This document shows, one piece after another, positions 1-64,000 of a stretch of DNA of 64,000 nucleotides. The position numbers and the translations under genes are program-made. The notes beneath the pieces were generated by a model. That model was not told the DNA's origin. It did not search any database and worked only from the letters and a program-made list of their open reading frames with translations. This stretch comes from an uncultured Myxococcales bacterium (GTDB lineage Bacteria; Myxococcota_A; Polyangia; Fen-1088). Each line of letters starts with the position of its first letter. The stretch's first letter is position 1. The stretch covers positions 83,092 to 147,091 of the forward strand of contig CAZJMY010000792.1 in the NCBI GenBank assembly GCA_964546845.1, given 5' to 3'.

Positions 1-1069
1 AGACGGTCGCGCTTCACGGGCCGCGGCTGGGCGTCGCGCGCTTGTGCCGGGCGTTGGCCGTGCCGCGAGCGACGTACTACCGGCACCTCGACGCCAAGGC
101 GCCGCCACCGCGGTCGACGCCCGCCCGGGCACTCACCGCTGCAGAACGGCAGGCCGTCCTCGACACCTTGCACGAGCCGCGCTTCGCCGATCAGGCGCCT
201 GCCGAGGTCTACGCGCGTCTTCTCGACGAGAACCGGTACCTTTGTTCCGAGCGGACGATGTACCGGATCCTCGCGAAGAACGCCGAGGCCCGGGAGCGGC
301 GCGATCAGCTGCGGCACCCGAGGTACAAGAAGCCCGAGCTCCTGGCGACGGCGCCGAACCAGGTGTGGAGCTGGGACATCACGAAGCTGCTCGGCCCGGC
401 GAAGTGGACCTACTTCTACTTGTACGTCGTGCTCGACATTTTCAGCCGCTACGTCGTCGGCTGGATGGTCGCCCACCGCGAGAGCGCGACTCTCGCCAGG
501 AAGTTGATCGAGGAGACGTGCCAACGCCAGCGTATCGAGCCAGGCCATCTCGCCATCCACGCCGATCGTGGGCCGTCGATGACGTCGAAGATGATCGCTC
601 ACCTGTACGCCGACCTCGGCGTCACGCAGAGCCACTCGAGGCCGAACGTCTCGAACGACAACCCGTTCTCCGAGGCCCAGTTCAAGACGCTCAAGTACCG
701 GCCCGACTTCCCAGAGCGCTTCGGCTCCGCGCAGCACGCCCGAGCTCACTGCGGTCCCTTCTTCGACTGGTACAACCGCCAGCACCACCACGGCGGCATC
801 GGTCTGCTCACGCCTCATGATGTCCATCACGGGCTTGCCCTCGATCGCGTCGCTGCCCGCACTCGCGTACTCGCGGCTGCCCACGCTGCCCACCCCGAGC
901 GCTTCGCCGCTGGCGTGCCCGTGCCGCCGCGGCTGCCCACGGCCGTCTGGATCAACCCACCAACGCTGACGTCGTCCGACGTCGAGGAGGCTCACTAAAC
1001 TCGAACCGCCGCTGTCTCATCCTCGTTGACAGGTTCCGGCCAGGTGTGCGTCACTCTGCATCGCCAAAC
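1..1069 (+). mobile_element. IS3-family insertion sequence, right-hand portion (left part outside window; right boundary approximate)
   Basis: Carries an IS3-type OrfB transposase frame that is open from the first bases of the window. The element must end between the stop at 998 and the convergent gene that stops at 1070. No terminal inverted repeat can be paired because the left end is missing. Confidence 0.6.
3..998 (+). CDS. IS3-family transposase OrfB (HTH_21-like N-terminus + DDE/rve integrase core), 5' end cut by window edge
   Basis: The frame is open from base 3; the track start at 42 is an internal TTG. DDE triad contexts are visible: 'VWSWDITKL', 'AIHADRGPSMTS', 'NDNPFSEAQFKTLKY'. 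The C-terminal 'YNRQHHHGGIG' is typical of IS3 OrfB. Confidence 0.9.
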   Translation, partial: TVALHGPRLGVARLCRALAVPRATYYRHLDAKAPPPRSTPARALTAAERQAVLDTLHEPRFADQAPAEVYARLLDENRYLCSERTMYRILAKNAEARERRDQLRHPRYKKPELLATAPNQVWSWDITKLLGPAKWTYFYLYVVLDIFSRYVVGWMVAHRESATLARKLIEETCQRQRIEPGHLAIHADRGPSMTSKMIAHLYADLGVTQSHSRPNVSNDNPFSEAQFKTLKYRPDFPERFGSAQHARAHCGPFFDWYNRQHHHGGIGLLTPHDVHHGLALDRVAARTRVLAAAHAAHPERFAAGVPVPPRLPTAVWINPPTLTSSDVEEAH

Positions 1070-1966
1070 TCAACGCGCCGGGAACTGTCCGTTGAAAACG
1101 AGATTCCAGTACGAGAACGCGACGTCGATCTTACCAGCGATTTCTGCATCGATCGCGGCCACGGCCTTATCAGCAGCGTATGCGGCATGTTCAGTGAGCG
1201 AACGGCGCTGCGCTTCGGTCGAAGCCGCCGGAATCCAGCCTGCGATGCCGAGCGGGTCCGTCAAAGCCGCTCCCTTGCGATCTCGGAGCAGCCGGAACGC
1301 GTCCACCAAGCAATTCTGATAGGCCTTCGCGCCCACGCACGGTTGCCCCGCCGCCAAGAGCATTTCGAGATGGAATCCGAGGACGGGGATCTTCGGCTCA
1401 CGTGCATACTTCCATGCTTTCAGGAGGCGAATGGTCTTCGATAGCTTGAAGGCGGATCGCGCGTCCTCGCCTCTCAAGTACTTGGTGTGCCGTCCCGGAG
1501 ATGTCCGTCTCCAGCCTCCGGTGCCGTCCGGGATCTCGAACACGGGGTACTGTGGGCTGGTGTCGGTGGTCCCGACCCACACCCCAGGCACAACATCGAC
1601 CGCACCGACGCCCTGTCCGAATCCGACCACGGCGGCGGGACCATCGATCCACACCGCGGTACCAGGAAACCGCGCCTTCAAGGCAGACTTGGTTCGCTCC
1701 AGCGTCGTCGATGAGGCCACGCGGCTGCCACCCCGGGTCACGTCTGCAACACCGACTTTGGCAAAGTAGTCCACATCGCTCCGGACGTGGATCGCGGAGT
1801 CGCGCGTATGGCTACCGATCACGAGCAGCTCGTTGAAGTTCTTGAACTCCGATTGCATTGCCTGCTCGATTGTGCGGCGATGCGCCTTGCGCTGGTTGAC
1901 CTCCGTCTCCGACGGCTCGATCTTCGCCAGAAATGCCTGGATCGCTTCGAACACCGACCTCGCCAT
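1070..1966 (-). CDS. SMODS / CD-NTase-like nucleotidyltransferase (Pol-beta fold)
   Basis: 'LLVIGSHTRDSAIHVRSDVDYF' gives GS-x11-DxD. The third acidic residue sits in 'GAVDVVPGVW'. 'GGWRRTSPGRHTKYL' and 'IRLLKAWKY' follow, matching the motif order of SMODS/CD-NTase-type enzymes. It is the last gene of a three-gene minus-strand unit. Confidence 0.75.
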   Translation of the reverse strand: MARSVFEAIQAFLAKIEPSETEVNQRKAHRRTIEQAMQSEFKNFNELLVIGSHTRDSAIHVRSDVDYFAKVGVADVTRGGSRVASSTTLERTKSALKARFPGTAVWIDGPAAVVGFGQGVGAVDVVPGVWVGTTDTSPQYPVFEIPDGTGGWRRTSPGRHTKYLRGEDARSAFKLSKTIRLLKAWKYAREPKIPVLGFHLEMLLAAGQPCVGAKAYQNCLVDAFRLLRDRKGAALTDPLGIAGWIPAASTEAQRRSLTEHAAYAADKAVAAIDAEIAGKIDVAFSYWNLVFNGQFPAR

Positions 1967-1998
1967 CTACCGACTCCTCGCGCGTTGAGTGGCCATGC

Positions 1999-3678
1999 TC
2001 AAGCCGCCTCGGTTGCACTCGAGAGTACGAGTTCTGCCGCCTCCAGTGAATCCTGCTGAAGCACGATCGGGCTCCGCACTTCAACAGCCTCGTCGGTCAT
2101 GTGGATGTTCAAGGCGCGCAGCGTGCTCTGCGCTTTTCGCAGTAGGACGTCGAGCGCTTTCTGCGCCTTGCGGATCTCGTCGCTGATACCGTCGACGTTG
2201 TTTCGAATCGCGACGCTGTGCTTTTCCATCCTCTCGAGGCGCGAGAGCTCGTTTTCGATGCGGGACTCGACGTCGCGCAGCGCCGCGATGTCGCCAGGAT
2301 CGCCCGCGGTTCGCGTCCGCGTGACGAGACCCATGCCCAGAAGAATGGCGGCATGGAGGTAGGCGTCGGTAGCCGGGTCGTGCTCGTCCCATGTTACGAG
2401 GACGTTGTTCCCATAGCGCGCGAAGCGCGGGAACACGTCGGACGCATGAGAGCGTGCCATGACGAGCACGCCGGCTGCCGCATCGCGGTTCTTTCGCGCA
2501 GCGTCCAGCTCGGCGAGCGCCTTCTGCACGGTGCACGAGCTGTCCCGCTTTGCCTCGAAAACGACGCCCGCCTGCGCGAAGGCGCTCTCCGCCGTGAAGC
2601 GGAGGACGGCGTCACCCTTCTTGCAGCGACCGACGCCCGCGGTCGCTCCCGTGACGTCGAAGACGCAGGGGGCGCCCTGCGTGGCCGCGCGGACGAATGC
2701 CGTGACGGCATCTTCGAAGTCGAACCCTCCCCGAGTCGTCTTTTGGTCTTGTGTGCGTCGAGTCTCGATCCGAGCAAGCGCTTCGCGTACTTCCTTCTCG
2801 AAGAGGGTCTGCCGTTGTTCTTGCCGCTTCGCCAGATCGTTCTGCACCGCCGCCTGTTCCTCCAGCATCTTGGTCAGGCTCGCCTTCAAGATCGCCAGGG
2901 GCGACGCTGGCGCGTCCGGGTTCACGGCGGTGAGAACCTCTTGACGCGCTTGGTGGGTCTCGCGAACGAGGCGGCTCAGGAGCGAGCCCTCATCGTTCGC
3001 ATCGAGTGCAGCCAGCGCGGCGGAGAGCTGCTTCTGGCGATCCTCGTCGGCACCTTTAAGCTCTTCACGCAGGCTCCGGAGGAACCGCGCGACGGCGCCG
3101 TCCTCGGCAAGAGGATCGAGCGCGTGCACAAGCTCGGCATGGCTCTCGACCATCACAGTCCGAAGCTGGCCTTCAAGGATCTTTATCAACCCGTTGCTGT
3201 CGGTCGGACTCAGCTTCTTGAAGAGCGGGCTCGTCTCGCCCACCTGCCGAGCCAGCGCCTCTGCTAGGACGCTGTTTTGTGGCCCGAGGTACTTTTCGAG
3301 AAGTCGCGCGAGGACGCCCTGATCATCGACGAACGCGGCGAGCCGCTGCGTCACCTGCCCGTCCCTTGGGTCGAAGAACCTTCCGAGTACACGCGCTATC
3401 GTTTGCTGCTGGCTTTCGACATGGGCCTTCAGTTGTCGATCGATGTCCTCGACCAAGGCCTTGCCGACGTCCTCGAATTTGGCTTCCTGCGCCTGCGTGT
3501 AGGCGTTTGCGAGCGCGCGGAGTCCGACGCTCCAGGCGTCCATTGCAAGCTGTTCCTGTTGCGCGGCCGCGAGTTCGCCGAAGAGTCCGAGGCTCTCCGG
3601 GCGCCGATCTGTTACTCGAATCGCGACTTCGCGAGCGGTCACCTTTACGTCGATCACGAGTGGGTTGCGCAGGTCCAT
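1999..3678 (-). CDS. Coiled-coil protein (559 aa) with C-terminal PD-(D/E)xK-like restriction-endonuclease-fold module; function unknown
   Basis: Start moved from 3720 to the ATG at 3678, which is preceded by AAGGAGG at a 4-nt spacing. The N-terminal 330 aa or so are rich in Q/E/A/L/R (coiled-coil-like). The C-terminal part has 'GGFDFEDAV', 'KGDAVLRF' and 'GVVFEAKRD' (D...ExK pattern). A second short coiled coil lies at the extreme C-terminus. Confidence 0.6.
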   Translation of the reverse strand: MDLRNPLVIDVKVTAREVAIRVTDRRPESLGLFGELAAAQQEQLAMDAWSVGLRALANAYTQAQEAKFEDVGKALVEDIDRQLKAHVESQQQTIARVLGRFFDPRDGQVTQRLAAFVDDQGVLARLLEKYLGPQNSVLAEALARQVGETSPLFKKLSPTDSNGLIKILEGQLRTVMVESHAELVHALDPLAEDGAVARFLRSLREELKGADEDRQKQLSAALAALDANDEGSLLSRLVRETHQARQEVLTAVNPDAPASPLAILKASLTKMLEEQAAVQNDLAKRQEQRQTLFEKEVREALARIETRRTQDQKTTRGGFDFEDAVTAFVRAATQGAPCVFDVTGATAGVGRCKKGDAVLRFTAESAFAQAGVVFEAKRDSSCTVQKALAELDAARKNRDAAAGVLVMARSHASDVFPRFARYGNNVLVTWDEHDPATDAYLHAAILLGMGLVTRTRTAGDPGDIAALRDVESRIENELSRLERMEKHSVAIRNNVDGISDEIRKAQKALDVLLRKAQSTLRALNIHMTDEAVEVRSPIVLQQDSLEAAELVLSSATEAA

Positions 3679-3699
3679 GATTCCTCCTTGGCCTTTTGA

Positions 3700-3719
3700 C
3701 TGTTGCATAACACTAAACA
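3700..3719 (-). promoter_or_regulatory. Operator-like 20-mer, copy 1 (plus-strand CTGTTGCATAACACTAAACA) upstream of the coiled-coil gene
   Basis: 19/20 identical to 4153-4172. It lies about 20 nt upstream of the ATG at 3678, in the 87-bp gap after the XRE gene. Confidence 0.6.
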
Positions 3720-3765
3720 AGGTCCCCGAGCCAAGCGCCGAAGGGCCCCCCCAGCTCGCATTTGT

Positions 3766-4137
3766 CTACGAGTCGTACCCGGACCGATCGCTCGACGAGT
3801 GACGCCGCTTGATCTCGGTGATCAGCTGTTCGAAATCTTCTGAGGTCAGCCGCAGTGTCATGGCGGTCCTCAAGAATTCAGGCACGTTCGGGACGAGGTT
3901 CATGAACTCGGCGATGTCGGGATCCGTGCTATCGGCTAGCCGAAAAAGCAGATCTGCATCCCCGCCAAAAAGGCGCGCCATCTTCTTTACGAGTTCGGGT
4001 TTCGGCGGTCGCTCCTTCCCCCGCTCGATCCGGCTCAAGTAGGCCGGCGAAATCCCGAGGCGTTCGGCAGCTACACGAAGACCGAGATCTTGCGCTTCCC
4101 GCATCTCCCGGATCGTCTCTCCGAATCCTTTCGACAT
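3766..4137 (-). CDS. XRE-family helix-turn-helix transcriptional regulator (123 aa) with C-terminal extension
   Basis: 'LGLRVAAERLGISPAYLSRIERGKERP' is a classic XRE/Cro HTH. Start moved to the ATG at 4137, with an AGGAG-type SD (CAGGAGCC) upstream. It is the first gene of the minus-strand trio. Confidence 0.85.
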   Translation of the reverse strand: MSKGFGETIREMREAQDLGLRVAAERLGISPAYLSRIERGKERPPKPELVKKMARLFGGDADLLFRLADSTDPDIAEFMNLVPNVPEFLRTAMTLRLTSEDFEQLITEIKRRHSSSDRSGYDS

Positions 4138-4152
4138 CGACCCTTGTGGCTC

Positions 4153-4172
4153 CTGTTGCACAACACTAAACA
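4153..4172 (-). promoter_or_regulatory. Operator-like 20-mer, copy 2 (plus-strand CTGTTGCACAACACTAAACA) upstream of the XRE gene
   Basis: 19/20 identical to 3700-3719. It occupies the same position relative to its downstream start codon (about 15-20 nt upstream). Confidence 0.6.
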
Positions 4173-4278
4173 CATGTTGGACGGTTGTCAAGCCCCGCCG
4201 TTGTGCGCCTGGTACGCAGCGGTGTAGCTTGGCATCGCTTGGCAGGTTCTACCTGCGGGTGAGTCTGGGAGCCGCTCC

Positions 4279-4482
4279 GTGCCAGATGACGAGATCCTGA
4301 CGCTGAAGGAGGTCGCGCATCTCCTGAAGGTCGCCGAGAAGACCGTCTACACCATGTCCCAGAACAAGGAACTGCCCGCTTTCAAGGTCCGCGGGCAGTG
4401 GCGGTTTCGCCGCGAGGACATTGATAGCTGGATCGACGAGCAGACGAAGAGAAAGGCCGCCGGGGGGACATCCGATGGGTAG
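4279..4482 (+). CDS. Excisionase-family / MerR-like HTH DNA-binding protein (67 aa)
   Basis: 'LTLKEVAHLLKVAEKTVYTMSQNKELPAFKVRGQWRFRREDIDSWI' matches the HTH_17 excisionase-type pattern. It is the first ORF of the long plus-strand operon. Confidence 0.8.
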   Translation: MPDDEILTLKEVAHLLKVAEKTVYTMSQNKELPAFKVRGQWRFRREDIDSWIDEQTKRKAAGGTSDG

Positions 4483-6571
4483 ACGGGCCGCGTCGAAGCA
4501 GCACAGCTCCGTGGACGATGATGTCGACACCGCGGACACAGGGGCTGCCGCGACCGACGACCAGGCCACGCGAGCTGGCGATGAAGTCGAGGTCGTCCAG
4601 GATGGCCGCCTGCTCGACTTCATCTCGGGCACGAGGGAGCTGAAGGACACGCCGAAGGAGCAAGTGCGCCAGCGCATCGCGCGCGCTCTCTTCCACGAGT
4701 ACGGGATCTCCATCGAAGACATGGAGGCCGACTTCTCGGTCAGCGTCGGCGGTCGCCGCCGTCGTGTGGACATCGCGATCTTCAGGCCCGGCCAGCCACA
4801 CGCTCAGGAGAACCTGCGCCGCGTCGTCGTCTGCCGACCCGAGCCGACGCAGAACAAGCGGGGCGCGGTCAAGATGCGCGACTACGATCAGGCTGCGAAG
4901 GACCTCGAGGAGATCAAGCCGTTCTTCGAGGAAGTGGATGGCTGCCAATACGGGCTTTGGACCAATGGCCTCGAGTTCTTCTTCCTGAAGAAGAAGGCGA
5001 CGAAGTTCCAGATCGATGCCGAACCGATCGGCGACTGGCCTCCAGGCGACGAGTCGATCGGCACGAGGGACGTGTTCTCATATGCCCGGGTGCGCCGCGC
5101 CGATCCTGAGATGCTTCGGACGGCGTTCCGCCGCTGCCACAACTTCATCCACGGCAACGAGGGCATGCCGAAGGACGCCGCTTTCTGGCAGTTCCTGTAC
5201 CTCATCTTCTGCAAGATGCACGACGAGCGAGCGGCGCGAGATCGGCGCAAGTTCTGGGCGGGCCCTCAGGAGCAGTTCACCGACGCGGGCCGCAAGGAGA
5301 TCCAGAAGCGGATTCTCCCTCTCTTCGAGGAGGTCAAGCAGGAGTACAAGGCCATCTTCCGGGAGAGCGACGAGATCACGCTCTCGCCCCGCGCGCTGGC
5401 CTTCATGGTTTCGGAGCTCGCGAAGTACGAATTCACGCGCATCGACGTCGACGCGAAAGGTGCCGCGTACCAGGAGATCGTCGGGACAAACCTCCGCGGC
5501 GACCGCGGCCAGTACTTCACTCCGCGCGGTGCAATCCGGCTGGTGGTGCAGATCCTCGACCCGAAAGAGCACGAGAAAATCCTCGACCCTGCGTGCGGCA
5601 CAGGTGGGTTCCTCGTCGCCACGCTCGCGCACATGATGGGCCGCTTCCGAGAGGCGGCGAAGATCCGCGCCGACGCGGAGACCTCCGAGGAGTTCGAGTC
5701 GCTGCACGCGCGCCTGCGGAAATTCGCGACCAACCAGCTGTTCGGTTGTGACTTCGATCCGTTCCTCATCCGGGCCAGCCAGATGAACATGGTGATGGCG
5801 GGCGACGGGAAGGGTCACCTTTACCACCTCAACTCGCTCGAGTTCCCGAACGGCCACCTCGTCGGCGTCAAAACAGCGGAGCGTCACATCAAGCTGGGCA
5901 CGATGGACGTCGTGATGACCAACCCGCCGTTCGGGTCGGAAATCCCCATCACGGACGACAACGTCTTAAAGGAGTACGACCTCGCGCACGTCTGGGAGAA
6001 GGCCGAGGACGGCACCTTCCGCATGACGCCCCGTCTTCAGGGCAGCGTCGCGCCCGAGGTGCTGTTCATCGAGCGCTGCCTCGACTGGCTCAAGCCCGGC
6101 GGACGCATGGGCATCGTCCTGCCCGATGGCATCCTCGGCAATCCCGCGGCCGAGTACATCCGCTACTGGATCCTCCGAAACGCGTGGGTGCTGGCCAGCG
6201 TAGACCTGCCCGTCGAGACGTTCATCGTCGAGGCCAACGTCAACATCCTCACGAGCCTCCTTTTCCTCAAGAAGAAGCCGCCAGAGGTGATCAACCGCGA
6301 GGGGCTTCGCGGCAAGCGCGACGACTACCCCGTCTTCATGGCCGTCGCCGAGAAGGTCGGCTTCGACCGGCGCGGCAACACGCTCTTCAAGCGCTCTCCC
6401 GAAGGTGAGGAGTTGACCAAAGACGTGGAAGAAGTAGAGACGATCACGGTGGGTGGTCGGAAGGTGGCCAGGACGCTCCGCCGCAAACAGAAGATCCTCG
6501 ACGACGACCTTCCGGTGATCGCCGACCGCTACCGCGCTTTTCGACGCGAGAACCCGGAGCCAGGGACGTGA
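4475..6571 (+). CDS. N6-adenine DNA methyltransferase (HsdM-like, gamma class) with HsdR_N-like N-terminal module, paralogue 1
   Basis: Motif I 'ILDPACGTGGFLV' and motif IV 'VVMTNPPFGSE' are present. The N-terminus 'EQVRQRIARALFHEYGI...RRRRVDIAIF' resembles the HsdR N-terminal fold. The start is ambiguous (ATG 4421 or ATG 4475); 4475 has a GGGGGGA SD and overlaps the upstream stop by 8 nt. Confidence 0.9.
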   Translation: MGRRAASKQHSSVDDDVDTADTGAAATDDQATRAGDEVEVVQDGRLLDFISGTRELKDTPKEQVRQRIARALFHEYGISIEDMEADFSVSVGGRRRRVDIAIFRPGQPHAQENLRRVVVCRPEPTQNKRGAVKMRDYDQAAKDLEEIKPFFEEVDGCQYGLWTNGLEFFFLKKKATKFQIDAEPIGDWPPGDESIGTRDVFSYARVRRADPEMLRTAFRRCHNFIHGNEGMPKDAAFWQFLYLIFCKMHDERAARDRRKFWAGPQEQFTDAGRKEIQKRILPLFEEVKQEYKAIFRESDEITLSPRALAFMVSELAKYEFTRIDVDAKGAAYQEIVGTNLRGDRGQYFTPRGAIRLVVQILDPKEHEKILDPACGTGGFLVATLAHMMGRFREAAKIRADAETSEEFESLHARLRKFATNQLFGCDFDPFLIRASQMNMVMAGDGKGHLYHLNSLEFPNGHLVGVKTAERHIKLGTMDVVMTNPPFGSEIPITDDNVLKEYDLAHVWEKAEDGTFRMTPRLQGSVAPEVLFIERCLDWLKPGGRMGIVLPDGILGNPAAEYIRYWILRNAWVLASVDLPVETFIVEANVNILTSLLFLKKKPPEVINREGLRGKRDDYPVFMAVAEKVGFDRRGNTLFKRSPEGEELTKDVEEVETITVGGRKVARTLRRKQKILDDDLPVIADRYRAFRRENPEPGT

Positions 6572-8586
6572 GCGACGAGCTCGACGAGCAGGCCGAAGGT
6601 GAAGCGGAAGAGGAGTCCGAGAGCGAGTCCGAAGCTCTCATCGACATCCTCACCGGGCAGGCGATCGCGCCGTCGGCGAAGAACCGATTGGTGCAGAAGG
6701 TCGCGCGTCAGCTCCTCGAGAGCTATGGCTTCGACCGCGCCGACATCAAAGTCGGGTACCGGCTTACGACGGCGGGCAAGCGTGGGAAGTCGGTGGACAT
6801 CGCGATCGTGCGCCACGGGATGGAGCCCTGTGACGAGAACATCGAGCGCGTCATTGTCTGCCAGCCGCAGAAGGCACGCGAGAAGCTTCGCAGCCCAGAG
6901 GAAGCCGCGCCCGACCTGCGCAAGCTGCACGAGAAGCTGGAGCTGTTCCCCAAGTGCCACCTCGGCATGTGGACCAACGGGCACGAGGAGTTTTTCGTTC
7001 GCGCGGAGGACAAGACGTTCGAGACGCGCTTCTCGAACATCGGTGCGTGGCCCGCCCCCGGCGAGCGCACCGACGACGTGCTCAAAGAGGGCGGCGCGAC
7101 GCAGGTCCCTGCTGATCCCGAAGATCTCGAAGCCGCGCTCCGACGCTGCCACCAATACCTGACCAAGAACCGCCTTCTCGGCGCGGATGCGTTCAAGCCA
7201 CTCGGCGCGCTGCTCCTCGCCAAGCTGTACGACGAGACGCTTCCACGCTCAGAGCGCAAGTTCTGGATCCGCGGCGACGAGCCGTTCACCGCGGCGGGAC
7301 AGGAGGCCATCCGCCAACGCGTAGCGGCGTGCTTCGAGGCGGGGCGGGCCTGGCAACCGAACGTCCTTCTCCACGGCTGGGACCTCGGCTATCTGAACGC
7401 TGCGCAGTTGGCGCGCGTGGCGACGGAGCTCGCTCGGTACTCGCTCGCCGACAGTCTGCCCCTGAGCCGGACGTTTGCGTTTCGTGCAGGCGCAGCCTCG
7501 ACGATGGATGGCAAAGAGGGCCGCTACCCGACGCCGATCAACGTCGCGCAGATGGCGGTCTCGATACTTGACCCTGGACCGGGCGATCGCGTCTTCGATG
7601 GCTCGGCCGGCACAGGGACGTTCCTCGCCATGGCAGCGACGCACGTCTTCGGAAAGCTTCTCACTGACCTCGGTGCGACGCTCGATACGGCGTCATCCGA
7701 CCAGCTACGCGAGGCACAGGTTCGCACTGCCGCGTGGGCGAAGGAGCACGTCTTTGGCTGCGACCTGTCGCAGTCCTTGGTCGTGACGTCGCGCCTGAAC
7801 ATGCTGCTCACGGCGGGGCAGGCGGGGAACGTCTTCCACGTCGATGCTCGCACCTTCCCGGACGGCGATCTCGAGGAACTGGACCGCGCGCGCACCGTCA
7901 TCCCGACCGAGAGCATGGATATCGTTCTCACGAACCCGTGGTTCAGCACCAAGGACACGATCAAGGAGGAGGCGATCCTCCGACGGTTCCGGCTCGGGCT
8001 CGAATGGAAGCGCACCGAAGAGGGTCACTTCGTGGAGAACGGCGCACTCAACACGGCCGGCGTGCCCCCCGAGGTTCTGTTCCTCGAACGCGCGTGGCGG
8101 TGGGCGAAGCCGGGTACAGGTCGCATTGCCATCCTGCTGCCCGATGGGCTCCTCGGAAATCCGAGCGACGAATACGTGCGCTGGTGGATACTCAAACATT
8201 GCGAGGTCCTCGCCGGTGTCGACCTCCCTATCGAGCCGTTTAAGGTCACCCTGAAGGACTACCGGCTGACGCCAGCTCTGCCCAGCCTTCTCGTCCTTCG
8301 ACGCCGCAGCCAAGAGGAGCTGCTTCACACGAGTCACCCCGACTACTGGGTATTCATGGCCGTGGTGAACCGCGCGGGCGTCGACGCCCGCGGCAACAAG
8401 CTCTTCCAACGAAAGCCGGACGGCGAGGAGCTGATTGTCGATGAGAAGGTAGTCGAGCGGGTTCGTGTCGGCGGGCAGGTGGTAGCGCGCCGGATCGTGC
8501 GCAGACAGTCGCGCATCGACGACGAGCTTCCGGTCGTGGCCGAGCACTACCGGCGGTTCGTCGATGGCGGTCGGAGGGGACCGTGA
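6568..8586 (+). CDS. N6-adenine DNA methyltransferase-like protein, paralogue 2, with non-canonical motif IV (NPWF)
   Basis: Motif I is 'VFDGSAGTGTFLA'. Motif IV is 'IVLTNPWFSTK' where NPPF/Y is expected. It has the same HsdR_N-like N-terminus as paralogue 1 ('NRLVQKVARQLLESYGF...GKSVDIAIV'). The GTG start overlaps the upstream TGA (GTGA). Confidence 0.85.
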   Translation: MSDELDEQAEGEAEEESESESEALIDILTGQAIAPSAKNRLVQKVARQLLESYGFDRADIKVGYRLTTAGKRGKSVDIAIVRHGMEPCDENIERVIVCQPQKAREKLRSPEEAAPDLRKLHEKLELFPKCHLGMWTNGHEEFFVRAEDKTFETRFSNIGAWPAPGERTDDVLKEGGATQVPADPEDLEAALRRCHQYLTKNRLLGADAFKPLGALLLAKLYDETLPRSERKFWIRGDEPFTAAGQEAIRQRVAACFEAGRAWQPNVLLHGWDLGYLNAAQLARVATELARYSLADSLPLSRTFAFRAGAASTMDGKEGRYPTPINVAQMAVSILDPGPGDRVFDGSAGTGTFLAMAATHVFGKLLTDLGATLDTASSDQLREAQVRTAAWAKEHVFGCDLSQSLVVTSRLNMLLTAGQAGNVFHVDARTFPDGDLEELDRARTVIPTESMDIVLTNPWFSTKDTIKEEAILRRFRLGLEWKRTEEGHFVENGALNTAGVPPEVLFLERAWRWAKPGTGRIAILLPDGLLGNPSDEYVRWWILKHCEVLAGVDLPIEPFKVTLKDYRLTPALPSLLVLRRRSQEELLHTSHPDYWVFMAVVNRAGVDARGNKLFQRKPDGEELIVDEKVVERVRVGGQVVARRIVRRQSRIDDELPVVAEHYRRFVDGGRRGP

Positions 8587-9980
8587 AAGAGAAGCTCGTC
8601 CCCAGCGCATTGCTCGAGAAGGAGGGGCGTCGCCTCGACTGCGGCCCCTACCTTTCAGGCGCCATAGAGGCGAAGCTCCTACTTCAAGGACTCTCCGTCG
8701 AGAAAGTGCAACTGAGTCAGGTCACGCTCGACTTGGTCAACGCGGGCCGCATCAAGCGCCTTTGGGTTACCGATGTCGAGAAGGGGGTGCCGTTCCTCAG
8801 CAGCACCGATATCCTCGACGCTGATCTTCGATTCCTCAGCCTCATTTCGAAGCACGCGGTGCGCGACAATCCGAAGCTGACGATCCGAACCGGTTGGACG
8901 CTTGTGACACGCGCCGGGACGATCGGCCGAATGGCCTTCGCGCGACCCGAGATGAATGAAATGGCCTGTAGCGAGGATGTCCTCCGCGTCATTCCCAATC
9001 CCAAGAAGGTGCGGCCGGGCTACCTATACGCCTTTCTTTGCAGCCGGTTCGGCCTTCCGCTCGTCATCGGCGGAACGTACGGTGCCATCATCCAGCACAT
9101 CGAGCCGCAGCACATTGCGGACCTTCCAGTCCCGATCGCCCCCGACCGTATTCAGGAGGCAGCGCACAAGCTCGTCGAGGAGGCCGCCGATCTCCGAACC
9201 AAGGCGTCGGCCGAGCTGCGTGCCGTCATCCGCGACATCGAGAGGACAGCCGACCTTCCGCCGGTGGACAGCCGCTATGACGGCGGCTCGCCTGATATCT
9301 CCATCGTAAAGGCCCAGACCCTCGGCTCGAGAATGGACGGCTTGTTCCACAGCGGCTTCCACCGTTCCGTGCTCGCTCCCCTGCTACGGCTGCCGGCAAA
9401 TCGGAGGGCGACGGTCGGCGATTTCGCGACCCGCGTCTTCGAGCCGCTGAGATTCAAGCGCATCAACGTCGATGACCCAAACCACGGCGTGCCCTTCTTC
9501 GGGACCTCCGACATCATGCGTTCCGAGCCGGTCGCTGGTCAGTACATCGTGAAACGTACACCTGGGCTCGATGATCTGGTCGTCAGCCCCAGCACCATCC
9601 TGATCCCGCGCTCAGGTCAGCTCGTAGGGATCATCGGGCACGCCGTTCTTCCTCACGGCGACATTGTCGGAGGTGCCGTGAGCGAAGACGCCATTCGCGT
9701 GGTGGCGCCCGACGACGCGACAGCTGGATACCTCTTTGCCTGCATCTCGTCGGAGTATGGGCGACGCCAGCTCAAGGCTCGCGCATTCGGATCGTCGATT
9801 CCACATCTCGACGTGCGGATGATCCGCTCGACAGTCGTCCCTCGCCTCTCTGACGACTCGATCAAGAGCCTCGGGCTGCGCGCGTTCCAGGTGGCAGTAG
9901 CGCGCTCAAATGCAGTCCGCAACGAGCGCGAAGCGAGAGCCGTCGTGGAGCGCTGGATCGAACGGAAGGGGGCGTCCTGA
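8583..9980 (+). CDS. Type I R-M-like specificity (S) subunit with two target-recognition halves
   Basis: There are two internally repeated halves. Each has a 'GVPFLSSTDI / GVPFFGTSDI' entry, a 'LVTRAGTIGRMA / LIPRSGQLVGII' core and a 'GYLYAFL / GYLFACI ... IQHIEPQHIADLPVP / IPHLDVRMIRSTVVP' tail, as in Methylase_S domains. The GTG start overlaps the upstream TGA. Confidence 0.8.
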   Translation: MKEKLVPSALLEKEGRRLDCGPYLSGAIEAKLLLQGLSVEKVQLSQVTLDLVNAGRIKRLWVTDVEKGVPFLSSTDILDADLRFLSLISKHAVRDNPKLTIRTGWTLVTRAGTIGRMAFARPEMNEMACSEDVLRVIPNPKKVRPGYLYAFLCSRFGLPLVIGGTYGAIIQHIEPQHIADLPVPIAPDRIQEAAHKLVEEAADLRTKASAELRAVIRDIERTADLPPVDSRYDGGSPDISIVKAQTLGSRMDGLFHSGFHRSVLAPLLRLPANRRATVGDFATRVFEPLRFKRINVDDPNHGVPFFGTSDIMRSEPVAGQYIVKRTPGLDDLVVSPSTILIPRSGQLVGIIGHAVLPHGDIVGGAVSEDAIRVVAPDDATAGYLFACISSEYGRRQLKARAFGSSIPHLDVRMIRSTVVPRLSDDSIKSLGLRAFQVAVARSNAVRNEREARAVVERWIERKGAS

Positions 9981-12900
9981 TGGCCCGAGTCATCGCCATC
10001 GGCCAGCCAGTGAACGACTCTGAGCGCGAGGCGATCGCGTTTCTTCGGGATCACCTGCCGAACAGCTACGTCGTCATCCACAACTTCGAGCTGAAGCAGG
10101 GCCACGAGCTCTACGAGATCGATATCGCGCTCCTCGCGCCGCACGCCGTCTTCGTTATCGACGTGAAGGGGACGCGCGGTCTGATCGACGTCTATGGGGC
10201 CAAGTGGTACCCGGAGGGCCGCGCGCCGTACCACTCGCCGCTCGCCATCCTCCGCAAACACGCCAAGGCGCTGAAGACGTTCATCTGCGATCAGCATCCT
10301 GCCGACACCGCGCTGCGCGGCGTGTATGTCGACGCCGCGGTGCTCATGACGGACCCCGGGGCTCACGTTCAAGACGCGGCCGGCCAGGACGGTCCGTCGG
10401 TCGCCTACCTCAAGAAGTGCGCCGCGTTCTTCCAGGACAAGTCACGTGTGCCGGGGACGTTCTCCTCGGACATCCGAGCCAAGCTCGGCGTCGTCGAGCA
10501 GGCGGTCGTCGGGCGTGCGAAGCCGAAGAGCGCGCCGCCCTGCTATGGGAACTGGCAGGTCGAGGAGAAGCTCGGTGGGACCGACCGATACACGGAGTAC
10601 CGCGCGAGGCACACCCTCCTCGGGGCGCGTCGTGGCGGCACCGCCCGGCTGCGCCTCTACCAGGTCGACGCCTACGTGCCGACAGAACGCCAGCGGCAGG
10701 TGAAGCTCATCAGCAACGCCTACCGCTCCCTGGCCGGCCTGCCGGGCCACCCCAACATTCTATCGGTCCGCGAGTTCTTCGACGATGAAGACGCGAAGAA
10801 CTGGGTCGCGCTCGTGACTGGGGACGTCGCCGGCCAGGCGCTGCGGCAGCACATCAAGAAGAGCAGTCTCGCGCTCACCTACGATCAGAAGCTCGCTGTC
10901 ATCCGTGATGTTCTCGCTGCACTCGATCACGCCCATCGAAACGAGCCCCAGGTCATCCACCGCAACATGACCCCGGACGCGGTGCTCATCAGCAACGCGG
11001 GGCGCGCCCTTCTCTGCGGCTTCGACTACGCGCGGGCTGGCAAGGACCGGACGAGCACTATCGCAGAGGACATCGTCGACGAGATCGATACGATCTACCA
11101 GTCGCCCGAATGCTACCGCGATCCATCGAAGGCGAGCGTCGCATCGGACCTCTACTCCGCTGGTCTCGTCTTCTACGAGCTGCTCGTTGGCGAGCCGCCC
11201 TGGTCGTCGGTCGACGACATGCTCGAGAAGGATGCCCTCTTCCCCGTCAAACCGTCCGAGGTCAAGCCCGAGCTGCCGGCCGGGTTGAACGAGTGGCTCC
11301 AGTGCCTCTGCGCCTTCGATGTCGAGAGCCGACCCAGCAGTGCCGCCGTGGCGCTCGCGCGATTCAACGACATCGTCGGCCCGGATCCACGAGAAGCAGC
11401 GAAGGCCAAGAAGGATGCGCTCCCCCCTTCTCCGCCGCGCCCGGAAATCGAATACGAGGTTCTTCAGCGCGGCACCGAGCTCGCTAACCGTTTCCGCGTC
11501 GAGGAGAAGCTCGGCTCGGGAGGCTTCGCCGTCGCCTACAAAGTGTTCGACTCCTACGCGGATACGGCGCGCGTCCTCAAGGTCATCGTAAAGGACCGGC
11601 GCTCGACGTTCCAGCGCATGAAACAGGAGTACCGGCTTCTGTCCCGTTTGGACGAGCCTCATCCGAACGTCGTTCACGTACTTTGGGCCGACAAGCTGCC
11701 AGACGAGACCCCCTACATGGTCTTCGAGTACGCGGCCGGGCTCGACGTGGGCGAGATGCTTAGCGCAGGCGCGCTTTCGCTGGAGGACGTGCGACGCATC
11801 GCCAACGACACGCTTGCTGGCCTCGAGCACCTGCACAGGAACGGTATCTTCCATCGCGACATCAAGCCGTCCAACCTCCTCTGGACCGACCAGGGTGTCC
11901 GAATTTTCGATTTCAATGTCGCCGTCCACGAGGACGACGGAGAAGCGCGCGCTGGCGGAACCCGCCGGTATATCCCGCCCGACGTGGAACTGGGCGAGAT
12001 ACTCGCCGCCGAGGACGAGATCGACCGCGACTTGTACGCGCTCGGAATCACGATCTACGAATGTGCGACCGGCAAGTACCCGTGGACGGAGATCACGCCG
12101 CCACCCAAGGTCGCCCCGACCGATCCGCGAACCCACGTCGCCGATCTCAGTCCGGAGTTCAGTCAGCTCATCGTCAAGGCGATCGCTCCTCGGAAAGCCG
12201 AGCGGTTCTCGTCGGCCGCCGAATTCCGCGCCGCGCTCGCGAGCGTGTCGAAGTTGCGTGTCTTGGCGCCGTCGCCTGCGGTGAACGTCGCGCCGAAGGC
12301 TGAAACGCCGCCGTCGCTTTCGGTCCTCCAACCTTCCAAGCCCAACTTCAATCCATTCGTCAGCCACCTGCTGACGATGTACAGCCAGAGCACGCACACG
12401 AATGCTGGCACTCGCAGCCTCGGCACTATTGGGCGCGAGACCTACGTGAAGACGCTGCTCGACGAGAAGCTGCGTCCCGCCGTTCTATCTGGCGAGTTTC
12501 GCCTCGTCATCGTCACTGGCAACGCCGGCGATGGGAAGACGACGTTCATCCAGCAGATCGAGCGCAAGATCGCCTCCGGGTTGAAGCAGCTCTCGAATGG
12601 GTCGGAGTTCGTCCTCAACGGCAGGCGGTTCCTCACGAACTACGACGGCAGTCAGGACGAAGATGATAAGGCCAACGACGACGTGCTGGAGGAGTTCCTG
12701 AAGCCATACGAGGGACGCGACGCCAGCAGCTGGCCCACCGACGAGACACGGATCATCGCCATCAATGAGGGGCGCCTCGTCGACTTTCTGACGGAGCGCG
12801 AAGAGCGGTTCACGCACTTGAAGCGGCTCGTCCTCGCTGGCCTCGGTGGTGCTCGAGCCTCGGACGGCGTCGTTACCGTGAACCTCAACCTGCGAGCCAT

Positions 12901-14119
12901 CGTGGCGAACCCGCCGGGGGCAGCCGCGGACTCGGACTCCATCTTCGACCGGCAGTTACGACGTCTGGTGCACGAACAGTTCTGGGAGCCGTGCGCCACA
13001 TGCGACATCCGTGACCGTTGCTACGTCTTCCACAACGCGCGCACGCTCATGGACCCGGTTTCGGGCCCAAAGATCGCGGAGCGGCTGCGCGGCCTATACG
13101 CGATCACTCACCTGCGGGGCCGCCTCCACCTCACGATGCGCGATTTGCGTTCGGCGCTCGCGTTTACGATCGCCGGCACGCGCGACTGCGACGAGATTCA
13201 CGCTCTCTATTCGAGGCCGGGACCAGAAGCTCGGCGGCAAATCCTCGAAGGTTTCTATTTCAACTCCTGGCGCGGCGGCGAAGGCTCGGCGGACCGTCTT
13301 CTCTCATTGCTCCGAGAGATCGACGTTGGCGAGGCGACCAACCCGGACATCGATCGCGCCCTCGACTACTTGCCGCCCAGCGCGCGAGAGATGGCGAGAT
13401 TCTCGTTTGCCCACCGCGGCGACTACGACTCGCAGCTACTCGATCGAATGCACGGCGAACTTCCGCGCGATTCGGCGATTGGAACCGCCTGGCAGCGTGT
13501 CAGCGACCATCGCGAGTACGTCGCGATGTTGCGGCGGCGCCAGTTCTTCGAGCGCCGCGACGACAAGTGGGAAGAGATGCTGCCGTACCGGAAGTGGAAC
13601 GAGTTTTGGCGCCTCGTGACGGGAAAATCTGAGCCCGCGATCTACCTCGACGACCTACTCACGGCCATCAACCGCGGCGAGGGGCTCAGCGACCCCAAGC
13701 GCCTCGGTAACACGCTGGCGCTTCGGGTGCGCGTGGTCGAGCACGGCACGATTCGCAGCTACCGACTTTTCCCGGGCGACAAGTTCCAGCTCGTCTTGCC
13801 GACCACCGGGAGCAACGACTTCGTCGAGCACATCCCGCAGACGCTGCGGCTCATCTACTCGTCGCCATCGGGGCACCAGGCGGAGCTGCTGGTCAGCCTG
13901 GATGTCTACGAGATGCTGGCGCGGCTGAATGACGGCTACCGGCCGAGCCTCGAGGAGCTGCAGGGCTACTACCTGAGCCTCGCGGTGTTCAAGAACGTGC
14001 TTGCTTCGGCCCCCTACCAGGAGGTGCTTCTCACCCGGACGGGTCACGACTTCTACCGCGTCCGGCGCGAGGCCGCGGGAACGCTGTACCTCGAGGCGCT
14101 CGAGGGAGGGGCGAGCTGA
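9980..14119 (+). CDS. NERD domain + degenerate kinase + Ser/Thr protein kinase + C-terminal P-loop NTPase fusion protein (1379 aa)
   Basis: The N-terminus 'EREAIAFLRDHLP...YEIDIALLAPHAVFVIDVKG' is a NERD/PD-(D/E)xK-like domain. Kinase-like domain 1 has 'VIHRNMTPDAVL' and 'CGFDYA'. Kinase domain 2 has 'GSGGFAVAY', 'ARVLKVI', 'FHRDIKPSNLL' and 'IFDFNVA'. A Walker A 'VIVTGNAGDGKTTFIQ' is followed by 'RIIAINEGRL'. The ATG shares its A with the upstream TGA (TGATG). Confidence 0.85.
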   Translation: MARVIAIGQPVNDSEREAIAFLRDHLPNSYVVIHNFELKQGHELYEIDIALLAPHAVFVIDVKGTRGLIDVYGAKWYPEGRAPYHSPLAILRKHAKALKTFICDQHPADTALRGVYVDAAVLMTDPGAHVQDAAGQDGPSVAYLKKCAAFFQDKSRVPGTFSSDIRAKLGVVEQAVVGRAKPKSAPPCYGNWQVEEKLGGTDRYTEYRARHTLLGARRGGTARLRLYQVDAYVPTERQRQVKLISNAYRSLAGLPGHPNILSVREFFDDEDAKNWVALVTGDVAGQALRQHIKKSSLALTYDQKLAVIRDVLAALDHAHRNEPQVIHRNMTPDAVLISNAGRALLCGFDYARAGKDRTSTIAEDIVDEIDTIYQSPECYRDPSKASVASDLYSAGLVFYELLVGEPPWSSVDDMLEKDALFPVKPSEVKPELPAGLNEWLQCLCAFDVESRPSSAAVALARFNDIVGPDPREAAKAKKDALPPSPPRPEIEYEVLQRGTELANRFRVEEKLGSGGFAVAYKVFDSYADTARVLKVIVKDRRSTFQRMKQEYRLLSRLDEPHPNVVHVLWADKLPDETPYMVFEYAAGLDVGEMLSAGALSLEDVRRIANDTLAGLEHLHRNGIFHRDIKPSNLLWTDQGVRIFDFNVAVHEDDGEARAGGTRRYIPPDVELGEILAAEDEIDRDLYALGITIYECATGKYPWTEITPPPKVAPTDPRTHVADLSPEFSQLIVKAIAPRKAERFSSAAEFRAALASVSKLRVLAPSPAVNVAPKAETPPSLSVLQPSKPNFNPFVSHLLTMYSQSTHTNAGTRSLGTIGRETYVKTLLDEKLRPAVLSGEFRLVIVTGNAGDGKTTFIQQIERKIASGLKQLSNGSEFVLNGRRFLTNYDGSQDEDDKANDDVLEEFLKPYEGRDASSWPTDETRIIAINEGRLVDFLTEREERFTHLKRLVLAGLGGARASDGVVTVNLNLRAIVANPPGAAADSDSIFDRQLRRLVHEQFWEPCATCDIRDRCYVFHNARTLMDPVSGPKIAERLRGLYAITHLRGRLHLTMRDLRSALAFTIAGTRDCDEIHALYSRPGPEARRQILEGFYFNSWRGGEGSADRLLSLLREIDVGEATNPDIDRALDYLPPSAREMARFSFAHRGDYDSQLLDRMHGELPRDSAIGTAWQRVSDHREYVAMLRRRQFFERRDDKWEEMLPYRKWNEFWRLVTGKSEPAIYLDDLLTAINRGEGLSDPKRLGNTLALRVRVVEHGTIRSYRLFPGDKFQLVLPTTGSNDFVEHIPQTLRLIYSSPSGHQAELLVSLDVYEMLARLNDGYRPSLEELQGYYLSLAVFKNVLASAPYQEVLLTRTGHDFYRVRREAAGTLYLEALEGGAS

Positions 14120-15783
14120 TGGGCATCAAGGGCCGAGACCAGGAGTTCAGCCTGAAGAAGCTCTCCTACATCGATTTCAAGCCCCTGAACATGGACAGGG
14201 TGCTCACGATGCTCTTCCCGCGGTTGCGCTTCGGCGGCTACGGCACGCGACGCCCGCCGAGGAAGAACGAGCTGACGGTCGGCGATTTCGCTCGCGAGTA
14301 CCTCAAAGATCCGAAGATGTTTGTCGGCTTCGCCGAGCATCAGGACGTCGTCGAACGGTGGATCGAGACCGATCTCATGGACATGGTGAACCGCGGTCGG
14401 CCAAATCAGGCCCTCGCGGCACCGCGCCCGCTGCACGGGAACACATACAAGTTCCGCAACGCTCGCCATGCACGGGATTACGGCGCGGCCGAGCACCTGT
14501 ACTGGATGCTCTACTATGCCCGCGACGGGCGTGGGCAGACCGCTCGCGATGCGCTCACTCGCTTCTTCTTCCCTGGCGTGGATCTCCACACGGACAAGTA
14601 CGACCCGTCAGCGTCGGTCGACGTCGAGACCCAGGCGCTCCTCCACTTCGACCGGCAGGTCACGGTGGACACGCGGGACTCGCAGGACCCCGATCGCTTC
14701 CCGCCCTTGTGCGTGGGCCAGGTGGATCTGCTAGCGGACGATACGCTGCGCCTGCTGGCTTATGAGCCCTACATCCCGCGCTCGGTCCTCGTCGAGTACC
14801 TGAAGACTCTCTTCGCGTTCCACCTCGGGCTGTACCACCTTCGACTGATCAAGCTCCTGCCCTCGCTCGTTCGTAGGCGCGGGGCAGATCCGATCTGCGA
14901 GCCCAAGAATTGCCCGGTTGCGCCGGGCGATCTTCAGGCTCACGGCGGCTGCCCGTACCGCGTCTACTTGCTCGTGGATCTTGGGAACGACCTCGACAGC
15001 CACATGGCCAGCCTGGCGAGACACAGCGCCGACGTCCATTACCGCCGCATCCCCAACTACATCGCAGCCCATTACCTCGTCCGCAAGCTTGACGAGTTCG
15101 CCGACTACTTGAGCAAGAAGATCGGCAAGCTCGCGGCGCCGCCAAGCGGCTTCTTTGGGATCGGAGACTTGCTCCGCCTCCTCGAACCACCGTTCGCGGG
15201 CGAGCGCGACGGCTACTTCAAAATGCGACTGGCCGGCCTTCTGGAGGACACCGCTGGCGAAACGCGAGAGGAAATCGATCCAGAGGTTCGGCGTGTCACC
15301 GAGATGGGGCTCAACGACCTCGACATGTTCATCGAGATCCTGATGGCGGTGCGGGGCTCCTATCACCGCAAGTACATCACCGAGTTCCTCGACTCAGTGT
15401 TCAAGCGGGGCGACGCCGGCGCCATGCACCAGTCAAGGGGGAGCGCGCGACGATTCTCGATGGGAAGTCTTCTGCTCGAGGTTCTTCTCCAGATCGCGGT
15501 TCTCCGCCCCACGGCGACGAGCTTCTACACGCGCGAGCTTCGCATCGATGAGCTGCTGACGTTCCTGCAGCAGCGCTACGGGCTCTACATCGACCGCCTT
15601 CCACCTGGAGACGGTTTCGGCACGGCAAGCATCAACGACCTTGCCGCGCTCCGCGGAAACGCGGAGCGCTTCAAGGCGAGGCTGCAGGAGATTGGCTTCT
15701 TCCGCGACCTCTCCGACGCGTACATCACGCAGACGATCACGCCCCGCTATGCCATCGCGGCCCCGACTGGAGCTGCGCGATGA
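14119..15783 (+). CDS. Hypothetical protein (554 aa), no recognisable motif; middle gene of the putative restriction arm
   Basis: A long ORF translationally coupled at both ends (TGATG at 14117-14121, ATGA at 15780-15783). I could not recognise any catalytic motif. Confidence 0.7.
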   Translation: MGIKGRDQEFSLKKLSYIDFKPLNMDRVLTMLFPRLRFGGYGTRRPPRKNELTVGDFAREYLKDPKMFVGFAEHQDVVERWIETDLMDMVNRGRPNQALAAPRPLHGNTYKFRNARHARDYGAAEHLYWMLYYARDGRGQTARDALTRFFFPGVDLHTDKYDPSASVDVETQALLHFDRQVTVDTRDSQDPDRFPPLCVGQVDLLADDTLRLLAYEPYIPRSVLVEYLKTLFAFHLGLYHLRLIKLLPSLVRRRGADPICEPKNCPVAPGDLQAHGGCPYRVYLLVDLGNDLDSHMASLARHSADVHYRRIPNYIAAHYLVRKLDEFADYLSKKIGKLAAPPSGFFGIGDLLRLLEPPFAGERDGYFKMRLAGLLEDTAGETREEIDPEVRRVTEMGLNDLDMFIEILMAVRGSYHRKYITEFLDSVFKRGDAGAMHQSRGSARRFSMGSLLLEVLLQIAVLRPTATSFYTRELRIDELLTFLQQRYGLYIDRLPPGDGFGTASINDLAALRGNAERFKARLQEIGFFRDLSDAYITQTITPRYAIAAPTGAAR

Positions 15784-18700
15784 GCACCGGCTTCCGTGCG
15801 CTACCCGGCGCGGATGTCACCCGCGCGGTAGAGGAGCTCCTCTTGCCGCGCCTCGCGGGCGCGCTTCGGGAGAAGGCGGCCGGTCACTGCATGCGCGTGA
15901 CCGACTTGGACCGGGACCTGATGGTCGCTCTCGCCAAGGGGTTGCGAAAGGAGGCCCCAGGCGCATCCGTATACGTTCTGGCTGACGGAGCGGCAGGAGG
16001 CGACGACCTCTGCGTTTCGTCGACAAAGCTGGTCGAGCTCCGCAACCCCCAGGCAGATGGCTCGCTGCGCTCGCCGCTCTGCGTCTTCTTGCCCGCGAAC
16101 GTGCGCACCAGCGCGGAGGATTCCTTCGGGCGAGCGACGTTTGAGGAGTTCCCGGTGGGCGACTCATACCAAGCGCTCTGCCGTCGTCTCCTCGAGCGTG
16201 TACCGGCGACGCTTCAGGGCTATGTCCGGGACGTGCTCCAGTACCTCGCCAACCAGGCATGGCGCTGGGCAAACGCCATCGGCCAAGTCCGCTACCTTCT
16301 CTGCGCTCTTGCCAACGGCAACGATGGCGAGGCCTTCGGCGGTGCGCTCTACGAGCTGGGGCTCGTGCCAGACTTCAAGCTGTTCGACGATCCCACGACC
16401 TCGTACGGACGCATCCGCAAGAACCTCGAGTGCGTCCGGATGCTCACCGACTCCGACCAGTCGATCCGATCGCGGGTGCTCGAGCTTGGCCTGATCAACA
16501 AGGGCCTACGGAGGCGTCTTGCCGAGTACCTCGTCGAGGCAGGCGTCGAAGATCCATCCGCGTGGACACGTGAGGTGGTCCTCAACAAGACCAACTGGGA
16601 CCTTTCGTTCGACAAGTGGGAGTTCGCGTCGGAGATCGCTCCCGACAAGATTTCATTCCTGCGCGTTGAGACCGATCTCCCCGTCGTCGCCGAGAACGAG
16701 AAGAGCGAGCGCCTCATCGACCTCGTCGGGCAGCAAGTCCTCGCCCCGAAGGAGCGGCGGCAGTTCAATGTGACTGTCGAGGTCAAGCCGCATCCCGGCC
16801 AGGTCCAGGGCCTCGAGCACTTCACCGTTCAGATCATGTCTCGGGACTCTGGCCCGGTGGGCGTTGCCCGCAAGGTCAAGGTCTGGAAGGCACCGCGGGC
16901 AACCTGCACGGTTTCATTCACCAAGCTCAACAAGATCGAGTTCGAAGAGGGATGGCACTTCGTCCGCGTCCTCCCCTGGACCGCAGAAGGTGATCCAATA
17001 CCGATCGAAGAGCCGACCGAGCAGGCCGCGAAGCGCTCCAACGAGAGCGAGCCCTTCTACGTCTTGCCCGACGCTGACCTCGAAGAGGAACCACCGCAGC
17101 GAGCCATCCCTAAAGCAGACAGCGTGGAGCATGCGCGGATCGATCGCCAGTTCACGGCCGTCCTTCAGCGCCGCGACGCACTCGCGGTCCGCCCCGAGAG
17201 CATCGGCTGGTCGCAGCGAACCACGCAGGGAAGGCTGGCCGCACAGGAAACCATCGAGGCGAAGTTCGGAAAGGAAGGCGCGTTCCAGATCGCCGTCGCC
17301 CGATGGATGAAGCACATCGAGCAGCGGATCCTCTCCAACCCGGAACGACCGGTGAGCTGGCGGATGCAGATCCACCTTGGTCAACCGGAGTTCCCAACGG
17401 GCGACATCGCAGAATGGCCTGCGTCTACGGCGGTGCGCAGCTTCCTCGACGCACGTGCGACGTACTTCGCTCGCGTGCTGCAGGGCACGAAAGAGCTCGT
17501 TTCTCAGGGGCTCGACTTCCTCTCGGCGGCGCCCGAGATCGTCGCTTACGCAGGCGCCTACGTTGACCTCGTCAAAGACTTCTCAGCCAAGGTCGAACGC
17601 GAGGCCGGTGCAGACCAGCTCAAGGCCATCATCGCACTGCGTACCGCGCTTGCCGTCGACTCGGTCCGGCTCGTCGTAGAGGATTACCGCGGGCACGTTC
17701 GGGAAGCCGCTCTTCTCGGTCCAACACACCCGCTCCGCGCCCTCCAGCAACTTGGATGGGCGCAGCTCGGGGCAGCGTGGGTGCGCACGACTGCAAAGGG
17801 TCCGGAGGAGCACGTCAGCCCCGCACGCGACGCGCTTCTCCGAGGCATCTCGTCGGCGAATTTCCCGCCGATGCTTCCGACCAGCGACGGCCGCGTTTTC
17901 CTAGCGGTCGACAACATCCATCCGTTTTGGGTGCTCTATGCACCTGCAACCGAGGAAGATCCGCGAGGGCTCCTGGGCGACATCTGTGCCGCACTCGGGC
18001 TGCCAGAGCCGTCAATTGGCGGCGCCGTCATCACAGGCGACGTTCTGGCCTCGCGAGTCGAGCGCTACCTGGTGCAGCACCCGTATGTGCGTACCCTGAC
18101 GGTCAACGCCTTCAACCCCGGACGCGCCACGGTGCTCGCGGGCGCGCTGACGTCGCTGCAGCGCCAGGAGGCATTCAAAGACCTCCGATACGACCTGCGC
18201 CTGTTCGTACCTGACCCGGACGCACCGGGCGTTGGCGAGGCCATCACGTCGCTACTCGCAGGCGAGGGGACAGCCGCTGGCGAGGCCTTCTCGATCCCGA
18301 GTCGCAGTCACGTCTTCCCGAAGCTCAACGTCGCCGTCCGATCCACGAAGGACTTCAGGGCCGACCCGATGCGCTACAGGGCGCACCTCAGTTTCCTCTT
18401 CGAGGTGTTCCCGCCTGAGGAAGTCGCTGCCGGACGCCCGTTCCGCCCGGAGCGAACGGTGCCTCTTCATGGCTTGGTCCAGGACTTCGCGGTGCGCTTC
18501 CGTGACGACGACACAGGAACGGGCTGGGAGCGGCAGCCGCGGCACGGGGCGCCCCTGGCCATCGAGGCAGGCGAGGACACCTCTGCGCTGCTCGGCGCGC
18601 TCCCGACGCTCATCTCGGCGGCCACGGCAACCGTGGCGAGGGCAACTCCTGACTTCGCGTCACGACCAATCATTCGACTCGAGCTGGACGCCGATGAACG

Positions 18701-21254
18701 CGCTCTCATCAGTGAGGTTCACGATGCAAGCGATTGGGTGTTCACGGTCGATCGCAACATGGGCATCGAGTTCTTCGATCACGGTGGCAAGAGGGACCGT
18801 CCCGACTACCTGATCGACTACACGCCGGCGACGGTTCCAGAGCATGGGCACCGGCTCGTCATCAGTTCGCGCTCCCTCTCCGAGCTGGAAGCGATCCTGC
18901 GCCCCGTGCTGAAGCAATACAGCCTGGATGCTGAAGGCCGACATGCGGTCGTCATCCTGGAGCAGCTGAGATCGCTTTCGGGGCGCTTGGCGTTGAAGTT
19001 GATCTCGTCGCCGACAGCGCGCGCCGAGGCGCTCGGGATGGCGCTCGCTCGGTTGTTCCTCAACGTCCAGGGAGCCCTGCGAAACCAGATCATCGTCCCG
19101 CTCGACGCACACCTGGATTTGTTCCACGCGGCGAAGAAGCACGCTGAGGCGATTGGCGACGAAGTCACCCTGCGCAGAACGGATCTCGCGCTCTTCGATC
19201 TCGACCTCGCGCGACGTACGATCACCTGCAACCTGGTCGAGGTGAAGTGCTACGCGCGGGACCTTGGGCTGAGCGGTTACAGCCAGGTGAAGGAGGGCAT
19301 CACCGAGCAGCTCAACCAGAGCGAGCGAATTCTGCAGCAGCACTTCGACCCGCACAGGACTACTCCGGACAGGCCGGACCGGCTCCTGAAGACGCGAGAG
19401 CTGGCGACGCTCCTCGACTTCTATCTGGAGCGCAGCATTCGATACGGGCTCATGATCGAGACGGCCGCCGAGGAGGCGCGCACCTTCCTCGACGTGCTCG
19501 AGCAGGGCTACACCCTCCGCTTCACGCGCAGCGGCCTCGTGTTCGACTTCGACAAGCCCGGCACAGAGCCTCCGGAGCGCGAGGTGGGCATCGAGTTCCA
19601 CCGGATTGGCAGTGACCTTATCCGTGCGCTGGTCGAGCAGGCGGCGCCGAAGGCGCCACCATCCCCATCCACCGAGGGCGGCGGCGAAGGCGGTGCGGGG
19701 CCAACTCCGCCAGCGGGCGCACCCCCGAGCGCTCCGCCGATCCCACGTCTTGGAGCAGCCGCCTTCCTCGTTGAGGAAAGGAAGCGCGACACCACGGTTG
19801 ACCACGGACACGACGAGGAGGCCAGCTCACCCGAGGACGGTGTGGCAGCGAAGCCGCCCACGCCGGCGTCGGCGACACTCCCACCGGCCCAAGCTTCTCC
19901 AACACCCAGCAGGCCTGAACAATCGACGTCGCCTCCGCAGCCGGCGTCTTCGCGGACCAGCCCGAAGCAGCGCGGAGGCGAGGCAGCTCCCGCTGCAGCG
20001 AAGCCCGAAACGAAGAAGGGCAACGGGGCTCACGCGGAACCGGCGTACGACATCGTCCTGGGTGTGGCCCAGCCGTCGCCGCAGTTCGGCCTGCTAGGCG
20101 AAGCTGCTGGCCGCAAGGTCGCGCTGGACTTGAACCAGACGCACACCATCAGCCTGTTCGGCGTCCAGGGGGGAGGTAAGAGCTACACGCTGGGCAGTAT
20201 CATCGAGATGGCGTGCATGCCCATCGCAGGCGTGAACGTGCTGCCTCGGCCGCTCGCTGCGGTCATCTTCCACTACAGCTCGACGCTCGACTACAAACCC
20301 GAGTTCACCTCGATGGTGGCGCCGAACACTGACGACGCGCAGATCCGCCTGCTGCACGACCGGTTCGGGGCGCAGCCGCAGGGGCTCAAGGACGTTGTGA
20401 TCCTCGCGCCGGCCGCCAAGGTCGCCGAGCGCTCGGCCGAGTATCCGGACATGAAGGTCCTGCCCATCGCCTTCAAGTCGTCAGAGCTGAAGGCCGCACA
20501 CTGGAAGTTCCTCATGGGCGCTGTCGGAAGCCAGAGCATGTACATACGGCAGGTCGGCCTGATCATGAAGAAGCTCCGGGACGAGCTGACTCTCGCGGGG
20601 CTCCGGAAAGGCATCGAGGACTCGGCGCTGTCGGACCATCTGAAGGAACTCGCGCTGCTACGTCTTCGATTCGCCGAGGAATACGTCGACGACCAGCGCG
20701 ACCTCACCAGCGTCCTGCGGCCAGGGCGCCTCGTCATTGTCGACCTCCGCGATGAGCTTGTGGAGAAGGACGAGGCCCTCGGCCTGTTCGTCGTCCTCCT
20801 GCAGATGTTCGCCGAGACGACCTACCAGGGGCGCCAGTTCAACAAGCTCGTGGTCTTCGACGAGGCCCACAAGTACATAGACAGCCCCGATCTCGTTGCC
20901 GGGCTCGTCGAGGTCGTTCGGGAGATGCGCCACAAGGGCACGAGCATCCTCGTCGCGTCTCAGGATCCTCCCTCGGTACCGGCGTCGCTGATCGAGCTTT
21001 CGAGCCAGATCATCCTTCACAAGTTCAATTCACCGAACTGGCTGAAGCACATCCAGAAGGCAAACGCCGCGCTCGATGGGCTGACACCCTCGAAGCTGGC
21101 GGCGCTCGGGCCCGGCGAAGCCTACGTCTGGAGCAGCAAGTCGACCGACGAGGCTTTCACGCGCGACGCGATCAAGGTGCGCTGCCGCCCACGAGTAACC
21201 CAACACGGAGGCGCTACGAAGACGGCTGTCCGATCTGAAGGAAAGCAGGAATGA
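15780..21254 (+). CDS. Giant protein (1824 aa): large N-terminal region, central D...EVK (PD-(D/E)xK-like) motif, Pro/Ala/Ser-rich linker, C-terminal HerA/FtsK-type (DUF87-like) P-loop ATPase
   Basis: Walker A 'LFGVQGGGKSYTLG' is encoded at about 20160-20190. Walker B 'KLVVFDEAHKYI' is at about 20850-20880, followed by 'TSILVASQDPPSVP'. A low-complexity linker spans about 19640-20040. 'RTDLALFDLD...NLVEVKCY' is encoded around 19170-19250. Confidence 0.85.
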   Translation: MSTGFRALPGADVTRAVEELLLPRLAGALREKAAGHCMRVTDLDRDLMVALAKGLRKEAPGASVYVLADGAAGGDDLCVSSTKLVELRNPQADGSLRSPLCVFLPANVRTSAEDSFGRATFEEFPVGDSYQALCRRLLERVPATLQGYVRDVLQYLANQAWRWANAIGQVRYLLCALANGNDGEAFGGALYELGLVPDFKLFDDPTTSYGRIRKNLECVRMLTDSDQSIRSRVLELGLINKGLRRRLAEYLVEAGVEDPSAWTREVVLNKTNWDLSFDKWEFASEIAPDKISFLRVETDLPVVAENEKSERLIDLVGQQVLAPKERRQFNVTVEVKPHPGQVQGLEHFTVQIMSRDSGPVGVARKVKVWKAPRATCTVSFTKLNKIEFEEGWHFVRVLPWTAEGDPIPIEEPTEQAAKRSNESEPFYVLPDADLEEEPPQRAIPKADSVEHARIDRQFTAVLQRRDALAVRPESIGWSQRTTQGRLAAQETIEAKFGKEGAFQIAVARWMKHIEQRILSNPERPVSWRMQIHLGQPEFPTGDIAEWPASTAVRSFLDARATYFARVLQGTKELVSQGLDFLSAAPEIVAYAGAYVDLVKDFSAKVEREAGADQLKAIIALRTALAVDSVRLVVEDYRGHVREAALLGPTHPLRALQQLGWAQLGAAWVRTTAKGPEEHVSPARDALLRGISSANFPPMLPTSDGRVFLAVDNIHPFWVLYAPATEEDPRGLLGDICAALGLPEPSIGGAVITGDVLASRVERYLVQHPYVRTLTVNAFNPGRATVLAGALTSLQRQEAFKDLRYDLRLFVPDPDAPGVGEAITSLLAGEGTAAGEAFSIPSRSHVFPKLNVAVRSTKDFRADPMRYRAHLSFLFEVFPPEEVAAGRPFRPERTVPLHGLVQDFAVRFRDDDTGTGWERQPRHGAPLAIEAGEDTSALLGALPTLISAATATVARATPDFASRPIIRLELDADERALISEVHDASDWVFTVDRNMGIEFFDHGGKRDRPDYLIDYTPATVPEHGHRLVISSRSLSELEAILRPVLKQYSLDAEGRHAVVILEQLRSLSGRLALKLISSPTARAEALGMALARLFLNVQGALRNQIIVPLDAHLDLFHAAKKHAEAIGDEVTLRRTDLALFDLDLARRTITCNLVEVKCYARDLGLSGYSQVKEGITEQLNQSERILQQHFDPHRTTPDRPDRLLKTRELATLLDFYLERSIRYGLMIETAAEEARTFLDVLEQGYTLRFTRSGLVFDFDKPGTEPPEREVGIEFHRIGSDLIRALVEQAAPKAPPSPSTEGGGEGGAGPTPPAGAPPSAPPIPRLGAAAFLVEERKRDTTVDHGHDEEASSPEDGVAAKPPTPASATLPPAQASPTPSRPEQSTSPPQPASSRTSPKQRGGEAAPAAAKPETKKGNGAHAEPAYDIVLGVAQPSPQFGLLGEAAGRKVALDLNQTHTISLFGVQGGGKSYTLGSIIEMACMPIAGVNVLPRPLAAVIFHYSSTLDYKPEFTSMVAPNTDDAQIRLLHDRFGAQPQGLKDVVILAPAAKVAERSAEYPDMKVLPIAFKSSELKAAHWKFLMGAVGSQSMYIRQVGLIMKKLRDELTLAGLRKGIEDSALSDHLKELALLRLRFAEEYVDDQRDLTSVLRPGRLVIVDLRDELVEKDEALGLFVVLLQMFAETTYQGRQFNKLVVFDEAHKYIDSPDLVAGLVEVVREMRHKGTSILVASQDPPSVPASLIELSSQIILHKFNSPNWLKHIQKANAALDGLTPSKLAALGPGEAYVWSSKSTDEAFTRDAIKVRCRPRVTQHGGATKTAVRSEGKQE

Positions 21255-21409
21255 CGCCCGCGCTGACGGCGTAGTGAATTCGTAGTGAGGGATTCGTGCT
21301 CTGGGGTGGTCTCGCGGGATCCTTGTCATCGATTTCGACTTGCCATCGCGGCCCATCTCGCGTACTTACGAAACAAGGCACCACGACGGATAACACTTCC
21401 AAAGGCCTG

Positions 21410-22681
21410 TCACGCCGGAGGCCGCGGGTTCAAGTCCCGTCCACCCCGCAACTTAACGATCGGAATCGACTTAGAATTTTCAGCAGTGTAAGTGGAGTGT
21501 AAGTGCGGCTCGCGTGAATTCGCGTACTTAGCGAGCGCGATGACCTCCGCTTCCGCCGGCCGGAGATCGATCTGCAGGCGCGCCACCTCCTCGCAGAGCG
21601 TGTGCCAGGGGAGCGTCGTGTAGAGATCGATCATGTCCCCCTCGGGCCCGTGGGTGATCCAACGGAGGATGTCCTTCCGGCCGCCGTCTGCGAGGGCCAA
21701 CGAGATGAAGGTGCGGCGCGCATCGTGCTGGCGGCGCGGCCGGAGGCCGATCCGCTCCAGGTCCTGGTGGAACTTCTTGAGCATGTGGTTGACGCTGCGG
21801 TTCCGTCCGAGGCGGGACGGAACTATCAGATCGTCGGGACCGGGCGCGCGGCCGATGAGCTGTTCCCAACCCGAGCGTCTCCATTCGGCGAGCCGCTCGG
21901 CCAAAGCTGGATGGACAGGCACCCAGCGGGGCTCGTCGGTCTTGACCGACTTCTCCTTCTTTCGCTTCGTGCTGTAGCTGTGGGCGACGACGAGCCGGCC
22001 GAGCGGTTTGAGCGCGGGGTCGTAATGGCGCCAGCGCAGGGCAGCCGACTCCCCGAAGCGTAGGCCGGCCAGGAATAGGAGCGCGTAGCAGGTCCGCCGG
22101 TCGTCGGGGATCTTGGCCGTGGTGAGGGTCGCGACGAGCTCGTCCCTGGTGAACACGGCCGTCGCGCGCCATTCGGGATCTCGGTCGATCTTGGCGGGGA
22201 GATCCTCCGTGTCGATCGAGCAGGGGTTGACGTCGATGAGGCGTGGGACCGCCTTCTTGAACATCGCGTGCATCGTGAAGTAGATGTGCCGGACGGTTCT
22301 CGGCGCGAGCGCGCGCTTGCCCACCGCCGCCAGCACGGAGGCGACGTGCTCGGGCGTCACCTCTTCGATGCGCACGTCGCCGATGACCGGCAGCACGTAC
22401 CGGGCGAGCTGTGCCTCGTAGTCGTCGGCGGTGACGATCCCCTTGACCCTGCGCGAATCGATCCAACGCTTGGCCCACAGGCGCACCGTGACGGGGCCGC
22501 CGGCCTGACCGGCGACCTCGGCGCGGGAGATCAGGGTTTTTTTGACGTGGAGGCGAACTCGCTCGGCCTTGGCTTCCTCGTGGATCCGGCAGCCGGTCGA
22601 CTTCTGCCTGGAGGTGCCGTCGGCGTCGACGTAACCCACCCACCAGATCTGCTTGCGAATGTACTTGTACGGTTCTCTCAT
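21410..22681 (-). CDS. Tyrosine recombinase / phage-type integrase
   Basis: Catalytic-residue contexts: 'FLAGLRFGESAALRW' (Arg), 'HDARRTFISLAL' (His-x-x-Arg), 'LRWITHG' (His), 'MIDLYTT' (Tyr). The last 12 sense codons are encoded by att repeat A. Confidence 0.9.
   Translation of the reverse strand: MREPYKYIRKQIWWVGYVDADGTSRQKSTGCRIHEEAKAERVRLHVKKTLISRAEVAGQAGGPVTVRLWAKRWIDSRRVKGIVTADDYEAQLARYVLPVIGDVRIEEVTPEHVASVLAAVGKRALAPRTVRHIYFTMHAMFKKAVPRLIDVNPCSIDTEDLPAKIDRDPEWRATAVFTRDELVATLTTAKIPDDRRTCYALLFLAGLRFGESAALRWRHYDPALKPLGRLVVAHSYSTKRKKEKSVKTDEPRWVPVHPALAERLAEWRRSGWEQLIGRAPGPDDLIVPSRLGRNRSVNHMLKKFHQDLERIGLRPRRQHDARRTFISLALADGGRKDILRWITHGPEGDMIDLYTTLPWHTLCEEVARLQIDLRPAEAEVIALAKYANSREPHLHSTYTAENSKSIPIVKLRGGRDLNPRPPA
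21415..21450 (+). repeat. att-type direct repeat, copy A: 3' end of a tRNA/tmRNA-like gene (T-arm + acceptor strand), no complete tRNA body upstream
   Basis: The sequence is CCGGAGGCCGCGGGTTCAAGTCCCGTCCACCCCGCA. GCGGG/TTCAAGT/CCCGT folds as a T-arm, and CCACCCC-G is the acceptor 3' strand plus discriminator. 33/36 identical to 42100-42135. It sits directly next to the integrase gene. Confidence 0.75.
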
Positions 22682-23124
22682 CGATCCCCCCGTGGGCCGT
22701 GCTCGCCATCCACGATCCGGCGCGCGATGTCGGCTTCCGTTTCGCCTGCGGAGCCGTCGGCCTTAGCGGCGGACGGGAGGTCGGCCATGAGCTGCTCGAG
22801 CTCCGCCCGTTTCACGCGCTCACCTCGCAGACCGTAGGCTCGGAGCTTGCCCGCGCGGATCCATCTGGTGATCGTTTTGGCGCTGTACCCGGCCAGCTTT
22901 GCGGCGCTCTCGCGGGACAGATATTCCGGCTGCTCCGTGGAAGGAGAGTTGGCTGGAGGAGGCGCCTTGGAGATCCACTCACGGAGCTTCTCTTCGAGTA
23001 TCGTCCGCAGCCGATCGTCCAACCACGATGCCATGCATCTCTCGACGATTGCGAACGGATTCTGACCGTCGGGAACCAGCCGCAGGCGGGCCGGTTGCGA
23101 GGGGTTGTGGTCGCGACCCTTCAC
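22678..23124 (-). CDS. Excisionase-type HTH DNA-binding protein (putative Xis/regulator of the island)
   Basis: 'LSRESAAKLAGYSAKTITRWIRAGKLRAYGLRGERVKRAELEQLM' is an HTH_17-like motif. The stop overlaps the integrase start (ATGA). The true start is uncertain. Confidence 0.65.
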   Translation of the reverse strand: MKGRDHNPSQPARLRLVPDGQNPFAIVERCMASWLDDRLRTILEEKLREWISKAPPPANSPSTEQPEYLSRESAAKLAGYSAKTITRWIRAGKLRAYGLRGERVKRAELEQLMADLPSAAKADGSAGETEADIARRIVDGEHGPRGDR

Positions 23125-23726
23125 GTTGGGCCCCTCCGAAGCGAACCAGGCTCAAGTGCTGGCGCCTGCATGTCCGTCCACTTCGCTGATACCGCCACAT
23201 CGACGACCTCCGGCGCGCGCACTTGGATCGTCATCGCCCCCCAACCTCTAGGGGCGGCGATAAGGACGCCGGTGTGACACCAGATTCTCATGGCCTCAGT
23301 CATCCAACGCGAGGTAGGCGACCGCCGCCGACAAGAAATCGACCAGAATTCGTACACGTCGAGGCGATGCGGGATTTGCCGCCCAAGCACGGACATGCAG
23401 TGCGCGATGTCTTCATCGAGTCTTCCTTTTAAAGGCCCCTCCAACGCCTCGGCGTGACAGGGCGGGCAAACAGGTGACGATACTTTCGGCCGTGGCTTCG
23501 GCATCTCGTCCCTTGGCTCCTCAAACGCCACCTCGGGTCCTGGCGGGACATGCCCATGAGAGAGAAGAGCGCCGTCGGCATGTCTTTTGTGACGCGGACG
23601 GGCCAAGGGCCCGAGTTGGGCGGTTCGGACCCTGTTTTCGCCCCTGTGGGCGACCCTGCCTTTTCGGCCGTTCTTGACCTGTTGAAACGTGGAGCTACTG
23701 TCCCGTCACCGACGGAGGAACTGCCC

Positions 23727-24236
23727 ATGGCGAACCCTGTTTCGGAAGGCGGGCCTGCACAGAAACAGCCCCCCAAGACCGACCTGCGCGGCAAGTTGAC
23801 CCGCGCTCAAGCTGCGGTACGTCTGAACGTCAGCGTTTCCAAGGTTCGGACCATGGAGGGCACCATCCTCCATCCCGAGGTCATCGGCGGCGTCCACTAC
23901 TTCGCGAAGGCGGACCTCGACGACGTCGCGCGCTCCCTTCCGATGGGCACCCGCGCTGGCGCCCGCCTCGACGACGGCCAGATCGCCGCGCGAGTATTCC
24001 GCCTGATCGACGGCGGCAAGGAGCTGCGCGAGATCGTCGAGGAGCTGGAAGTCCCACCCCAGCTGGTCCGGACCCTCTACCACGAGTGGAAGACCGACTT
24101 CGAGGACGGCGAGCAAGAACGCCGGCAGGCCGCCGAGGAGGCCGCTGAACAGCGCCAGGTGCGCCAGTTCGAACGCGACGCCGAGCGACAGTCGCGCGAC
24201 CTCGACCGAATGATGCGCGCCGCCCAGGTGAAGTGA
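23727..24236 (+). CDS. HTH DNA-binding protein (169 aa), paralogue A
   Basis: Start set at the ATG at 23727, preceded by GGAGGAA. 'LTRAQAAVRLNVSVSKVRTMEGTILHPEVIGGVHYFAKADLDDV' is HTH-like. It is followed by a 'GKELREIVEELEVPPQLVRTLYHEWK' module and a charged tail. Confidence 0.6.
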   Translation: MANPVSEGGPAQKQPPKTDLRGKLTRAQAAVRLNVSVSKVRTMEGTILHPEVIGGVHYFAKADLDDVARSLPMGTRAGARLDDGQIAARVFRLIDGGKELREIVEELEVPPQLVRTLYHEWKTDFEDGEQERRQAAEEAAEQRQVRQFERDAERQSRDLDRMMRAAQVK

Positions 24237-24334
24237 CTGGCTGCCAGGGATGCGGCGGAGGCGTAGTTGGCGGAGATGGCGCGCGATCCCGTTGCCGTTC
24301 TGGACTTCAACGACCGGGGAGCCATCGTCGTCCC

Positions 24335-24715
24335 ATGCCAAACACCAAACCCTCTGACGGCACCCAGATCCCACCGTCCGGCCTGACGCGATCGCAAGTC
24401 GCCCACCATCTCGGCGTTGGGGTCACCGCCGTCCACCGGTTGCGGGTCAACGGCGAGCTACACCCTCAGCGCGACGACGCCGGCGTCTGGCGCTATGACC
24501 CAGCTGACGTCATCCGCGCTGCAGCCAAGCGCGGCGTGAAAGGGCCGCGCACGGAAGGGGAAACCGCCGCGCTGGCGTTCGAAATGTTCGAGCTCGGCGG
24601 CGGGCTACGCGAGGTCGTGATGGCACTGCATCTGACGCCCGCGGCGGTGCGAAGCCTCTACGCGGACTACAAGACCTCGCTCTACGAAGCGTCGCCGAGA
24701 GAGAGGCCGCACTAA
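24335..24715 (+). CDS. HTH DNA-binding protein (126 aa), paralogue B
   Basis: It has the same two-module layout as 23727-24236: 'LTRSQVAHHLGVGVTAVHRLRVNGELHP...WRYDPADV', then 'GGGLREVVMALHLTPAAVRSLYADYK'. The start is inferred at the ATG at 24335. Confidence 0.55.
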   Translation: MPNTKPSDGTQIPPSGLTRSQVAHHLGVGVTAVHRLRVNGELHPQRDDAGVWRYDPADVIRAAAKRGVKGPRTEGETAALAFEMFELGGGLREVVMALHLTPAAVRSLYADYKTSLYEASPRERPH

Positions 24716-25636
24716 TTAGTGCAGCCGGGTTCTGGAGATCTGAAGGCTGCCCTTCTCGTCGAGGAAGACCCAAAAGCGACGCTGAACATCCTCGGCGACC
24801 AGGACGGCGTCCACCCCACAGAGCCGCAGCGAGATCGGGCGGGTGATGAACACTCCGAACTGCGCTGTCTCGGTCACGATTCGGTCGAGGGCCTCTTCAC
24901 AACAGAGCTGAAACCCTCGAACCCGCGTCATCACACGGTCGACCAAGCGCCCGACTCTCGTGCTCACTCCGCTGAATGTCTTGCCGAGCCCGGGCGGAAA
25001 GTAGATGGTGCCGTCGTTGGCCTGGATTAGCGTCGTGAAGCCCGCCCTTCTGAAGCGGGCGGCCCTCTCCGCAGTCAGGCTCATCGAACCAGGAACAACG
25101 TTGGGCACTCGTTCTGCGGCGAGGAGCTCCGGCCAATTGCGGTGTACGGTTTCAAAGAGCCCTGGATCATCAAAACTTGTGTGATCGCCGATGTCGACAA
25201 GGTACAGAGCGTCGATCGTTACCGTCACGAAGAGAAGCTCACTGCTGCCTTTCGAAAACCTCTGCCCGGGCTGCCGCCCACCGAGGTGAAAATGGGTGAT
25301 CGCCAGGTCGTTGAACTGTGTGTCAGGCTCTGCGCGGCCGACACCCCTCCCAAGGTAGTGACTCAGGTCCTGCCCACCTTCGGACTCCGTGACGATCTGC
25401 TTGACCGCCTCGATCCTCGCATCGTCCGGACGTGACATGAGATTGTCGGACCAGAGTGTCCGTCGTCTCCGGGGTGTTACGAGACGGTGCTCGACCGTCA
25501 GTAGTTTTGTCAGGGCGCTCGGCTCATGAGCGCCACGGAGCTTTCTCGATCTAGGCCTTCCGATAGAGCGCTTCCGAAGCTCCCTCTCGGCGAGATTCTC
25601 CAGGTCCTCCAGAAAGTCCGCTCGCAGTTCCTTCAC
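24716..25636 (-). CDS. Hypothetical protein (306 aa)
   Basis: A long ORF with ordinary amino-acid composition and no recognised motif. It lies 60 nt downstream of the previous minus-strand gene. Confidence 0.5.
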   Translation of the reverse strand: MKELRADFLEDLENLAERELRKRSIGRPRSRKLRGAHEPSALTKLLTVEHRLVTPRRRRTLWSDNLMSRPDDARIEAVKQIVTESEGGQDLSHYLGRGVGRAEPDTQFNDLAITHFHLGGRQPGQRFSKGSSELLFVTVTIDALYLVDIGDHTSFDDPGLFETVHRNWPELLAAERVPNVVPGSMSLTAERAARFRRAGFTTLIQANDGTIYFPPGLGKTFSGVSTRVGRLVDRVMTRVRGFQLCCEEALDRIVTETAQFGVFITRPISLRLCGVDAVLVAEDVQRRFWVFLDEKGSLQISRTRLH

Positions 25637-25696
25637 AGCTACCCTTCTCCGTTGTGCAATCCTATCAACCCGGTCCCGGCCTGGCGCCTCGCCTGC

Positions 25697-26260
25697 TTAC
25701 AGAGGACGCATGTCGAAGTTCGGAAAGATTTGGGTGATTGCGCCGGTCTGCGCGAGCCGATCTAGCCGCCCTGCGAGGGTCGAGTTCGTTCTCGCGTGTG
25801 CCAGCCAGGACTCGACTGCAGCACAGATCCATTCGCAGAATTCGGCGACGCCGATGCCGTAGCCGGTTGTCCGCTCTGAGCCGCCCTTCGTCATCGTGCG
25901 CGCCGGGACAACGGGAACGTCCGCGCCGTAAAACGTCACCCGGTTCAGCACTTCGAACATGGCAGATGAATCATCTGTCGCTTGCGGCACATCTGGGTTC
26001 GTCATGAAGTCGCCCTCGTGCAAGAAAGCGCACCTCAGCGCGAACAAGTCATGGCCTGATACGAAGACCTTTCCCTCCGGGTTGCTGAAGTAGGAACTTG
26101 TCCAGCGATCCGCCCAGCGGACGTAACGCCCCGCTGACTGCCCACGCCCAGGCTGCTCGACGGCACCGCAGGCATCGGGCAGCACCAACGCCAACGCTGT
26201 CGCGGCATACCAACTCTTCTTCTGAACGGCGTCCCGCACTCCTCGAATCAGATGTTCCAT
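25697..26260 (-). CDS. Small HEPN-like protein (187 aa) with Rx4H motif
   Basis: An N-terminal helix 'WYAATALALVLPDACGAVE' is followed by 'DLFALRCAFLHEGDF' (R-x4-H followed by E/G), a layout seen in minimal HEPN domains. The assignment rests on the motif only. Confidence 0.5.
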   Translation of the reverse strand: MEHLIRGVRDAVQKKSWYAATALALVLPDACGAVEQPGRGQSAGRYVRWADRWTSSYFSNPEGKVFVSGHDLFALRCAFLHEGDFMTNPDVPQATDDSSAMFEVLNRVTFYGADVPVVPARTMTKGGSERTTGYGIGVAEFCEWICAAVESWLAHARTNSTLAGRLDRLAQTGAITQIFPNFDMRPL

Positions 26261-26314
26261 CGCACGACCTCCTGCTGCCTATTGTCTGTGTGTCGCTGCC
26301 CTCGACGGTGCGCA

Positions 26315-27763
26315 CTATTCCTTGGATGCTCGGCTGCGAACGAGATCTGCAATCGCTGCCGACACATCGCGGCCCTCGTCCATCTTCAAGGTCCCGCGGA
26401 TCACAAGCTGATTCGTCGCGTGGATCGCCTTTGCCAGAAGGTACCGTGCCCGGGACCCAAGCGCGGCGGTCTTCCCCCGTTGCTGGGGTGACCTGCTGTG
26501 TCGGTCGCCGTGCGCGACAGTACTCCTGTGCCCATAGAGTTCCCCAAGGTCTTTGAAGACCTCTCCTTCTGCTGCGAGTAACGCCTGTCCATGCAGACGA
26601 AACCGGTAGGTGATCTCGCCACCTGCATGCGGCACCACTAAACGTTCGAGACCAATCACGGCGTCCAAGAGCGCGTCCCGGGGCGTGGGCGCGACACTCG
26701 ATCGTCCGAACGACCACATCGCGGATGCAACGTCGTCCGATGCTGAGGTGGCATCCAGGTCAGCCAGCAGCTCGCGCACGCGTGCGTGGACCCTCGGATC
26801 AACGTGGATGACTTGCCAACCTTTGGTTTCAAGCCAACCGATCGGCCGGGTCGCTCTATCCTCGGTGGCTCCGAAGTTTGGAGACCCTCGATGGAGGACA
26901 TCGCGGGCGTGGCCACTTGCCGAGCTCACGATCGTCGCAAGTTCGTGAACCGGGATGTCGCGATTCGTCGCGACGAGAATCGCCCACTTGACCTTGTCGA
27001 TCGAGCTCGCCACCTCGGCGACCGGGTCCGTTTCGCAGGGAACCCGAAGCTGAATCCGAAGAAGACGGCTCAGCCTGACCCCATCGTCATCCCGATAGTG
27101 GTGACCGTACTGGTTAAGGAAGACCTGTTGTTCGGGCGTCCACGACCACTCGACGAGACTGATTCCGGGCGCCAGTTCGACTTCCGTCCCGGGATCGGGA
27201 GCGGACATCATGTCCCCGATGTGCACCGCGACGAGCGGACAGAAGGCGGTGACGATCAGCTCGCCGCCCGTCAACAATCCAACCACCTCGTCGGCAGCGT
27301 CATCGAGGGCCGCACTCGCCACGCTCCACGTCACATGGTTGCGGCCAAGGGTCAGGTCTTCGATGGCGGACCGCAGCGCGATGTGACTCAGCGGAGACAA
27401 GACCAGATGACGCCATGTGAATGAAGTCCACGAGTCCTTGGAGGGTTCTGAGTCATCGTCGGTGCGGAGCTCGAGTTTCTGCGCGTTTCGCGCCCACAGG
27501 TACTCGGTAAGTGCCGAGCCGGCCGGGGAGCGTTCGAGCCGATCAGTTAGGAGCCTGCGGAATTCGAGATAGTCCGGAATTTCAAGCTGGGTTTCGTGCG
27601 GGACTCCATCGGGCGCTATGACGCCGCCGCGACGACGTCGTGTCTTCATGCCGTGGCCAGACAGGGCCCGTGCCGCGGACTTCAGCGCCTCTCGCACAAG
27701 GGGCCGAAGCACCGTCGGTTCGAGGTCAAGCGGCTGCCCCTCGGGAAGAATGCGCGTAATCAC
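26315..27763 (-). CDS. ApeA-like protein with C-terminal HEPN domain (Rx4H), about 482 aa
   Basis: The C-terminus reads 'DALLDAVIGLERLVV...YRFRLHGQALL...DLGELYGHRSTVAHGD', containing RSTVAH = R-x4-H in the usual 'LY..RS..VHG' context. The start is ambiguous: GTG 27763 (13 nt after the upstream stop), ATG 27649, or the track's 27895, which would overlap the upstream gene by 119 nt. Confidence 0.65.
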   Translation of the reverse strand: MITRILPEGQPLDLEPTVLRPLVREALKSAARALSGHGMKTRRRRGGVIAPDGVPHETQLEIPDYLEFRRLLTDRLERSPAGSALTEYLWARNAQKLELRTDDDSEPSKDSWTSFTWRHLVLSPLSHIALRSAIEDLTLGRNHVTWSVASAALDDAADEVVGLLTGGELIVTAFCPLVAVHIGDMMSAPDPGTEVELAPGISLVEWSWTPEQQVFLNQYGHHYRDDDGVRLSRLLRIQLRVPCETDPVAEVASSIDKVKWAILVATNRDIPVHELATIVSSASGHARDVLHRGSPNFGATEDRATRPIGWLETKGWQVIHVDPRVHARVRELLADLDATSASDDVASAMWSFGRSSVAPTPRDALLDAVIGLERLVVPHAGGEITYRFRLHGQALLAAEGEVFKDLGELYGHRSTVAHGDRHSRSPQQRGKTAALGSRARYLLAKAIHATNQLVIRGTLKMDEGRDVSAAIADLVRSRASKE

Positions 27764-27776
27764 GATCGGTTCCCGA

Positions 27777-29084
27777 TCATTTCCCCGGCGCGTCGCTCGG
27801 ACTGGCCGCCGGAGGCGTTTGGGCTGACTCACCCAGTCGGCGGGGGAGGCGCCCTGTCCAGAGCTGGTCGCGCAGCCCAAGGTTCCACGCCGCAAGAACT
27901 GAAGAGCGCAGATCAGCGGTCTCCGTGAGCGTCAACTTGCCGCCGAGGAGCTTCGCGACTCTCGCCTGCAGCTTCTCCCTGGCAAAGAGCAACACGACGT
28001 CTCGAACCCGGAACCAGTCGCCACCCAGCTGAGGAACAGGGCGCTCCGCCAGCAGCTCCACGCGAAGCGACCGGTAACCATACGGTGATGTCACGTCCTC
28101 CATGACCTCGCCCAAGAATCCGCGAGCCAACACAAAATCACCAACTGCTACCTTCTTTCCCTGATTCAGCAGCTCGACATAGCGTGAGGCTTCCGTGTTC
28201 GCGTCTAGCACTCGCGCGACTTGCTCGACGGCTACTCCGTGTGGGCGTCCCAGAAGCGTCCAGCAGCGCCGTACCACACACAAGCCAAGCATGCCGATCT
28301 TCGTCGCCTCAGCAATCTCGGAGCGAGCCTCTCCAGTCGATGCGGCTGCGTCCGCGCCCGCGGTGTAGTGGATGGATGCGCTTGGGAGACCGAAGGCCTC
28401 CTCGTAGGTCGTCCCCATCGCAAGCCGCTCGAAATCGGCCATCAACGGCAGGGCGCGCTTGAGCCGTTGACGCGCGCTCGAGCGAAGGCGCTTCCACTTG
28501 CTCGGATCAATAGGTGGCGTGTACGTCGCGTACCACGCCAATCCAGGATCGATCTTCGGTTCGAGTGCACGAATGGCGACCGTCGCTCGATCAATCGTGG
28601 CATTGACCCAGGCGCTTTCGGCTCCATGAAACTCTCGCAGGTCTGCATTGAATCCGGACGCGCCACATAGCTCGTTGAGCAGTAGAAAGTGCGCGTAGTA
28701 GGCTGGCTCGTCCTTCTGGCCAAAAAGCACGAGCTCTGTCAGGAGCTCGCAGAGTCGTCGTGCACGAAGACGCTCCTCCTCGAGCACGATGCCGATCGCC
28801 GTTCGCTCCGTGGAGTCTGCTGGCGTGCCCGCCTTGATGGGTTCATCTCCGAGGAACTCATGAAGACGCATCAAGACCATCGCCGTCTTCTCGACTTCAT
28901 CGAGCGCCGTCCAAAAGACGAAGTCGCGAGGGGCGCCGTGGAACGTGTATCGTCGGAAAGCCTCCTCGTCGATGCTCAGCACCTCGCGGAGCGTCCGCGA
29001 GGCGGGTATCAGAAGCTTTGGGTACCAATCCAAGTGCGGATCCCTGGCGTTGTCGGTGGGTGGCGAAGTATCCGATTCAGTCAT
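27777..29084 (-). CDS. Hypothetical protein (435 aa)
   Basis: The ATG at 29084 overlaps the upstream stop by 8 nt. The protein looks mostly helical and has no recognised motif. Confidence 0.6.
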   Translation of the reverse strand: MTESDTSPPTDNARDPHLDWYPKLLIPASRTLREVLSIDEEAFRRYTFHGAPRDFVFWTALDEVEKTAMVLMRLHEFLGDEPIKAGTPADSTERTAIGIVLEEERLRARRLCELLTELVLFGQKDEPAYYAHFLLLNELCGASGFNADLREFHGAESAWVNATIDRATVAIRALEPKIDPGLAWYATYTPPIDPSKWKRLRSSARQRLKRALPLMADFERLAMGTTYEEAFGLPSASIHYTAGADAAASTGEARSEIAEATKIGMLGLCVVRRCWTLLGRPHGVAVEQVARVLDANTEASRYVELLNQGKKVAVGDFVLARGFLGEVMEDVTSPYGYRSLRVELLAERPVPQLGGDWFRVRDVVLLFAREKLQARVAKLLGGKLTLTETADLRSSVLAAWNLGLRDQLWTGRLPRRLGESAQTPPAASPSDAPGK

Positions 29085-30654
29085 CGTTATTCTCGGTCGA
29101 CTCGTGTGGGCTCGTCGGTGCAGGTGCCGTCATGGCTGGAACGAACTGCTGGAGGGCAGTGACAGGCGCGGGATAGCCTCGCGTCTCTGCCCCGATGGCC
29201 CGACAGGATTCGTATAGTTCGGCGGCGACATTGACGATGTCTACGTAGAACGGCGGCTCGACAAGGCTAGGCAGCCGGTGGAGGCGGTGTAGCGGTTCGC
29301 CGCAGTAGACGAGGTTGGAGCGCTTGAGGCTCATCCACATTCCATGGACGTCGCCGCTCGCAGGTGAAAAGACGAGTCGGTAGAGTTTCTCCACGCCTGC
29401 CTCGTAGGCCAACCGCCGAGTGTCCTTTTTGGTCCAATGCCCAAGCTCAATGTCCAAGAGCTCCGCCGGAAAGTCGCCCAGCTCGTCGGAGAGATCCTTT
29501 GATGTTAGTCCTTCGAGTGAGCGACTTTCTGGATGGTTGTCTTGGAGGTGAAGCATGAGGAGCTTCTCCTGCCCCTCACCATGCTCCTTGAATGCGGCGA
29601 ACTCGCCGGACGTTCCTCGGCGAGCCAAATAGGCGAAGCTGATTGCCGTGTCTGCCATGCAGCGGAGGAAGATGCCGCCGACGTCCCTGGCCCACAGGTT
29701 CGGATCTTCGAAGAGTAGGCAGAGCAACCTGGTCAATCGTCCGAAGAGGCCGAAGAGGACCTCGTCTTGAAGGGGATCGTAGAGGTCGGGCACAAGCTTG
29801 CGAGATAGTTCCTTCATGTAGTGCCGGGCGGCACCGGCATTGTCCCGGAGAACGTCCTGAAGATGGACAGCCTCCTCGTCCGACACGGATGCCGCACCCG
29901 CCCGCGGGTGGAGAGCGGTACAGACGGCTAAATCGTGATTGTGTCGCCAGAAGTGCTTGGGCCACGTCTTGTCGGCCAGGTCAGGGCGGATCTTCGGGTT
30001 GGACACGGACATGTTCACGAGCTGACGAGCAAGCGACTCGACTTGGCACTGCTCGTCTCGAGTGCAATCAATCGGGTACTTCGGAATCAGCTTCACGCCT
30101 TCGATCGTCGATAGGAACTGGACCTTGTTGTGTTGCAAGAACCGCATCAACGGCAGCGCTCGAACCCGGCCGGCGAACTCGTCTTTCCCCGGGAATAGCT
30201 TCACGAAGAGTTGTCGGAGCCGACCGAGTTCGAACACTGGATCGAGCGGTCCCCCGGCAGCGATCGATGCTGGCTGTAGCAGCCACTTCGCCGGGCACTC
30301 GGGATAGAAGGCAAGTAGTCGTCCGACAGGGCGAACGAACGCCGCTTCGACCAGGTCGGCGTGCTCTTCGAGGAACTCGGCTCGGCGCTCCCCAGGAACA
30401 TGGTCGAAATCCGAGATCAGGCCGATCAATAAATGGGGACCCCTGTAGAAGGCGTCGAGTGCGTCCAGGAACTCACGGTACGGAACGTGGCAGCGATCGA
30501 GACCGAACTCGAGCGCAAGAGATCCGATCCAGAGATGTTCGGGAAGTAGGTCGCGAACCCAGTCGAACGGCGCGAAGTTCAGCTCGGCCATCGGGCCCTT
30601 GAGCTTGGAGCCAACCTTCTTGTGCTTCGCCAGTGGTGTGTGTCTCTTTGCCAT
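29077..30654 (-). CDS. Hypothetical protein (525 aa), immediately downstream of pnkp
   Basis: Start moved to the ATG at 30654 ('MAKRHTPLAKHKK'), one nucleotide after the pnkp TAG (30656-30658). The upstream part of the track ORF overlaps pnkp. No motif was recognised with confidence. Confidence 0.6.
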   Translation of the reverse strand: MAKRHTPLAKHKKVGSKLKGPMAELNFAPFDWVRDLLPEHLWIGSLALEFGLDRCHVPYREFLDALDAFYRGPHLLIGLISDFDHVPGERRAEFLEEHADLVEAAFVRPVGRLLAFYPECPAKWLLQPASIAAGGPLDPVFELGRLRQLFVKLFPGKDEFAGRVRALPLMRFLQHNKVQFLSTIEGVKLIPKYPIDCTRDEQCQVESLARQLVNMSVSNPKIRPDLADKTWPKHFWRHNHDLAVCTALHPRAGAASVSDEEAVHLQDVLRDNAGAARHYMKELSRKLVPDLYDPLQDEVLFGLFGRLTRLLCLLFEDPNLWARDVGGIFLRCMADTAISFAYLARRGTSGEFAAFKEHGEGQEKLLMLHLQDNHPESRSLEGLTSKDLSDELGDFPAELLDIELGHWTKKDTRRLAYEAGVEKLYRLVFSPASGDVHGMWMSLKRSNLVYCGEPLHRLHRLPSLVEPPFYVDIVNVAAELYESCRAIGAETRGYPAPVTALQQFVPAMTAPAPTSPHESTENNDD

Positions 30655-30655
30655 T

Positions 30656-33250
30656 CTAGAGCCTCGGATCCACAGGTTCACTTTCGAGCGCCAAGACCCC
30701 GAAAACGCATTCGTGTACTCGTCGAAGCGGCTCGCGCCGAACGAAGCGTTCGAGCGCCTCGACGCCCAGAGCGAACTCTCGAAGCGCGAGGCCGCGCTTC
30801 GCGGAGAGACCGCGGGCGCGTAGCCGCTCCAAGTTCTCGGGGGCGAGGTACTCGGGACCATAGATGATGCGCAGGTACTCGGCGCCGCGGCACTTCACGG
30901 CTGGCTGCACCAGACCGCGGGAGCCGGGAGCGATGAACGCGAGGGGCTTTACGACCATGCCCTCGCCGCCGCCACCGGTGAGGCCCTTCCACCAGGCGAT
31001 GGCCTCCGATTCACTGGCCGCGTCCGTGAGGTCGACGGTCCGCCAGGGCGTCGCCCGCAGTAGGCCCTCGTCCGCAGCGCAGAGGTCCGCGATGAGCGCC
31101 ATGTGCCACGCATGATCCCGGTCGACGTGGACACGGCCTTCGGTCGCCATCAGGTGGAAGGGCGCGAGCTTGAGATCGGAGAGAGACGTCACCTCCCAGC
31201 AGTACCGTCGATAGGCCTCGACGTAACGGCGGATAGCGTCGGCGCGCTCGCGTGTCCGTTCGAGTAACCTGCTCACGCCGGCCGCGACGTCGCCGCCTCG
31301 CTCGGCCGCGGTCGCGAGCGCCGACATAGCCGCGGCGAAAGCCGGCGTGGCCGCGGAACCGACGGCCGCGTACTGCGACCGTAAAAGCTCCTGAGCCTTC
31401 ACCGACCACGGCATCAGCTCGCAGTCCAGGCACGCCCAGTCAGTCTCGAGCTTCCGCCACAGGTCTGTTGCGTCGAAGGCGACACGCACGCGGGCCAGCA
31501 ATCCAGACTCCAGGGCGGATTCACTGAAGAACCGTCGGCCGGTCCGCGTAAAGCAGATGCCGGTACCGCCGTCGGCGACACCGAAGCGCTTGCGCGCAGC
31601 CTCTTCGTCCCGGCACACGACGACCACCGCGCGCGAGCCCATGTGCTTCTCCTCGCACACCACCTTGGGCACGCCCTGACCTCGGAAATACGCGAACGCC
31701 TCCGCAGGATGCTCGAGCAGACCGGGCTGGGTCGTGGTTTCGCTCGGCGACATCGTCGGGGGCAGGTAGATGATCCACTTCGGGTCGACGGCGAAGCGGC
31801 TCATCAGCTCTAGGGCGGCCGTGGCGTTCTCCTCGCGTATGGTCACGTTGCCGCCGAGGCGCGTCTTGATGATTCGCTTGCCGCTCACGTCCTCCATGTC
31901 GAGCAGGTCGTCGTGCACCTGCTGTGCTGTGAGCGCCGGGGCCTGGGCCTCGGGTGGCAGGAACGGCTTCGCGGGCTGGTAGTAGGTGGCCGTCGCCGGG
32001 ACGGACACCAGCTCGCGCTCGGGGTAGCGGAGCGCGGTCAGCCGTCCACCGAAGACGCACCCGGTGTCGATGCAAATCGTGCGGTTCAACCACTCGGGCT
32101 CAGGGACCGGTGTGTGGCCGTAGACGACCATGGCGCGGCCTCGGTACTCCTGTGCCCAGGGGTATCGAACGGGCAGTCCGTATTCGTCCGTCTCGCCCGT
32201 GGTGTCGCCGTAAAGCGCGAAGTCGCGCACCTTGCCGGAGCCGCGGCCCTGCATGTTCGCGGGCAGGCCGGCGTGGGCCACGACGAGCTTGCCGTCGTCG
32301 AGCACGTAGTGGCTGACCAGACCGTCGATGAAATCGGCGGCGCGCCCCGCGAAGGCTGGCGGCTCCCGTTCGATCTGGGCCAGCGACTCGGCGAGACCGT
32401 GCGTGACGCGAACGTCCCGGCCGCGGAGTTTTCGCATCAGCTTCACGTCGTGGTTTCCGGGCACGCAGTACGCCGTCCCGTCGGCCACCATCCCCATGAC
32501 GAGGCGGATGACGTCCGGTGTCTTCGGTCCCCGATCCACGAGATCGCCGAGGAACACGGCCTTGCGGCCAGCCGGATGGCGCGCACGCCAGCCAGAGCCG
32601 CCGTCAGGCGCCGGCTCGGTCGCGGGCTCGACGACGTAGCCGAGCTGCCCGAGGAGCGCGCGGAGTTCGTCGAAGCAGCCGTGGACGTCGCCAATCACGT
32701 CGAACGGGCCGTGGTCCTGACGCCGGTCGTTCCAGAGCGGTTGCCGCTCGACAGCGACGGCGTCGATCTCCTCCTGCGACTCCAAAACGAAGACGTGGCG
32801 GAACCCCTCGTCCCTGAGACGCCGCATCGAGCGCCGCATCTGCTGCGTCTGCTGGCGGACGACGTGGGCGCCAAATTGCCGGTCGGGACGGCCGGCGTTC
32901 CGGTCGTGGCAGAGCCGCTCAGGGAGGGCAAGGACGATAGCGACGGGGAGGCAATGAAACTCGCGGGCGAGCGCGACCAGCGGCTTGCGTGCTTCGGGCT
33001 GCACGTTGGTCGCATCGACAACGGTGAGCTTGCCGAGCGCGAGGCGCTTGCGTGCGACGAAGTGCAGCACCTCGAATGCCTCGTTTGTGACCTCGAGGTC
33101 GTTTTCGTCGTCCGAGACGAGGCCGCGGCACCAGTCGGATGACAGGACCTCGGTCGACTTGAAGTGCTTTCGCGCAAATGTCGACTTGCCGGCGCCCGAC
33201 GGACCGACGAGTACAACCAGAGCCAGGTCCGGGATCTTCAGGCTAGCCAC
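30656..33250 (-). CDS. pnkp: Bacterial polynucleotide kinase-phosphatase (5'-kinase + metallophosphoesterase + ligase-like adenylyltransferase)
   Basis: The kinase P-loop is 'VVLVGPSGAGKSTFA'. The phosphatase motifs are 'VIGDVHGCFDEL', 'FLGDLVDRGP' and 'VPGNHD'. The ligase-type lysine motif is 'CEEKHMGSRAVVVV'. The size (864 aa) and the adjacency to hen1 are as in the characterised Pnkp-Hen1 pair. The GTG start overlaps the hen1 stop. Confidence 0.9.
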   Translation of the reverse strand: MASLKIPDLALVVLVGPSGAGKSTFARKHFKSTEVLSSDWCRGLVSDDENDLEVTNEAFEVLHFVARKRLALGKLTVVDATNVQPEARKPLVALAREFHCLPVAIVLALPERLCHDRNAGRPDRQFGAHVVRQQTQQMRRSMRRLRDEGFRHVFVLESQEEIDAVAVERQPLWNDRRQDHGPFDVIGDVHGCFDELRALLGQLGYVVEPATEPAPDGGSGWRARHPAGRKAVFLGDLVDRGPKTPDVIRLVMGMVADGTAYCVPGNHDVKLMRKLRGRDVRVTHGLAESLAQIEREPPAFAGRAADFIDGLVSHYVLDDGKLVVAHAGLPANMQGRGSGKVRDFALYGDTTGETDEYGLPVRYPWAQEYRGRAMVVYGHTPVPEPEWLNRTICIDTGCVFGGRLTALRYPERELVSVPATATYYQPAKPFLPPEAQAPALTAQQVHDDLLDMEDVSGKRIIKTRLGGNVTIREENATAALELMSRFAVDPKWIIYLPPTMSPSETTTQPGLLEHPAEAFAYFRGQGVPKVVCEEKHMGSRAVVVVCRDEEAARKRFGVADGGTGICFTRTGRRFFSESALESGLLARVRVAFDATDLWRKLETDWACLDCELMPWSVKAQELLRSQYAAVGSAATPAFAAAMSALATAAERGGDVAAGVSRLLERTRERADAIRRYVEAYRRYCWEVTSLSDLKLAPFHLMATEGRVHVDRDHAWHMALIADLCAADEGLLRATPWRTVDLTDAASESEAIAWWKGLTGGGGEGMVVKPLAFIAPGSRGLVQPAVKCRGAEYLRIIYGPEYLAPENLERLRARGLSAKRGLALREFALGVEALERFVRREPLRRVHECVFGVLALESEPVDPRL

Positions 33251-34637
33251 GGCGAAACACCCCCATCTGCGTCGGCGAGCCGGTCGTCGGATCGTTCGGG
33301 CCGACCGGCAGGAATCGGACGGCGTAGCCGTAGCGGGCGGCCTGCTCGGCTGCCCATCCCTCGAACTCGGTCCGTGTCCACTCGAACCGGTGGTCGCGGT
33401 GCCGAAAGCGCCCGGGTGGTAGGCCGGGAAAGTGGACGTTGTACTCGACGTTCGGCGTCGTGATCACCACCGACGTCGGCCGGGCGCATTCGAACAGCAC
33501 GCGTTCGAACGCGCGCAACCTGTCTGGATCGAGGTGCTCGACGACCTCGACAACCACCGCGGCGTCGAACCCTGCGAGGCGCTTGTCTCGGTAGGTGAGA
33601 GCGCCGTGAAGTAGGGTGATGCGCTCACGCCGGCGTGCCGGAAGGTCTTCGAGGCGGAGACGCTCCGTCGCCCGCTCGAGCGCGCGATACGAGACATCGA
33701 CGCCGACGATCTTTTCGAACGTCGTGTCGGCGAGCAGCGCGCGCAGGAACCGTCCCTCTCCGCAGCCCAGATCGAGGACGGACCGCGCCCCCTCCGCCTT
33801 CAGGACGGCGAGTACGGCACCGACGCGTTCGTCGGCGAGGCTGATCCGCCGCTCGACGTCGGCCTCTTCATCGGCGTGCGCGGCCTCGGCGAGGTCGGGA
33901 TCGACGCCTTCGTCCTGCACCAGCCGGGCAAGCGCCTGCCGCGTGAGGCTCTTGAAGTGCTTTAGGTAGCGACCGGCGATGAGGTCCTTCTCGGGATGAC
34001 CCGCCAACCAGCCGTCACCATGACGCAACAGCTTCTCGAGCTCGTCCTGTCCGACGAAGTAGTGCTTGTCGTCGTCGAGAACCGGGATGAGAACGTACAG
34101 GTGGGTCAGCAGCTCCGCGAGCGTCCGCTCGGATCGTAGCTCCACGGTGAAGTAGGCGCCCTCGCCCCATGATGCGAACGCGGTGTCAAGCGGGTGGTGC
34201 TCGGCGTGAACCTCGTAACCGAGTGGCTCGAACAGGCGGCGCAGCAGCCCCTCGCCCCCGCGGCAGGGAAGAACAGCAAGGCGGGCGAGGAGCGGTAGGG
34301 CCCGCTCAACGAGGTCCGGCTTGTCCTGGCATCGACCGGCAAGGGCGGTTCCGAAAACACGCGCGATCGCCACGCTCATGAACGAGGACGCGACGTACGG
34401 GCGGTCGTTCACATATGCATCGAGCGTTCCCTCGCCATCTCCGCGCCCACGTACGAGACCCACCGGATCAACCTCCAGCAAGAGCGCCGCCGTGCACCGT
34501 TCGGCCGACGCCTCCGGATAGAAGACGTGCGCCTTGCCGAACGACAGCTCGACCTGCTGCACACGTCCGGGATGCTTGTGCAGCAGGAATCCCAGGTCGG
34601 TGGCAGGCTGTGCAGTTGTTGAGATGGTGAGAAGCAT
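33243..34637 (-). CDS. hen1: Bacterial Hen1 RNA 3'-terminal ribose 2'-O-methyltransferase
   Basis: Start moved to the ATG at 34637 ('MLLTISTTAQPATDLGFLLHKHPGRVQ', the typical bacterial Hen1 N-terminus), with a GAGGA SD overlapping the upstream stop. The SAM motif is 'VLDLGCGEGRFL'. The C-terminus reads 'TTPNVEYN...FRHRDHRFEWTRTEF'. The 116 upstream codons in the track are Arg/Ser-rich and were rejected. Confidence 0.9.
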   Translation of the reverse strand: MLLTISTTAQPATDLGFLLHKHPGRVQQVELSFGKAHVFYPEASAERCTAALLLEVDPVGLVRGRGDGEGTLDAYVNDRPYVASSFMSVAIARVFGTALAGRCQDKPDLVERALPLLARLAVLPCRGGEGLLRRLFEPLGYEVHAEHHPLDTAFASWGEGAYFTVELRSERTLAELLTHLYVLIPVLDDDKHYFVGQDELEKLLRHGDGWLAGHPEKDLIAGRYLKHFKSLTRQALARLVQDEGVDPDLAEAAHADEEADVERRISLADERVGAVLAVLKAEGARSVLDLGCGEGRFLRALLADTTFEKIVGVDVSYRALERATERLRLEDLPARRRERITLLHGALTYRDKRLAGFDAAVVVEVVEHLDPDRLRAFERVLFECARPTSVVITTPNVEYNVHFPGLPPGRFRHRDHRFEWTRTEFEGWAAEQAARYGYAVRFLPVGPNDPTTGSPTQMGVFRRG

Positions 34638-34644
34638 TTGATCC

Positions 34645-35187
34645 TCAGCGTCCGGTAACGAACTCGTAGATGACGCCTTCTTCGAGGTGCGCGAGCGTCG
34701 GCGGCTCGAGGGAAGCGAGCGACATTCGCTCGCGCCGGGGTTCCTCGAGGTCCTTCGTGGACAAGAATCGGCCGTCGTGGCGGTAGAAGACGCCGATCGA
34801 GCGGACGCGCCCGCGTGCGGGAGCGCCCTTGAAGAAGGCGACCCAGTCCTCGACGCCGGCCAGGGCCGCCGCCTCCTTGCGGTCTTCCTTACGGCGGCGC
34901 GCCTTCGTGCTCTGCTCGATCGCCCGCGCGATCTTCGCCTCGCTCCACCCGCTCGCGCGGCGGTCGCTGGCGATCCGGTCCGCATGGGCTCGAGGGTCGC
35001 GATGGGACGGGCCAGTGCCGATCGCAGCTCCGCAGTCGCACATCCCGGTCGTGCCGAGCACGACGATGTCGCGCGCCGGGCCCGGGCCCGCGAGGCGCTG
35101 CCGGTGCACGCCGCAATGGCGCGACCATTCCTCGAGCGCGTCCACGTCTGCGGTACGCGCCACGAACACCGAGATCATCGTACACAT
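34645..35187 (-). CDS. Hypothetical protein (180 aa), first gene of the hen1-pnkp operon
   Basis: The ORF ends 7 nt before the hen1 ATG. No recognised motif. It lies about 160 nt downstream of the sigma-54 promoter match. Confidence 0.55.
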   Translation of the reverse strand: MCTMISVFVARTADVDALEEWSRHCGVHRQRLAGPGPARDIVVLGTTGMCDCGAAIGTGPSHRDPRAHADRIASDRRASGWSEAKIARAIEQSTKARRRKEDRKEAAALAGVEDWVAFFKGAPARGRVRSIGVFYRHDGRFLSTKDLEEPRRERMSLASLEPPTLAHLEEGVIYEFVTGR

Positions 35188-35358
35188 CGCCGGCTATCCC
35201 TTCCGCCGCCCTTCGACCCGCCACGTACCGCCGGCGTCCTGGGCACATGAGAGTGAGGTGCTCAGGAACCGGGGGATGACGTCAAGCTGCGTGCGCGTGA
35301 TGACCTGGTGGGCGGGCGACATCGTGGTGGTCGCGTCGTTGGTCATGGGCGGCTGAGG

Positions 35359-35374
35359 TGCAGCCGACGTGCCA
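35359..35374 (-). promoter_or_regulatory. Sigma-54 (-24/-12) promoter match TGGCACG-TCGG-CTGCA reading toward the hen1-pnkp operon
   Basis: The minus strand reads TGGCACGTCGGCTGCA against the consensus TGGCACG-N4-TTGCW. The GG-N10-GC spacing is correct and there is one mismatch (T to C). It lies in the divergent intergenic region next to the sigma-54 activator gene rtcR. Confidence 0.7.
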
Positions 35375-35436
35375 TGGGCATCCCGGTCACTCCGAACCCG
35401 GAACCAGCGGGGCGTCGCGAGGGAGTGCGGCGCGGG

Positions 35437-35454
35437 TTTATCCAAATGGATAAA
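35437..35454. promoter_or_regulatory. AT-rich perfect inverted repeat TTTATCCA-AA-TGGATAAA just upstream of rtcR
   Basis: An 8-2-8 palindrome in a short AT-rich patch (35437-35473) that stands out from the GC-rich surroundings. It ends 20 nt before the rtcR ATG. A TATACT hexamer lies at 35459-35464. Confidence 0.55.
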
Positions 35455-35473
35455 TTTGTATACTATTAGCTAG

Positions 35474-37093
35474 ATGTCACGCCGCGGCCTGACCGTGATC
35501 GGCTTCCTGGGATCGACCCTGGACCAGGGAAAGCGGGGGCCCGCCCGGTGGGAGCGGTGGCGGCCGACCGTCTCCCTTTGCCAGCACCAGGACCTACTGG
35601 TCGACCGGCTCGTTCTGCTCCACGGCTCCCGATTCGAGGGCCTGGCCAAGGCTGTCGCGGTCGACGTCGCGCAGGTTTCACCCGAGACGGTCGTGCAGCT
35701 CGAGGTCATGGAGATCTCCGACCCGTGGGACCTGGAAGAGACCTACGGCGCACTCCGCGATTTCGCGAAGCGGTATCCGTTCGATCCCTCCCGCGAGGAC
35801 TACCTGGCTCACATCACCACGGGAACGCATATCGCGCAGATCTCGCTGTTTCTTCTCGTCGAGTCGCGACACATCCCGGGGCGTCTGGTTCAGACGTCGC
35901 CGCCGCCCAACCCGGACGGGAACGCCTCCGGCTCCTACACCATCATCGACCTCGATCTCTCCCGCTACGACAGCATCGCGCGACGCTTCCAGAAGGAACG
36001 CACCGAGGGGCTGTCTTTTCTAAAGGCAGGCATCGACACAAAGAATGCAGCCTACAACCGCCTGATCGAGCGCGTCGAGCAGGTCGCGATCGCATCGCGG
36101 GATCCAGTGCTGCTCTGCGGACCGACGGGGTCGGGCAAGTCACAGCTTGCCCGGCGGATCTACGAGCTCAAGAAGACGCGCAGGCAGGTGGCCGGCGAGC
36201 TCGTCGAGGTCAACTGCGCGACCCTGCGCGGAGACGCCGCGATGTCGACGTTGTTTGGCCACGTCCGCGGTGCCTACACCGGGGCAGCCGAGGCGCGCGG
36301 CGGGATGCTGCGCAAGGCCGACAAGGGCGTGCTGTTCCTCGACGAAATCGGCGAGCTGGGGCTGGACGAGCAGGCGATGCTCCTGCGGGCCATCGAGGAC
36401 AAGACCTTCTTCCCGGTCGGCTCCGACAAGGAGGTCCAGAGCGACTTTCAGCTCATTGCCGGGACCAACCGGGATCTTGCTGAACGTGTTGCGGGCGGCC
36501 GATTCCGGGAGGACCTGCTTGCGCGCATCAATCTGTGGACTTTCGTGCTTCCAGGTCTTCGTGACCGCCCCGAGGACATCGAGCCGAACCTCGACTTCGA
36601 GCTCGAGCGCGCCGGCGACGACTTGAAGCACCGCCTCACCATGAGCCGTGAGGCACGCGAGCGCTATCTGCACTTCGCCCGTTCGGCGGAAGCGCTCTGG
36701 AGCGGGAACTTCCGCGACTTCGGTGCGTCGCTGCGCCGGATGGCGACACTCTGCGACGGTGGCCGCATCAGTGTCTCCGAGGTCGACGACGAGGTAGAAC
36801 GACTGCGTACCCACTGGCGCGCTGAGCGCGGGCCGGTCAGAGACCTGCCCGATTCAGACGAGACCCTCGACCATTTGCTAGACGCCAGGCGCCTCTCTAC
36901 CCTCGATCGTTTCGACCGCATCCAGCTGGAGGAAGTCGTCCGCGTCTGCCGGCACGCGCGCTCACTGTCCGAAGCAGGCCGCGTCCTGTTCGCGGCGTCG
37001 CGCGCGGCGCGCGCCACGACGAACGATGCCGATCGCCTGCGCAAGTACCTGGCGAAGTACGGCCTCACGCTGCAAGCGATCCAGGCCGAATGA
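35474..37093 (+). CDS. rtcR: RtcR-type sigma-54-dependent transcriptional activator (CARF-like N-terminal domain + AAA+ + C-terminal HTH)
   Basis: The N-terminus 'GFLGSTLDQGKRGPARWERWRPTVSLCQHQDLLVDRLVLLH...HITTGTHIAQISLFLLVESRHIPGRLVQTSPP' is collinear with E. coli RtcR. The AAA+ Walker A is 'LLCGPTGSGKSQLA'. 'GAYTGA' is the sigma-54 contact loop, and 'LFLDEIGEL' is Walker B. Confidence 0.9.
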   Translation: MSRRGLTVIGFLGSTLDQGKRGPARWERWRPTVSLCQHQDLLVDRLVLLHGSRFEGLAKAVAVDVAQVSPETVVQLEVMEISDPWDLEETYGALRDFAKRYPFDPSREDYLAHITTGTHIAQISLFLLVESRHIPGRLVQTSPPPNPDGNASGSYTIIDLDLSRYDSIARRFQKERTEGLSFLKAGIDTKNAAYNRLIERVEQVAIASRDPVLLCGPTGSGKSQLARRIYELKKTRRQVAGELVEVNCATLRGDAAMSTLFGHVRGAYTGAAEARGGMLRKADKGVLFLDEIGELGLDEQAMLLRAIEDKTFFPVGSDKEVQSDFQLIAGTNRDLAERVAGGRFREDLLARINLWTFVLPGLRDRPEDIEPNLDFELERAGDDLKHRLTMSREARERYLHFARSAEALWSGNFRDFGASLRRMATLCDGGRISVSEVDDEVERLRTHWRAERGPVRDLPDSDETLDHLLDARRLSTLDRFDRIQLEEVVRVCRHARSLSEAGRVLFAASRAARATTNDADRLRKYLAKYGLTLQAIQAE

Positions 37094-37161
37094 CGACGAT
37101 CCAGATCTGGGATGGGCACCGCGTCCGCCCGTCCGCGCGCACGCTGCCCCCTCTCCCTCCC

Positions 37162-37631
37162 AAAACCGGGGACACCGGGGCCAGCGGGGACAAATCGGAT
37201 CTATCTCCTCGACATCGTGGGTGATCTCCCTGTCTCCGGTTCTTCCGAAGACAGGGGAAGACCGGGGCCACCCACGGAACAAAACCGGGGACAGGTTGGG
37301 CGCTTCCATCACGAGCCTGGCTCGAAGATCGTCACGAAACGATCGCTCCCGCGCGGAGGTTTCAGGCTCGTCCCGTCGCTCGATGACTGACCCTCGCGTT
37401 CGTCGCTCTTCCCGTTCGGCCCTTTCGCAGCGGCCGCCCGAAGCCGTGACCGATCTCTCCGCGCACGCCGGATCGCGGCTGACGCGATGGTTCGGTCCGC
37501 GCGATCCGGCTGTCTCCGGTTCTTGTCTCCGGTTTCGCGCGAGACCGGGTCCACAGCGGCTCCGCCATTCATGCTGAGGTTTCCGCGAGTTAGCGAGCCC
37601 CGGGTCCGGTGTCCCCGGTGGCCCCGGTTTC
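37162..37631. repeat. Cluster of at least 7 copies (both orientations) of a CCGG-centred 13-bp motif (TGTCYCCGGTTYT / ARAACCGGRGACA) in an 880-bp non-coding gap
   Basis: Forward copies: AAAACCGGGGACA at 37162 and 37281 (identical 14-mers including the preceding C). Reverse copies: CTGTCTCCGGTTCTT at 37230 and 37510 (identical 15-mers), TGTCTCCGGTTTC at 37524, TGTCCCCGGTG at 37610 and TGGCCCCGGTTTC at 37619. Weaker relatives lie at 37184, 37257 and 37541. Confidence 0.7.
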
Positions 37632-37975
37632 CCGGGGAGGGGTACCCTCCGGGTATTTCCGCGCGGCCCGAACCTCGGACGGGACACTCCGACGAACGAG
37701 GGTGGGTGGCCCCGAAGCCCATGTTCGGGAGGTCCGACGGCGCTGGGGATCGCTCTCGCGCGTTCGAGCCAAGGCGCCCTTGGAAAGCACGCACATCCGT
37801 GATTTCTAACCAGTTTCCGCACGCCGATGGTACCTTTGAGATGTGCGTTGTCGTGGGGTGGGGAGGAAGAGATTTTGACGCAGCTCGATGGCGTGACCAA
37901 CCTAGTGGTCCTTACGAATCTGACCGTGCTAGGAATCGGGCCGCTGCTGCAGTGGTTCCACGAGCCAGAGCGCCA

Positions 37976-38716
37976 ATGGTAGAGGAGACGCACCCGCATC
38001 TCGATCGCGCGCCGATTACCGAGGCGATCCTCGACATTAAGGTCGAGGCGGACGCGAAGCTCGACGTAACTGAGACCTTCGCCAAGCAGGTAGCGGCTTC
38101 GTATCCCGACTCGTCGCCCGTTCACGCGATAGAGGCTTTCTTTTCTGTCACTCCTGGACAATCCGGCGTTTCGGGAAGCCAGAGCGAGGTAATCGGCAGG
38201 ATCTGCTGGAACGCCGACAAGACGCGCGCCGTTCAAGCCCGAACGAACGGCTTCACGGTCAACCACATCAAGCATTACGAGTCCTGGACCGTCCTCCGCG
38301 CGCAGGCCCAACCGCTCTGGGAGCAGTACATCGCGCTCGTCAAGCCCAAGAAGGTGACCCGGCTTGCTCTGCGGTACATCAACAGACTCACTTTGCCGGC
38401 TTCGGGCGACTTGGGCGACCACATGCTCACGCATCCACGGCTAGGTCCGTCGCTCCCGAACGAGATGCGGAACTTCTTGATGCGGGTCGAGGTCCCTTTC
38501 ACCGCCAATCGGGTTGCCATTCTCACGGAGACGGTCGTCCCACCACAGCCTGGCGCCGACGAGCGCGATCTCATCCTCGACGTGGACGCGGTCTCCTTGA
38601 GGGAATTCGACGCCAGCGACCCGCAGCTCTGGCATGAGCTCGATGAGCTTCGAGTCATCAAGAATAAGTGCTTTTTCGGATCGCTTCAGGATTCGACTTG
38701 GAGGAGGTACCAATGA
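37976..38716 (+). CDS. TIGR04255-family-like conserved hypothetical protein (246 aa)
   Basis: Start moved to the ATG at 37976 ('MVEETHPHLDRAPITEAILDIKVE...'). 'LALRYINRL' and 'LILDVDA' match my recollection of that family's pattern. The upstream 163 codons in the track lie in the repeat-rich gap and were rejected. Confidence 0.6.
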   Translation: MVEETHPHLDRAPITEAILDIKVEADAKLDVTETFAKQVAASYPDSSPVHAIEAFFSVTPGQSGVSGSQSEVIGRICWNADKTRAVQARTNGFTVNHIKHYESWTVLRAQAQPLWEQYIALVKPKKVTRLALRYINRLTLPASGDLGDHMLTHPRLGPSLPNEMRNFLMRVEVPFTANRVAILTETVVPPQPGADERDLILDVDAVSLREFDASDPQLWHELDELRVIKNKCFFGSLQDSTWRRYQ

Positions 38717-39228
38717 CGGTAGCTTCGGCCCAGATAACCCCGTTCGTGTTGAGCGACTCCTTCGGTGCAGGTAGGAGCGACGATGCCAAGACGATTCGTG
38801 AGGCTCAGGGGAACTCGTTCCTCGATCTCCAGCGTGGCCGCGCCCTCCCTCCGTATCTGACGTTGCTGTCACCCGAGGCACGCGTGGCCGTCGATGCCAG
38901 ATGGTCGGATTTGAGCGAGGCGATGTTCGAGTTCCTGGCAGCGAACTATCCGAGCGAGCTGCTCAAGCTCGTCTCCAGCGATCTCCTCTCGCCCCCGGCG
39001 AGGACCTTCGCTGCCGAGATCGCCGGGAGCACTTCGCTCGGCCCGGCAGTTCGCACGGCACTGCTCCCGTTGCTCGATCACGCGAGCCCGCTCGTGCGGG
39101 AGGGTGCGATCTACGGCCTTCGAAAGCACGCCGATGAGGCAGTGATCAAGAAGCTGAAAGGGTTGGCCGCGAGTGATCCCAGCCCGGCTATCCGTCAGGC
39201 TGCGCATGACACCCTCGACGACCTGTGA
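38713..39228 (+). CDS. HEAT-repeat protein (171 aa)
   Basis: The ATG at 38713 overlaps the upstream TGA (ATGA) and follows GGAGG. The C-terminal 'LLPLLDHASPLVREGAIYGLRKHADEAVIKKLKGLAASDPSPAIRQAAHDTL' is a HEAT/PBS-lyase-type repeat. Confidence 0.65.
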   Translation: MTVASAQITPFVLSDSFGAGRSDDAKTIREAQGNSFLDLQRGRALPPYLTLLSPEARVAVDARWSDLSEAMFEFLAANYPSELLKLVSSDLLSPPARTFAAEIAGSTSLGPAVRTALLPLLDHASPLVREGAIYGLRKHADEAVIKKLKGLAASDPSPAIRQAAHDTLDDL

Positions 39229-39716
39229 ACAAGCCGCTGATCCGCTTCGCGCGCCGCCTATCGAGCTGGGAGGCTGAGACAGGCGACGACGACCTGGTGA
39301 AGACGGAGTTCTGGGATCGAAATCGCGGTCAACCTGACCTTCGCCCATCGGTGTACGAGATCGACGCGAGCGAGGTTATCCGGGCGTTTGCCGAACACGC
39401 GACCGCGTTCAACCCACCCGGAAGCGCGGGGGGCGTTGACCTCGGAGGTATGGGACGTCCGGTCGATACGACGCCCGGAGAAACGGGGTTCTCATTCACG
39501 ATGGAGTCGCATCGCGAGTTGGTCCTCACAGACAAAGAAGACTTGCTCGCGCTCGTCCGGCAGGTGCGCGGCTCCCTAGCCGAGCGGATCCACCGGGTGT
39601 CCAAAGCCCAGGTGCGCGATTACGCTCGGGCGCGCCTGTTGTCCGGGGACGAGGAGTGGGAGCGCGCCAAGGGTGCCGCGGACGCCCAGGAATGGCTGGT
39701 TAAGATCAACTTGTAG
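39225..39716 (+). CDS. Hypothetical protein (163 aa)
   Basis: The GTG start overlaps the upstream TGA (GTGA). No recognised motif. Confidence 0.5.
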   Translation: MNKPLIRFARRLSSWEAETGDDDLVKTEFWDRNRGQPDLRPSVYEIDASEVIRAFAEHATAFNPPGSAGGVDLGGMGRPVDTTPGETGFSFTMESHRELVLTDKEDLLALVRQVRGSLAERIHRVSKAQVRDYARARLLSGDEEWERAKGAADAQEWLVKINL

Positions 39717-39860
39717 CGCTCGGTCTCTTGCGGACCTCCTCTTAGGAATTCCGAAGAGTTCGAAGCGACGGAGAAACGCAAGCGCGCGTGCAGCCTGGTC
39801 GTGCACATTTCCTCTGCCTCGTGGACCGCTTGAGCGATCGAGCTTCGCGCAGTGAACTTG

Positions 39861-40901
39861 TTAGGCGACGGGCGTCGGAAGGCAGGAGGCGAACGCCTTG
39901 AACGACTCGAACTCGATGACCGATGTCTTCGTGTCGGTAGCGTGCTTGAGCAAGTCAAGGAGTTTGCGGCGACAGCTGCTGTCCGGATTCACAATCACTA
40001 GATGTTTCAGCTTTTCATTTGTTTCTGCTGGCGCCACGGCTAGCAGTGACTGACTCAAGAGGTCTGTGTCCGGCGCGGAGTACCCGACGATTACCAAGGC
40101 GTAGCTGTCGCGCAGGGCTTTCCGTGCATTCTTCCAGATTCCCTCAAGTATCGGATCGCCGGCGATTCTCTTATCCCAAACGGGTGGAATGATCTCACCC
40201 GGAGCCCGCCGTTCGGAGTGGTAAGGGTCGTCTCGGAGACGGACAGCATCTTTCTTCGATCTGTCCCAGTTCAAGGACCCGTGCAGCTTAAGTAACGCTA
40301 TCGAGTTCTTCGCCGTCGCACCTTTGCCGGAGTGATCGTGCCACAGTGCTGCGCCGTCCGTCAGCTCGAAGCCGTAACCGCGGGCTGCGTCCCAGCTCTT
40401 GCCGCCGCCGACCTTCAGGGCACTGTCGATCGTGCAGTCATAGTTGAACGATATGATCGTGTCGGTCGTCTGTAGCCGATCAACCAGTGCGAGGTGATGC
40501 GCACACGGATCTGCCGTATTGGCGACAAACTTCTCGAGACAACCAAACGTGGCAGCAATGGCGGCAGTAAACTGGGCGAGCTGAACGCCGTAGCTCTTGA
40601 GGCGTGGCCCCTTGTCGATCTTTAGTGTTCCATAAAAGTCGTCGAGCGCCTCTATGGTCGTGAAGACCTTTTCCATAGGCGGTAGCTGACCCGCACCATA
40701 TTCGTAGCGAACGAACCGAAGCAGTCCTTCGAGATAGCCGGTGGTATCGAGCGACCGTAGCTTCTCAACCTGATTGAAGAAGTCGCCGTCCAGCGGCGGA
40801 GCACACCACGCTCCTTCAAAGCGGGAGCTCCCGCGCGTCGCACCAGCACCAAGGACGACTGTTGTCCTTTTGTTCTTGATGCCCAGCCTATGACAATACA
40901 A
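39861..40901 (-). CDS. SIR2-like (SIR2_2 family) protein, candidate NAD+-consuming defence effector
   Basis: 'TTVVLGAGATRGS' is the Rossmann entry. 'IISFNYDCTIDSAL' and 'ALLKLHGSLNW' follow, in the motif order of the SIR2_2 domain. The gene looks less GC-rich than its neighbours. Confidence 0.7.
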   Translation of the reverse strand: MYCHRLGIKNKRTTVVLGAGATRGSSRFEGAWCAPPLDGDFFNQVEKLRSLDTTGYLEGLLRFVRYEYGAGQLPPMEKVFTTIEALDDFYGTLKIDKGPRLKSYGVQLAQFTAAIAATFGCLEKFVANTADPCAHHLALVDRLQTTDTIISFNYDCTIDSALKVGGGKSWDAARGYGFELTDGAALWHDHSGKGATAKNSIALLKLHGSLNWDRSKKDAVRLRDDPYHSERRAPGEIIPPVWDKRIAGDPILEGIWKNARKALRDSYALVIVGYSAPDTDLLSQSLLAVAPAETNEKLKHLVIVNPDSSCRRKLLDLLKHATDTKTSVIEFESFKAFASCLPTPVA

Positions 40902-41088
40902 CGCCGCTCTCCGTCCGTCGGCTGCCGCACCTCACATAACTCATCGACTCCGGAAAGGAGGGTTCCATACCCGTGCTCGGGCCGTCAAGACGGCCTTCGC
41001 CGACTGGTTGGGCGCCGAGGCCGAGGCGCCGAACGGGACCTGCGTGCGGCGGAGGATCCGGCGCACGCATCTTGGTTAGAATCCGGCC

Positions 41089-41814
41089 ATGCCGTTCCTC
41101 TTCCCCAGCGTCGGTTCCCGAGAGGACCAGGAACTCGACTTTAAGGTCGTCTTGGATCAATCGAGTGGCAAGCCCGACCACCTGGAGTTGGCCAAGGACA
41201 TCGCTGCGTTCGCCAACGCGTACGGGGGCACGATCATCGTGGGTGCAAGCGAGAAGCCGAAGGGTGTTCTCTTCGAGCTTAGGGGCCTGTCCCACCAGGA
41301 CGCCGCCTTCGCCTGCGACCAATACGCTATGGCTCAGGCTCAGCGCATCCGACCGTCCACAATTGTCACGACGTCGGTCGAAGAAGAAGGCGGCAGGTTC
41401 TTCGCTGTCATCCGAATAGAACCCTCGATGGGTCAGGCTATCGGCGTTCGGTTCAAACCGCGAGAAGAGACCGACCCGAGTGAGACTAAACAGCCGCCAG
41501 AGATCTACGGCTTCCCCCTGCGCGTGGGGGACAACACCGCTTGGCTGCAACCGGAGCAACTACCCATGCTGATGATCCCCCAGCTGCGCAGAACGATCGT
41601 GTTGTTGCGGGCCGCCATAGGCCAACAGATTTCCGGTCAGAGACTATCCAACCACAGCAGCTTGCCCCAAGGGATCGGCCCGGCTCGCGTCCTCGCAGTC
41701 GATGAGCCATCAAATCTCCTCGTCCTTGAAGGGAATCCTGGCGTGCCGCTCGATCAGATCCGGTCCGTCTGGCACGCTCAAGACGGATGGCATCTTCACT
41801 GGGTCATCGACTAA
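41089..41814 (+). CDS. AlbA_2 / Schlafen-like 'divergent AAA' DNA-binding domain protein
   Basis: 'REDQELDFKVVL...HLELAKDIAAFANAYGGTIIVGASEK' matches the characteristic ExxFK ... AFAN..GG.I..G signature of the AlbA_2 domain. Confidence 0.65.
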   Translation: MPFLFPSVGSREDQELDFKVVLDQSSGKPDHLELAKDIAAFANAYGGTIIVGASEKPKGVLFELRGLSHQDAAFACDQYAMAQAQRIRPSTIVTTSVEEEGGRFFAVIRIEPSMGQAIGVRFKPREETDPSETKQPPEIYGFPLRVGDNTAWLQPEQLPMLMIPQLRRTIVLLRAAIGQQISGQRLSNHSSLPQGIGPARVLAVDEPSNLLVLEGNPGVPLDQIRSVWHAQDGWHLHWVID

Positions 41815-42099
41815 CAGTGTGAGCGCCGCAGCCCGGGGCACGTGCGCATGAGGGCCGACCGGGGCCATCACCCCATCACCCGTGCGAAAGCGCCACCCTA
41901 GCCGCCACGTCGCGAAGCAGGGCCCGCGCCTCGGCCACGTCGCCCCGGTCGAGGGCCTCGATCACGTGCGCGACGAGGGCACTTACACTCTGACACGCCG
42001 GGTCCGCTCCAGACCGCTCCGGTCCGTCCGCCACCGCCGCAAGTCCGCGATTCTCCGCGACCTGTCCGTCGCTGTCCGGCGCCGTCCCAGCGTGTCCCT

Positions 42100-42135
42100 C
42101 CGGAGGCCGCACCTTCAAGTCCCGTCCACCCCGCA
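42100..42135 (+). repeat. att-type direct repeat, copy B (degenerate; T-stem no longer pairs)
   Basis: The sequence is CCGGAGCCGC... in full CCGGAGGCCGCACCTTCAAGTCCCGTCCACCCCGCA. It is 33/36 identical to 21415-21450, and the three differences (GGG to ACC) destroy the T-stem. Confidence 0.75.
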
Positions 42136-42389
42136 GATATCGTTGTGATTCCTGGGTCCGCCTCGAAGGCGACCCACCTCCGTAACCCCATGCGTACGGG
42201 GCCGGGTGCCGACACCCTTGCGTCGGACGGCCCCGCGGTCGAGGAGCCGAGTCCCGTTGCAGCAGATGTTCCGAGGCCCTCACGCGGACAGTCTCACCAA
42301 GCTCGCGGGGAGAGGGAACCTGGGTCCCGCCACTTCTACCTGAGACGGGGGATCCGCGGGTCCGCGTGTCGATGCAGTAAGCTCATGCC

Positions 42390-42638
42390 GTGCATCGGGA
42401 CACGCGAGCCCCGGCCGTCGATCGCTATCACCAGCTCCTGCGGGCGCAGGCACCGCACGAGCGTCTGGAACAGGCGAACGCACTCAGCCAGGCTGTGAGA
42501 GAGCTCGCGGTCGCCGGCCTCAAGACGCGTCATCCAGGCGCAACGCCGGACGAGATCCGCGTGCGCCTGACGGTGCGCCTCTACGGGCGGGCCGTTGCCC
42601 AACGCCTTTTCGGACGCGTTCCCGCAGACGCAACCTGA
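42390..42638 (+). CDS. Small helical protein (82 aa), putative partner of the downstream nucleotidyltransferase
   Basis: The stop shares its last base with the downstream ATG (TGATG at 42636-42640). No motif was recognised. Confidence 0.45.
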   Translation: MHRDTRAPAVDRYHQLLRAQAPHERLEQANALSQAVRELAVAGLKTRHPGATPDEIRVRLTVRLYGRAVAQRLFGRVPADAT

Positions 42639-43240
42639 TGGCGGAGGATCGGGCGTCTCCGGATGCGATCGCGGTCGCCCTGCGGGTTGGCGAAGCCATC
42701 GAGTCCGTGAGCGGCGCTTACTTCGTCGGGGGCAGTCTGGCGAGCTCGCTGCAGGGAGAACCGCGCGCGACGAACGACATCGATCTGGTGATCGACGTGT
42801 CGGCCGCCCGGATCGCCGACCTTGTCGACGCGCTTGGGGATGATTTCGAGGTCGACGTCGACATGCTGCGCGACGCTCTGCTCAACGCCCGGCGCTGCAA
42901 CATCTTCTATCTTCCGACGGTGGTGAAGCTGGACCTGTTCGGCGTCGGTCGTTCGCCGTTCGACGCCAGCGAATTCGCCCGGCGCTCGCGGGTGCTCGTC
43001 CGGCCGCCTGCGGGAACTCTCGTGGTCAAGAGCCCGGAGGACACGGTCCTGAGAAAGCTGCTCTGGTGTGTCGAGGGGAGAAGCATCTCGGAACGGCAGT
43101 GGCGCGACGTCGTCGAAGTCCTTCGCGTGAGCGGTCCGACCATGGACCGCTCGTACCTAGAATCGTGGGCGGACCGATTGCACCTGAAGGAACTGCTCGA
43201 ACGCGCGGTTGGTGAAGCTTCCGGCGGTTCGACGGGCTGA
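42638..43240 (+). CDS. Minimal nucleotidyltransferase-fold protein (200 aa)
   Basis: 'YFVGGSLASSLQGEPRATNDIDLVID' gives the GS-x(10-11)-DxD Pol-beta NTase signature. It resembles MNT-type toxin-antitoxin components. Confidence 0.6.
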   Translation: MAEDRASPDAIAVALRVGEAIESVSGAYFVGGSLASSLQGEPRATNDIDLVIDVSAARIADLVDALGDDFEVDVDMLRDALLNARRCNIFYLPTVVKLDLFGVGRSPFDASEFARRSRVLVRPPAGTLVVKSPEDTVLRKLLWCVEGRSISERQWRDVVEVLRVSGPTMDRSYLESWADRLHLKELLERAVGEASGGSTG

Positions 43241-43253
43241 CGCGCGCGAACAC

Positions 43254-44123
43254 TCAGCGTGTCGCGCCGAAGGCTTTTTTGGCCAGCGCCGTTTCGAGCG
43301 CTCCAAGGCTTTCGTCGCACGACGCGGTCAGCGCGGGCTTCTGGCGGAGCGTCAACTGCAGCGAACGGACGTTGCTGTTCGCGCGTGAAAGCGCGATCAG
43401 CTGGCCAGACGAACGGTCGAAGTCGTCCAGGGCGGTGCTGGCGCGGTCCAGAGCGGTGCGCGCGGCGGCGCCGGCGGCGGTCGAGGCCAAGGATTCGAGG
43501 GCGGCATGGGCGGCGCTCTTGCGCTCCGCCATCTGCTTCTCCAGGCGATCCATCTCCGCGTCCTGAGACTCGGCGATGTGGGGCGCCTGGAGGACCTGGA
43601 TCTCACGGACCGCCAGCTTGGCGCGAGCGGCCAAGCTGTCCGCGCGGCAACGACCGGCGGCCGGCACGGCGGTGACGACCACGTCGAGCGCCGCGCTCAG
43701 CTCGTCGGCGGCATGACGGACCGGTCCGAACGACAGGCTCTGGGCCTTGAGGTTGGTGTTCTCCACGGCCAGGACCAAGATCGCGTGGTCGAGCGTCCGG
43801 TAGCGGGCGAACCGTTCTTGGAAGACGGACAGCAGGTCGGCTTCCGTACGGTTGCCCAGGTCCGACAGCCGCGCCGCCAGCTTGGCGGCGTCCGCCTGGA
43901 CCGCGTCGGCGTGAAGCTCGGACTCGCGGGCGAACTTCTCTGAATCCGCGTCGGTGTCAGCCATCACCGCCCGATCGGACGCATCCGAGGCCTTGGCGAA
44001 GTCGACGCGCATCTCGGCCACGAGGCGCCGGGCCTCGGCGAGCTCCACGAACGCGGGCGCCACCCGGCCCCGGCAGGAGAGAGCCAGGGTGCCGAGTAGC
44101 AAGAACTGGATGACGCGCGGCAT
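43254..44123 (-). CDS. Secreted/lipoprotein-type all-helical protein (289 aa)
   Basis: Only the last 289 codons of the 746-aa track ORF are kept, starting at the ATG at 44123 ('MPRVIQFLLLGTLALSCRG', a signal peptide with a possible lipobox). The rest is Ala/Leu/Arg-rich with long helices, like a four-helix-bundle sensor. Confidence 0.55.
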   Translation of the reverse strand: MPRVIQFLLLGTLALSCRGRVAPAFVELAEARRLVAEMRVDFAKASDASDRAVMADTDADSEKFARESELHADAVQADAAKLAARLSDLGNRTEADLLSVFQERFARYRTLDHAILVLAVENTNLKAQSLSFGPVRHAADELSAALDVVVTAVPAAGRCRADSLAARAKLAVREIQVLQAPHIAESQDAEMDRLEKQMAERKSAAHAALESLASTAAGAAARTALDRASTALDDFDRSSGQLIALSRANSNVRSLQLTLRQKPALTASCDESLGALETALAKKAFGATR

Positions 44124-44227
44124 GGGATCGGGCGCGCTCGATGGGAGCGCAGGGGAACGGTAAACCAAAAAGCCGCTCCGCGCCCGCTTCCATCGAGCGA
44201 CATGCGCCGCCGCTCGTTGAGGGGACA

Positions 44228-45625
44228 CTAGGTGTGCTGCGCGAGCACGTCCTGCCGGATCTGTCGGAGTCGTTCGGGAGCGCTCATGCGCATCCAGGTG
44301 ATGCGCGCGAACCCGATCGCCACGTAGCCCAGGAAAATATAGGGAAAGTAGCGAACGGGCGGGTCGGGCACCGGGTAGACGCTCCCGATCGCGGGGATCA
44401 GCATCAGCACGATGGCCGCGGCGCAGAGCGCCACGTCCTTGGGCTGGCGTTCGCCCAGGCGCTTGACGAAGATGGGCGCCGCGATGGTGACCAGGAAGTA
44501 GGCGCCCAGGAACCCGAAGGCGCCCATGGTGCCGGCGTCGTTGAACTCGTCCAGCACCTCCAGCTTGAATGCGTACCGGCAGAAGGTCACCACCACGAAC
44601 ATGGTGCAGGCCATCACCGCCAGCGCGACGTGCGGCGTCCCGTGCTCCCGATGTGCGGTGCTGGTGGCGCCGTGGAAGAACTGGTGCCGGCCCATGGCGA
44701 ACATCACCCGCGCGCCAGCGTTCATGCACGAGGAGGCCAACGCGAAGAAGCTGAACATGGCTCCAGCCGACAGCAGCGGCGACAGCAGCGGCACGTGGTA
44801 GATGTCGGCCAGTACGTTCAGCGGCGCGTCGATCTTGTCCAGGCCGTCCTTGTAGCCGCGGGTGCCGAGCACCTCGCAGTAGCTGACCAGGATGAAGAAG
44901 GACCCGGTGAGGATCAGGCTCCAGATGATGGAACGGGGAATGGTCTTCAGCGGCTTGATGGCCTCGTCGCCGAAAGCCGTCGAGCTCTCGAATCCGACCA
45001 GGCTGAAGATCGCGACGACGACCCCCATCCCCAGCTTGGGCATCGAGATGTCGCCCACGTGCAGCTGGGCGGTATCGGGCGCTGGATGATGACCGAGCAC
45101 GATCAAGCAGAGCACCAGGATGAACAGGCAAGAGAACGCCTCGAGCCCCAGCATGACGAGGGTCGAAATCCGGATGTCCTTGTACGCCAGCCAGAAGCTG
45201 GTGCCGAGGCAGATCGCGAACAGCACCACGGGCGGCACGGTGACGTGAATCATCGCCAGCAGCTTGCCCGAGAAGATCGCGAAACCGGTCGTTCCGGCCA
45301 GACCGATGAAACCGTACGCCCAGACCAGGCACCAGCCGCACAGCGCGCCGCCGCCGAACCCCAGCCCGACGGAGGCGTATCCGTACATCGAGCCGACGTT
45401 CGAGGTCCGCTTGGCGAACTGATTCAAATTGAAGGCGACGAACAGCAACATCACGGTGCCGACCGCATAGGCGAGCCAGCTCAGGTTCCCGCAATTCGAG
45501 AACATGAGCGGCACGATCAGCGCGGCCGTCATCGTGGGCGAGATGAGCGCGATGTTTTGAGCGAGCAGCTCGGTGAAGTTCAAGCAGTTGGGTCTGAGCT
45601 TCGATTCATTGGCGGTTCCGTCCAT
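44228..45625 (-). CDS. APC-superfamily amino-acid/polyamine permease
   Basis: About 12 hydrophobic segments. The N-terminus 'LNFTELLAQNIALISPTMTAAL...NVGSMYGYASVGLG' is typical of amino-acid permeases. Confidence 0.8.
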   Translation of the reverse strand: MDGTANESKLRPNCLNFTELLAQNIALISPTMTAALIVPLMFSNCGNLSWLAYAVGTVMLLFVAFNLNQFAKRTSNVGSMYGYASVGLGFGGGALCGWCLVWAYGFIGLAGTTGFAIFSGKLLAMIHVTVPPVVLFAICLGTSFWLAYKDIRISTLVMLGLEAFSCLFILVLCLIVLGHHPAPDTAQLHVGDISMPKLGMGVVVAIFSLVGFESSTAFGDEAIKPLKTIPRSIIWSLILTGSFFILVSYCEVLGTRGYKDGLDKIDAPLNVLADIYHVPLLSPLLSAGAMFSFFALASSCMNAGARVMFAMGRHQFFHGATSTAHREHGTPHVALAVMACTMFVVVTFCRYAFKLEVLDEFNDAGTMGAFGFLGAYFLVTIAAPIFVKRLGERQPKDVALCAAAIVLMLIPAIGSVYPVPDPPVRYFPYIFLGYVAIGFARITWMRMSAPERLRQIRQDVLAQHT

Positions 45626-45709
45626 GACCGGTCTCCTTGGTGCGGGTGATGCGTTCGCTCTTGGAATGCGTCGGTCGGGGGGGAGCCGGGGGCGAGACCG
45701 CGGTTGGAT

Positions 45710-46495
45710 TCACGTCGTGAGCAAGGGATCTCCTACGGCCAGGCGCTTGCCGGCCTCGGTGAGAGGGATCGAGGTGTTCAGCGCAAACCGGTAAAAGTGA
45801 TTGAACCTGCGCGCGTCGGCCCAGCCCGGCAGCTGGGCCTCACGACGCGTGGCGAAGCTCTTCTGAAAGGCGCGCGTCACCTGGCCCGTCTCGGGATCGC
45901 GGGTGGGGACGACGCAACGCTGGCACGGGTTGTGGCCAAGGAAGGCCACCACGCCCACGCGAAATGGCCTGCGCTCGCCGGGGCCGCCGAACAAGGCGTC
46001 CTCGCAGAACGCCGGCCCGCCCACCAATTCGAGATTGGTCCGGAACCGCCGCCGGACATTGTCCAAAGACAGCTCCGGGTACCAGTCTTGAACGGCCCGC
46101 AGGCTCGCCTCGCTGACCACCGTCGGGCCATACGCCTCGGAATCGTCCGGGAACCCACTGCGGGGGTCGTGACGCAGGTGAACGTCGAAACCGAAGAAGT
46201 CTCGCAGCCAGCGGTTGATCGGCCCGGGGTCGCCCAGGAAGAAGTGATGACGTGAGCTTTGGCCCCGCTCCCAGAGCGATACCTCGGTCGCGTCGGGCCC
46301 GTACTCGCAACGCAAGTCGTGGACTCGCGGCGTGCGCTTACCGTTCACGACGGCGCCCGCGTCGTCGACGATCGCGTACACGCGGTCATTCGCCAGGATC
46401 CCGCCCTCGCCGACGCGGGACGCCTGCAGGCACAACCCGTCCAGCGACTTGATCGGAAAGATCTCGATCCGGCTCAACCGTATCTCGGCGTCCAT
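45710..46495 (-). CDS. MOSC domain protein (MOSC_N beta-barrel + MOSC)
   Basis: Start set at the ATG at 46495. 'IEIFPIKSLDGL' is the MOSC_N motif. 'NPCQRCVVPTRDPETGQ' contains the conserved MOSC cysteine. Confidence 0.8.
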   Translation of the reverse strand: MDAEIRLSRIEIFPIKSLDGLCLQASRVGEGGILANDRVYAIVDDAGAVVNGKRTPRVHDLRCEYGPDATEVSLWERGQSSRHHFFLGDPGPINRWLRDFFGFDVHLRHDPRSGFPDDSEAYGPTVVSEASLRAVQDWYPELSLDNVRRRFRTNLELVGGPAFCEDALFGGPGERRPFRVGVVAFLGHNPCQRCVVPTRDPETGQVTRAFQKSFATRREAQLPGWADARRFNHFYRFALNTSIPLTEAGKRLAVGDPLLTT

Positions 46496-46689
46496 CGTGC
46501 CCCGGCCCGGCAACCGACACTGCTCTTCATCCGCCGCGTGGTGCGTTTCGGGTTGGAACGAGATTTGTAAATTCGGAATGTTTCGATTCCGCCAACGCAC
46601 TGGCACCGCCAAAGTTATCCGCGCTGGCTCTCAGCCTTGTCGATGCGTGCTTCTAGGATGGCATCCGACACCAAACTCGGAGGACCATC

Positions 46690-47949
46690 ATGATGAGGCT
46701 CAATCGTTCACCTCGCCGGCTCGCCGCCGGCACGGCGTCCGCGCTGACCCTGGCGCTCTGCTTGCTGCTGCCGCGCGCCGCCGCTGCTGCCGAGACCATC
46801 AAGATCGGCGTGCTGCACTCGCTGTCGGGCACGATGGCGATCAGCGAAACCATCCTGAAGGATTTCATGCTGATGCAGGTCGAGGACCTCAACGCCAAAG
46901 GGGGCTTGCTCGGCAAGAAGGTCGAGGCCGTGGTCGTGGACCCGGCCTCCAACTGGCCGCTGTTCGCCGAGAAGGCCCGCGACCTCTTGCAGCGTGACAA
47001 GGTGGCCGCCATCTTCGGCTGCTGGACCTCCGTCTCGCGGAAGTCGGTGCTGCCGGTCGTCGAGGAGTTGAACGGCCTCCTCTATTATCCGCTGGAGTAC
47101 GAGGGTGAAGAAGATTCGAACAACGTCTTTTACGGCGGCTCGGTGCCGGACAACAAGGCGATCCCCGCCATCCAGTACCTGATGAGCAAGAAGGGGGGCG
47201 GGATCCGCCGCTTCGTGCTGGAGGGGACCGACTACGTCTACCCGCGCACCAGCAACAAGATCATCCGCGCGTTCCTCAAACACGAAGGGGTCGCCGACGC
47301 CGACATCCGCGAGAACTATACGCCGTTCGGGTTCGCGGACTGGCAGACCGAGGTCCAGGCCATCAAGGCGTTCGGCAGCCAGGGCAAGCCCACCGCCGTG
47401 ATCTCGACCATCAACGGCGACGCCAACGTGCCATTTTACAAGGAGCTCGGTAACCAGGGAATCAGGGCCAGCGACATTCCGTCGATCGCGTTCTCCGTCG
47501 GGGAAGAGGAGCTGAAGGGAATCGACACCAAGCCCCTGCTCGGACACATGGCCGGGTGGAGCTACTTCGAATCCATCGATTCGCCCGAGAACAAGGCGTT
47601 CGTCGCCCACTGGAAGGCCTATAAGCACGACGACAACGTCGTGACCAACGATCCCATGGAGTCGGCGTACATCCTGTTCAACATGTGGGCTCAGGCGGTG
47701 AAAAAGGCCGGCACGACCGAGGTCGGCGCGGTGCGCAAGGCCATGATCGGCCAGACGGTGGTGTCGCCCACCGGCTACAAGGTCACGATGAACGCCAACC
47801 ACCACGTGACGAAGCCGGTCATGATCGGCGAAGTGAAGGCCAACGGTCAGTTCAAGATCGTCTACAAGAGCAAGCCAATCGCGCCCAATCCCTGGAACCC
47901 GTACGTGGACGGTCCCGCAAAGAAGGTCGTACGCGAAGCGTCCAAATGA
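46690..47949 (+). CDS. UrtA/AmiC-family periplasmic substrate-binding protein (urea/short amide type)
   Basis: A signal peptide is followed by 'IKIGVLHSLSGTMAISETILKD...NAKGGLLGKKVEAVVVDPASNWP...AAIFGCWTSVSRKSVLPVVEELNGLLYYPLEYEG', which is collinear with UrtA-type binding proteins. No urtBCDE genes follow. Confidence 0.8.
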   Translation: MMRLNRSPRRLAAGTASALTLALCLLLPRAAAAAETIKIGVLHSLSGTMAISETILKDFMLMQVEDLNAKGGLLGKKVEAVVVDPASNWPLFAEKARDLLQRDKVAAIFGCWTSVSRKSVLPVVEELNGLLYYPLEYEGEEDSNNVFYGGSVPDNKAIPAIQYLMSKKGGGIRRFVLEGTDYVYPRTSNKIIRAFLKHEGVADADIRENYTPFGFADWQTEVQAIKAFGSQGKPTAVISTINGDANVPFYKELGNQGIRASDIPSIAFSVGEEELKGIDTKPLLGHMAGWSYFESIDSPENKAFVAHWKAYKHDDNVVTNDPMESAYILFNMWAQAVKKAGTTEVGAVRKAMIGQTVVSPTGYKVTMNANHHVTKPVMIGEVKANGQFKIVYKSKPIAPNPWNPYVDGPAKKVVREASK

Positions 47950-47998
47950 TCGATGCCGCGGGCCCGCCGGCCGGATCCCATGCGACCATTCCACGACG

Positions 47999-48403
47999 AT
48001 GCAGGAGAGCCACATGAGCGCCGATCCCCCCCGCGCCCCGTGCCCGGGCGCAGCCAGCTGCCCCGTCGCCCGAGGCGCGTCCCCCAACGGGCCCACCCTC
48101 ACCTGGCGGCGGGTCGGCGCCGAGCGCGACCTGCCGGCCGGTGGGCTCAAGACCTTCTCGGCGGACGGGGTCACGGTGCTGGTGCTCCGGGCGGGCGGGG
48201 AGCTGGTGGCCGTCCAGCCGCTCTGCCCGCACGAGGCGGTTCCGCTCGAGGACGGGTTGGTCGAAGGGACGACGCTGACCTGCCTCGAGCACATGTGGCA
48301 ATTCGACGTGAAGCGCGGCGCCCCGCTGGGCGCGGCCACCGAGCGGCTGCGGACTTTTCCCGTCCGCAGCGACGACGGTGAGCTGTACGTGGCGCTGGAA
48401 TGA
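47999..48403 (+). CDS. Rieske [2Fe-2S] domain protein
   Basis: 'CPHEAVPLEDG' and 'CLEHMWQFD' give C-x-H ... C-x-x-H. The stop overlaps the next start (ATGA). Confidence 0.85.
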   Translation: MQESHMSADPPRAPCPGAASCPVARGASPNGPTLTWRRVGAERDLPAGGLKTFSADGVTVLVLRAGGELVAVQPLCPHEAVPLEDGLVEGTTLTCLEHMWQFDVKRGAPLGAATERLRTFPVRSDDGELYVALE

Positions 48404-51027
48404 AGATTCCGATCGAGCTCGATCGGGCCTCCAAAACGCCGCTGGCCGCACAGCTGGTTGCTCACCTCGCACGCCTGATCCGGGAGCGCCGCATCCCGTC
48501 CGGCACCCGGCTGCCGTCCTCGCGGACGCTGGCGGAGCAACTGGGGGTCGCCCGCAACACCGTGGTCCAGGCGTACGAGACCCTGAGCATCGAAGGATTG
48601 GTCGCGTCGCGCGCGGCGTCGGGTTTCTTCGCGACCCCGGACCAGCCGGCCGCCGCGCCCCAACCGGTCGCCGCGCCGCCGGCCAGCGATCCATCCGGCG
48701 TCGAGGCGCGCCCTGTCCCCGCCGTCGTCCGTGCCCGTGCCCGCGTCGCCGCCTCTCGGCAGCACCGGTTCTACGACTTCGTTCCGGGGCGACCGGATCC
48801 CGACCTGTTCCCGGTCAAGATCTGGCGCCGGCTGTTACAAGGCTGCCTGTCCTACGGTGGTGCGGCCGGTCTGTCGGAACAGACCGACGCCGCCGGCCTG
48901 CCGGCCCTGCGGCACGCCATCGCCGAGCACGTGTCGATGAGCCGCGGAATCCTGGCCGACCCGGCGCAGATCCTCATCGTGGGCGGCATTCAAGAAGGGC
49001 TCAGCATCACCGCCCGGCTGCTCCTTTCGCCAGGGGCCGTGGTCTTGACCGAGACGCCGACGTACCGTGACGCGGTCTTTGCGTTCGAAGCCGCCGGCGC
49101 TCGAGTGGCCGCGCTGCCGGTCAACGAGGACGGCCTTCTGACGGCGCAGCTTCCCGACGAAGGTGCGCGTCTGCTGTACGTCACGCCAGCGCATCAATAC
49201 CCGACCGGGTACGCGCTTTCGCCCGAGCGCCGCACCCAGATGATCGTCTGGGCGCGCCGGCAGGGCTGCACCTTGCTGGAGGATGACTACGACAGCGCCT
49301 ACCAGTACGACGGGTCGCCCATGCAGGCGCTGGCCGGCAGCGCGCCCGACTGCACGATTCATCTGGGAACCTTCTCGACGACGCTGGGCGCCGGACTGCG
49401 GCTCGGTTACATGATCGTTCCCCCCGCTCTGGCCGATGCCGCGCGGGCGCTGAAGACCCTCTGGAACGGGGGCAACTCCTGGCTGGATCAAGCGACGTTG
49501 GCCGAGTTCCTGCGCACCGGCTGCTATCGCGCCCATCTGACCCGGACCCGGGCTGTGTATCGGGAACGGCGCGACGCGCTGATCGCGTCGCTGCGCCGCT
49601 GTTTCGGTCCGGTGCACGTCACCGGCGAGGCGGCCGGGCTGCACCTGTTCTGGCGCCTGCCTGCCGGCGTCCCCGAGGCAGCTCGCCTGGAGGAGCTGGC
49701 TCTCGCTCAGAGGGTCCGGGTCTATTCGCTGGCGTCGGCGGCCGCCTACGAGCCTCCGGGTGGGACCCTGAGCCGGCGCAGCGTGCTGATCGGGTTTGCG
49801 GGGCTCACCCCGGCGCAGATCGATCAAGGCATCGCGCGCCTGTCGGATGCGGTCGACGACACGCTGGACCGCGACCATGCCTTCTTGCGCGAGCTGCTCA
49901 TGGACGACCCACCGCTGGACCGCGCGCGGCCGGCGCGGAGAGCCGGGCGGTTCCAGCTGCAGCGGCCGTCCGCGATCAGAACCGTGGCGCCTGCCTTGAC
50001 GCGAAAACAGCGCGCGCTGCCCCAGTCGGAGGTTCGCATGCCCATCGTGCGCGGCATCTATCGCTACCCCATCAAGGGCCTCAGCCCCCAGCCCATCCCC
50101 GGTGTGGTGGTCGAGCAAGGCCGGCCATTTCCGCTGGATCGCGTGTTCGCGCTGGCGCGCCCGGGCGCGCCGATCGACGCGCAAGAACCCCGCTGGGCCA
50201 AGAAGGGCCTGTTCTTGATGCTGATGCTGGACGAGGCGCTGGCGCGCTTCCGCACGCATGTCGACGTCGACTCGATGCAACTCACCGTTTGGGCCCGCTC
50301 GCCCGGGGTCGACGCGCCGGTGCTGCGGGCCGATCTCGCCAGCGACGACGGACGGCGCGCCGTCGAGAGCTTCTTTTTTCGCGAAGTGCCGGGCCTGACG
50401 TCCTCACCCAAGCTGGTGCGCTCGCGCGAGGGGCACTTCATGGACAAGCCCGACAACGTCGTCTCTTGCATCAACCTGGCGACGATCCGCAGCCTCGAGC
50501 AGGAATGGGGAATCGCGATCGATCCGCTCCGGTTTCGCGCCAACTTCTACATCGACGGCGCGCCCCCCTGGGCCGAGTTCGACTGGATCGGCAGCGACGT
50601 CATGCTGGGGGACGCGCTGTTTCGGGTCGACCGCCGCAACGGCCGCTGTGGCGCGACGAACGTGAACCCGGCGACGGGGGCGCGCGACCTGGATTTGCCG
50701 GCGTCTCTTCGCAAGTCGTTCGGGCACAAGGACCTGGGCGTGTATCTCGTGGTTCGAACGGGGGGCAAAGTGGTGGTGGGCGATGACGTGACGGTCCCGG
50801 AGTCGAAGCAGACGCCGCAGCCGATGGTCGCCTGGAACCGCGCGCCCGACGGCCTGGCCGCCTTCATCTGTCGCGGCTGCTACTACATCTACGACGAGAC
50901 CAAAGGCGTCCCGGGCCCGGCGGGCCTCCCGGCGGGCACGGCGTTCGCGCAGCTCCCGGATGACTGGCGCTGCCCGGACTGCGGAACCGTCAAGACCGAC
51001 TTCCGCCCGTACGTCCCCTCGACGTGA
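48400..51027 (+). CDS. Single ORF fusing a MocR-type regulator (GntR HTH + class I/II aminotransferase fold) with MOSC_N-MOSC and a C-terminal rubredoxin-like domain
   Basis: The HTH is 'LPSSRTLAEQLGVARNTVVQAYETL'. The aminotransferase-fold region runs to about aa 500. 'MPIVRGIYRYPIKGLS' at aa 547 is MOSC_N, and 'GRCGATNVNPATGARD' is the MOSC cysteine. 'FICRGCYYIY...WRCPDCGTVKTDF' is rubredoxin CxxC...CxxC. An internal in-frame ATG at 50038 has a GGAGG SD. Confidence 0.7.
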   Translation: MKIPIELDRASKTPLAAQLVAHLARLIRERRIPSGTRLPSSRTLAEQLGVARNTVVQAYETLSIEGLVASRAASGFFATPDQPAAAPQPVAAPPASDPSGVEARPVPAVVRARARVAASRQHRFYDFVPGRPDPDLFPVKIWRRLLQGCLSYGGAAGLSEQTDAAGLPALRHAIAEHVSMSRGILADPAQILIVGGIQEGLSITARLLLSPGAVVLTETPTYRDAVFAFEAAGARVAALPVNEDGLLTAQLPDEGARLLYVTPAHQYPTGYALSPERRTQMIVWARRQGCTLLEDDYDSAYQYDGSPMQALAGSAPDCTIHLGTFSTTLGAGLRLGYMIVPPALADAARALKTLWNGGNSWLDQATLAEFLRTGCYRAHLTRTRAVYRERRDALIASLRRCFGPVHVTGEAAGLHLFWRLPAGVPEAARLEELALAQRVRVYSLASAAAYEPPGGTLSRRSVLIGFAGLTPAQIDQGIARLSDAVDDTLDRDHAFLRELLMDDPPLDRARPARRAGRFQLQRPSAIRTVAPALTRKQRALPQSEVRMPIVRGIYRYPIKGLSPQPIPGVVVEQGRPFPLDRVFALARPGAPIDAQEPRWAKKGLFLMLMLDEALARFRTHVDVDSMQLTVWARSPGVDAPVLRADLASDDGRRAVESFFFREVPGLTSSPKLVRSREGHFMDKPDNVVSCINLATIRSLEQEWGIAIDPLRFRANFYIDGAPPWAEFDWIGSDVMLGDALFRVDRRNGRCGATNVNPATGARDLDLPASLRKSFGHKDLGVYLVVRTGGKVVVGDDVTVPESKQTPQPMVAWNRAPDGLAAFICRGCYYIYDETKGVPGPAGLPAGTAFAQLPDDWRCPDCGTVKTDFRPYVPST

Positions 51028-51064
51028 CCGGCAACACGAAGATCGATCTCGACGCGCCGGCCGG

Positions 51065-51887
51065 TCAGCCCGTCGCGGTGCGAAGGCCGCTCATCCCCGC
51101 GCGCGCCTGGCGCCTGTCGCGCGCCGCGTACATCAGCCCGCCCGCCGCCAGGCCCAGCAGCAACAGCAGCGTGCCGGTAGGCCGCTCCGAGTCGCCCGTG
51201 CGCGGGCGCCCGAAACTCCGGGAGCTCATCGAGCCGCGGGTGGCTGCGCGCCACACCAGACCGCCCATCGCGGCGGACGTTCCCATGCGAAGCAACTGCG
51301 CGACCCAGCGGGTGCGGCGCGGCAAGGGAGAAACGGCCCGCGGCGCGTGCTGGGCGAACAGCTCCAGCATCGCCGGGATGAAGGCCGCCAGGTCGTGGGG
51401 GCCGCGGCTCGACACCAGCACGCCGTCGCGCACGACACGCTCGTCTTGCCATGCGGCGCCCGCGTTGCGGAGGTCGTCCGCGATCCCGGGCCACGAAGTC
51501 AGGCGCCGGCCGCGGGCGAGGCCGGCGGAGATCAACACCTCGGGACCGTGGCACATCGTCGCGATGGGGCGCCCCAGGGCTTCGAAGCGCGTGACGAACT
51601 GGCGAACGTGCTCGCTCTGGCGCAGCAAGTCCGGGTTGACGAAGCCCCCCGGAATGTAGAGCGCGCCGTAGTCCTCGGGGCGCGCCTTGAAGACCGTGTC
51701 GTCGACGGGCACCTTCCGCCCCCGCCAGATCAGGTTGACGCCCCGTATCCGGCCCGGTCGAAGGGAGATGACCCGCACGTCCGCGCCCGCCTTGCGCAGC
51801 GCGCGCCGGAAACGTCAGCTCGACCTGCTCGAACCCGTCCGCCGCGAGCACCGCCACCCGAACCCCATCCAGCTCTTTTCTGCGCAT
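51065..51887 (-). pseudogene. DJ-1/PfpI-family protein interrupted by a 1-nt frameshift near codon 30 (or a sequencing error)
   Basis: The N-terminal 'MRRKELDGVRVAVLAADGFEQVELTFPAR' (ATG 51887) is in a different frame from the rest ('VRVISLRPG...ATMCHGPEVLISAG...', 51065-51778). The frames meet in the GC-repeat GGCGCGCGC at about 51795-51805. Adding one base there would give 'TFPARALRKAGADVRVISL'. Confidence 0.6.
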
Positions 51888-51961
51888 GTCCCGAACCTGG
51901 TGACCTCGGCACGGCGCGCAATCAGAGGTAGCTCCGATTTCGCGCGCCGTGCGCGATCGGG

Positions 51962-53047
51962 TTAGGGCGCCTCGCCGCAGGTCAGGAAGCTGATCGTCTT
52001 GGCGGGGTTGGGGCACGCGATGCCGTCTCCCGAATGGTCGGCGTAGAGCGCCACGCAGAAGGCGGGGTCGGTGTGGCCGCTGCGAACGGTGGTCATGTAG
52101 TACGCGCCGAGCGGATTGTCGTGGAGGTTGAAGCAGGCGAGGCTGACGCCGATCGAGCTGACGTATTCGCAGCTCCACGGGCGGCAGGCGCCGACGCAGC
52201 CCGAATCGCAATACGTGCCGCTGGACCAGAGCGCTTTGCCCTTCGAGGAGTAGACGACCAGGTTGCCGTCGTTCTGCAGCCGGAAGTAGGCGCCCGGGTT
52301 GCCGTTGGTGTGCGAGGCCCACACCGCCTTGCCGGCGCTGGTGTAGACGACCAGGTTCCCGTCGGTCTGCATGACCAGCCGCGTCCCGCCCTTGCCGACG
52401 GTGTTCGAGGCCCAGGTCGCCTTGCTGCCGATGTAGGCGACCGCGTTGCCGTCGGACTGCATGATCAGGCGATAGTTGTTCTTGCACGAATGCAACGTCT
52501 GGTTCGTGCTGAGCCCCTGGTTGGCGGCCAGCGCGCCGCAGCTGGTCGGCGCGACGAAGCCAACGGAGATCTCCGGCAGAGTGTCCACGGCGGTGATCGG
52601 CGCAGCGTCGTCGGCGACCGGCAGGTCCTGCGGGTCGCGCATGGTCTGGTCGAACAGCGCCGCGGACGCGGCGCTCGACGGGCGCACAACCACGTGCGCG
52701 TCGCTGGCGGCGCTCGGCAAGTAGATGAGATCGATGGCCGTGCCGGCGGTCGGGCCGCTGAAGTGAAAGCCGACGGCCAGGTCGCCGCGCGCGTTCGCGA
52801 GCGGCGTCGCCTGATCCCCGCCGGTCCACCCCGCCTGGTGGATCACCTCGATCTTCGACTGAACCTCGTCGGAGGCCCGGGCAGCGGCGATCACCGGCTC
52901 GTGCGCCGGCGTGGCCGCCACCGCGACCAGCGGCCCCGGCGAAGCGTCCGCGTGCTCGGACTCACCGCACGCCGACAGGAACAACGCGGTCGCCAGCATG
53001 GACAGCGACAGGATCGGAACGAACGAACGAATGGACATTGAACGCAT
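51962..53047 (-). CDS. Lipoprotein with bulb-type (mannose-binding) lectin domain and Cys-rich C-terminus
   Basis: The lipobox is 'LFLSACGE'. There are three QxDxNxVxY-type motifs: 'MQSDGNAVAY', 'MQTDGNLVVY', 'LQNDGNLVVY'. Confidence 0.8.
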   Translation of the reverse strand: MRSMSIRSFVPILSLSMLATALFLSACGESEHADASPGPLVAVAATPAHEPVIAAARASDEVQSKIEVIHQAGWTGGDQATPLANARGDLAVGFHFSGPTAGTAIDLIYLPSAASDAHVVVRPSSAASAALFDQTMRDPQDLPVADDAAPITAVDTLPEISVGFVAPTSCGALAANQGLSTNQTLHSCKNNYRLIMQSDGNAVAYIGSKATWASNTVGKGGTRLVMQTDGNLVVYTSAGKAVWASHTNGNPGAYFRLQNDGNLVVYSSKGKALWSSGTYCDSGCVGACRPWSCEYVSSIGVSLACFNLHDNPLGAYYMTTVRSGHTDPAFCVALYADHSGDGIACPNPAKTISFLTCGEAP

Positions 53048-53113
53048 GGCAGCACTCTCCTGCCCGAAGAGAATGCGGCGCGTGCGTTCGGGTTCGGTCT
53101 GATCTCGCGGCGT

Positions 53114-53539
53114 CTACTCGAAGATTCTGCCGTTCTGTTCGCTCGTCACGTAGCAGCCGAGCGGGGAGGCGGGGCAGGAGTCCGCGGAATAGTGGTCGCA
53201 GGTTTTGGGCGCGCCCGTGCAGGCCGACCAGCGGCACTCGGGCATGTCCTGACAGGTCGCCATGGTCGTGGCGGCGTTGCAGGGGCCGACGCATTTTCCG
53301 TTCGTCCAGGTGCAGCCGTCGGGCAGCACATTCGTACGGCAATCGGCCTCCGTGAGCTCCGCTGCGCAGTCCAATCCAATCGCCGGGCTCACCACGCACC
53401 CTGGCGTCGGGCTGCAGCCGGGGATTTTTTGGCACTGCGCCGCCTGATCGCCGTAACAGGTGGCGATGCCGCCGCACGTCTTCGAGTTGCAGCCCACCGC
53501 AGCGGCCACGATCGCCAGTAGCGCGAGCTTGATCGTCAA
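53114..53539 (-). CDS. Small Cys-rich lipoprotein (141 aa)
   Basis: The start is inferred at the TTG at 53539, which overlaps the upstream TGA (TTGA). The signal/lipobox is 'TIKLALLAIVAAAVGCNS'. The mature part is very cysteine-rich. Confidence 0.5.
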   Translation of the reverse strand: MTIKLALLAIVAAAVGCNSKTCGGIATCYGDQAAQCQKIPGCSPTPGCVVSPAIGLDCAAELTEADCRTNVLPDGCTWTNGKCVGPCNAATTMATCQDMPECRWSACTGAPKTCDHYSADSCPASPLGCYVTSEQNGRIFE

Positions 53540-54531
53540 GTGGCGCCGCCGTCCGTCACGTTCGCCGGACAGCTCTTCGACCCGAGCGGCTGGCAAACAC
53601 CCGACCTGCACAACAAAGGATTGTGGCAGGGATTCTGAGCGTCGCAAGCGGTCCCCGGCTGAGGCGGCGGCGCCGTTCCCGCATCTCCGGCGGCCATGCA
53701 CGTACCGCCGGTCACATTCGAACAGACGCTGCCGTCGGCACAGACGTTCGCGCTGAAACCAGCCAGGGCGCAAGGCTCACCCACACCTGGTGGAGCGGTG
53801 CACGTCCCGGCGGCGCTGCCAGCCGACGTCGGGTGGCAGATGAGATCGCCCGCACACCCGACGGCGGGCGCGCCCGCCAGATTGCACGGCTGCCCTTCGG
53901 ATGCGTGCGTGATCGTGCCCGCGTCGGCGCATTTGCCGCCCTGGCAATAGCTGCCCGGACGACAGTCGGCGGTTTTCGTGCAGGTGGTTCCGTTGGCCAG
54001 TCCGCCGCTCGCGCAGGTCGCGCACGCGGCGAGCGATCCGCAAACGCCGCTCTCACATTGACTCGGGTAGGCGCAGCCCGCACCGGTCGGTCGATGACCG
54101 TACACGTAGCAGGAAGGAAACACCCCCATGACGACGTCGGTGCACGTCCGCGCCGCCAGCGGTCCGAGGCAGGCGACCAGGCCCGCGACCGTCCGCGCCG
54201 AGTCCGCGTTGAAGTAGTAGTCCGGGCACAGCGCCGCGTAGGCCATGCAATCGGCGAGGTCGACCCCTTCGCAGGCCGCCTGCCGCTCGCATTGGACCCG
54301 GATCGCTTTCACACACGCTGATGAGGTGGTCTCTCCGGATCCCACGTCTGTCGCGGCACCGTCGACAGCCGGGTGATCCGGTCCTCCTCGTCCACCGGCG
54401 TCGAGCAACCCGCCGTCGACCACCGTCGGCGTTCCGCTGGAATGGCACGCCGACAGCGCCAGCGCGGTCAGCAGGCCCGACCACTGCCGTTGAGCAACGA
54501 CGATCCGTCGAAAAGCCCCTCGCGTGTTCAT
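53536..54531 (-). CDS. Cys-rich secreted lipoprotein (331 aa)
   Basis: The lipobox is 'LTALALSACHS'. Repeated Cys patterns (C-x-x-G-x-C, 'CxSGxCG') resemble the Cys-rich repeats common in myxobacterial secreted proteins. Confidence 0.65.
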   Translation of the reverse strand: MNTRGAFRRIVVAQRQWSGLLTALALSACHSSGTPTVVDGGLLDAGGRGGPDHPAVDGAATDVGSGETTSSACVKAIRVQCERQAACEGVDLADCMAYAALCPDYYFNADSARTVAGLVACLGPLAARTCTDVVMGVFPSCYVYGHRPTGAGCAYPSQCESGVCGSLAACATCASGGLANGTTCTKTADCRPGSYCQGGKCADAGTITHASEGQPCNLAGAPAVGCAGDLICHPTSAGSAAGTCTAPPGVGEPCALAGFSANVCADGSVCSNVTGGTCMAAGDAGTAPPPQPGTACDAQNPCHNPLLCRSGVCQPLGSKSCPANVTDGGAT

Positions 54532-55460
54532 CGTCGCCCGCGTGGTGTTCTCGACCAGGCAGCGGCCAGTCTGGTGGTGATGGCGGTCAGGCCGTGGGAG
54601 GGAAACTCCACATGCCCGACGACGTCTCCCGATTCCACCTGCAGTTCGATCACCGGGATGTTCTCCACTTCCGGATGAATCTTCCGAAGCGCCGCGCCAA
54701 CGGCCGCTTGGAGACTATATACCAGCCGGCGAGAGGTCTCCTCATTGCCGACCACCAGCCGCACGTCGAGGATCGAGCTGCTGGCCGACAAGCTGGCCCG
54801 CAGCTCCTGCACGGCGGTCAAGGGCGACGGCTCCTCTCCTTGACGGCGCGGCACCGCCAGGCGGCTCATCTCGCTGGACGAGAGCACAACCGAGAATGAG
54901 GCGGCCGGGTCCAGCGCATACGTGGCTGGCCGTTCCGTGAGGGCCCGCCGCAGCTCGCCTCGACTGGTCGCGACCACCAGCTCGCCGGTGCTCGCCGGTC
55001 CCCGGTGCGCCATCCACAGGCGGCCGCCGCCCAACACCGGGACCCCGTCGAGGGTCTCACGCGAAAGGTCCGCCCGAATGGGCGCCATCCGGTCCAGGAT
55101 GTCGCCGGGGATCGCTCCGGTCATGTAAAGCGCCGTCGCGTCCCCAGTCGACGGATCGGGGGCGAACCGGCAGAGGCGGATGTGTTCGACGGCGCGGCGG
55201 AGATCCAGGCCGTCTGGAATCAGCGTCCCCCCGGGCGCTGCGAACAGCGAGTCGGCGAGGTTGCCGAGCCCGTCCATCGCCCGCCGATCGAGCTCCGCCG
55301 CGACCGCGCACCCGGACGGGAGGCTCCCCACGGGCGCGAGTGTGGGAGGCGGCGCCTTCGCCTTTCGGCACGACGCGAGCGGCGCCAGCGCGACAACCGT
55401 CGAAGCGACGGCTAACGCAGCCAACGCGTCGATCGGCCTGCGGCGACGCACGCTTGTCAA
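54528..55460 (-). CDS. Lipoprotein (about 310 aa), unknown function
   Basis: The start is inferred at the TTG at 55460 overlapping the upstream TGA (TTGA); a GTG three codons later is the alternative. The signal/lipobox is 'ALAALAVASTVVALAPLASCRK'. The upstream 122 codons in the track overlap the preceding gene and were rejected. Confidence 0.55.
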   Translation of the reverse strand: MTSVRRRRPIDALAALAVASTVVALAPLASCRKAKAPPPTLAPVGSLPSGCAVAAELDRRAMDGLGNLADSLFAAPGGTLIPDGLDLRRAVEHIRLCRFAPDPSTGDATALYMTGAIPGDILDRMAPIRADLSRETLDGVPVLGGGRLWMAHRGPASTGELVVATSRGELRRALTERPATYALDPAASFSVVLSSSEMSRLAVPRRQGEEPSPLTAVQELRASLSASSSILDVRLVVGNEETSRRLVYSLQAAVGAALRKIHPEVENIPVIELQVESGDVVGHVEFPSHGLTAITTRLAAAWSRTPRGRR

Positions 55461-58204
55461 CCCGGGCCGGTGAACGAGCACGTCCCCGGGATCGTCGGGC
55501 TGAGGGTGTTGCTGCAGGCGTTGCTGCAGCAATCCGCATTGGTCTTGCAAACGGCACCCGTGTTCCCGCAGCACAGGCCGGTGAACGCGCACTGCTCCCC
55601 GACCCCGCAGGGTTGGCTCAAGCACGAATCTCCGGGGCCGCCCGCGCAGGCGCCGTTCACACAGAGACTGTAAATGCACAGGGAGTTCTGAGTCCCGCAG
55701 GACTCGCCGGTGCCGCCCAGGCAGACACCGCTGGATCCGCACACGCCCGAGGCGCAATCCGACGGCGCGGAACAGGTGCTGCCTGGGGCGCCGAGCGGGC
55801 ATACGAACGGCGGCGCCGTCGGGCACTGTCCCGACAGGCAGTCGCTGGGCTTACCGCAGAAAGATCCGGGGTGTCCGGGATTGCAGAACCCGTCGCCGCA
55901 GCTTCCGGACAGGCAATCGTTGTCGCTGTTGCAGCCGTTGCCGGTTCCGGCCAGACAGATTCCGTCGTCACGGCAACCGTGCGAACAGCAATCGGCGTTG
56001 GTGGCGCATAGCCCGTGGTCGGGACCGCAGCAAGCGACCTGGGAATCACCGTTGACGGGCCCGCACACGGCCGGCGACGTCGCGGGAGGGATTGGATCGC
56101 AAAACTTGGCGTTGAACCTGCTCGGCTTCGTGCCTGCCGGGCACGGACCCGTCTGGCACTTGTAGTTGTTGACCACGACGGACGTGGCGTTGCAGCTGGT
56201 GACGCACGTCCCATTCTGCGAGAAGGGCGCCGTGGCGGGGCAGGCACCGGCGGCGGTGCACACCCCCTGATTGAGGGTCGGTTTGTCGGCCGGGCAAGCG
56301 GTCACGCATTCACCGTCGTTGTAGACCGGGAGGCCTTGAAACGTTCCGGTTCCGCATTGAAGGCACGCCCCGTTGGCGGCCTGAATGATGTCGCCGGCCG
56401 CGGTCTGGCCGAACCGCGACCGTCCGCTCGGACACGAGCAGGGATCGCTGTTGGCGGCCACGGCCGGAACGTAGTCCGAGGCCTTGGCCAGGAACCCCAG
56501 GGAGGCGCCGATCGTCCGCTCCATGAGGTCGAGCATGCTCGTCGACTCACTGTCGAACGTCGCGTGGATGTCCGAGTCGTCCGGGTTCGGCGTGTCGAGA
56601 TAGTTCGCTTGCTGGAAGGCGTGCCCCCAGCGGGTGACCGGCAAGCCGGCGGTCTCCAGGGCGAGGGCCCGGATCATGTCGCGGACGGGGAGCTGGGTCG
56701 TGTGTTGCGCCGTCTGAGCGTCGTCGAGGTACTTCCACCAGTGGAAGGCGTAGCCCATGATCGTCTGCATGTGCTGGTAGTCCGTGGGCAGGTCCGTCTC
56801 CTGGAACGACTTCTGCCAGTTGAGCAGCGCGAACTTCTCCCAGGGCTGGTGCCCGTATCCGCAGGTGCCCGCCGTGTGGTGAGGTTGATCGGCGTCCCCG
56901 ATGGCGTGCAGGACCCAGCCGATCCCCTTCGCGCCCAGCGAACCGTTCGTGAAAGAATCCCATCCCCACTTGGCGAGGTTGTAGACGGGCTCCATCTCGG
57001 CGTGACCGACGGGCGAGATGATCCAGTCGTCCAGCAGGCGCGTCTCGGGCCCGTCGGCGTACTGGCTATAGTGCGCGACGCCGTCGGACTTGTCCGGCTG
57101 GACCGTCAGGCCGGTGAGATCACCCAGTGCGACGATTGCCATGTCCAGCACCGACCAGCCATTCGGACCGCCGAACGCGCCGATGCCGGCGGCGCTGGCC
57201 TGATAGCCGGGGATGTGGTTGAACGACCCGGAGTCCGCGACGCTGGCGAAGTGGAACATCGCGGGCAGGGAGACGTTGCCTTTCAGCGGCCAGTCCCCCG
57301 AGTCGACGGTCAGCTGCCCGATGGTCTCGAGCTCGAGGAGCCCCGCCCCCTCGTCGACCCACGTGACCGGATCGACGTCGTGCGAGAAGTTCTCCGCGTC
57401 GTCGATGCAATCGCCGCCCCCGAACACGAGATCGGCGAGGCAGAACACCGGCGCAACGATGATCGCCAGGCCGACGTCGACGGCGTCCTGCGCCAGCCCG
57501 GTGAGCTCGGCCTCGAAGAGAACGCTGGTCGGGCGAACCCAGAGACGGAGGTCGGGGTTGTAGTCGTCGGGGCCGGTCGCCCACTCGCCCAGCACGGCGC
57601 CGGTGAAGTTCGAGGGAAGAGTCTGGAAGAACGGACGGATCGTCGTTTCCTTCGACTCGTGCTGGTCGGCGCCGCCGAACTTGTAACCCGGGCGTAGAAA
57701 GCAGTCGTTATCGCTGTTCTCGCCGCCCCAGTTGCGCCGCGGCGCGAACCAGACGTCCCCCGCGCGGCACTTCGCGAGCTGCCCTGCCTGCATCGTCGGG
57801 AACAAGTTGTCGCAGTCGGGCGCGTGCAGCTTGAAGTCGGAAAGGTCGGTCCGGATGTTGTCGAGCTTGGGCGGCGCGGCGGTCGCCTGCGCGATGAAGC
57901 GGTTCCACTGTGTGCAGGCGGCGCAGGTGCTTCCGGAGCCGCAGCCCGCCGATCCACACGCCGCCGGCGTGCAGATGGTGGCCGGGCAGGTCGTGAGCGA
58001 CGAAAGCCCCGTCTCCTTCGCGTAAGTCGCGGCGGCATTGCGACGGAGAATGTTCATGATCTGGTAGGCCTGGTCAGGGAAGCGAATGTGCTCGCTTCCG
58101 CTCCAGGCGTGCGCTGGTCCCGAGCTGAACGCGGAGACCACCCCGACGACCGCGGCCGTCCAGACAGCCCGCCGCCGACCATTTCGATGTGTCTGTTTCT
58201 CCAT
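55457..58204 (-). CDS. Secreted Zn-dependent phospholipase C / P1-nuclease-superfamily-like protein with C-terminal array of Cys-rich repeats (915 aa)
   Basis: Start set at the ATG at 58204 ('MEKQTHRNGRRRAVWTAAVVGVVSAFSSGPAHA', a signal peptide). The mature N-terminus 'WSGSEHIRFPDQAY' and 'VLHAIGDADQPHH' resemble the Zn-ligand motifs of PLC/P1 enzymes. The C-terminus holds 6 or more repeats such as 'CNSDNDCLSGSCGDGFC' and 'CSAPSDCASGVCGSSGVC'. Confidence 0.6.
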   Translation of the reverse strand: MEKQTHRNGRRRAVWTAAVVGVVSAFSSGPAHAWSGSEHIRFPDQAYQIMNILRRNAAATYAKETGLSSLTTCPATICTPAACGSAGCGSGSTCAACTQWNRFIAQATAAPPKLDNIRTDLSDFKLHAPDCDNLFPTMQAGQLAKCRAGDVWFAPRRNWGGENSDNDCFLRPGYKFGGADQHESKETTIRPFFQTLPSNFTGAVLGEWATGPDDYNPDLRLWVRPTSVLFEAELTGLAQDAVDVGLAIIVAPVFCLADLVFGGGDCIDDAENFSHDVDPVTWVDEGAGLLELETIGQLTVDSGDWPLKGNVSLPAMFHFASVADSGSFNHIPGYQASAAGIGAFGGPNGWSVLDMAIVALGDLTGLTVQPDKSDGVAHYSQYADGPETRLLDDWIISPVGHAEMEPVYNLAKWGWDSFTNGSLGAKGIGWVLHAIGDADQPHHTAGTCGYGHQPWEKFALLNWQKSFQETDLPTDYQHMQTIMGYAFHWWKYLDDAQTAQHTTQLPVRDMIRALALETAGLPVTRWGHAFQQANYLDTPNPDDSDIHATFDSESTSMLDLMERTIGASLGFLAKASDYVPAVAANSDPCSCPSGRSRFGQTAAGDIIQAANGACLQCGTGTFQGLPVYNDGECVTACPADKPTLNQGVCTAAGACPATAPFSQNGTCVTSCNATSVVVNNYKCQTGPCPAGTKPSRFNAKFCDPIPPATSPAVCGPVNGDSQVACCGPDHGLCATNADCCSHGCRDDGICLAGTGNGCNSDNDCLSGSCGDGFCNPGHPGSFCGKPSDCLSGQCPTAPPFVCPLGAPGSTCSAPSDCASGVCGSSGVCLGGTGESCGTQNSLCIYSLCVNGACAGGPGDSCLSQPCGVGEQCAFTGLCCGNTGAVCKTNADCCSNACSNTLSPTIPGTCSFTGPG

Positions 58205-58272
58205 CACCCTCTCCAATCGCGACATCACAGAACGGACCAGGCACCCTCGGGGAGCGCTCACGGCAGGCACCC

Positions 58273-60084
58273 TCAAAGGTCCTGGCAGGGCTGACCCGCC
58301 ACGCAGTCGACGTTGTCGAACTCGAAGAAGTCCGACCACTCCGAGACGCCGCCGGCCAGATTCAGGGCGCGGACGCGGAACGTGACGGTGAAAACCGAGT
58401 AACTGGCCCAGGCGCCGCGGTTGCCGCCGTCCGAGACGTGAAGGTTGAACTGGACGGCGCCCGATGGACGCGTGATCCAGGGGAGGACGGTGTCCTCGCT
58501 GGCCTGGAAGAGCATCGCCCGAGGCGGCGACCCGTCGGTGAGGCGGGCCTCGATCTGGTAATAGAGCGGGCAGGTCGTCGTGCCGGAGTTGCGCGACACC
58601 CAGATGGCCTTGCCCAGGGACGGGTCGCCGGAGCGAAAGGCGCCCAGCGGGGTCGGAATGCCCGGCTGCGGCGCGCCGACGCAACGAGGATCGACGTTGA
58701 TTCCGATCAGCTTGACGATGTTTTGAAGCGTATTGATGTCTGGTCCCGTCGGCGGCTGGGTGTTCGTACAGCCGTTCGCGAGGACCGGCGTCAGCGGCGG
58801 CGTGTTGTTGCAGGCGTCCTTGCTGTCCGGCACGTAGTCCCCGTCCACGTCGTGCGCGGCGACGTCGCAAGCCAGCGTCTGGTTCTGCCGGAAGCTGGCC
58901 AGCTTGGTGTCGCGGTCGATGACCACCTGCTGGTACTGGCCGGTGGTCATGTGGCTGGAGAGCACGCTGGACGCCGCCATGAAGAAGTCGACGTTCATCC
59001 GCGCGCGGATCGTTCGTTCACAGGAGGTGACGTGTGTGCCGGTGCAGTAGCGGAGGATGTCGGCCTGAAACTGCACCTCGAGGGCGTTGCCCGTCAGCGC
59101 GCGGTTCGGTTGAACGGCGGCGGCGCACGTATCGACCGCTCCGCCCGGCTGAACCGTCAAGATGACGTTGCCCGGGCGATAGGTGACGGTCGCGCTGGAG
59201 GAGACTTCGATGTTCGCGCCGAAGAACGCGCCGGTATGTCCGCCCGTCACCGTGCGCAGGATGATCTTCGCGGCCGGGGCCACGATCGTGCCGACGAACG
59301 GAGCTTCGATCGACAGATCGGCGGTCCCAAAATAGCCAAACAGCAGATCGGGCGCGACGCCGGAGGTCGTGGAGACCGCCCCCCGATAGATGACGGAGGT
59401 GCGGACGTACAGAAGCACGGGTCCTGCGTCTTGATTCAAGATCAGCTTGCCGCCCGGCTCCAGGTCCAGGGTGTCGAGGAAATACGTGCCGGCGGTCAGA
59501 TTCAGCTTGGCTCCGGCGAAGACCTGGAACGTGCCGTAGCGGCCCGGGGCGGCGGTGCTGGTTCCGTTGATAGGAACGACCACGTTCGTCACCGTCGCCG
59601 CGGGGTAGGTCACCGTCCAGGTCGTGATCGTTGCCGGCGTGAGCACCGTCTTGGTATCGAGGCCCCCGTCCACGTGGACGTTCGTCCCCTGCGTCGTCCT
59701 CGCCGCCACCACCTTGCCGAGCAGATGACTGCGATCGCCCAGGGTGACGGGCGACGCGCTGTAAACGGTGCCCATCACGGCATCCGGTTGCACGTTGACG
59801 CCCGCCGTTCCCATGTTCGTCGCGACGCTGATCGTCGTGCCCGGGCCGTTGACCTTGGCGCCGCTGTCGACGGCCAGGTTTCCGTTGGCGCCCAGGACCA
59901 CGGTCAGCGGCGAAACCAGGTGCGGTGTCGTGATCGTCGCGGTGAAGGTCATCACGGGCGCCGTAGCGAGGGCGCCCGCGGCCGCAATGACCACCGGCGT
60001 TTCAGTCGTTGGCTCGCGGGAACAACCCGCAACAGCCGTAAGCGAGACAACCCACGCAATGCAGGCCCCAACTCGTTTCGACAT
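58273..60084 (-). CDS. Lipoprotein with probable beta-helix region and a thrombospondin-type-3-like Ca-binding motif
   Basis: The lipobox is 'LTAVAGCSRE'. The middle is Thr/Val/Gly/Ala-rich and repetitive. 'DVDGDYVPDSKDAC' is a DxDxDxxxDxxD-type motif. Confidence 0.6.
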   Translation of the reverse strand: MSKRVGACIAWVVSLTAVAGCSREPTTETPVVIAAAGALATAPVMTFTATITTPHLVSPLTVVLGANGNLAVDSGAKVNGPGTTISVATNMGTAGVNVQPDAVMGTVYSASPVTLGDRSHLLGKVVAARTTQGTNVHVDGGLDTKTVLTPATITTWTVTYPAATVTNVVVPINGTSTAAPGRYGTFQVFAGAKLNLTAGTYFLDTLDLEPGGKLILNQDAGPVLLYVRTSVIYRGAVSTTSGVAPDLLFGYFGTADLSIEAPFVGTIVAPAAKIILRTVTGGHTGAFFGANIEVSSSATVTYRPGNVILTVQPGGAVDTCAAAVQPNRALTGNALEVQFQADILRYCTGTHVTSCERTIRARMNVDFFMAASSVLSSHMTTGQYQQVVIDRDTKLASFRQNQTLACDVAAHDVDGDYVPDSKDACNNTPPLTPVLANGCTNTQPPTGPDINTLQNIVKLIGINVDPRCVGAPQPGIPTPLGAFRSGDPSLGKAIWVSRNSGTTTCPLYYQIEARLTDGSPPRAMLFQASEDTVLPWITRPSGAVQFNLHVSDGGNRGAWASYSVFTVTFRVRALNLAGGVSEWSDFFEFDNVDCVAGQPCQDL

Positions 60085-60346
60085 GACACCCCCAGCCAGT
60101 GTGTACCGTCAACGTCAGCGTTGACGGATTTACACCCAGCGAAGGAACGCACGACCGCGTGCGTATTCCGTTAACATTTTGTGCGCCGCAAGCGGCTGAC
60201 AGCTTCGCGCGGCCGCCAATGCGTCACCGTTCTCGAGCGTCACCTCGGCGGAGGCGTTCGACAGCGGCCCACCACGGATGGAACACCGTCTTCAGTTGGA
60301 CCCTGAAGGACATGGCCGACAACGCCCAGTACTTCGACAACATCCG

Positions 60347-62200
60347 CTATTCCTTCTGCCCTGGCGGCTGAAAGGTGCGGTTTCGGCGTGCGTCCGCCGA
60401 TGCGTGTTCGAAGTTTCGGCGGTAGACGGGGGAGGCTGGATCGAGCTGACTCGCCTTCTGGAACTGGGCGGCGGCGGTCTCGAAGTCTCTGGCGGACACG
60501 GCGATCATGCCGAGGTCGTTGTAGATGACGGGATCGTCGGGCCGAAGCTGCGCGGCTCTCTGGAGAGCCTCTGTGGCAGCGTGAACGTCGCCCGTTCGGG
60601 CGAGCGCGACGCCTAGATCGACCAGCAGAGGAGCATGCGATGGGCGAAGCGCGGCGGCCTTCCTGAGCTCCGTTGCCGCTTCCGGAAACCGTCGCTCGTC
60701 GGCCAGGAGGCGCCCCAGGTCGTGAAGCGCCTCGAAGTAGGTCGGGCGCAGCCGAAGCGCATTCCGATACCCCTGCTCCGCGGCGTCCAGCTCTCCCCGA
60801 CGTTGGTGAGCGCCTGCAAGGAAGTACACCAGCTCCGGTTTCATGTCGTCGCGTTCCGCGCAAAACGGCCACGGCGCCACGGTGAGGATGAGCGACGTCA
60901 CAACTGCGATTGTCGCCGGCCAACCGAGGGCCCACCTTCGTGATCTCGCGGCCTCCGCGAGGAAGATGAACCCTCGCGCGGCCAGGACGGCCAGCAGCGG
61001 GACCAGAGCGATCCGGTACCGGCCGACAACGAACACGATCACGAGGACGGCACCGTAACTGAACAACATCAGCCAGAAGGGCCAGCGGAGACGAAGTCTT
61101 CCGACTGCGGCCCCCAGCGCCGCGAGAGGCAGCAGCATGCCGAACGGGAACCCGAAGAAACCCGCCTTCCAGACACCGGCGCGCAGAACCCAGGAGTCCG
61201 GCCGGAAGAGATAGATGTCCAGGTTTCGCGGCAGCTCGCGAGAGGCGACCAGAGCCAGCACCTTGGCGCCGAGTCCTGCGAGAAACTTCCCGGGCGAGTG
61301 GACGGCGAACTGGATCGCCTGTCGCCGAAACCAGTCGTCTTGCTGCCACAGCCCCGTCACGCTTTCAGCGAGAGGTTGGCGCACCGCGAGATCCCAATCC
61401 AGCCCGGGGCGCATGGCCAAGATCCGGCAGCCCTGGTCGTTGTTGCCGATGAACAGGTTCAGACCGGCGGCGGCAGGCATGACCGTGAATCGGCCCGTCT
61501 CACGGTAGGTCGCGAATGCCGTCACGAAGAGCACACCAGCGAAAAGGGCGGTGGCGCAGACGAGCCCGCGGAGACGCCGCGGCGGCGGTGCACGATGCGC
61601 CGCACGCGCCAGCCCGACGAGAGCGACGAGGCAGAACGGCAGGAAGGTGGACCGAACGAGGACCGAGAGCGCTGCGATGATCCCCCACGCAACGCCCCAG
61701 AACCATCGACCGCTCCCGGTGAGCTCGAGAGTCAGCAGGACGGCGCTCACGGCGAGCAAGGCCGTCAACCCTGCGTCGAGGAGCTCGCCCTCCAGGAAGA
61801 TCAGAGGTGCGTAGAAGGCGACGATGAGGCCGGCGATCAGTCCTTCGCTGCGGCCGAAGGTCCGGCGGGCGAGGGAATAGGTTGCGACGGACGTTCCGAC
61901 GCCGAGGAGCAGTTGAATGGCCTTCGCGAGCAGCACTGACGGCGCCAGCAGCCGGTAAATCAGGGAGAGGAACAGCGGATATCCGACGCCGTGGGAAAAC
62001 CAATCTTCCGCAGGCGCGGGCCGACCCGCCGCGAAACTCCGCGCCAGTCGGTCGAACAGGTCCGAGTCGACGATGGGCAAGTCGAACGAATCGGTTCCCG
62101 CTCGGGTCCAGAGATATGCGGCCCGAACCGCCACCGCGCAGAGCGCCACCAACAGGACGGACCGGCGATCGCGACGGCGCTCTGGCTCGGGGCTCACCAC
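60347..62200 (-). CDS. GT-C-fold membrane glycosyltransferase (GT39/ArnT-like) fused to C-terminal TPR repeats
   Basis: About 10-12 TM segments. The first-loop acidic motif is 'PIVDSDLFD'. The C-terminal 200 aa or so hold TPR-like repeats ('AEQGYRNALRLRPTYFEALHDLGRLL', 'ATEALQRAAQLRPDDPVIYNDLGMI'). Confidence 0.65.
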   Translation of the reverse strand: MVSPEPERRRDRRSVLLVALCAVAVRAAYLWTRAGTDSFDLPIVDSDLFDRLARSFAAGRPAPAEDWFSHGVGYPLFLSLIYRLLAPSVLLAKAIQLLLGVGTSVATYSLARRTFGRSEGLIAGLIVAFYAPLIFLEGELLDAGLTALLAVSAVLLTLELTGSGRWFWGVAWGIIAALSVLVRSTFLPFCLVALVGLARAAHRAPPPRRLRGLVCATALFAGVLFVTAFATYRETGRFTVMPAAAGLNLFIGNNDQGCRILAMRPGLDWDLAVRQPLAESVTGLWQQDDWFRRQAIQFAVHSPGKFLAGLGAKVLALVASRELPRNLDIYLFRPDSWVLRAGVWKAGFFGFPFGMLLPLAALGAAVGRLRLRWPFWLMLFSYGAVLVIVFVVGRYRIALVPLLAVLAARGFIFLAEAARSRRWALGWPATIAVVTSLILTVAPWPFCAERDDMKPELVYFLAGAHQRRGELDAAEQGYRNALRLRPTYFEALHDLGRLLADERRFPEAATELRKAAALRPSHAPLLVDLGVALARTGDVHAATEALQRAAQLRPDDPVIYNDLGMIAVSARDFETAAAQFQKASQLDPASPVYRRNFEHASADARRNRTFQPPGQKE

Positions 62201-62359
62201 CGCGGCGCGACCTCAGGGAAGGCGACCTCGACCATGTCCGGCTTCGACCGCCGACATCTTAACCGACATCCCCGCGTGCCTGGTGGTCGCTGGAGGGGCA
62301 GGACTGAGCTTGCGTCGGCCGCGGAAACGGCGCGACGCCGGACAGCCCCAGGCGTCCGG

Positions 62360-63808
62360 TCAGGGGGAACCCGTCTCGTAGAGTCCCAGCTCGGAGATGG
62401 CGGGCGCGCCGCGGGCCGACGTGATCACCAGGGCGACGGCTTCGGCGGCGACGGGGGGCAGGCGGAAGAGCTTTCGCTGGCCGATCGACGTGCCGGTGGC
62501 GATTGTCGTCCAGGTCCCGTTCATGCGGGCGTCGACGTGGAACTGGGTGGTTCGTTCGCCCAGCGCGATCGGCTCCTGGATACTGATCAGATCGAATGAT
62601 CGTGCGCCGTCGAGCGCGACTTCCAGCCGCCCGCTGGTGACGGCTCTGGCGGCGGCCCAATAGGTGTCGAGCTTGCCGTCGAAGGCGGATGCCGCGCCGT
62701 AGGCCTGCGCCCCGTCGAACACTGAATCGGCGGTCGCCGCCCGCCCTGCCGCCACGTTCGCGCCGTAGAGCGCGGTGACACCCGCGCCGAACTGACCCAG
62801 GGCGGCGACGTCGGCGTCCGCCAGAAGCCCGTCCGTGTCGGGCGGGACGTTGAGACGAAGCATGCTGTTTCGCCCGACCGCGCCGACGTACAGCCCGACG
62901 AGCGTGCTCGCGGACTTGACCTTGCTGTCTTCAGCGGCGTGCCAGAACCAGCTCGGGCGAATCGAGTAGGCCCACTCGGCCGGAGTCCATGCGTTGGTGG
63001 CCGGCGCATCCGTCGGTGCCTGCACGCTCGACTGATCGGCCGCGGCCGACGAGTCGAACAGCGCGCGAACGTCGTTGGCGGTCGTCGGCGCCTGATTGGC
63101 CATTTCCAGCAGAGCGCTCGGTTGCAGTCGGTGCACCAGCTCGTGAATCCCGACCCAGTCCAGGCTCGGCGCGCTCGGTTGCTGCCAGAACCAGATCTCG
63201 TCGATGGCGCCGTAGTTGGTCAGAAGCTCGGTCAGCTGGCACTCGAAGACGTCCGCGTAGGCGGGCGTTCCGTAAGTCGGTTCGTGATAATCCAGCGGCG
63301 ACAGCGCAAGGGCGACGCGCACGTTCGCCTCCCGCGCAGCATCGACGAACTCTCGTACGACGTCGCCGTGCCCGCCTCGGAACGGGCTGGCCGCGACCGA
63401 ATAGCTGGTGCACTTCGTCGGCCAGAGGCAGAAGCCGTCGTGGTGCTTCGCCGTCAGCATCGCCTGGCGAAAACCGGCGGCCCGCAAGGTCCCGATCCAC
63501 TGCCGCGCGTCCAGCCCCGTCGGGTTGAACAGCGTCGGGCTGTCGGTGCCGTCGGACAGCTCCTTGTCCGTGAAGGTGTTCAGCCCGAAGTGCAGGAACG
63601 CCGACAGTTCCTGGCTCTCCCACGCGAGCTGTGCCGACGACGGGACCGGCGCCACAGGCGCAGGCGTCGCGATTCCGCTCAGCACCGGCCCCGTCGTCTC
63701 GCAAGCGGGTACGCCGGCGAGGACGGCGACCAGCGCGGTCGCGTTCACGATCGATGGTCGCCTGCGCCGCGGGGGACGGTTGGAGGTGGCGCGTCGATTG
63801 TCCGCCAT
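62360..63808 (-). CDS. GH29 alpha-L-fucosidase with C-terminal F5/8-type-C (discoidin) like domain
   Basis: 'LSAFLHFGLNTFTDKE' and 'MLTAKHHDGFCLWPT' are GH29 signatures. The C-terminal 'NVAAGRAATADSVFDG...AFDGKLDTYWAA' is discoidin-like. Confidence 0.8.
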   Translation of the reverse strand: MADNRRATSNRPPRRRRPSIVNATALVAVLAGVPACETTGPVLSGIATPAPVAPVPSSAQLAWESQELSAFLHFGLNTFTDKELSDGTDSPTLFNPTGLDARQWIGTLRAAGFRQAMLTAKHHDGFCLWPTKCTSYSVAASPFRGGHGDVVREFVDAAREANVRVALALSPLDYHEPTYGTPAYADVFECQLTELLTNYGAIDEIWFWQQPSAPSLDWVGIHELVHRLQPSALLEMANQAPTTANDVRALFDSSAAADQSSVQAPTDAPATNAWTPAEWAYSIRPSWFWHAAEDSKVKSASTLVGLYVGAVGRNSMLRLNVPPDTDGLLADADVAALGQFGAGVTALYGANVAAGRAATADSVFDGAQAYGAASAFDGKLDTYWAAARAVTSGRLEVALDGARSFDLISIQEPIALGERTTQFHVDARMNGTWTTIATGTSIGQRKLFRLPPVAAEAVALVITSARGAPAISELGLYETGSP

Positions 63809-63814
63809 GGTCTC

Positions 63815-64000
63815 CTACCGCAAAACGACCCCCGCGCCCGCGGAGGCCCACCATCCCCCGGCGTCGACGTCGCCGCCGCCTCCGCCGACCGTCCCGCGCA
63901 CGCCCAGCAGATGGACGCCGGCCGACAAGGCCAGCGTGGGATGCACGCGCGCGTACGCCCAGCCGCCGACCTGAACCGTCAGCTCGGGGCCCAGCCAGGC
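63815..64000 (-). CDS. 3' end of a gene running off the window (possible outer-membrane beta-barrel-type C-terminus)
   Basis: An open minus-strand frame runs from the window edge to the TAG at 63815-63817. It encodes '...AWLGPELTVQVGGWAYARVHPTLALSAGVHLLGVRGTVGGGGGDVDAGGWWASAGAGVVLR'. It is not in the ORF track because there is no start codon in the window. Confidence 0.35.
   Translation of the reverse strand, partial: AWLGPELTVQVGGWAYARVHPTLALSAGVHLLGVRGTVGGGGGDVDAGGWWASAGAGVVLR

Follow-up and report, generated by a model that had tools for sequence, protein, structure and literature searches.

Seven open reading frames (ORFs) follow one another on the same strand in the window, that is the whole 64,000-nucleotide stretch of DNA that we analysed (Table 1). 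All seven lie where the first-pass annotation had placed them, and their third-position GC values (0.77-0.86) are high, as expected of genuine genes in this genome. The start/stop overlap that had been claimed for every junction could be read off the sequence at all six junctions between 4279 and 21254. Because overlapping junctions are also annotated in an orthologous operon of E. coli, these overlaps are conserved and not due to chance. For the first of the two methyltransferase genes (MAD2a), the longest ORF begins at TTG 4421, and the favoured ATG at 4475 is the probable start.

Table 1. Features of the locus (nucleotide positions in the window; protein positions marked aa)
Feature	Position	Strand	Description
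XRE-type HTH gene	3766..4191	-	141 aa; divergently transcribed; outside the named mad set
ORF 1, mad1	4279..4482	+	67 aa; excisionase-type HTH
mad1/mad2 junction	4475-4482	+	overlap ATGGGTAG
ORF 2, mad2 (MAD2a)	4475..6571	+	N6-adenine DNA methyltransferase, HSDR_N_2-like N-terminus
mad2/mad2b junction	6568-6571	+	overlap GTGA
ORF 3, second mad2 paralogue (MAD2b)	6568..8586	+	672 aa; diverged N6-methyltransferase-like
mad2b/mad5 junction	8583-8586	+	overlap GTGA
ORF 4, mad5	8583..9980	+	465 aa; type I-like S subunit, two target-recognition halves
mad5/mad6 junction	9978-9982	+	overlap TGATG
ORF 5, mad6	9980..14119	+	1379 aa; NERD + pseudokinase + kinase + DndF/SspF-type P-loop core
MAD6 NERD nuclease domain	aa 13-109		Pfam NERD; E46/D48/D61/K63 invariant in 63 orthologues
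MAD6 pseudokinase	~aa 195-470		Pfam Pkinase; HRN replaces HRD, Asn in 61/63 orthologues
MAD6 Ser/Thr kinase, predicted active	aa 506-745		Pfam Pkinase; K534/D627/K629/N632/D644 invariant in 63 orthologues
MAD6 DndF/SspF-type P-loop core	~aa 820-1379		Walker A GNAGDGKT; Walker B-like IAINEG
mad6/mad7 junction	14117-14121	+	overlap TGATG
ORF 6, mad7	14119..15783	+	554 aa; DndG/SspG-like
mad7/mad8 junction	15780-15783	+	overlap ATGA
ORF 7, mad8	15780..21254	+	1824 aa; DndH/SspH-like, C-terminal HerA/FtsK ATPase
MAD8 DndH-like middle region	aa 862-1077		PADLOC DndH 1.4e-6
MAD8 putative PD-(D/E)xK nuclease motif	aa ~1083-1158		E1083, D1135, E1154-V-K1156 invariant, 25 orthologues
MAD8 HerA/FtsK ATPase, C-terminal	aa 1440-1817		PADLOC mad8 and HerA models match

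The region 4279-21254 is an intact operon of the methylation-associated defence system (MADS), named and described by Maestri et al. 2023/2024 (bioRxiv 10.1101/2023.03.30.534895; Cell Host Microbe 2024), with the layout mad1-mad2-mad2'-mad5-mad6-mad7-mad8. Its setting is a mobile defence island. For each of the seven operon proteins the best curated match in NCBIfam and PADLOC is a MADS model. The best specific PADLOC matches read, in gene order, mad1, mad2, mad2, mad5, mad6, mad7 and mad8, and the curated cut-offs of the NCBIfam equivalogs are passed by MAD1 (MADS1, 91.2 bits; cut-off 80), MAD2a (MADS2, 1007.5 bits; cut-off 720), MAD5 (MADS5, 474 bits; cut-off 400), MAD6 (MADS6, 762 bits; cut-off 460), MAD7 (MADS7, 619 bits; cut-off 410) and MAD8 (MADS8, 226 bits; cut-off 175; match spanning aa 35-238). 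MAD2b scores 699.5 bits with MADS2, slightly below the cut-off of 720. In the authors' MacSyFinder model for MADS, only MAD6, MAD7 and MAD8 are mandatory. This trio co-occurs in the window, and the accessory genes mad1, mad2 and mad5 share an operon and a strand with mad6-8, all junctions overlapping. With the MADS3 and MADS4 models, neither mad3 (AAA/ABC ATPase) nor mad4 (DUF4276) was found among the ORFs of the operon and of its scanned flanks; the two models score 572 and 235 bits in a Streptomyces locus (L070). Because the MADS authors rate both genes as accessory and ‘not reliably detected in all systems’, their absence is compatible with MADS membership.

The same gene set has been annotated before. 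In E. coli EC11 (NZ_CP027255.1), the NCBI pipeline lists mads1-mads2-mads2-mads5-mads6-mads7-mads8, and these are one-to-one orthologues of the window's genes with identities of 71/63/59/38/53/61/53% in gene order. The two loci share the seven genes, their order, the overlapping junctions, an integrase close by, NPWF in the second mads2 and, upstream, homologous HTH genes that are divergently transcribed; they differ in host lineage, in their diverged sequences and in the S subunit, so that the target motif is presumably different. The first-pass annotation had described a candidate non-canonical system, the novelty of which depended on no system already named having this gene set, and had offered MADS as one family for comparison. 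The comparison was well chosen, for the locus is MADS itself; the claim of novelty fails, because PADLOC, NCBIfam and the E. coli annotation all place the identical gene set in MADS. More broadly, 74 MAD7-containing loci are distributed across many phyla, about 40 of them with the window's seven-gene layout, and its nearest relatives (80-89% identity) come from Acidobacteriota and Thermoanaerobaculia metagenome-assembled genomes. In essentially all loci with enough upstream sequence, methyltransferase and S-subunit (M/S) genes stand beside MAD6-8.

The divergent XRE gene directly upstream of mad1 is conserved and forms part of the MADS locus. Its product matches Pfam HTH_31/HTH_3 and PADLOC HTH_VI/capH-like models, and at least 11 related loci have a homologue (50-72% identity) immediately upstream of mad1 on the other strand. 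These include E. coli EC11, where the gene is annotated merely as ‘helix-turn-helix domain-containing protein’. The product is likely a regulator of the locus.

HMM scans upheld the domain calls made earlier for the operon, namely an HTH protein, two N6-adenine methyltransferases, an S subunit with two target-recognition domains, a NERD-pseudokinase-kinase-P-loop protein and a HerA/FtsK ATPase. MAD1 matches Pfam HTH_17 and TIGR01764. MAD2a matches Pfam N6_Mtase and HSDR_N_2, and its motifs I (LDPACGTGGFL) and IV (TNPPFGS) are canonical and kept in 51 orthologues. An HsdR_N-like module had been assigned to both methyltransferases; this assignment stands, the N-terminal HSDR_N_2 match of MAD2b, at 22.3 bits, lying under the Pfam cut-off of 25. 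MAD2b is 36% identical to MAD2a and carries NPWF(S/T) at motif IV and DxSxGTGTFL at motif I, both kept in 45 orthologues including that of E. coli. Because NPWF deviates from the (D/N/S)PP(Y/F/W) consensus of motif IV, the role of MAD2b is uncertain. It still has the GxG loop, the acidic residue following strand 2 and an N-P-x-F core, and so could be no more than a second, active methyltransferase subunit. MAD5 matches PADLOC mad5 and many type I S models over two stretches. It is just 31-60% identical in loci whose remaining proteins reach 53-88%, the usual sign of specificity swapping.

Sequence comparison shows remote homology of MAD6 (through its C-terminus), MAD7 and MAD8 to the phosphorothioate restriction arm. 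In its N-terminal half MAD6 resembles PglW (PADLOC E=9.5e-77; NCBIfam 245 bits, cut-off 990), which bears out a resemblance that the first-pass annotation had pointed out. Its C-terminal part (aa 780-1379) matches the PADLOC models for SspF (E=1e-23) and DndF (E=2e-9). Here the Walker A and the Walker B-like motif, with its N929, are invariant across 63 orthologues; this derived P-loop is a DndF-type feature, an Asn in Walker B being the hallmark of DndF, and DndF variants that combine NERD with an inactive and an active kinase have been described (PMC10853773). The 554-aa protein, previously taken to be motif-less, is MAD7 (PADLOC mad7 1.8e-118) and remotely SspG/DndG-like (SspG 4.8e-8). It returned no Pfam matches and no PDB sequence matches; the MADS authors report an HHpred probability of 99.5% between Mad7 and DndG (PDB 7EXX). 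In MAD8, Walker A (G1461-S1468) and Walker B (D1694-E1695, DEAH) are invariant in 25 orthologues, and the order of a nuclease motif followed by a HerA/FtsK ATPase is a DndH-type feature (as in PMC10853773). MAD8 also matches PADLOC SspH (0.015) and PDB TdpA (8wet; 5e-5), and PDB sequence searches with it returned HerA-type ATPases only. These DndG, HerA, DndF, SspF and PglW resemblances are already present in the supplementary notes and tables of the MADS preprint.

The proposal of a DptFGH-like restriction arm is supported by these matches, and MAD6-8 also share the three-gene order and the sizes of DndFGH/DptFGH and SspFGH. The self mark differs, being phosphorothioate for DndFGH and m6A, placed by a type I-like M/S pair, for MADS. 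The DptF/G/H search that the first-pass annotation had suggested came back empty, with none of these NCBIfam models matching an operon protein at E<=0.01, and neither dndABCDE nor sspABCD was found in the operon or among the scanned window ORFs. Given the remote PADLOC matches and the NCBIfam result, we regard MAD6-8 as homologues and not members of DptFGH. BREX type 2 is also methylation-linked, and its PglW shares the NERD, pseudokinase and kinase of the N-terminal half of MAD6; by contrast, the PglW score is far under the cut-off and the C-terminal half of MAD6 is DndF/SspF-like. PglX models match MAD2a marginally (E 1e-6 to 2e-3, far under the cut-off), and at family level PADLOC and NCBIfam found no PglX, PglZ or BrxC/PglY in the operon. 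With a partial PglW-like match and none of the remaining BREX genes, assignment to BREX type 2 was rejected. Type I restriction-modification shares with the window a gamma-class N6-adenine methyltransferase and a two-half S subunit, and with MADS an ATP-driven restriction arm and a bipartite motif (the latter known from the tested MADS). The window departs from it in the extra HSDR_N_2-like N-terminal module of its methyltransferases and in having two distinct M paralogues. As previously stated, HsdR (SF2 helicase-nuclease) is absent from the operon and the larger scanned flanking ORFs, and a type I assignment was rejected although M-like and S-like proteins are present.

The type system of P. 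aeruginosa SMC4386 comprises eight genes, mad1-mad8 (bioRxiv 10.1101/2023.03.30.534895). The window and the type system agree in mad1, mad2, mad5, mad6, mad7 and mad8 and in their order, and m6A-based self/non-self discrimination and location in a defence hotspot beside mobility genes are counted as shared. By contrast, the window is without mad3 (OLD/ABC-type ATPase) and mad4 (DUF4276/Toprim) and has a second mad2 instead. In a canonical eight-gene MADS on a Piscinibacter plasmid, MAD6 and MAD8 are of about the same size as the window's. In P. aeruginosa, m6A at TCAGNNNNTCC is mad2-dependent, defence requires mad2-4 and mad6-8, and mad1 is dispensable for defence. Because mad3 and mad4 are essential to the tested system, restriction chemistry could differ in the window, or a seven-gene operon may be less potent.

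A working model of the window's operon can be drawn from these comparisons. As in the P. aeruginosa experiments, MAD2, guided by MAD5, would mark a bipartite host motif with m6A in both strands, and unmethylated phage or plasmid DNA with the motif would be restricted while the host cell is spared. MAD6, through its DndF-like C-terminal core, may join MAD7 and MAD8 in a DndFGH-type complex that translocates along DNA, nicks or cuts it, and is restrained at methylated sites. For DndFGH itself, nicking is coupled to translocation and the ATPase is repressed by the self mark (PMC11662687); for MADS, a 2026 review still lists the restriction mechanism as unknown. The MAD2/MAD5 module could recognise sites for methylation and restriction alike, as type I enzymes do, MAD2b probably partnering MAD2 on the two MAD5 halves in an asymmetric M-M'-S complex. 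In MAD6, NERD and the kinase domains may serve as co-effectors or regulators. To the joint reading of a complete seven-gene MADS with a divergent XRE gene and methylation-keyed DndFGH-type restriction we give a probability of about 85%.

The locus might instead combine two unrelated neighbours, an orphan M/S module (mad1, mad2, mad2', mad5) and a stand-alone DndFGH-type mad6-8 that senses nucleotides or phage proteins and ignores the methyl mark. Rakesh, Aravind and Krishnan argue for a DndFGH that is often decoupled from modification genes and perhaps nucleotide-triggered on its own (PMC10853773), and the MacSyFinder model is content with the mandatory trio. We consider such a pairing extremely improbable: mad5 is joined to mad6 by the same kind of overlap as seen at all other junctions, M/S genes accompany MAD6-8 almost without exception in loci with sufficient upstream sequence, and in P. 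aeruginosa a target plasmid, once methylated, evades restriction, mad2 is needed for defence, and cells survive the loss of mad5 only if mad2 or mad3 is deleted as well. Very improbable, too, is abortive infection or signalling, in which unmethylated DNA would cause the MAD6 kinase to phosphorylate host or phage proteins and NERD to degrade DNA indiscriminately, ending in arrest or death. The predicted active Ser/Thr kinase and the intact NERD motif, invariant in 63 orthologues, are in line with it, and domain analyses (PMC10853773 among them) propose that the N-terminal modules of DndF and PglW are suicidal back-up effectors. Unlike an abortive system, however, P. aeruginosa MADS cultures grow normally at an MOI of 10, equally with and without phage. 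Plasmid transformation is restricted there according to motif and methylation, and the conserved PD-(D/E)xK motif and HerA motor of MAD8 suggest direct action on DNA.

A mechanistically distinct seven-gene form is doubtful but deserves more weight. MAD2b, its catalysis lost or altered, would then sense methylation status and license MAD6-8, functionally replacing the OLD-like MAD3/MAD4 module. MAD2b fills the slot of mad3 and mad4 in the type system, translational coupling ties it to either neighbour, its NPWF motif IV and altered motif I are strongly conserved despite their deviation, and it scores under the MAD2 cut-off. In other loci, however, the slot is taken by unrelated accessory genes (for SoFic, a PNTD-like protein or a Clp-like protease), at times alongside MAD2b, or stays empty, which points to an insertion hotspot rather than a functional swap; some related loci (e.g. 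L055, L029 and L010) have neither MAD2b nor MAD3/4, so MAD2b is not required universally. The catalytic features that MAD2b retains would also suit an active second subunit. Read as a complete MADS operon with methylation-keyed restriction, the locus is real but ordinary: the system has already been named, and its gene set is already annotated in E. coli reference genomes.

Curated defence libraries settle the identity of the locus: the seven-gene plus-strand operon at 4279-21254 is an intact member of a known family, the methylation-associated defence system (MADS), which was discovered in P. aeruginosa SMC4386 (Maestri et al., preprint 10.1101/2023.03.30.534895; Cell Host Microbe 2024). The specific best matches in PADLOC read, in gene order, mad1, mad2, mad2, mad5, mad6, mad7 and mad8. 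NCBIfam equivalogs agree (bits, with cut-offs in parentheses): MADS1 91 (80), MADS2 1007 (720), MADS5 474 (400), MADS6 762 (460), MADS7 619 (410) and MADS8 226 (175). The second MAD2 paralogue, MAD2b (6568-8586), has MADS2 as its sole NCBIfam match, at 699.5 bits slightly below the cut-off of 720. The domains listed by the first-pass annotation are likewise found by Pfam, namely HTH_17, N6_Mtase with HSDR_N_2 twice, and NERD with two kinase stretches and a P-loop. Pfam gave no match for the 554-aa protein (MAD7) and, at first pass, none for the 1824-aa protein (MAD8); at E<=1 there was none in MAD7 or in residues 1-1400 of MAD8.

The seven ORFs lie exactly where that annotation had placed them, and the overlaps it described at all six junctions are present when the sequence is read directly at each. 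Third-position GC is 0.77-0.86 in a sequence of roughly 64% GC, which marks the ORFs as genuine coding frames. At the first junction, mad2 begins at ATG 4475 and overlaps the mad1 stop (4480-4482); a G-rich ribosome-binding stretch lies ahead of this ATG, which shares its frame with a longer ORF from TTG 4421. Junction overlaps are also annotated in the orthologous operon of E. coli. A scan of 3600-21600 showed no surplus of promoter-like or terminator-like sites breaking the operon, with counts no higher than in shuffled sequence; for this organism the scan tells nothing useful, and it is weak evidence.

When complete E. coli genomes were searched at the DNA level with the 3' portion of mad8, 10 of them matched, and in most of the matches listed the region carries the annotation 'mads8'. 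In E. coli EC11 the annotated order is mads1-mads2-mads2-mads5-mads6-mads7-mads8, with a divergent HTH gene upstream of the operon and, where the retrieved region ends on the upstream side, an integrase gene. Each protein of this operon has a one-to-one orthologue in the window, at 71, 63, 59, 38, 53, 61 and 53% identity in gene order. Species-representative genomes yielded 74 loci with a relative of MAD7, spread over Acidobacteriota, Proteobacteria, Spirochaetia, Chloroflexota, Actinomycetota, Cyanobacteria and other groups; Acidobacteriota and Thermoanaerobaculia MAGs have the closest ones (85-88% identity). About 40 of these 74 loci have the layout of the window; in this sample, which is biased towards relatives of the window MAD7 because that protein was the seed, seven-gene loci with a second MAD2 greatly outnumber those with the eight genes (mad1-mad8) tested in P. 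aeruginosa. The MADS authors had earlier reported that the system varies in completeness, with duplicated hits and 'multiple subtypes', and in their scheme MAD6/7/8 are mandatory and MAD3/4 accessory (10.1101/2023.03.30.534895). On the MAD7 tree, the protein from a Collinsella MAG contig (L046) is nearly identical to that of EC11 (L076), which suggests either that the gene moved horizontally very recently or that the contig is mis-binned.

The restriction arm resembles the phosphorothioate restriction machines DndFGH and SspFGH. The C-terminal 600 residues of MAD6 (1379 aa) match SspF (1e-23) and DndF (2e-9), and the Walker B-like strand IAINEG carries an invariant Asn, a peculiarity shared with DndF, of which variants with NERD, inactive kinase and active kinase domains have been described (Rakesh, Aravind and Krishnan, PMC10853773). 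Walker A and the catalytic residues of NERD and of the active kinase do not vary across 63 MAD6 orthologues; in the first kinase HRN replaces HRD. MAD7 matches SspG (5e-8), and the MADS authors reported an HHpred probability of 99.5% for Mad7 against DndG (PDB 7EXX); our own searches of PDB sequences gave no match, whether MAD7 was queried singly or as a profile of 24 members. The middle region of MAD8 matches DndH (1e-6) and its C-terminus matches HerA-type ATPases. Its best PDB match is TdpA (8wet, 5e-5), and single-sequence and profile searches of the PDB returned HerA-type ATPases only, with no DndH. Ahead of the ATPase lies an invariant E...D...ExK pattern (E1083, D1135, E1154, K1156), consistent with an active restriction-endonuclease domain as described for DndH.

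Two other identities were considered. The first-pass annotation had read the operon as a candidate non-canonical self/non-self system with a DptFGH-like machine keyed to methylation. Its functional part holds and the phrase is apt as a description, but what it describes is MADS, and novelty fails by that annotation's own criterion because the same gene set is already annotated as MADS in E. coli. A new methylation-keyed DptFGH hybrid is rejected, such a hybrid being MADS itself; the DptF/G/H TIGRFAM models in NCBIfam, the check that annotation had proposed, gave no match. Kinship with BREX type 2 is rejected too, as the common part is only the N-terminal half of PglW. The operon is thus an already described system, whose family and layout public annotation pipelines already name, and the residual interest lies in the seven-gene form and in MAD2b with its NPWF motif.

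MAD2a (the product of 4475-6571) and MAD2b share 36% identity along their whole length. Orthologues of MAD2a retain LDPACGTGGFL as motif I and TNPPFGS as motif IV, both canonical, and those of MAD2b, E. coli's included, conserve DxSxGTGTFL and NPWF(S/T). Purifying selection acts on the altered motifs, so MAD2b has some function, which may or may not be methylation. Given that type I methyltransferases are M2S1, an asymmetric complex of MAD2a, MAD2b and the S subunit MAD5 is plausible. Identity of MAD5 between loci is 31-60%, much more divergent than the neighbouring gene products, a pattern that fits target-recognition swapping.

The gap between mad2 and mad5, roughly 2 kb, differs among loci and is a hotspot in which accessory genes of unrelated kinds are found. 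In the MAD7-seeded sample its commonest content is the second MAD2 paralogue. The canonical MAD3 and MAD4 fill it in a Streptomyces locus (572 and 235 bits) and are also annotated on a Piscinibacter plasmid; other loci hold SoFic, a Clp-like protease or a 573-aa protein like the PNTD region of pAgo-associated proteins, or nothing, and some combine an accessory gene with MAD2b. On a rough neighbour-joining tree of MAD7, the states without MAD2b are nested in or scattered around the MAD2b clade, implying repeated swaps of the slot.

Directly upstream of mad1, a divergent XRE-type gene is kept in at least 11 MADS loci from distantly related hosts (50-72% identity), including L076 (the E. coli locus; 1560-1910), L010, L013, L001, L029, L038, L050 and L055. 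This conservation assigns the gene to the MADS locus. It is absent from the named mad genes, and its product is probably an unrecognised MADS regulator. Membership of the neighbouring CBASS module, at first suggested by its capH-like character, is rejected, since the gene adjoins mad1 in genomes that lack that neighbour. In the 87-bp XRE-mad1 intergenic region, GCTTGGCA occurs twice, 10 bp apart (4227-4244), and this pair may be an operator.

Coordinates of features in the window and of the accessory-gene slot in related MAD7-containing loci (L-numbers)
Feature	Sequence	Coordinates	Strand	Remarks
rve-family transposase	window	42-998		left edge
CBASS-type oligonucleotide cyclase	window	1070-1966	-	PADLOC Cyclase 2e-63; Pfam SMODS
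XRE-type HTH gene	window	3766-4191	-	141 aa; divergent from mad1
GTGA junctions	window	6568-6571 and 8583-8586	+	direct reading
TGATG junctions	window	9978-9982 and 14117-14121	+	direct reading
ATGA junction	window	15780-15783	+	direct reading
Tyrosine integrase	window	21410-22681	-	immediately 3' of mad8
PD-T4-7 defence-candidate homologue	window	24716-25636	-	8e-37
DitA-like/DUF5677 protein	window	29077-30861	-	2e-16
Pnkp (kinase-phosphatase-ligase) + Hen1 RNA-repair pair	window	30656-37093		divergent RtcR sigma-54 activator beside
Schlafen/AlbA_2-domain protein and AbiEii-like nucleotidyltransferase toxin	window	41089-41814 and 42638-43240
Accessory-gene slot	L029	2947-4068
Accessory-gene slot	L038	2995-4116
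Accessory-gene slot	L010	2703-4424
Accessory-gene slot	L013	2673-4382
Accessory-gene slot	L007	2630-3613
Accessory-gene slot	L008	744-2405
Accessory-gene slot	L069	1207-2325

The operon sits in a defence and mobility island. Adjoining the cyclase is a 573-aa protein (the pair spans 1070-3720 on the minus strand) with only a weak, sub-threshold DUF2130 match, which may be an uncharacterised effector. Two HTH_17 (excisionase-like) genes accompany the tyrosine integrase (21410-24715), and together with the rve transposase these genes make the operon appear to ride on an integrative element. Neither tRNA genes nor Rfam families occur anywhere in the window, hence there is no attachment-site tRNA for the island, and no attachment repeat was identified. 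The PD-T4-7 homologue and the DitA-like gene are separated by unannotated ORFs (187-526 aa), and the Pnkp-Hen1/RtcR genes form an RNA-repair cassette within the island. G+C is about 0.60-0.65 and rises to about 0.70 past roughly 48 kb, the point from which the genes are ordinary metabolic ones, which suggests that the island ends near there.

In P. aeruginosa, MADS places m6A on both strands of TCAGNNNNTCC in a mad2-dependent manner, and methylated phage and plasmid escape. Defence requires mad2-4 and mad6-8, and deletion of mad5 is lethal unless mad2 or mad3 is also removed. Protected cultures grow normally at MOI 10, evidence against abortive infection. DndFGH forms a 2:2:1 complex that couples nicking to translocation, with an ATPase repressed by the self mark (summarised in PMC11662687). 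By analogy, MAD2a (with or without MAD2b) and MAD5 would mark and read the motif in our locus, and MAD6-7-8 would act as an ATP-driven nuclease machine that is held in check on methylated DNA. How MADS restricts is still listed as unknown in a 2026 review, so what we propose for this locus is a hypothesis, and its main caveat is that MAD3 and MAD4, essential in the tested system, are both missing from the window.

One reading would turn this difference into a mechanistically separate seven-gene subtype. The NPWF paralogue MAD2b, non-catalytic or altered, would join MAD2a on a single S subunit, sense whether the motif is methylated and license the DndFGH-like MAD6/7/8, making the OLD-like MAD3/MAD4 nuclease pair unnecessary. 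We regard this as unlikely, at roughly one chance in five. If true, it would, together with the XRE regulator and the mad2-mad5 hotspot, specify the mode of action of the most widespread MADS layout. With the window, the family gains one more intact operon, whose lineage is related to Acidobacteriota MAGs; in practice it serves as a data point for comparison. Work that dissects the mechanism of MADS should take account of the seven-gene form, the NPWF paralogue and the conserved upstream XRE gene.

Follow-up and report, generated by a model that had tools for sequence, protein, structure and literature searches.

MAD6 of a methylation-associated defence operon in an uncultured Myxococcales bacterium: a PglW-type N-terminal triad fused to a DndF/SspF core

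Described systems closest to the locus

The methylation-associated defence system (MADS) was described in Pseudomonas aeruginosa SMC4386 (Maestri et al., bioRxiv 2023, 10.1101/2023.03.30.534895; Cell Host Microbe 2024), the only strain in which methylation-dependent phage protection by this system has been shown. The completeness of the operon varies, and the MacSyFinder model of these authors takes MAD6, MAD7 and MAD8 as mandatory markers and MAD3 and MAD4 as accessory ones. In P. aeruginosa, an N6-methyltransferase was predicted, phage escape was epigenetic, and the deletion of mad6, mad7 or mad8 abolished defence. The deletion of mad5 was lethal, depending on mad2 or mad3 (10.1101/2023.03.30.534895), and this points to MAD3 as a toxic effector in that organism. 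Mad6 was presented in the same preprint as a protein kinase, with no further description, and a 2026 review listed the restriction mechanism of MADS as unknown (PMC12904381). Biochemical work on MAD6 was not found in the literature.

In the published layout of DndF (Rakesh et al., NAR 2024, PMC10853773), the protein begins with a helical extension and ends with an alpha+beta domain, and its lid, of 12-13 helices and ~200 aa, may carry a Zn insert behind the first helices. The coupling of DndF to phosphorothioate (PT) modification genes is frequently absent (PMC10853773), and nickase and translocase activities of the DndFGH complex have been reported in the same article and in PMC11662687. The exact architecture of the gene analyzed here was published earlier as an N-terminally extended DndF (PMC10853773), and also as sharing the N-terminal half of PglW (Rakesh & Krishnan, NAR 2026, PMC12839542).

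The MADS operon and the identity of MAD6

The DNA analyzed, a stretch of 64,000 nucleotides from an uncultured Myxococcales bacterium (hereafter, the window), holds a complete and translationally coupled MADS operon in the order MAD1-MAD2a-MAD2b-MAD5-MAD6-MAD7-MAD8 (Table 1), in which stop and start codons overlap as TGATG at 9980 and 14119 and neighbouring genes share 4 nt elsewhere. MAD1, MAD2a, MAD5, MAD6, MAD7, and MAD8 all scored above the curated NCBIfam cutoffs, and the PADLOC profiles mad1, mad2, mad5, mad6, mad7, and mad8 were also matched; the MAD1 gene call was taken from a contig encoding an identical MAD6. MAD2a carries DPACGTG as motif I and NPPF as motif IV, and its paralogue MAD2b has a degenerate motif IV, NPWF, conserved in the related loci L001-L003. 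Among the operon genes, MAD5 had diverged most. No match to MAD3 or MAD4 profiles was obtained in the operon with PADLOC or NCBIfam, and MAD2b is directly followed by MAD5. The operon is a MADS subtype without these two genes and, since MAD3 is missing, effector roles may differ between MADS subtypes.

Table 1. Positions of the MADS genes in the window and of the domains of MAD6.
Feature	Positions	Strand	Basis
MAD1, 67-aa excisionase-type HTH protein	4279..4482	+	NF047737 91.2 bits (cutoff 80), PADLOC mad1
MAD2a, N6-adenine DNA methyltransferase	4475..6571	+	NF047738 1007.5 bits (cutoff 720), ATG start at 4475
MAD2b, MAD2 paralogue	6568..8586	+	NF047738 699.5 bits, just below cutoff 720
MAD5, Type I-like specificity (S) subunit	8583..9980	+	NF047740 474.2 bits (cutoff 400)
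MAD6 ORF, 1379 aa	9980..14119	+	ORF call, NF047741, PADLOC mad6, >100 full-length homologues
MAD6: NERD PD-(D/E)xK nuclease domain (predicted), aa 1-180	9980..10519	+	Pfam PF08378, conservation, AF2 model
MAD6: pseudokinase, aa ~188-473	10541..11398	+	StkP/PknB alignment, family conservation
MAD6: Hanks-type Ser/Thr kinase, aa ~498-760	11471..12259	+	Pkinase, PknB/StkP structures, conservation
MAD6: DndF/SspF-type P-loop domain, aa ~790-985	12347..12934	+	PADLOC SspF/DndF, motifs, AF2 strand/helix order
MAD6: enlarged helical lid, aa ~986-1243	12935..13708	+	AF2 model, Cys conservation
MAD6: C-terminal alpha+beta domain, aa ~1244-1379, and stop codon	13709..14119	+	AF2 model
MAD7, DndG/SspG-like subunit	14119..15783	+	NF047733 618.7 bits (cutoff 410), PADLOC mad7 1.8e-118
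MAD8, DndH-like subunit with C-terminal HerA/FtsK-like ATPase	15780..21254	+	NF047742 225.8 bits (cutoff 175), mad8 8e-47

The MAD6 ORF starts with ATG and contains no internal stops. It scored 761.6 bits (E 6e-229) against NF047741 (antiphage_MADS6), whose curated equivalog cutoff is 460, in a match that spans aa 1-623 only, and the PADLOC mad6 profile matched aa 141-805 (1.5e-104). Its full-length homologues number more than 100, with lengths of 1372-1390 aa and identities of 55-90%. It is practically certain that this gene is MAD6, with a NERD/pseudokinase/kinase/DndF-type core architecture. MAD6 is one of the three signature genes of MADS, together with MAD7 and MAD8, and is an already known and named member of the published system. 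A preliminary description of this ORF, made from the sequence, had called all four domains correctly but had not recognized it as MAD6.

The same gene order was observed in loci of Acidobacteriota, Thermoanaerobaculia, Deltaproteobacteria, Spirochaetia and, with 28-30% identity, Bacteroidota; a Piscinibacter plasmid carries the canonical eight-gene operon with a kinase of 1391 aa. In the related loci examined, with the exception of a B. thuringiensis plasmid, the MAD6-7-8-type triad was preceded by an N6-adenine methyltransferase and an S subunit.

Domain architecture of MAD6

The domain boundaries proposed in the preliminary description (aa 1-115, 190-470, 500-760, and the last ~550 aa) agreed with the AlphaFold2 (AF2) models, in which the linkers 475-488 and 764-790 had a pLDDT below 50, and all the motifs quoted in it were located in the protein. 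Residue conservation was counted in an alignment of 73 relatives. The assignment of the N-terminus to NERD was borne out by Pfam NERD (PF08378), which matched aa 13-109 with an E of 2.2e-15 and 57.5 bits against a gathering cutoff of 22.1, and the region forms an alpha/beta core in the AF2 model. Candidate catalytic residues are E15, D48 (in EIDIAL, 46-51), and D61 and K63 (in IDVKG, 60-64); D48, K63, and an Asp or Glu at position 61 were found in 73/73 relatives and E15 in 71/73. The D...(D/E)xK active site is intact in sequence and the domain is a predicted nuclease.

The first kinase-like domain had been read as a pseudokinase, and its alignment to StkP/PknB (E 4e-15) led to the same conclusion. 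HRD is changed to HRN (327-329, within HRNMTPDA, 327-334), the catalytic-loop Lys to Thr and Asn to Ala, DFG to GFD (347-349, within CGFDYA, 346-351) and the VAIK Lys to Arg (R223), and the Gly loop is degenerate. These losses were consistent across the family: of the 73 relatives, 12 have the HRD Asp, 20 have the DFG Asp and none has the catalytic-loop Lys, while H327 and R328 were both kept in 73/73. As judged from these residues, domain 1 is a conserved pseudokinase, in which nucleotide binding may persist.

The second domain had been described as an apparently active Ser/Thr kinase. Pfam Pkinase matched MAD6 in two stretches (E 3.8e-57, the best at 506-745), domain 2 matched the PknB/StkP structures at ~1e-24, and a complete catalytic set was found, formed by the Gly loop 512-517 (G512-x-G514-G515, in GSGGFAVAY, 512-520), K534 (in RVLKVI, 531-536), E550, H625-R-D627 and N632 (in HRDIKPSNLL, 625-634), and D644-F-N646 (in FDFNVA, 643-648). 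K534, D627, N632, and D644 were each conserved in 73/73 relatives and E550 in 72/73; the third residue of the DFG position, Asn in this protein, was Asn in 48/73 and Gly in 23/73. By its residues, domain 2 is a catalytically complete Hanks-type kinase, and it also matched the PADLOC PD-T4-6 defence-kinase profiles strongly (4e-71).

A NERD, pseudokinase, and kinase triad has been described for PglW (PMC12839542), the Ser/Thr kinase of type 2 BREX (Pgl), and both PADLOC PglW (9.5e-77) and NCBIfam BREX_PglW (1.5e-72) matched the MAD6 ORF, as would be expected if it were PglW. Nevertheless, the score against NF033442 was 244.9 bits for a cutoff of 990, only positions 9-770 of 1403 of the PADLOC PglW profile were matched, and annotated plasmid PglW genes aligned to aa 15-783 only. 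A comparison of the C-terminal 550 aa with PglW had been suggested, and this one gave no kinship: PglW shares the N-terminal half only, and the C-terminal half of MAD6 is a DndF/SspF core, not a wHTH triad with an inactive STAND. No PglX, PglZ, BrxC, BrxD, or BrxHI was detected in the operon by PADLOC and NCBIfam profile searches, the neighbours being MAD2, MAD5, MAD7, and MAD8. Membership of PglW was refuted by score, C-terminus, and gene context, and the probability left to it is negligible. MAD6 joins a PglW-type N-terminal triad to a DndF/SspF core.

The P-loop proposed for the last ~550 aa was confirmed and could be placed in a known family, as the suggested comparison with DptF gave matches of the C-terminal fragment (aa 801-1379, 579 aa) to PADLOC SspF (1.1e-23, at aa 29-416 of the fragment) and DndF/DptF (2.1e-9); when the whole of MAD6 was searched against NCBIfam, no DptF/SspF model was listed at E<=0.01. 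Shorter relatives were also seen, some of ~590 aa that consist of the core and others of ~880 aa that have a single kinase, and the stand-alone cores, 31-38% identical, matched SspF/DndF over the full profile. The P-loop domain comprises N-terminal helices with YSQS..N.GTR, the Walker A GNAGDGKT (847-854; GNAGDGKTT, 847-855), NYD (887-889), and the Walker B IIAIN (925-929), and G847, K853, T854, D889, and N929 were all conserved in 73/73 relatives. In the C-terminal AF2 model (pLDDT 79.9, pTM 0.82), helices precede the P-loop, N887-Y-D889 follows the strand 882-887 and N929 ends the predicted strand 922-928. The lid is formed by about 16 helices over ~255 aa (pLDDT mostly 80-90) and holds an LHxTxRDLRS motif and a Cys cluster (C1005, C1008, and C1014 in 73/73, C1070 in 71/73), the first three Cys being placed between early lid helices; R1054 was also found in 73/73. 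The alpha+beta domain, whose strands and helices fall at 465-594 in the modelled fragment, shows moderate conservation as far as Bacteroidota. As modelled, this core has the published DndF layout. Because Walker B carries an Asn, the P-loop may be a nucleotide sensor or a kinase rather than a motor, and may not hydrolyse NTP at all; the likely motor is the HerA/FtsK-like ATPase of MAD8.

The genes that follow are, by similarity, DndG-like (MAD7) and DndH-like (MAD8). An HHpred probability of 99.5% to DndG was reported for MAD7 (10.1101/2023.03.30.534895), which in the window matched PADLOC SspG weakly (4.8e-8); MAD8 gave a weak DndH match (4.8e-6), a HerA match and a match to the TdpA structure 8wet (5e-5), and contains a candidate REase motif, D1142...E1154-x-K1156, whose residues are invariant among relatives. 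These weak matches, together with a C-terminal 580 aa in the SspF/DndF family, are what would be seen if MAD6 were the DndF/SspF of a PT-sensing DndFGH/SspFGH module, with self-DNA marked by PT and not by methylation. Against this, no dnd/ssp modification genes (dndABCDE/sspABCD) were found among the subset of window ORFs scanned, the related loci have the methyltransferase and S subunit ahead of the triad (the B. thuringiensis plasmid apart), and every gene of the operon scores above or close to its MADS equivalog cutoff. The epigenetic escape and the predicted N6-methyltransferase of P. aeruginosa MADS point the same way, and a PT-sensing module is very improbable here.

Putative mechanism and comparison with known systems

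The best overall explanation, which we hold to be highly probable, is that the gene is MAD6 of MADS, with the MAD6-7-8 restriction mechanism set out here as the most likely one. MAD2 and MAD5 would form a Type I-like pair, methyltransferase and specificity subunit, marking host DNA at a bipartite site, and MAD6, MAD7, and MAD8 would assemble as a DndFGH-like restriction complex held off by this methylation. MAD7 and MAD8 would provide the DNA binding and the HerA/FtsK ATPase of MAD8 the translocation, and unmarked DNA would be nicked or cut by the MAD8 REase motif and/or the MAD6 NERD, with the P-loop and lid of MAD6 as a putative nucleotide-binding sensor or scaffold. That MAD6-7-8 is such a methylation-gated complex is somewhat favoured, and the weakness of the MAD7-SspG and MAD8-DndH similarities counts against it. 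The pseudokinase-kinase pair could act as an allosteric switch, licensing or limiting the nucleases by phosphorylation of the complex or of the pair itself. This role of internal switch is proposed tentatively, and the substrates may instead be phage or host proteins. The preliminary idea that phosphorylation could link the sensing of infection or methylation to the action of a nuclease is in keeping with a methylation-based defence operon.

For the N-terminally extended DndF and for PglW, Rakesh et al. proposed that the added modules are back-up effectors (PMC10853773, PMC12839542). Applied to MAD6, the NERD and kinase modules would be back-up or suicide effectors rather than regulators, and would come into play once the main DndFGH-like restriction has been blocked. 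Like Stk2, the kinase would hyper-phosphorylate host or phage proteins, and NERD would degrade cellular DNA, leading to abortive infection. The modularity of the N-terminal fusions, visible in the shorter relatives mentioned above, and the resemblance of the kinase to the stand-alone PD-T4-6 kinases speak for it. Nevertheless, in P. aeruginosa primary defence was lost on deletion of mad6, and cultures with MADS grew as well under phage at MOI 10 as in its absence, which argues against a purely abortive, back-up role, although the deletion also removed the DndF core. The near-invariance of the NERD and kinase-2 catalytic residues is consistent with a core function and a back-up function alike. 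This back-up or suicide role is rather unlikely.

Compared with the MADS of P. aeruginosa SMC4386, MAD6 is alike at equivalog level and the partners MAD1, MAD2, MAD5, MAD7, and MAD8 are shared, and the kinase is in the same length class (~1380-1390 aa) as that of the Piscinibacter plasmid. In contrast, MAD3 (OLD-like ATPase) and MAD4 (DUF4276), needed for defence in P. aeruginosa, are missing, and MAD2 has a second paralogue, in which NPPF is replaced by NPWF. Among the stand-alone defence kinases, PD-T4-6 and Stk2, the active kinase domain matches PD-T4-6, but these are single-domain effectors that phosphorylate many cell and phage proteins, whereas in MAD6 the kinase is part of a larger subunit, of 1379 aa, which belongs to a system of seven genes based on DNA modification.

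With PglW (S. coelicolor; NF033442), MAD6 has NERD, pseudokinase, and active kinase in identical order; PglW differs in its C-terminus, made up of an RNAP-alpha-CTD-like domain, three wHTH, and an inactive STAND (PMC12839542) where MAD6 has the DndF core, and MAD6 lacks the BREX gene context and scores far under the PglW family cutoff. With the extended DndF (PMC10853773), it shares the canonical Walker A, the Walker B Asn and the acidic residue after strand 2, the enlarged helical lid with a Zn-type Cys insert, the C-terminal alpha+beta domain, the NERD and the inactive and active S/T/Y kinase domains upstream of the core, and DndG-like and DndH-like genes downstream. Unlike it, MAD6 has no N-terminal wHTH ahead of NERD, its clade does not show an especially fast-evolving alpha+beta domain, and it is tied to an N6-methyltransferase/S-subunit module, being neither stand-alone nor PT-coupled. 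To the canonical DndF/DptF its similarity is weak (PADLOC 2e-9), and it is nearer to SspF (1e-23).

The MAD6 gene and its nuclease and kinase-like domains

The ORF encoding MAD6 begins with an ATG codon and is translated into 1379 aa. This is a real, conserved gene, with a G+C content (about 0.64) similar to that of its flanks and more than 100 full-length homologues of 1372–1390 aa in the databases, which share 55–90% identity with it. The product obtained 761.6 bits (cutoff, 460) with the NCBIfam equivalog NF047741, “methylation-associated defense system protein kinase MAD6”, and it is an ordinary member of this curated family, within a named and validated defence system, the methylation-associated defence system (MADS).

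The preliminary description had read the protein as a NERD nuclease-like domain followed by a degenerate kinase, an apparently active Ser/Thr kinase and a P-loop NTPase, a reading that was upheld together with its proposed comparisons with DptF and PglW. Its motifs were located at aa 46–51 (EIDIAL) and 60–64 (IDVKG) for NERD, at 327–334 (HRNMTPDA) and 346–351 (CGFDYA) for the first kinase-like domain (domain 1), at 512–520 (GSGGFAVAY), 531–536 (RVLKVI), 625–634 (HRDIKPSNLL) and 643–648 (FDFNVA) for the second one (domain 2), and at 847–855 (GNAGDGKTT) for the Walker A. The Pfam analysis detected NERD at aa 13–109 (E = 2.2e-15), Pkinase in two stretches (E = 3.8e-57, the best one at 506–745) and weak P-loop matches at 817–871.

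Conservation was counted in an alignment of 73 full-length MAD6 relatives, taken from 50%-identity cluster representatives. The NERD domain spans aa 1 to about 180, and its D48, (D/E)61 and K63 were present in all of the relatives and E15 in 71 of them; hence, the PD-(D/E)xK site is intact. These residues, together with the Pfam match, confirmed the assignment of the N-terminus.

Domain 1 (aa ~188–473) aligned to StkP and to PknB from S. aureus and M. tuberculosis at about 4e-15. Compared with these kinases, HRD was changed to HRN (N329), the catalytic-loop Lys to Thr and the Asn to Ala, DFG to GFD and the VAIK Lys to Arg223, and the Gly loop was cut down to GGTDRY. Of the 73 relatives, 12 retained the HRD Asp and 20 the DFG Asp; none had the catalytic-loop Lys, and the structural residues H327 and R328 were invariant. 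This loss of catalytic residues, both against StkP/PknB and throughout the family, marks domain 1 as a conserved pseudokinase, as had been proposed.

The reading of domain 2 (aa ~498–760) as a kinase was likewise favoured by the Pkinase match and by the retention of its predicted catalytic residues: K534, D627, N632 and D644 in 73/73 relatives and E550 in 72/73. Its closest relatives in the PDB were bacterial Hanks kinases (~1e-24), and it carries DFN in place of DFG. An AlphaFold2 model of the N-terminal part (pLDDT 79.4, pTM 0.43, multi-domain) bore out the domain boundaries, with linkers of pLDDT below 50 at 475–488 and 764–790.

A DndF/SspF-type core at the C-terminus of MAD6

When the C-terminal ~590 aa were searched alone, the PADLOC profiles SspF (1.1e-23) and DndF/DptF (2.1e-9) were matched, and the suggested comparison with DptF thus revealed a relationship. 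Membership in the canonical PT-dependent DptF family was considered and rejected; no dnd or ssp modification genes turned up among the window ORFs that were scanned. Among 1.84 billion representatives, searched exhaustively, 1067 relatives of this region were detected at E ≤ 1e-3, in several length classes: ~1300–1440 aa (the full MAD6 type), ~880 aa, consisting of one kinase and an SspF-type core, and ~590 aa, stand-alone proteins matched end to end by the SspF/DndF profiles.

The invariants of the core, kept down to the Bacteroidota orthologues (28–30% identity) or in 73/73 full-length relatives, were YSQS..N.GTR, the Walker A GNAGDGKT, D889, the Walker B IIAIN with Asn929, NLNLR and R1054. 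A Cys cluster was also conserved, with C1005, C1008 and C1014 in 73/73 relatives and C1070 in 71/73. In the AlphaFold2 model of aa 781–1379 (pLDDT 79.9, pTM 0.82), N-terminal helices lead into a P-loop core; the lid helices then take up about 255 aa, and an alpha+beta domain closes the chain. [quoted passage not shown]

The search of the PDB with the C-terminal 599 aa yielded no real relative. The matches to “Pizza” designer propellers (whole-sequence E ~1e-7) merely added up matches to single repeats, none with an E below 17, and were discarded as repeat artefacts, and that to TsaE (E = 0.46) was only a generic P-loop match. Foldseek comparison of the core model with the PDB reached an E of 0.012 at best, with TM values of 0.18–0.25, for ORC/Cdc6, MoxR and TsaE, generic P-loop folds that do not separate a P-loop kinase from AAA+/STAND; no solved DndF structure was found in this search. 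Since no solved structure resembles the core, its fold class is taken from prediction and from the analysis in the literature.

The MADS operon, its surroundings and its distribution

The genes of the operon were assigned by NCBIfam, in agreement with PADLOC. Each gene overlaps the next by a few nucleotides (1, 4 or 8), with 1-nt overlaps (TGATG) at 9980 and 14119 and an 8-nt overlap between MAD1 and MAD2a, an arrangement indicative of one translationally coupled operon. MAD1, directly upstream of MAD2a, was missed by an ORF list with an 80-aa minimum; MAD2a probably starts at the ATG at 4475, which overlaps the stop codon of MAD1, and not at the TTG further upstream (4421).

Genes of the MADS operon and its surroundings in the window
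Gene	Position	Strand	Remarks
IS3-family transposase	42-998	+	left edge; first ~105 family-profile positions missing
SMODS/CBASS-like cyclase	1070-1966	-	upstream of operon, divergent
573-aa ORF	1999-3720	-	no family; upstream of operon, divergent
XRE/capH-like HTH	3766-4191	-	upstream of operon, divergent
MAD1	4279-4482	+	91.2 bits (cutoff 80); 67 aa, excisionase-type HTH
MAD2a	4475-6571	+	1007.5 bits (cutoff 720)
MAD2b	6568-8586	+	699.5 bits (cutoff 720); second MAD2 paralogue
MAD5	8583-9980	+	474.2 bits (cutoff 400)
MAD6	9980-14119	+	
MAD7	14119-15783	+	618.7 bits (cutoff 410)
MAD8	15780-21254	+	225.8 bits (cutoff 175)
Tyrosine-integrase-like gene	21410-22681	-	just downstream of MAD8
DUF5677 protein	29077-30861	-	
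Pnkp	30656-33250	-	RNA repair
Hen1	33243-34985	-	RNA repair, pairs with Pnkp
RtcR-type sigma-54 activator	35474-37093	+	divergent
SIR2-like protein	39861-40901	-	

MAD3 and MAD4 are absent from the window operon, and in their place a second MAD2 paralogue, MAD2b, is found, 34% identical to MAD2a. Motif IV is NPWF in MAD2b versus NPPF in MAD2a, and motif I DGSAGTG versus DPACGTG. The NPWF was kept in the MAD2b orthologues of three related loci (L001–L003), and the paralogue was absent from six others (L005–L010). MAD2b may be a non-catalytic methyltransferase-like subunit. The novelty is mild and confined to the operon level, namely a subtype that lacks MAD3/MAD4 and has a conserved MAD2 paralogue, probably without catalytic activity; Maestri et al. 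(bioRxiv 10.1101/2023.03.30.534895) had already noted that operons vary in completeness and can contain duplicated genes.

In MAD8, D1109/H1111, D1127 and D1142...E1154-x-K1156 were invariant across phyla, and the last group is a candidate PD-(D/E)xK nuclease site, as in DndH. A Pro/Ala/Ser-rich low-complexity stretch (aa ~1290–1425) lies upstream of the HerA/FtsK-like ATPase. MAD8 matched DndH (4.8e-6) and, through its HerA-like C-terminus, TdpA (5e-5), and MAD7 matched SspG (4.8e-8). Sequence searches of the PDB returned no match for MAD7 and only HerA-like ATPases, at the C-terminus, for MAD8.

The complete operon sits in a defence island and, since the IS3 transposase and the integrase-like gene flank it, is placed on a mobile or defence island. 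The 573-aa ORF and the HTH gene also adjoin MADS in L001, and the HTH gene does so in L003. The 573-aa protein could serve as effector in a CBASS-like system. Further stress or defence-type genes occupy 29077–40901.

An identical MAD6 protein, with the same neighbours, was present on assembled contigs of two public sequencing runs. The closest species-representative genomes were MAGs of Acidobacteriota (82%), Thermoanaerobaculia (80%), Deltaproteobacteria (73%) and Spirochaetia (66%), and orthologues with 28–30% identity were found in Bacteroides, Prevotella and Segatella. The gene order MAD2-(MAD2b)-MAD5-MAD6-MAD7-MAD8 was retained in all these MAGs and Bacteroidota genomes. The identity of MAD5 to its orthologues was 38–55%, versus 66–88% for its neighbours in the same loci, a divergence expected for a specificity subunit, and suggests exchange or rapid divergence of its putative target-recognition domains.

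Additionally, an extra 560-aa gene was observed between MAD5 and MAD6 in Bacteroidota MADS (Prevotella vespertina, L008, 7836–9518, + strand), and L007, L009 and L010 likewise had a MAD5–MAD6 gap of ~2 kb; the L008 ORF had no NCBIfam match and is neither MAD3 nor MAD4. The Bacillus thuringiensis plasmid pKK1 (L015, 5071–19824) carries a MAD6/7/8-like triad of 1352, 531 and 1728 aa. In place of distinct MAD2 and MAD5 genes, one hypothetical protein of 1308 aa precedes this triad, possibly a modification module that is fused or of another kind. A Piscinibacter plasmid carries a canonical eight-gene MADS, in which MAD2 and MAD5 are separated by genes for an AAA ATPase and a small protein. Since the kinase of this canonical operon has 1391 aa, the four-module architecture is that of a normal MAD6 and no special fusion of the window.

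Possible mechanism and comparison with known systems

MADS has been validated by experiment as a defence system in Pseudomonas aeruginosa SMC4386 (bioRxiv 10.1101/2023.03.30.534895; later Cell Host Microbe 2024). According to the same preprint, protection requires mad2–4 and mad6–8, deletion of mad6, mad7 or mad8 abolishes defence, phage escape is epigenetic, and the mandatory markers for detecting MADS in other genomes were MAD6, MAD7 and MAD8. P. aeruginosa MADS thus needs MAD3 and MAD4, whereas the window operon lacks both. In that host the lethality of the mad5 deletion depends on mad2 or mad3 (bioRxiv 10.1101/2023.03.30.534895), which suggests that MAD3 is toxic there; its absence from the window operon calls for caution when roles are transferred between MADS subtypes.

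The domain content of MAD6, the conservation of its catalytic residues and the operon were established directly, and homology of the MAD6 C-terminus, MAD7 and MAD8 to DndF/SspF, DndG/SspG and DndH, respectively, was demonstrated at the level of sequence. DndFGH is described as a nickase/translocase complex (PMC11662687; PMC10853773). On the model considered most likely, MAD2a/MAD5 would methylate a bipartite host site, and MAD6-7-8 would form a DndFGH-like complex engaging unmethylated DNA, moved along it by the HerA/FtsK ATPase of MAD8. Cutting would fall to the MAD8 REase, the MAD6 NERD or both. The P-loop and lid of MAD6 would bind nucleotide as a sensor or scaffold, hydrolysis being uncertain because of the Walker B Asn, and the pseudokinase-kinase pair would act on the complex as a switch.

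The main rival at the level of mechanism is that NERD and kinase serve as back-up suicide effectors (PMC10853773, PMC12839542). Nevertheless, P. aeruginosa cultures with MADS grew equally with and without phage at an MOI of 10, and the loss of defence upon mad6 deletion, in data that do not separate the MAD6 modules, also speaks against a purely abortive role.

A bolder version of the DndFGH-like model, which we regard as rather improbable, takes the MAD3/MAD4-less subtype (window, L001–L003) as the minimal MADS, a Type I-like methyltransferase/S module with a direct connection to a DndFGH-like machine. The NPWF-bearing MAD2b would be a reader instead of a methylase, passing unmethylated sites to MAD6-7-8, and the pseudokinase-kinase pair of MAD6 would respond to this recognition with phosphorylation that licenses NERD and/or the MAD8 REase to cut. 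If true, it would be a first mechanistic model of MADS restriction and a bacterial counterpart of the tandem-kinase switches known from immunity. A 2026 review (PMC12904381) lists the restriction mechanism of MADS as unknown; this gap is a property of the field and not a discovery in the window. The main value of the present analysis is the residue-level conservation map, which offers ready-made sites for mutants: D48, D/E61 and K63 in NERD, K534, D627 and D644 in domain 2, and the Walker A K853, the Walker B N929 and the four-Cys cluster in the P-loop/lid part.

The architecture of MAD6 is already in print, as that of an N-terminally extended DndF (PMC10853773), and does not represent a new kind of system. 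The N-terminal half of PglW has an “identical tripartite arrangement”, but its C-terminal half differs, with wHTH modules and an inactive STAND domain (Rakesh & Krishnan, NAR 2026, PMC12839542). In accordance, the proposed comparison showed a likeness confined to the N-terminal half: PglW profiles matched only the N-terminal ~770 residues of MAD6, annotated plasmid PglW genes aligned with aa 15–783 only, and the PglW NCBIfam score was 244.9 against a cutoff of 990, so that an identity as PglW was rejected. MAD6 joins three themes that also occur in other defence systems: the triad of PglW (BREX type 2), the DndF core known from phosphorothioate systems, and the tandem pseudokinase-kinase switches.

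Follow-up and report, generated by a model that had tools for sequence, protein, structure and literature searches.

A probably composite locus in which an RtcR-headed hen1–pnkp RNA-repair operon adjoins a variable cargo array

Introduction

The RtcR–RtcBA operon of Escherichia coli and Salmonella has a divergent rtcR and a sigma-54 promoter that drive RNA healing/sealing genes. The window (the whole 64,000-nt stretch of DNA analysed, with coordinates counted from its first letter) displayed the same arrangement, and its close relatives kept rtcB–rtcA at the same promoter, but in the window rtcBA was deleted, and g180 plus hen1–pnkp (not linked to rtcR in 80 Pnkp loci; see below) were added. 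The Pnkp–Hen1 system is known from Clostridium thermocellum and Anabaena, and reconstitution of the bacterial system is cited in PMC12776372. The window shared with it the overlapping hen1–pnkp pair, with full-length equivalog matches, but the window pair lay under RtcR/sigma-54, was fused to the Rtc operon, and had defence-type genes abutting its 3' end.

RtcR-headed superoperons with HEPN RNases, for which a cyclic-phosphate feedback loop was predicted, have been described for CoCoNuTs (Bell et al. 2024, PMC11090510). These superoperons and the window had in common an RtcR-type CARF activator heading a co-oriented string with HEPN-type genes and ancillary defence genes, but the window differed in three respects: (i) it carried no McrBC/CoCoNuT components; (ii) its RtcR was, as an NF038308 equivalog, a genuine RNA-repair RtcR; and (iii) its HEPN-type genes belonged to other, uncharacterised families and were preceded by repair enzymes. 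No description involving Hen1–Pnkp was found. The statement of an earlier note on this DNA, that it knew of no described system with such genes together under rtcR, should be softened in view of the CoCoNuT superoperons.

Gene organization of the locus

The open reading frames were found where the earlier note had placed them (Table 1), and the gene spacings it gave for the string facing rtcR were all borne out when the junctions were read from the sequence: 7 nt from the g180 stop to the hen1 ATG, an 8-nt overlap at the hen1/pnkp junction GTGGCTAG, 1 nt from the pnkp TAG to the g525 ATG, an 8-nt overlap at the g525/g435 junction ATGACTGA, 13 nt from the g435 stop to the g482 GTG, and gaps of 54 nt (g482–g187) and 60 nt (g187–g306).

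Table 1. Features of the locus and their positions in the window
Feature	Position	Strand	Basis
rtcR, sigma-54 activator, CARF + AAA+ + HTH	35474..37093	+	NF038308 1.6e-240 over 5-529/530
Palindrome between rtcR and promoter	35437..35454	n/a	TTTATCCAtttGGATAAA, read from sequence
Sigma-54 promoter, ancestrally rtcB promoter	35359..35374	-	TGGCACGtcggCTGCA, one mismatch to consensus
rtcB'-'rtcA deletion scar, 50-codon in-frame fusion ORF	35194..35346	-	
g180, small Cys-rich protein, HTH-like helix	34645..35187	-	
hen1, RNA 3'-terminal 2'-O-methyltransferase	33243..34637	-	TIGR04074 7e-215
pnkp, polynucleotide kinase, phosphatase and ligase	30656..33250	-	TIGR04075 E = 0
g525, DUF5677 protein, first low-GC cargo gene	29077..30654	-	Pfam DUF5677 5.5e-17
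g435, uncharacterised mobile-element/prophage family, 435 aa	27777..29084	-	
g482, two-domain protein, 482 aa, RSxxAHG, probable HEPN RNase	26315..27763	-	
g187, small protein, 187 aa, LRCAFLHEGD (Rx4H)	25697..26260	-	
g306, PD-T4-7 homologue, 306 aa	24716..25636	-	PADLOC PD-T4-7 8.3e-37
Mobile-element backbone	21410..24715		Pfam matches
Att-like repeat copy A, tRNA-3'-end-like, beside integrase	21407..21450	+	
Att-like repeat copy B, degenerate direct copy	42093..42140	+	

The identities proposed for RtcR, Hen1, and Pnkp held, each with a full-length family match (NF038308, TIGR04074, and TIGR04075, respectively). RtcR additionally matched Pfam RtcR (7e-81) and Sigma54_activat (9.5e-48) and was 89% identical to that of the related locus L001, Hen1 matched Hen1_L (1.7e-113), and Pnkp matched TIGR04075 over 2-851/851 and PNKP_ligase (4e-182).

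The RtcR promoter and the rtcBA deletion

The promoter displayed the elements TGGCACG (-24) and CTGCA (-12), about 16 nt before the ATG. A sigma-54 match with a single mismatch is no rarity in a window such as this, where chance alone would give 1.29; both elements were kept relative to L001, while the surrounding intergenic region had diverged. The near-consensus promoter facing hen1–pnkp was borne out, with its single mismatch and its conservation in L001, but the first ORF behind it was a 50-codon ORF, not g180. The palindrome TTTATCCAtttGGATAAA, only partly conserved in L001, is possibly an activator or IHF site.

The 50-codon ORF joined, in frame, the first 16-17 codons of rtcB and the final 34 of rtcA: compared to L001, its residues 1-17 resembled the RtcB N-terminus and residues 17-50 the RtcA C-terminus. 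Neither rtcB nor rtcA was found elsewhere in the window. Because rtcBA was deleted, the direct facing of rtcR and g180–hen1 was a secondary arrangement. The deletion, together with frameshifted rtcR, hen1, or pnkp calls in the related loci L001, L094, and L169 (which may be assembly errors), would fit a decaying remnant, inactivated with the loss of rtcBA and otherwise carried passively, but this reading is very improbable against the full-length rtcR, g180, hen1, and pnkp with their full-length family matches, the in-frame deletion, and the intact promoter core.

The order rtcR<>rtcB–rtcA–g180(–hen1–pnkp) was common to all of about 17 related metagenome loci, with g180 after rtcA in every one. 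The identity of g180 was 44-84% where that of its neighbours was 86-96%, and its family alignment had the invariants MC (N-terminal), CDCG, and KGWSEAKIAR; a profile match to the HTH of Tfx (1nr3) had E = 0.006. Judging from these alignments, g180 is a fast-evolving Rtc-operon member specific to the lineage. The hen1–pnkp pair was missing from L095, L097, and L101; it was itself an addition 3' of rtcBA–g180 in only part of the lineage. The RtcR operon is specific to one soil lineage, probably Polyangiaceae.

The cargo genes and their mobile setting

The genes from rtcR to pnkp had GC 0.66-0.70 and GC3 0.80-0.86, while all five genes after pnkp (g525, g435, g482, g187, and g306) had GC 0.60-0.62 and GC3 0.70-0.72 (0.72 for g525, the first of them); the cargo array is compositionally foreign.

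Profile searches of the accessory proteins, for which the earlier note had named candidate families, identified g525 as DUF5677 (also matching the PADLOC model 'DitA' at 1.1e-16 over residues 7-464) and g306 as PD-T4-7 (over residues 3-296), but g435 had no match in Pfam, PADLOC, or PDB, and no significant HEPN-family match was obtained. PD-T4-7 was reportedly recovered as a single gene in its source study. It is reported to be an abortive-infection, TA-like defence recovered from E. coli (Vassallo et al. 2022, PMC9519451). The g435 family comprised 28 clusters, and its relatives without repair genes lay in a prophage, a plasmid-like element, and a Polyangiaceae restriction-modification island.

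The mobile defence-island setting proposed earlier was confirmed. The backbone consisted of two HTH_17 genes (24233-24715, +; 22678-23124, -), an HTH protein gene (23550-24236, +), and a tyrosine integrase gene (21410-22681, -). These genes and the two att-like repeats bracketed the locus, with MADS to its left and SIR2, AlbA_2, and AbiEii to its right. The repeat had two matches in the window against none expected by chance; copy A was 100% identical to L003:18703-18746, beside another integrase, and no full tRNA gene was found in the window. The L001 cargo ended with an integrase beside tRNA-Leu and the window cargo with an integrase beside a tRNA-3' fragment, and HTH_17 plus integrase genes also flanked g482 or g435 homologues in L001, L003, L004, and L089. 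The window thus resembled defence-island and integrative-element hotspots in its integrase, its HTH_17 genes, its tRNA-derived att-like repeats, its variable cargo set between conserved flanks, its PD-T4-7 homologue, and its MADS/SIR2/AbiEii neighbours, but differed from them in that its cargo abutted, at the stop codon, a regulated repair operon with which it was co-oriented.

The Rx4H proteins g482 and g187

The g482 family had 833 representatives at E <= 1e-3; across 83 sequences R413 never varied and H418 was kept in at least 90%, and in a set of 59 both were invariant. In the AF2 model (pLDDT 91.8 overall, 95 for the domain), g482 was composed of an alpha/beta domain at the N-terminus and an all-helical one at the C-terminus, the latter bearing RSxxAHG at a helix end/loop start, the position described for HEPN active sites (Anantharaman et al. 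2013, PMC3710099). With HEPN abortive-infection RNases (ApeA and Abi-type 'RxxxxHG'; PMC3710099) it further shared a conserved upstream acidic residue and the defence-island context, but neither g482 nor g187 had a significant match to any HEPN family by sequence or fold: Foldseek of g482 gave no significant match (best TM-score 0.42-0.47, to the sacsin HEPN domain), and nothing related to its N-terminal domain could be detected in PDB or BFVD. In g187, the stretch LRCAFLHEGD was invariant, with R76 and H81 unchanged in 22 sequences; the protein matched phrog_18591 (1.4e-25), its family is common in phages, and all 41 IMG/VR relatives kept RCxxLH. The HEPN call made from the Rx4H motifs stood as to the motifs, the most conserved feature in both families, and as to the HEPN-like position in g482, but not as to a significant family match; g482 is a probable HEPN RNase.

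Relatives of g482 lay on integrase/HTH_17/DUF3631 elements without repair genes in L003 and L004, that of L003 adjoining a PDC-M21/Dsr1-like system. The five cargo genes might together form one multi-gene defence system separate from RNA repair: they overlap or stand close together, g435 and g482 stood 12-14 nt apart in the window, L003, and L162, and g187 began 54 nt behind g482 in the window and L162 (likewise in L163, but L163 was cut within g482). It is quite unlikely, however, that they do: (i) no locus but the window and its duplicate, L007, had g525 and g306 together with the others; (ii) each of the remaining three was found apart, g482 without g435 in L001 and L004, g435 by itself in L088-L092, and g187 by itself in L164-L167 as well as in phages; (iii) PD-T4-7 is listed among the TA-like abortive-infection systems of E. 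coli (PMC9519451); and (iv) the co-occurring copies were 79-89% identical and so may represent one inherited block rather than independent associations.

Co-conservation and the slot downstream of pnkp

The survey took the 80 best Pnkp matches among GTDB species representatives, a diverse set of loci, and covered 10 kb on either side of pnkp. A true rtcR was present in 0/80, as were homologues of g180, g525, g435, g482, g187, and g306, and the g435, g482, and g187 families occurred elsewhere, on mobile elements, on plasmids, and in prophages, where RNA-repair genes were absent. Among five close relatives (Pnkp at least 82% identical), sequence was shared up to the pnkp stop and none after it; the cargo beyond differed in each, with the first gene co-oriented with pnkp in all five. 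Three of the five had a HEPN-type gene behind pnkp and co-oriented with it: a g482-family gene in the window and L001 (85 nt after pnkp in the latter) and a DUF4145 (PD-T7-4-like) gene in L169 (also 85 nt); L094 had an RNxxxH motif only, in a gene 3 nt after pnkp, and L168 had no HEPN-type gene there.

The RNA-repair and cargo parts are thus not conserved together and are not an obligate co-evolving system, which contradicts the earlier idea of a self-contained module. Of the proposed coupling between a HEPN arm and Pnkp–Hen1, the recurrence after pnkp remained, but not conservation across the 80 loci; a functional link via RtcR read-through is possible, because 3/5 have co-oriented HEPN-type genes after pnkp. 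The sample of five relatives is small, and defence islands commonly hold HEPN genes.

In an alternative reading, the locus would be a functional damage-and-repair circuit, in which RtcR drives the putative RNases g482/g187 together with Pnkp–Hen1: 2',3'-cyclic-phosphate ends would activate the RtcR CARF domain in positive feedback, Pnkp–Hen1 would reseal host RNAs and 2'-O-methylate them against re-cleavage, and an abortive-infection RNase would become a self-limiting, reversible arrest. HEPN RNases are metal-independent and leave such ends (PMC3710099), a comparable RtcR–HEPN loop was proposed for CoCoNuT (PMC11090510), and the circuit agrees with the dense, co-oriented pnkp-to-g482 string, in which no terminator-like site was found, with HEPN-type genes directly after pnkp in L001 and L169 (L094, motif only), and with Rx4H kept in both families. 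It is nonetheless an unlikely, if not negligible, account, given the 0/80 co-conservation, the occurrence of all three families without repair genes, L168, the foreign composition of the cargo, and the negative sequence and Foldseek searches for a HEPN fold; moreover, the g435–g482 pair of the window was nearer to the copies in L003 and L162 (79-89%, without repair genes) than to the pnkp-linked copy of L001 (68%).

Composite origin of the locus

The locus is best explained, with a probability of roughly 0.6, as two units joined together, each with its own history. Unit 1 would be an RNA-damage-responsive repair operon under the RtcR/sigma-54 promoter, which normally would drive rtcB–rtcA–g180–hen1–pnkp in a soil lineage (probably Polyangiaceae); with rtcBA reduced to the 50-codon scar, RtcR would now drive g180–hen1–pnkp, whose products would repair broken RNA by healing, sealing, and 2'-O-methylation. 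Unit 2 would begin at the pnkp stop as a foreign cargo array, its genes most likely independent anti-phage effectors, and terminate in HTH_17 regulators, integrase, and the att-like tRNA fragment; the slot downstream of pnkp is a hypervariable cargo site holding different genes in each close relative. No terminator-like site was found at any of the junctions, and since neither gap nor terminator follows pnkp, read-through from the RtcR promoter probably gives damage-inducible expression, by co-transcription, of at least the first three cargo genes.

Several observations run against the two-unit reading. The 1-nt pnkp/g525 junction and the overlaps and short gaps as far as g482 resemble translational coupling in one operon, the junctions are unlike a typical site-specific insertion scar, and the first post-pnkp gene is co-oriented in all five relatives; the HEPN-type recurrence in 3/5 (with L094, by motif only, as a fourth) also seems higher than unrelated cargo would suggest. 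Accretion at the 3' end of the operon can be functionally coherent, since hen1–pnkp was itself added there in part of the lineage.

Gene layout and promoter of the RtcR operon

The locus was judged, with a probability of about 0.6, to be a composite of an RtcR operon and a swappable defence-gene array, lying inside a large defence island. From the promoter, the minus-strand order was an rtcB'-'rtcA scar ORF, g180, hen1, pnkp, and the cargo array g525–g435–g482–g187–g306 (g-genes being named by protein length in amino acids), with rtcR divergent. The eight minus-strand ORFs from g180 to g306 and rtcR lay where the earlier note had placed them, and sequence reading gave the junctions as 7 nt (g180 to hen1), an 8-nt overlap (hen1/pnkp), 1 nt (pnkp to g525), an 8-nt overlap (g525/g435), 13 nt (g435 to g482), 54 nt (g482 to g187), and 60 nt (g187 to g306).

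RtcR matched NF038308 (1.6e-240, profile positions 5-529 of 530), PF06956 (7e-81), and PF00158 (9.5e-48), this full-length match comprising the CARF-like RtcR N-domain, the sigma-54 AAA+ domain, and the C-terminal HTH of the family. As is characteristic of RtcR, its gene was divergent from a predicted sigma-54 promoter facing RNA-repair genes. The element has one mismatch to consensus, and such a match is not rare, 1.29 being expected by chance in the window; however, TGGCACG-N4-CTGCA (-24 and -12) was kept relative to the related locus L001 (L-numbered loci are those used for comparison) ahead of rtcB or the scar, within a diverged surrounding spacer. The -12 element lay only ~16 nt 5′ of the rtcB or scar ATG in the window and L001 alike, leaving a very short leader. 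A perfect 8+8 palindrome, only partially conserved in L001, stood in AT-rich sequence separating the start of rtcR from the sigma-54 promoter; it may be a site for an activator or for IHF. Scans for sigma-70 promoters and terminators gave counts indistinguishable from those of shuffled sequence, and neither Rfam nor ARAGORN found RNA genes in the window.

Features of the RtcR locus and its flanks in the window
Feature	Coordinates	Strand	Evidence or context
MADS-type cluster	4328-21254	+	PADLOC, E 1e-47 to 1e-118
mad2-like methyltransferase	4328-6571	+	PADLOC
mad2-like methyltransferase (second)	6409-8586	+	PADLOC
mad6/PglW-like	9854-14119	+	PADLOC
mad7	13933-15783	+	PADLOC
mad8	15552-21254	+	PADLOC
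tRNA-3′-like sequence (44 nt)	21407-21450		beyond tyrosine integrase
g180	34645-35187	-	homologue alignment A10
Scar ORF (50 codons)	35194-35346		between promoter and g180
Promoter through to scar ATG	35346-35374	-	short leader
Sigma-54 element TGGCACGtcggCTGCA	35359-35374	-	predicted
Palindrome TTTATCCA-tt-TGGATAAA	35437-35454		putative site
Low-GC3 region	37487-43240		right of rtcR
SIR2_2 protein	39861-40901	-	right of rtcR
Schlafen AlbA_2 protein	41089-41814		right of rtcR
Degenerate direct copy of 44-nt repeat	42093-42140		
AbiEii nucleotidyltransferase	42638-43240		past att-like repeat

Gain of hen1-pnkp and loss of rtcBA

Hen1 matched TIGR04074 (7e-215, over 1-462 of 462) and had the composition of bacterial Hen1, namely the Hen1_L Pnkp-associating region and a SAM methyltransferase domain, with pnkp adjacent. 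Pnkp, like RtcR and Hen1 a full-length member of its NCBIfam equivalog family, matched TIGR04075 (E = 0) and combined kinase (AAA_33, 1e-28), metallophosphatase (Metallophos, 1e-13), and adenylyltransferase/ligase (PNKP_ligase, 4e-182) domains in a single polypeptide, as bacterial Pnkp does. A Hen1 at least 90% identical to that of the window was labelled Polyangiaceae.

The metagenome scan seeded with the g180 protein recovered ~17 loci of the same lineage, with identities to the window of 88-92% (RtcR), 89-96% (RtcB), 86-93% (Hen1), and 87-93% (Pnkp). All of them were arranged as rtcR<>rtcB-rtcA-g180, with hen1-pnkp next in most. In the scar ORF, residues 1 to 16-17 corresponded to the RtcB N-terminus and the last 34 to the RtcA C-terminus of a close relative, and no other rtcB or rtcA was present in the window; this scar, together with rtcB-rtcA in all ~17 related loci, identified the window as a derivative with an in-frame rtcBA deletion. 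In three relatives (L095, L097, and L101) the operon ended after g180 without hen1-pnkp, so that hen1-pnkp is an accessory added to an Rtc operon at its 3′ end. Among the 80 best Pnkp loci from GTDB species representatives, hen1 was adjacent to pnkp nearly always and a true rtcR in none, so control of hen1-pnkp by RtcR is unusual and lineage-specific. The RtcR operon of the window has thus recruited Hen1-Pnkp and lost RtcBA, an unusual but explicable arrangement.

In several relatives (L001:7323-9912, L094:3961-5597, and L169:8577-10008), the gene calls for pnkp, rtcR, or hen1 were split or frameshifted, which could reflect assembly errors or true pseudogenes. A 72-nt tRNA-like gene, not found in the window, directly followed the rtcR stop in L001:1174-1245(-), L095:1533-1604(-), and L101:3744-3815(-). 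The copies were near-identical, but their anticodons differed (CTG, CTA [amber], and ATG), and L101 had one compensatory anticodon-stem change; this is odd for a decoding tRNA, and the product may be a tRNA-like RNA connected with the Rtc system.

Variable slot downstream of pnkp

The earlier note had proposed a self-contained, co-evolving RtcR-Hen1-Pnkp-HEPN break-and-repair module on a mobile island. This did not hold on comparison: none of the six accessory genes was found near pnkp in any of 80 diverse Pnkp loci, five close relatives had five different cargos, and the g435, g482, and g187 families also occurred without repair genes. Alignment of the five close relatives ran as far as the pnkp stop codon and ended exactly there. 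The slot 3′ of pnkp contained (i) g525, g435, g482, g187, and g306 in the window; (ii) a g482-family gene and then an nSTAND NTPase in L001; (iii) an unknown 251-aa gene, 3 nt past the pnkp stop, in L094; (iv) a 197-aa gene, two large genes on the reverse strand, a reverse transcriptase, and a transposase in L168; and (v) a DUF4145 protein (PD-T7-4-like) and then a PDC-S39-like protein in L169. An alignment stop at pnkp followed by differing genes is the pattern that marks a hotspot for cargo flanked by a conserved anchor gene.

In both L001 and L002, the g482 relative came directly after pnkp, without g525 or g435, and was followed by the nSTAND NTPase, HTH_17, DUF3631, an integrase, and tRNA-Leu. 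Elsewhere, g482 relatives were found after a PDC-M21/Dsr1-like system plus g435 in L003, which had no repair genes, on an HTH_17/DUF3631 element in L004 to L006, and in the order g435-g482-g187 with adjacent AbiEii/AbiEi in L162 and L163. Relatives of g435 occurred alone in a prophage, a plasmid-like element, and a Polyangiaceae restriction-modification island, and those of g187 matched phrog_18591 and occurred in 41 IMG/VR contigs. The g435-g482 pair of the window was 79-89% identical to the L003/L162 copies lacking repair genes, compared with 68% to the pnkp-linked L001 copy; the repair genes of the window and L001 were 82-89% identical. In L003 (4132-8686), homologues of the PADLOC candidate system PDC-M21 (B component, 3e-54; A component, 7e-39) were fused to the Dsr1-like region (3e-30) 5′ of g435-g482.

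Cargo array and island setting

All five cargo genes had a GC content of 0.60-0.62 and a GC3 of 0.70-0.72, the values from rtcR to pnkp being 0.66-0.70 and 0.80-0.86, respectively. By sequence, g306 is a PD-T4-7 homologue with a predicted anti-phage role (PADLOC PD-T4-7 profile, 8.3e-37; residues 3-296 against profile positions 5-306 of 337). g525 matched PF18928 (DUF5677; 5.5e-17, above the curated cut-off) and PADLOC 'DitA' (1.1e-16 over 7-464), for which no primary description was found in the literature searched. g435 and g482 had no match in Pfam, NCBIfam, PADLOC, or PHROGs; PDB sequence-profile searches with g482, g435, g187, g525, and g306 gave nothing useful, and IMG/VR scans with g525 or g435 gave nothing.

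Beyond the array lay two HTH_17 genes, another HTH gene, a tyrosine integrase, and then the 44-nt tRNA-3′-like sequence, which was 100% identical to a sequence beside an integrase in the unrelated L003. Integration of the island into the pnkp 3′ end was rejected, since a search of the window for att direct repeats linking the 3′ end of pnkp with the integrase end found none, and L001 had no repeats of its tRNA-Leu 3′ end. The left flank (4.3-21.3 kb) encoded a MADS-type (methylation-associated) system with two mad2-like methyltransferases, mad6, mad7, and mad8, and the right flank contained SIR2, AlbA_2, and AbiEii genes. The low-GC3 region right of rtcR also held unknown 409-aa and 163-aa genes and a HEAT-repeat protein.

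HEPN RNase candidates g482 and g187

A word-index search gave 6 relatives of g482, and an exhaustive HMMER search gave 833 representatives, many of which were the C-terminal domain alone. Across 83 diverse members R413 was the sole invariant residue, and H418, Y410, G371, D363, and R354 were each at least 90% conserved; R413 and H418 were both invariant in a 59-sequence set, in the Rx4-6H arrangement of HEPN families. The AlphaFold models of g482 had pLDDT values of 91.8 (whole protein) and 95 (C-terminal domain). In the AF2 domain model, helix 83-98 ended at the motif (domain R94 and H99) and was followed by a long helix, 107-136; upstream of the motif lay the conserved acidic D363 and a GLE motif whose E was a consensus residue. 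The HEPN active site is located at a helix end/loop start with an upstream acidic residue (Anantharaman et al. 2013, PMC3710099), and the modelled placement of the g482 motif is this position.

Similarity searches gave no significant homology. Only 1 of the 83 members weakly matched a Pfam HEPN family (HEPN_RiboL-PSP, 0.0025), and the PDB profile search with the g482 family gave nothing. Foldseek found no match with E < 1 in the PDB for the isolated C-terminal domain, and none with E < 0.5 in the PDB and BFVD for the full-length model, the N-terminal alpha/beta domain likewise having no match in either. Ranked by TM-score, the C-terminal domain came closest to the HEPN domain of sacsin (3o10; 0.42/0.47), and the matches also included the HEPN toxin SO_3166 (5yep). 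With hhalign, the g482 C-terminal profile matched neither the L169 DUF4145 protein nor the L094 251-aa protein, a low-power comparison because both targets were single sequences. From residue conservation and the predicted structure, g482 is probably an HEPN RNase.

In g187, R76 and H81 were invariant in 22 homologues, again in the Rx4-6H arrangement, and RC[AS][FY]LH was kept in all 22 of these and in 41 of 41 viral relatives at 22-40% identity. The motif R was followed by Cys, where a polar residue (N, D, or H) is usual. The hhalign alignment of g187 to the g482 family brought the motifs together, but with a probability of 0.7% (E = 0.084), and no Pfam or PDB match was found. On its motif, g187 is a possible HEPN RNase.

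Possible coupling of RNA repair and RNases

The first gene after pnkp was co-oriented with pnkp in five of five relatives, and read-through from the RtcR operon into the cargo is probable. HEPN-type genes occupied the slot in the window, L001, and L169, the last through Pfam DUF4145, a family listed as HEPN (PMC3710099). The L094 251-aa gene carried RNCLAH; an Rx4H match in a single 250-aa sequence has a chance of ~1 in 3, as estimated from amino-acid frequencies, so this gene was left out of the HEPN count. HEPN RNases, which are metal-independent, leave 2′,3′-cyclic phosphates (PMC3710099), and tRNA fragments with such ends are the RtcR signal according to work cited in PMC11090510 and PMC9879122. 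RtcR-headed co-oriented superoperons with HEPN RNases were described by Bell et al. 2024 (PMC11090510), who proposed the same feedback loop; the concept is therefore not new, and its Hen1-Pnkp version appears undescribed in the literature searched.

That HEPN-type genes recur in the slot after pnkp speaks for an integrated cleave-and-repair circuit, but such a circuit fails the co-conservation test and is unlikely; functional coupling beyond read-through is unproven. We consider quite unlikely the broader proposal that the operon 3′ end is a growth point, at which RNA-damage functions have been recruited under one damage sensor, hen1-pnkp first and then interchangeable HEPN-type RNases, with feed-forward cleavage, resealing, and methyl-protection. 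RtcR would then upregulate the RNase together with Pnkp-Hen1, and repaired host RNAs would be 2′-O-methylated and immune to re-cleavage, phage RNAs still being cut. Were this so, the outcome would be a reversible, self-sparing abortive infection, and g482 (and g435-g482-g187) would constitute a new family of RNase-based defence proteins whose N-terminal sensor domain is unmatched. If RtcR read-through matters, an RNA-damage sensor, RNases, and RNA-protecting repair would be linked in one circuit, bearing on whether bacterial Pnkp-Hen1/Rtc serves to counter foreign ribotoxins or to manage self-inflicted RNA damage.

If the two parts are only physically adjacent, the locus clearly exemplifies a defence-gene hotspot whose anchor is the stop codon of a conserved regulated operon, and also shows an Rtc operon absorbing Hen1-Pnkp and later losing RtcBA. 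Either way, three uncharacterised mobile families, probably defensive, were defined: g482 (at least 833 representative sequences, a confident structure model, and an N-terminal domain without fold match), g435, and g187.

The fast-evolving Rtc-operon protein g180

The comparison also defined g180. Its invariant features in the homologue alignment (A10) were an N-terminal Met-Cys, a CDCG motif, and a KGWSEAKIAR helix, which matched the HTH of archaeal Tfx (E = 0.006); weak RepB_primase_C matches were found in 9 of 26 members, and distant homologues sat outside Rtc loci. We read g180 as a putative small nucleic-acid-binding accessory protein. Its identity within the lineage was 44-84%, the neighbouring repair enzymes showing 86-96%, and such fast evolution with fixed motifs is a pattern often seen in conflict proteins.
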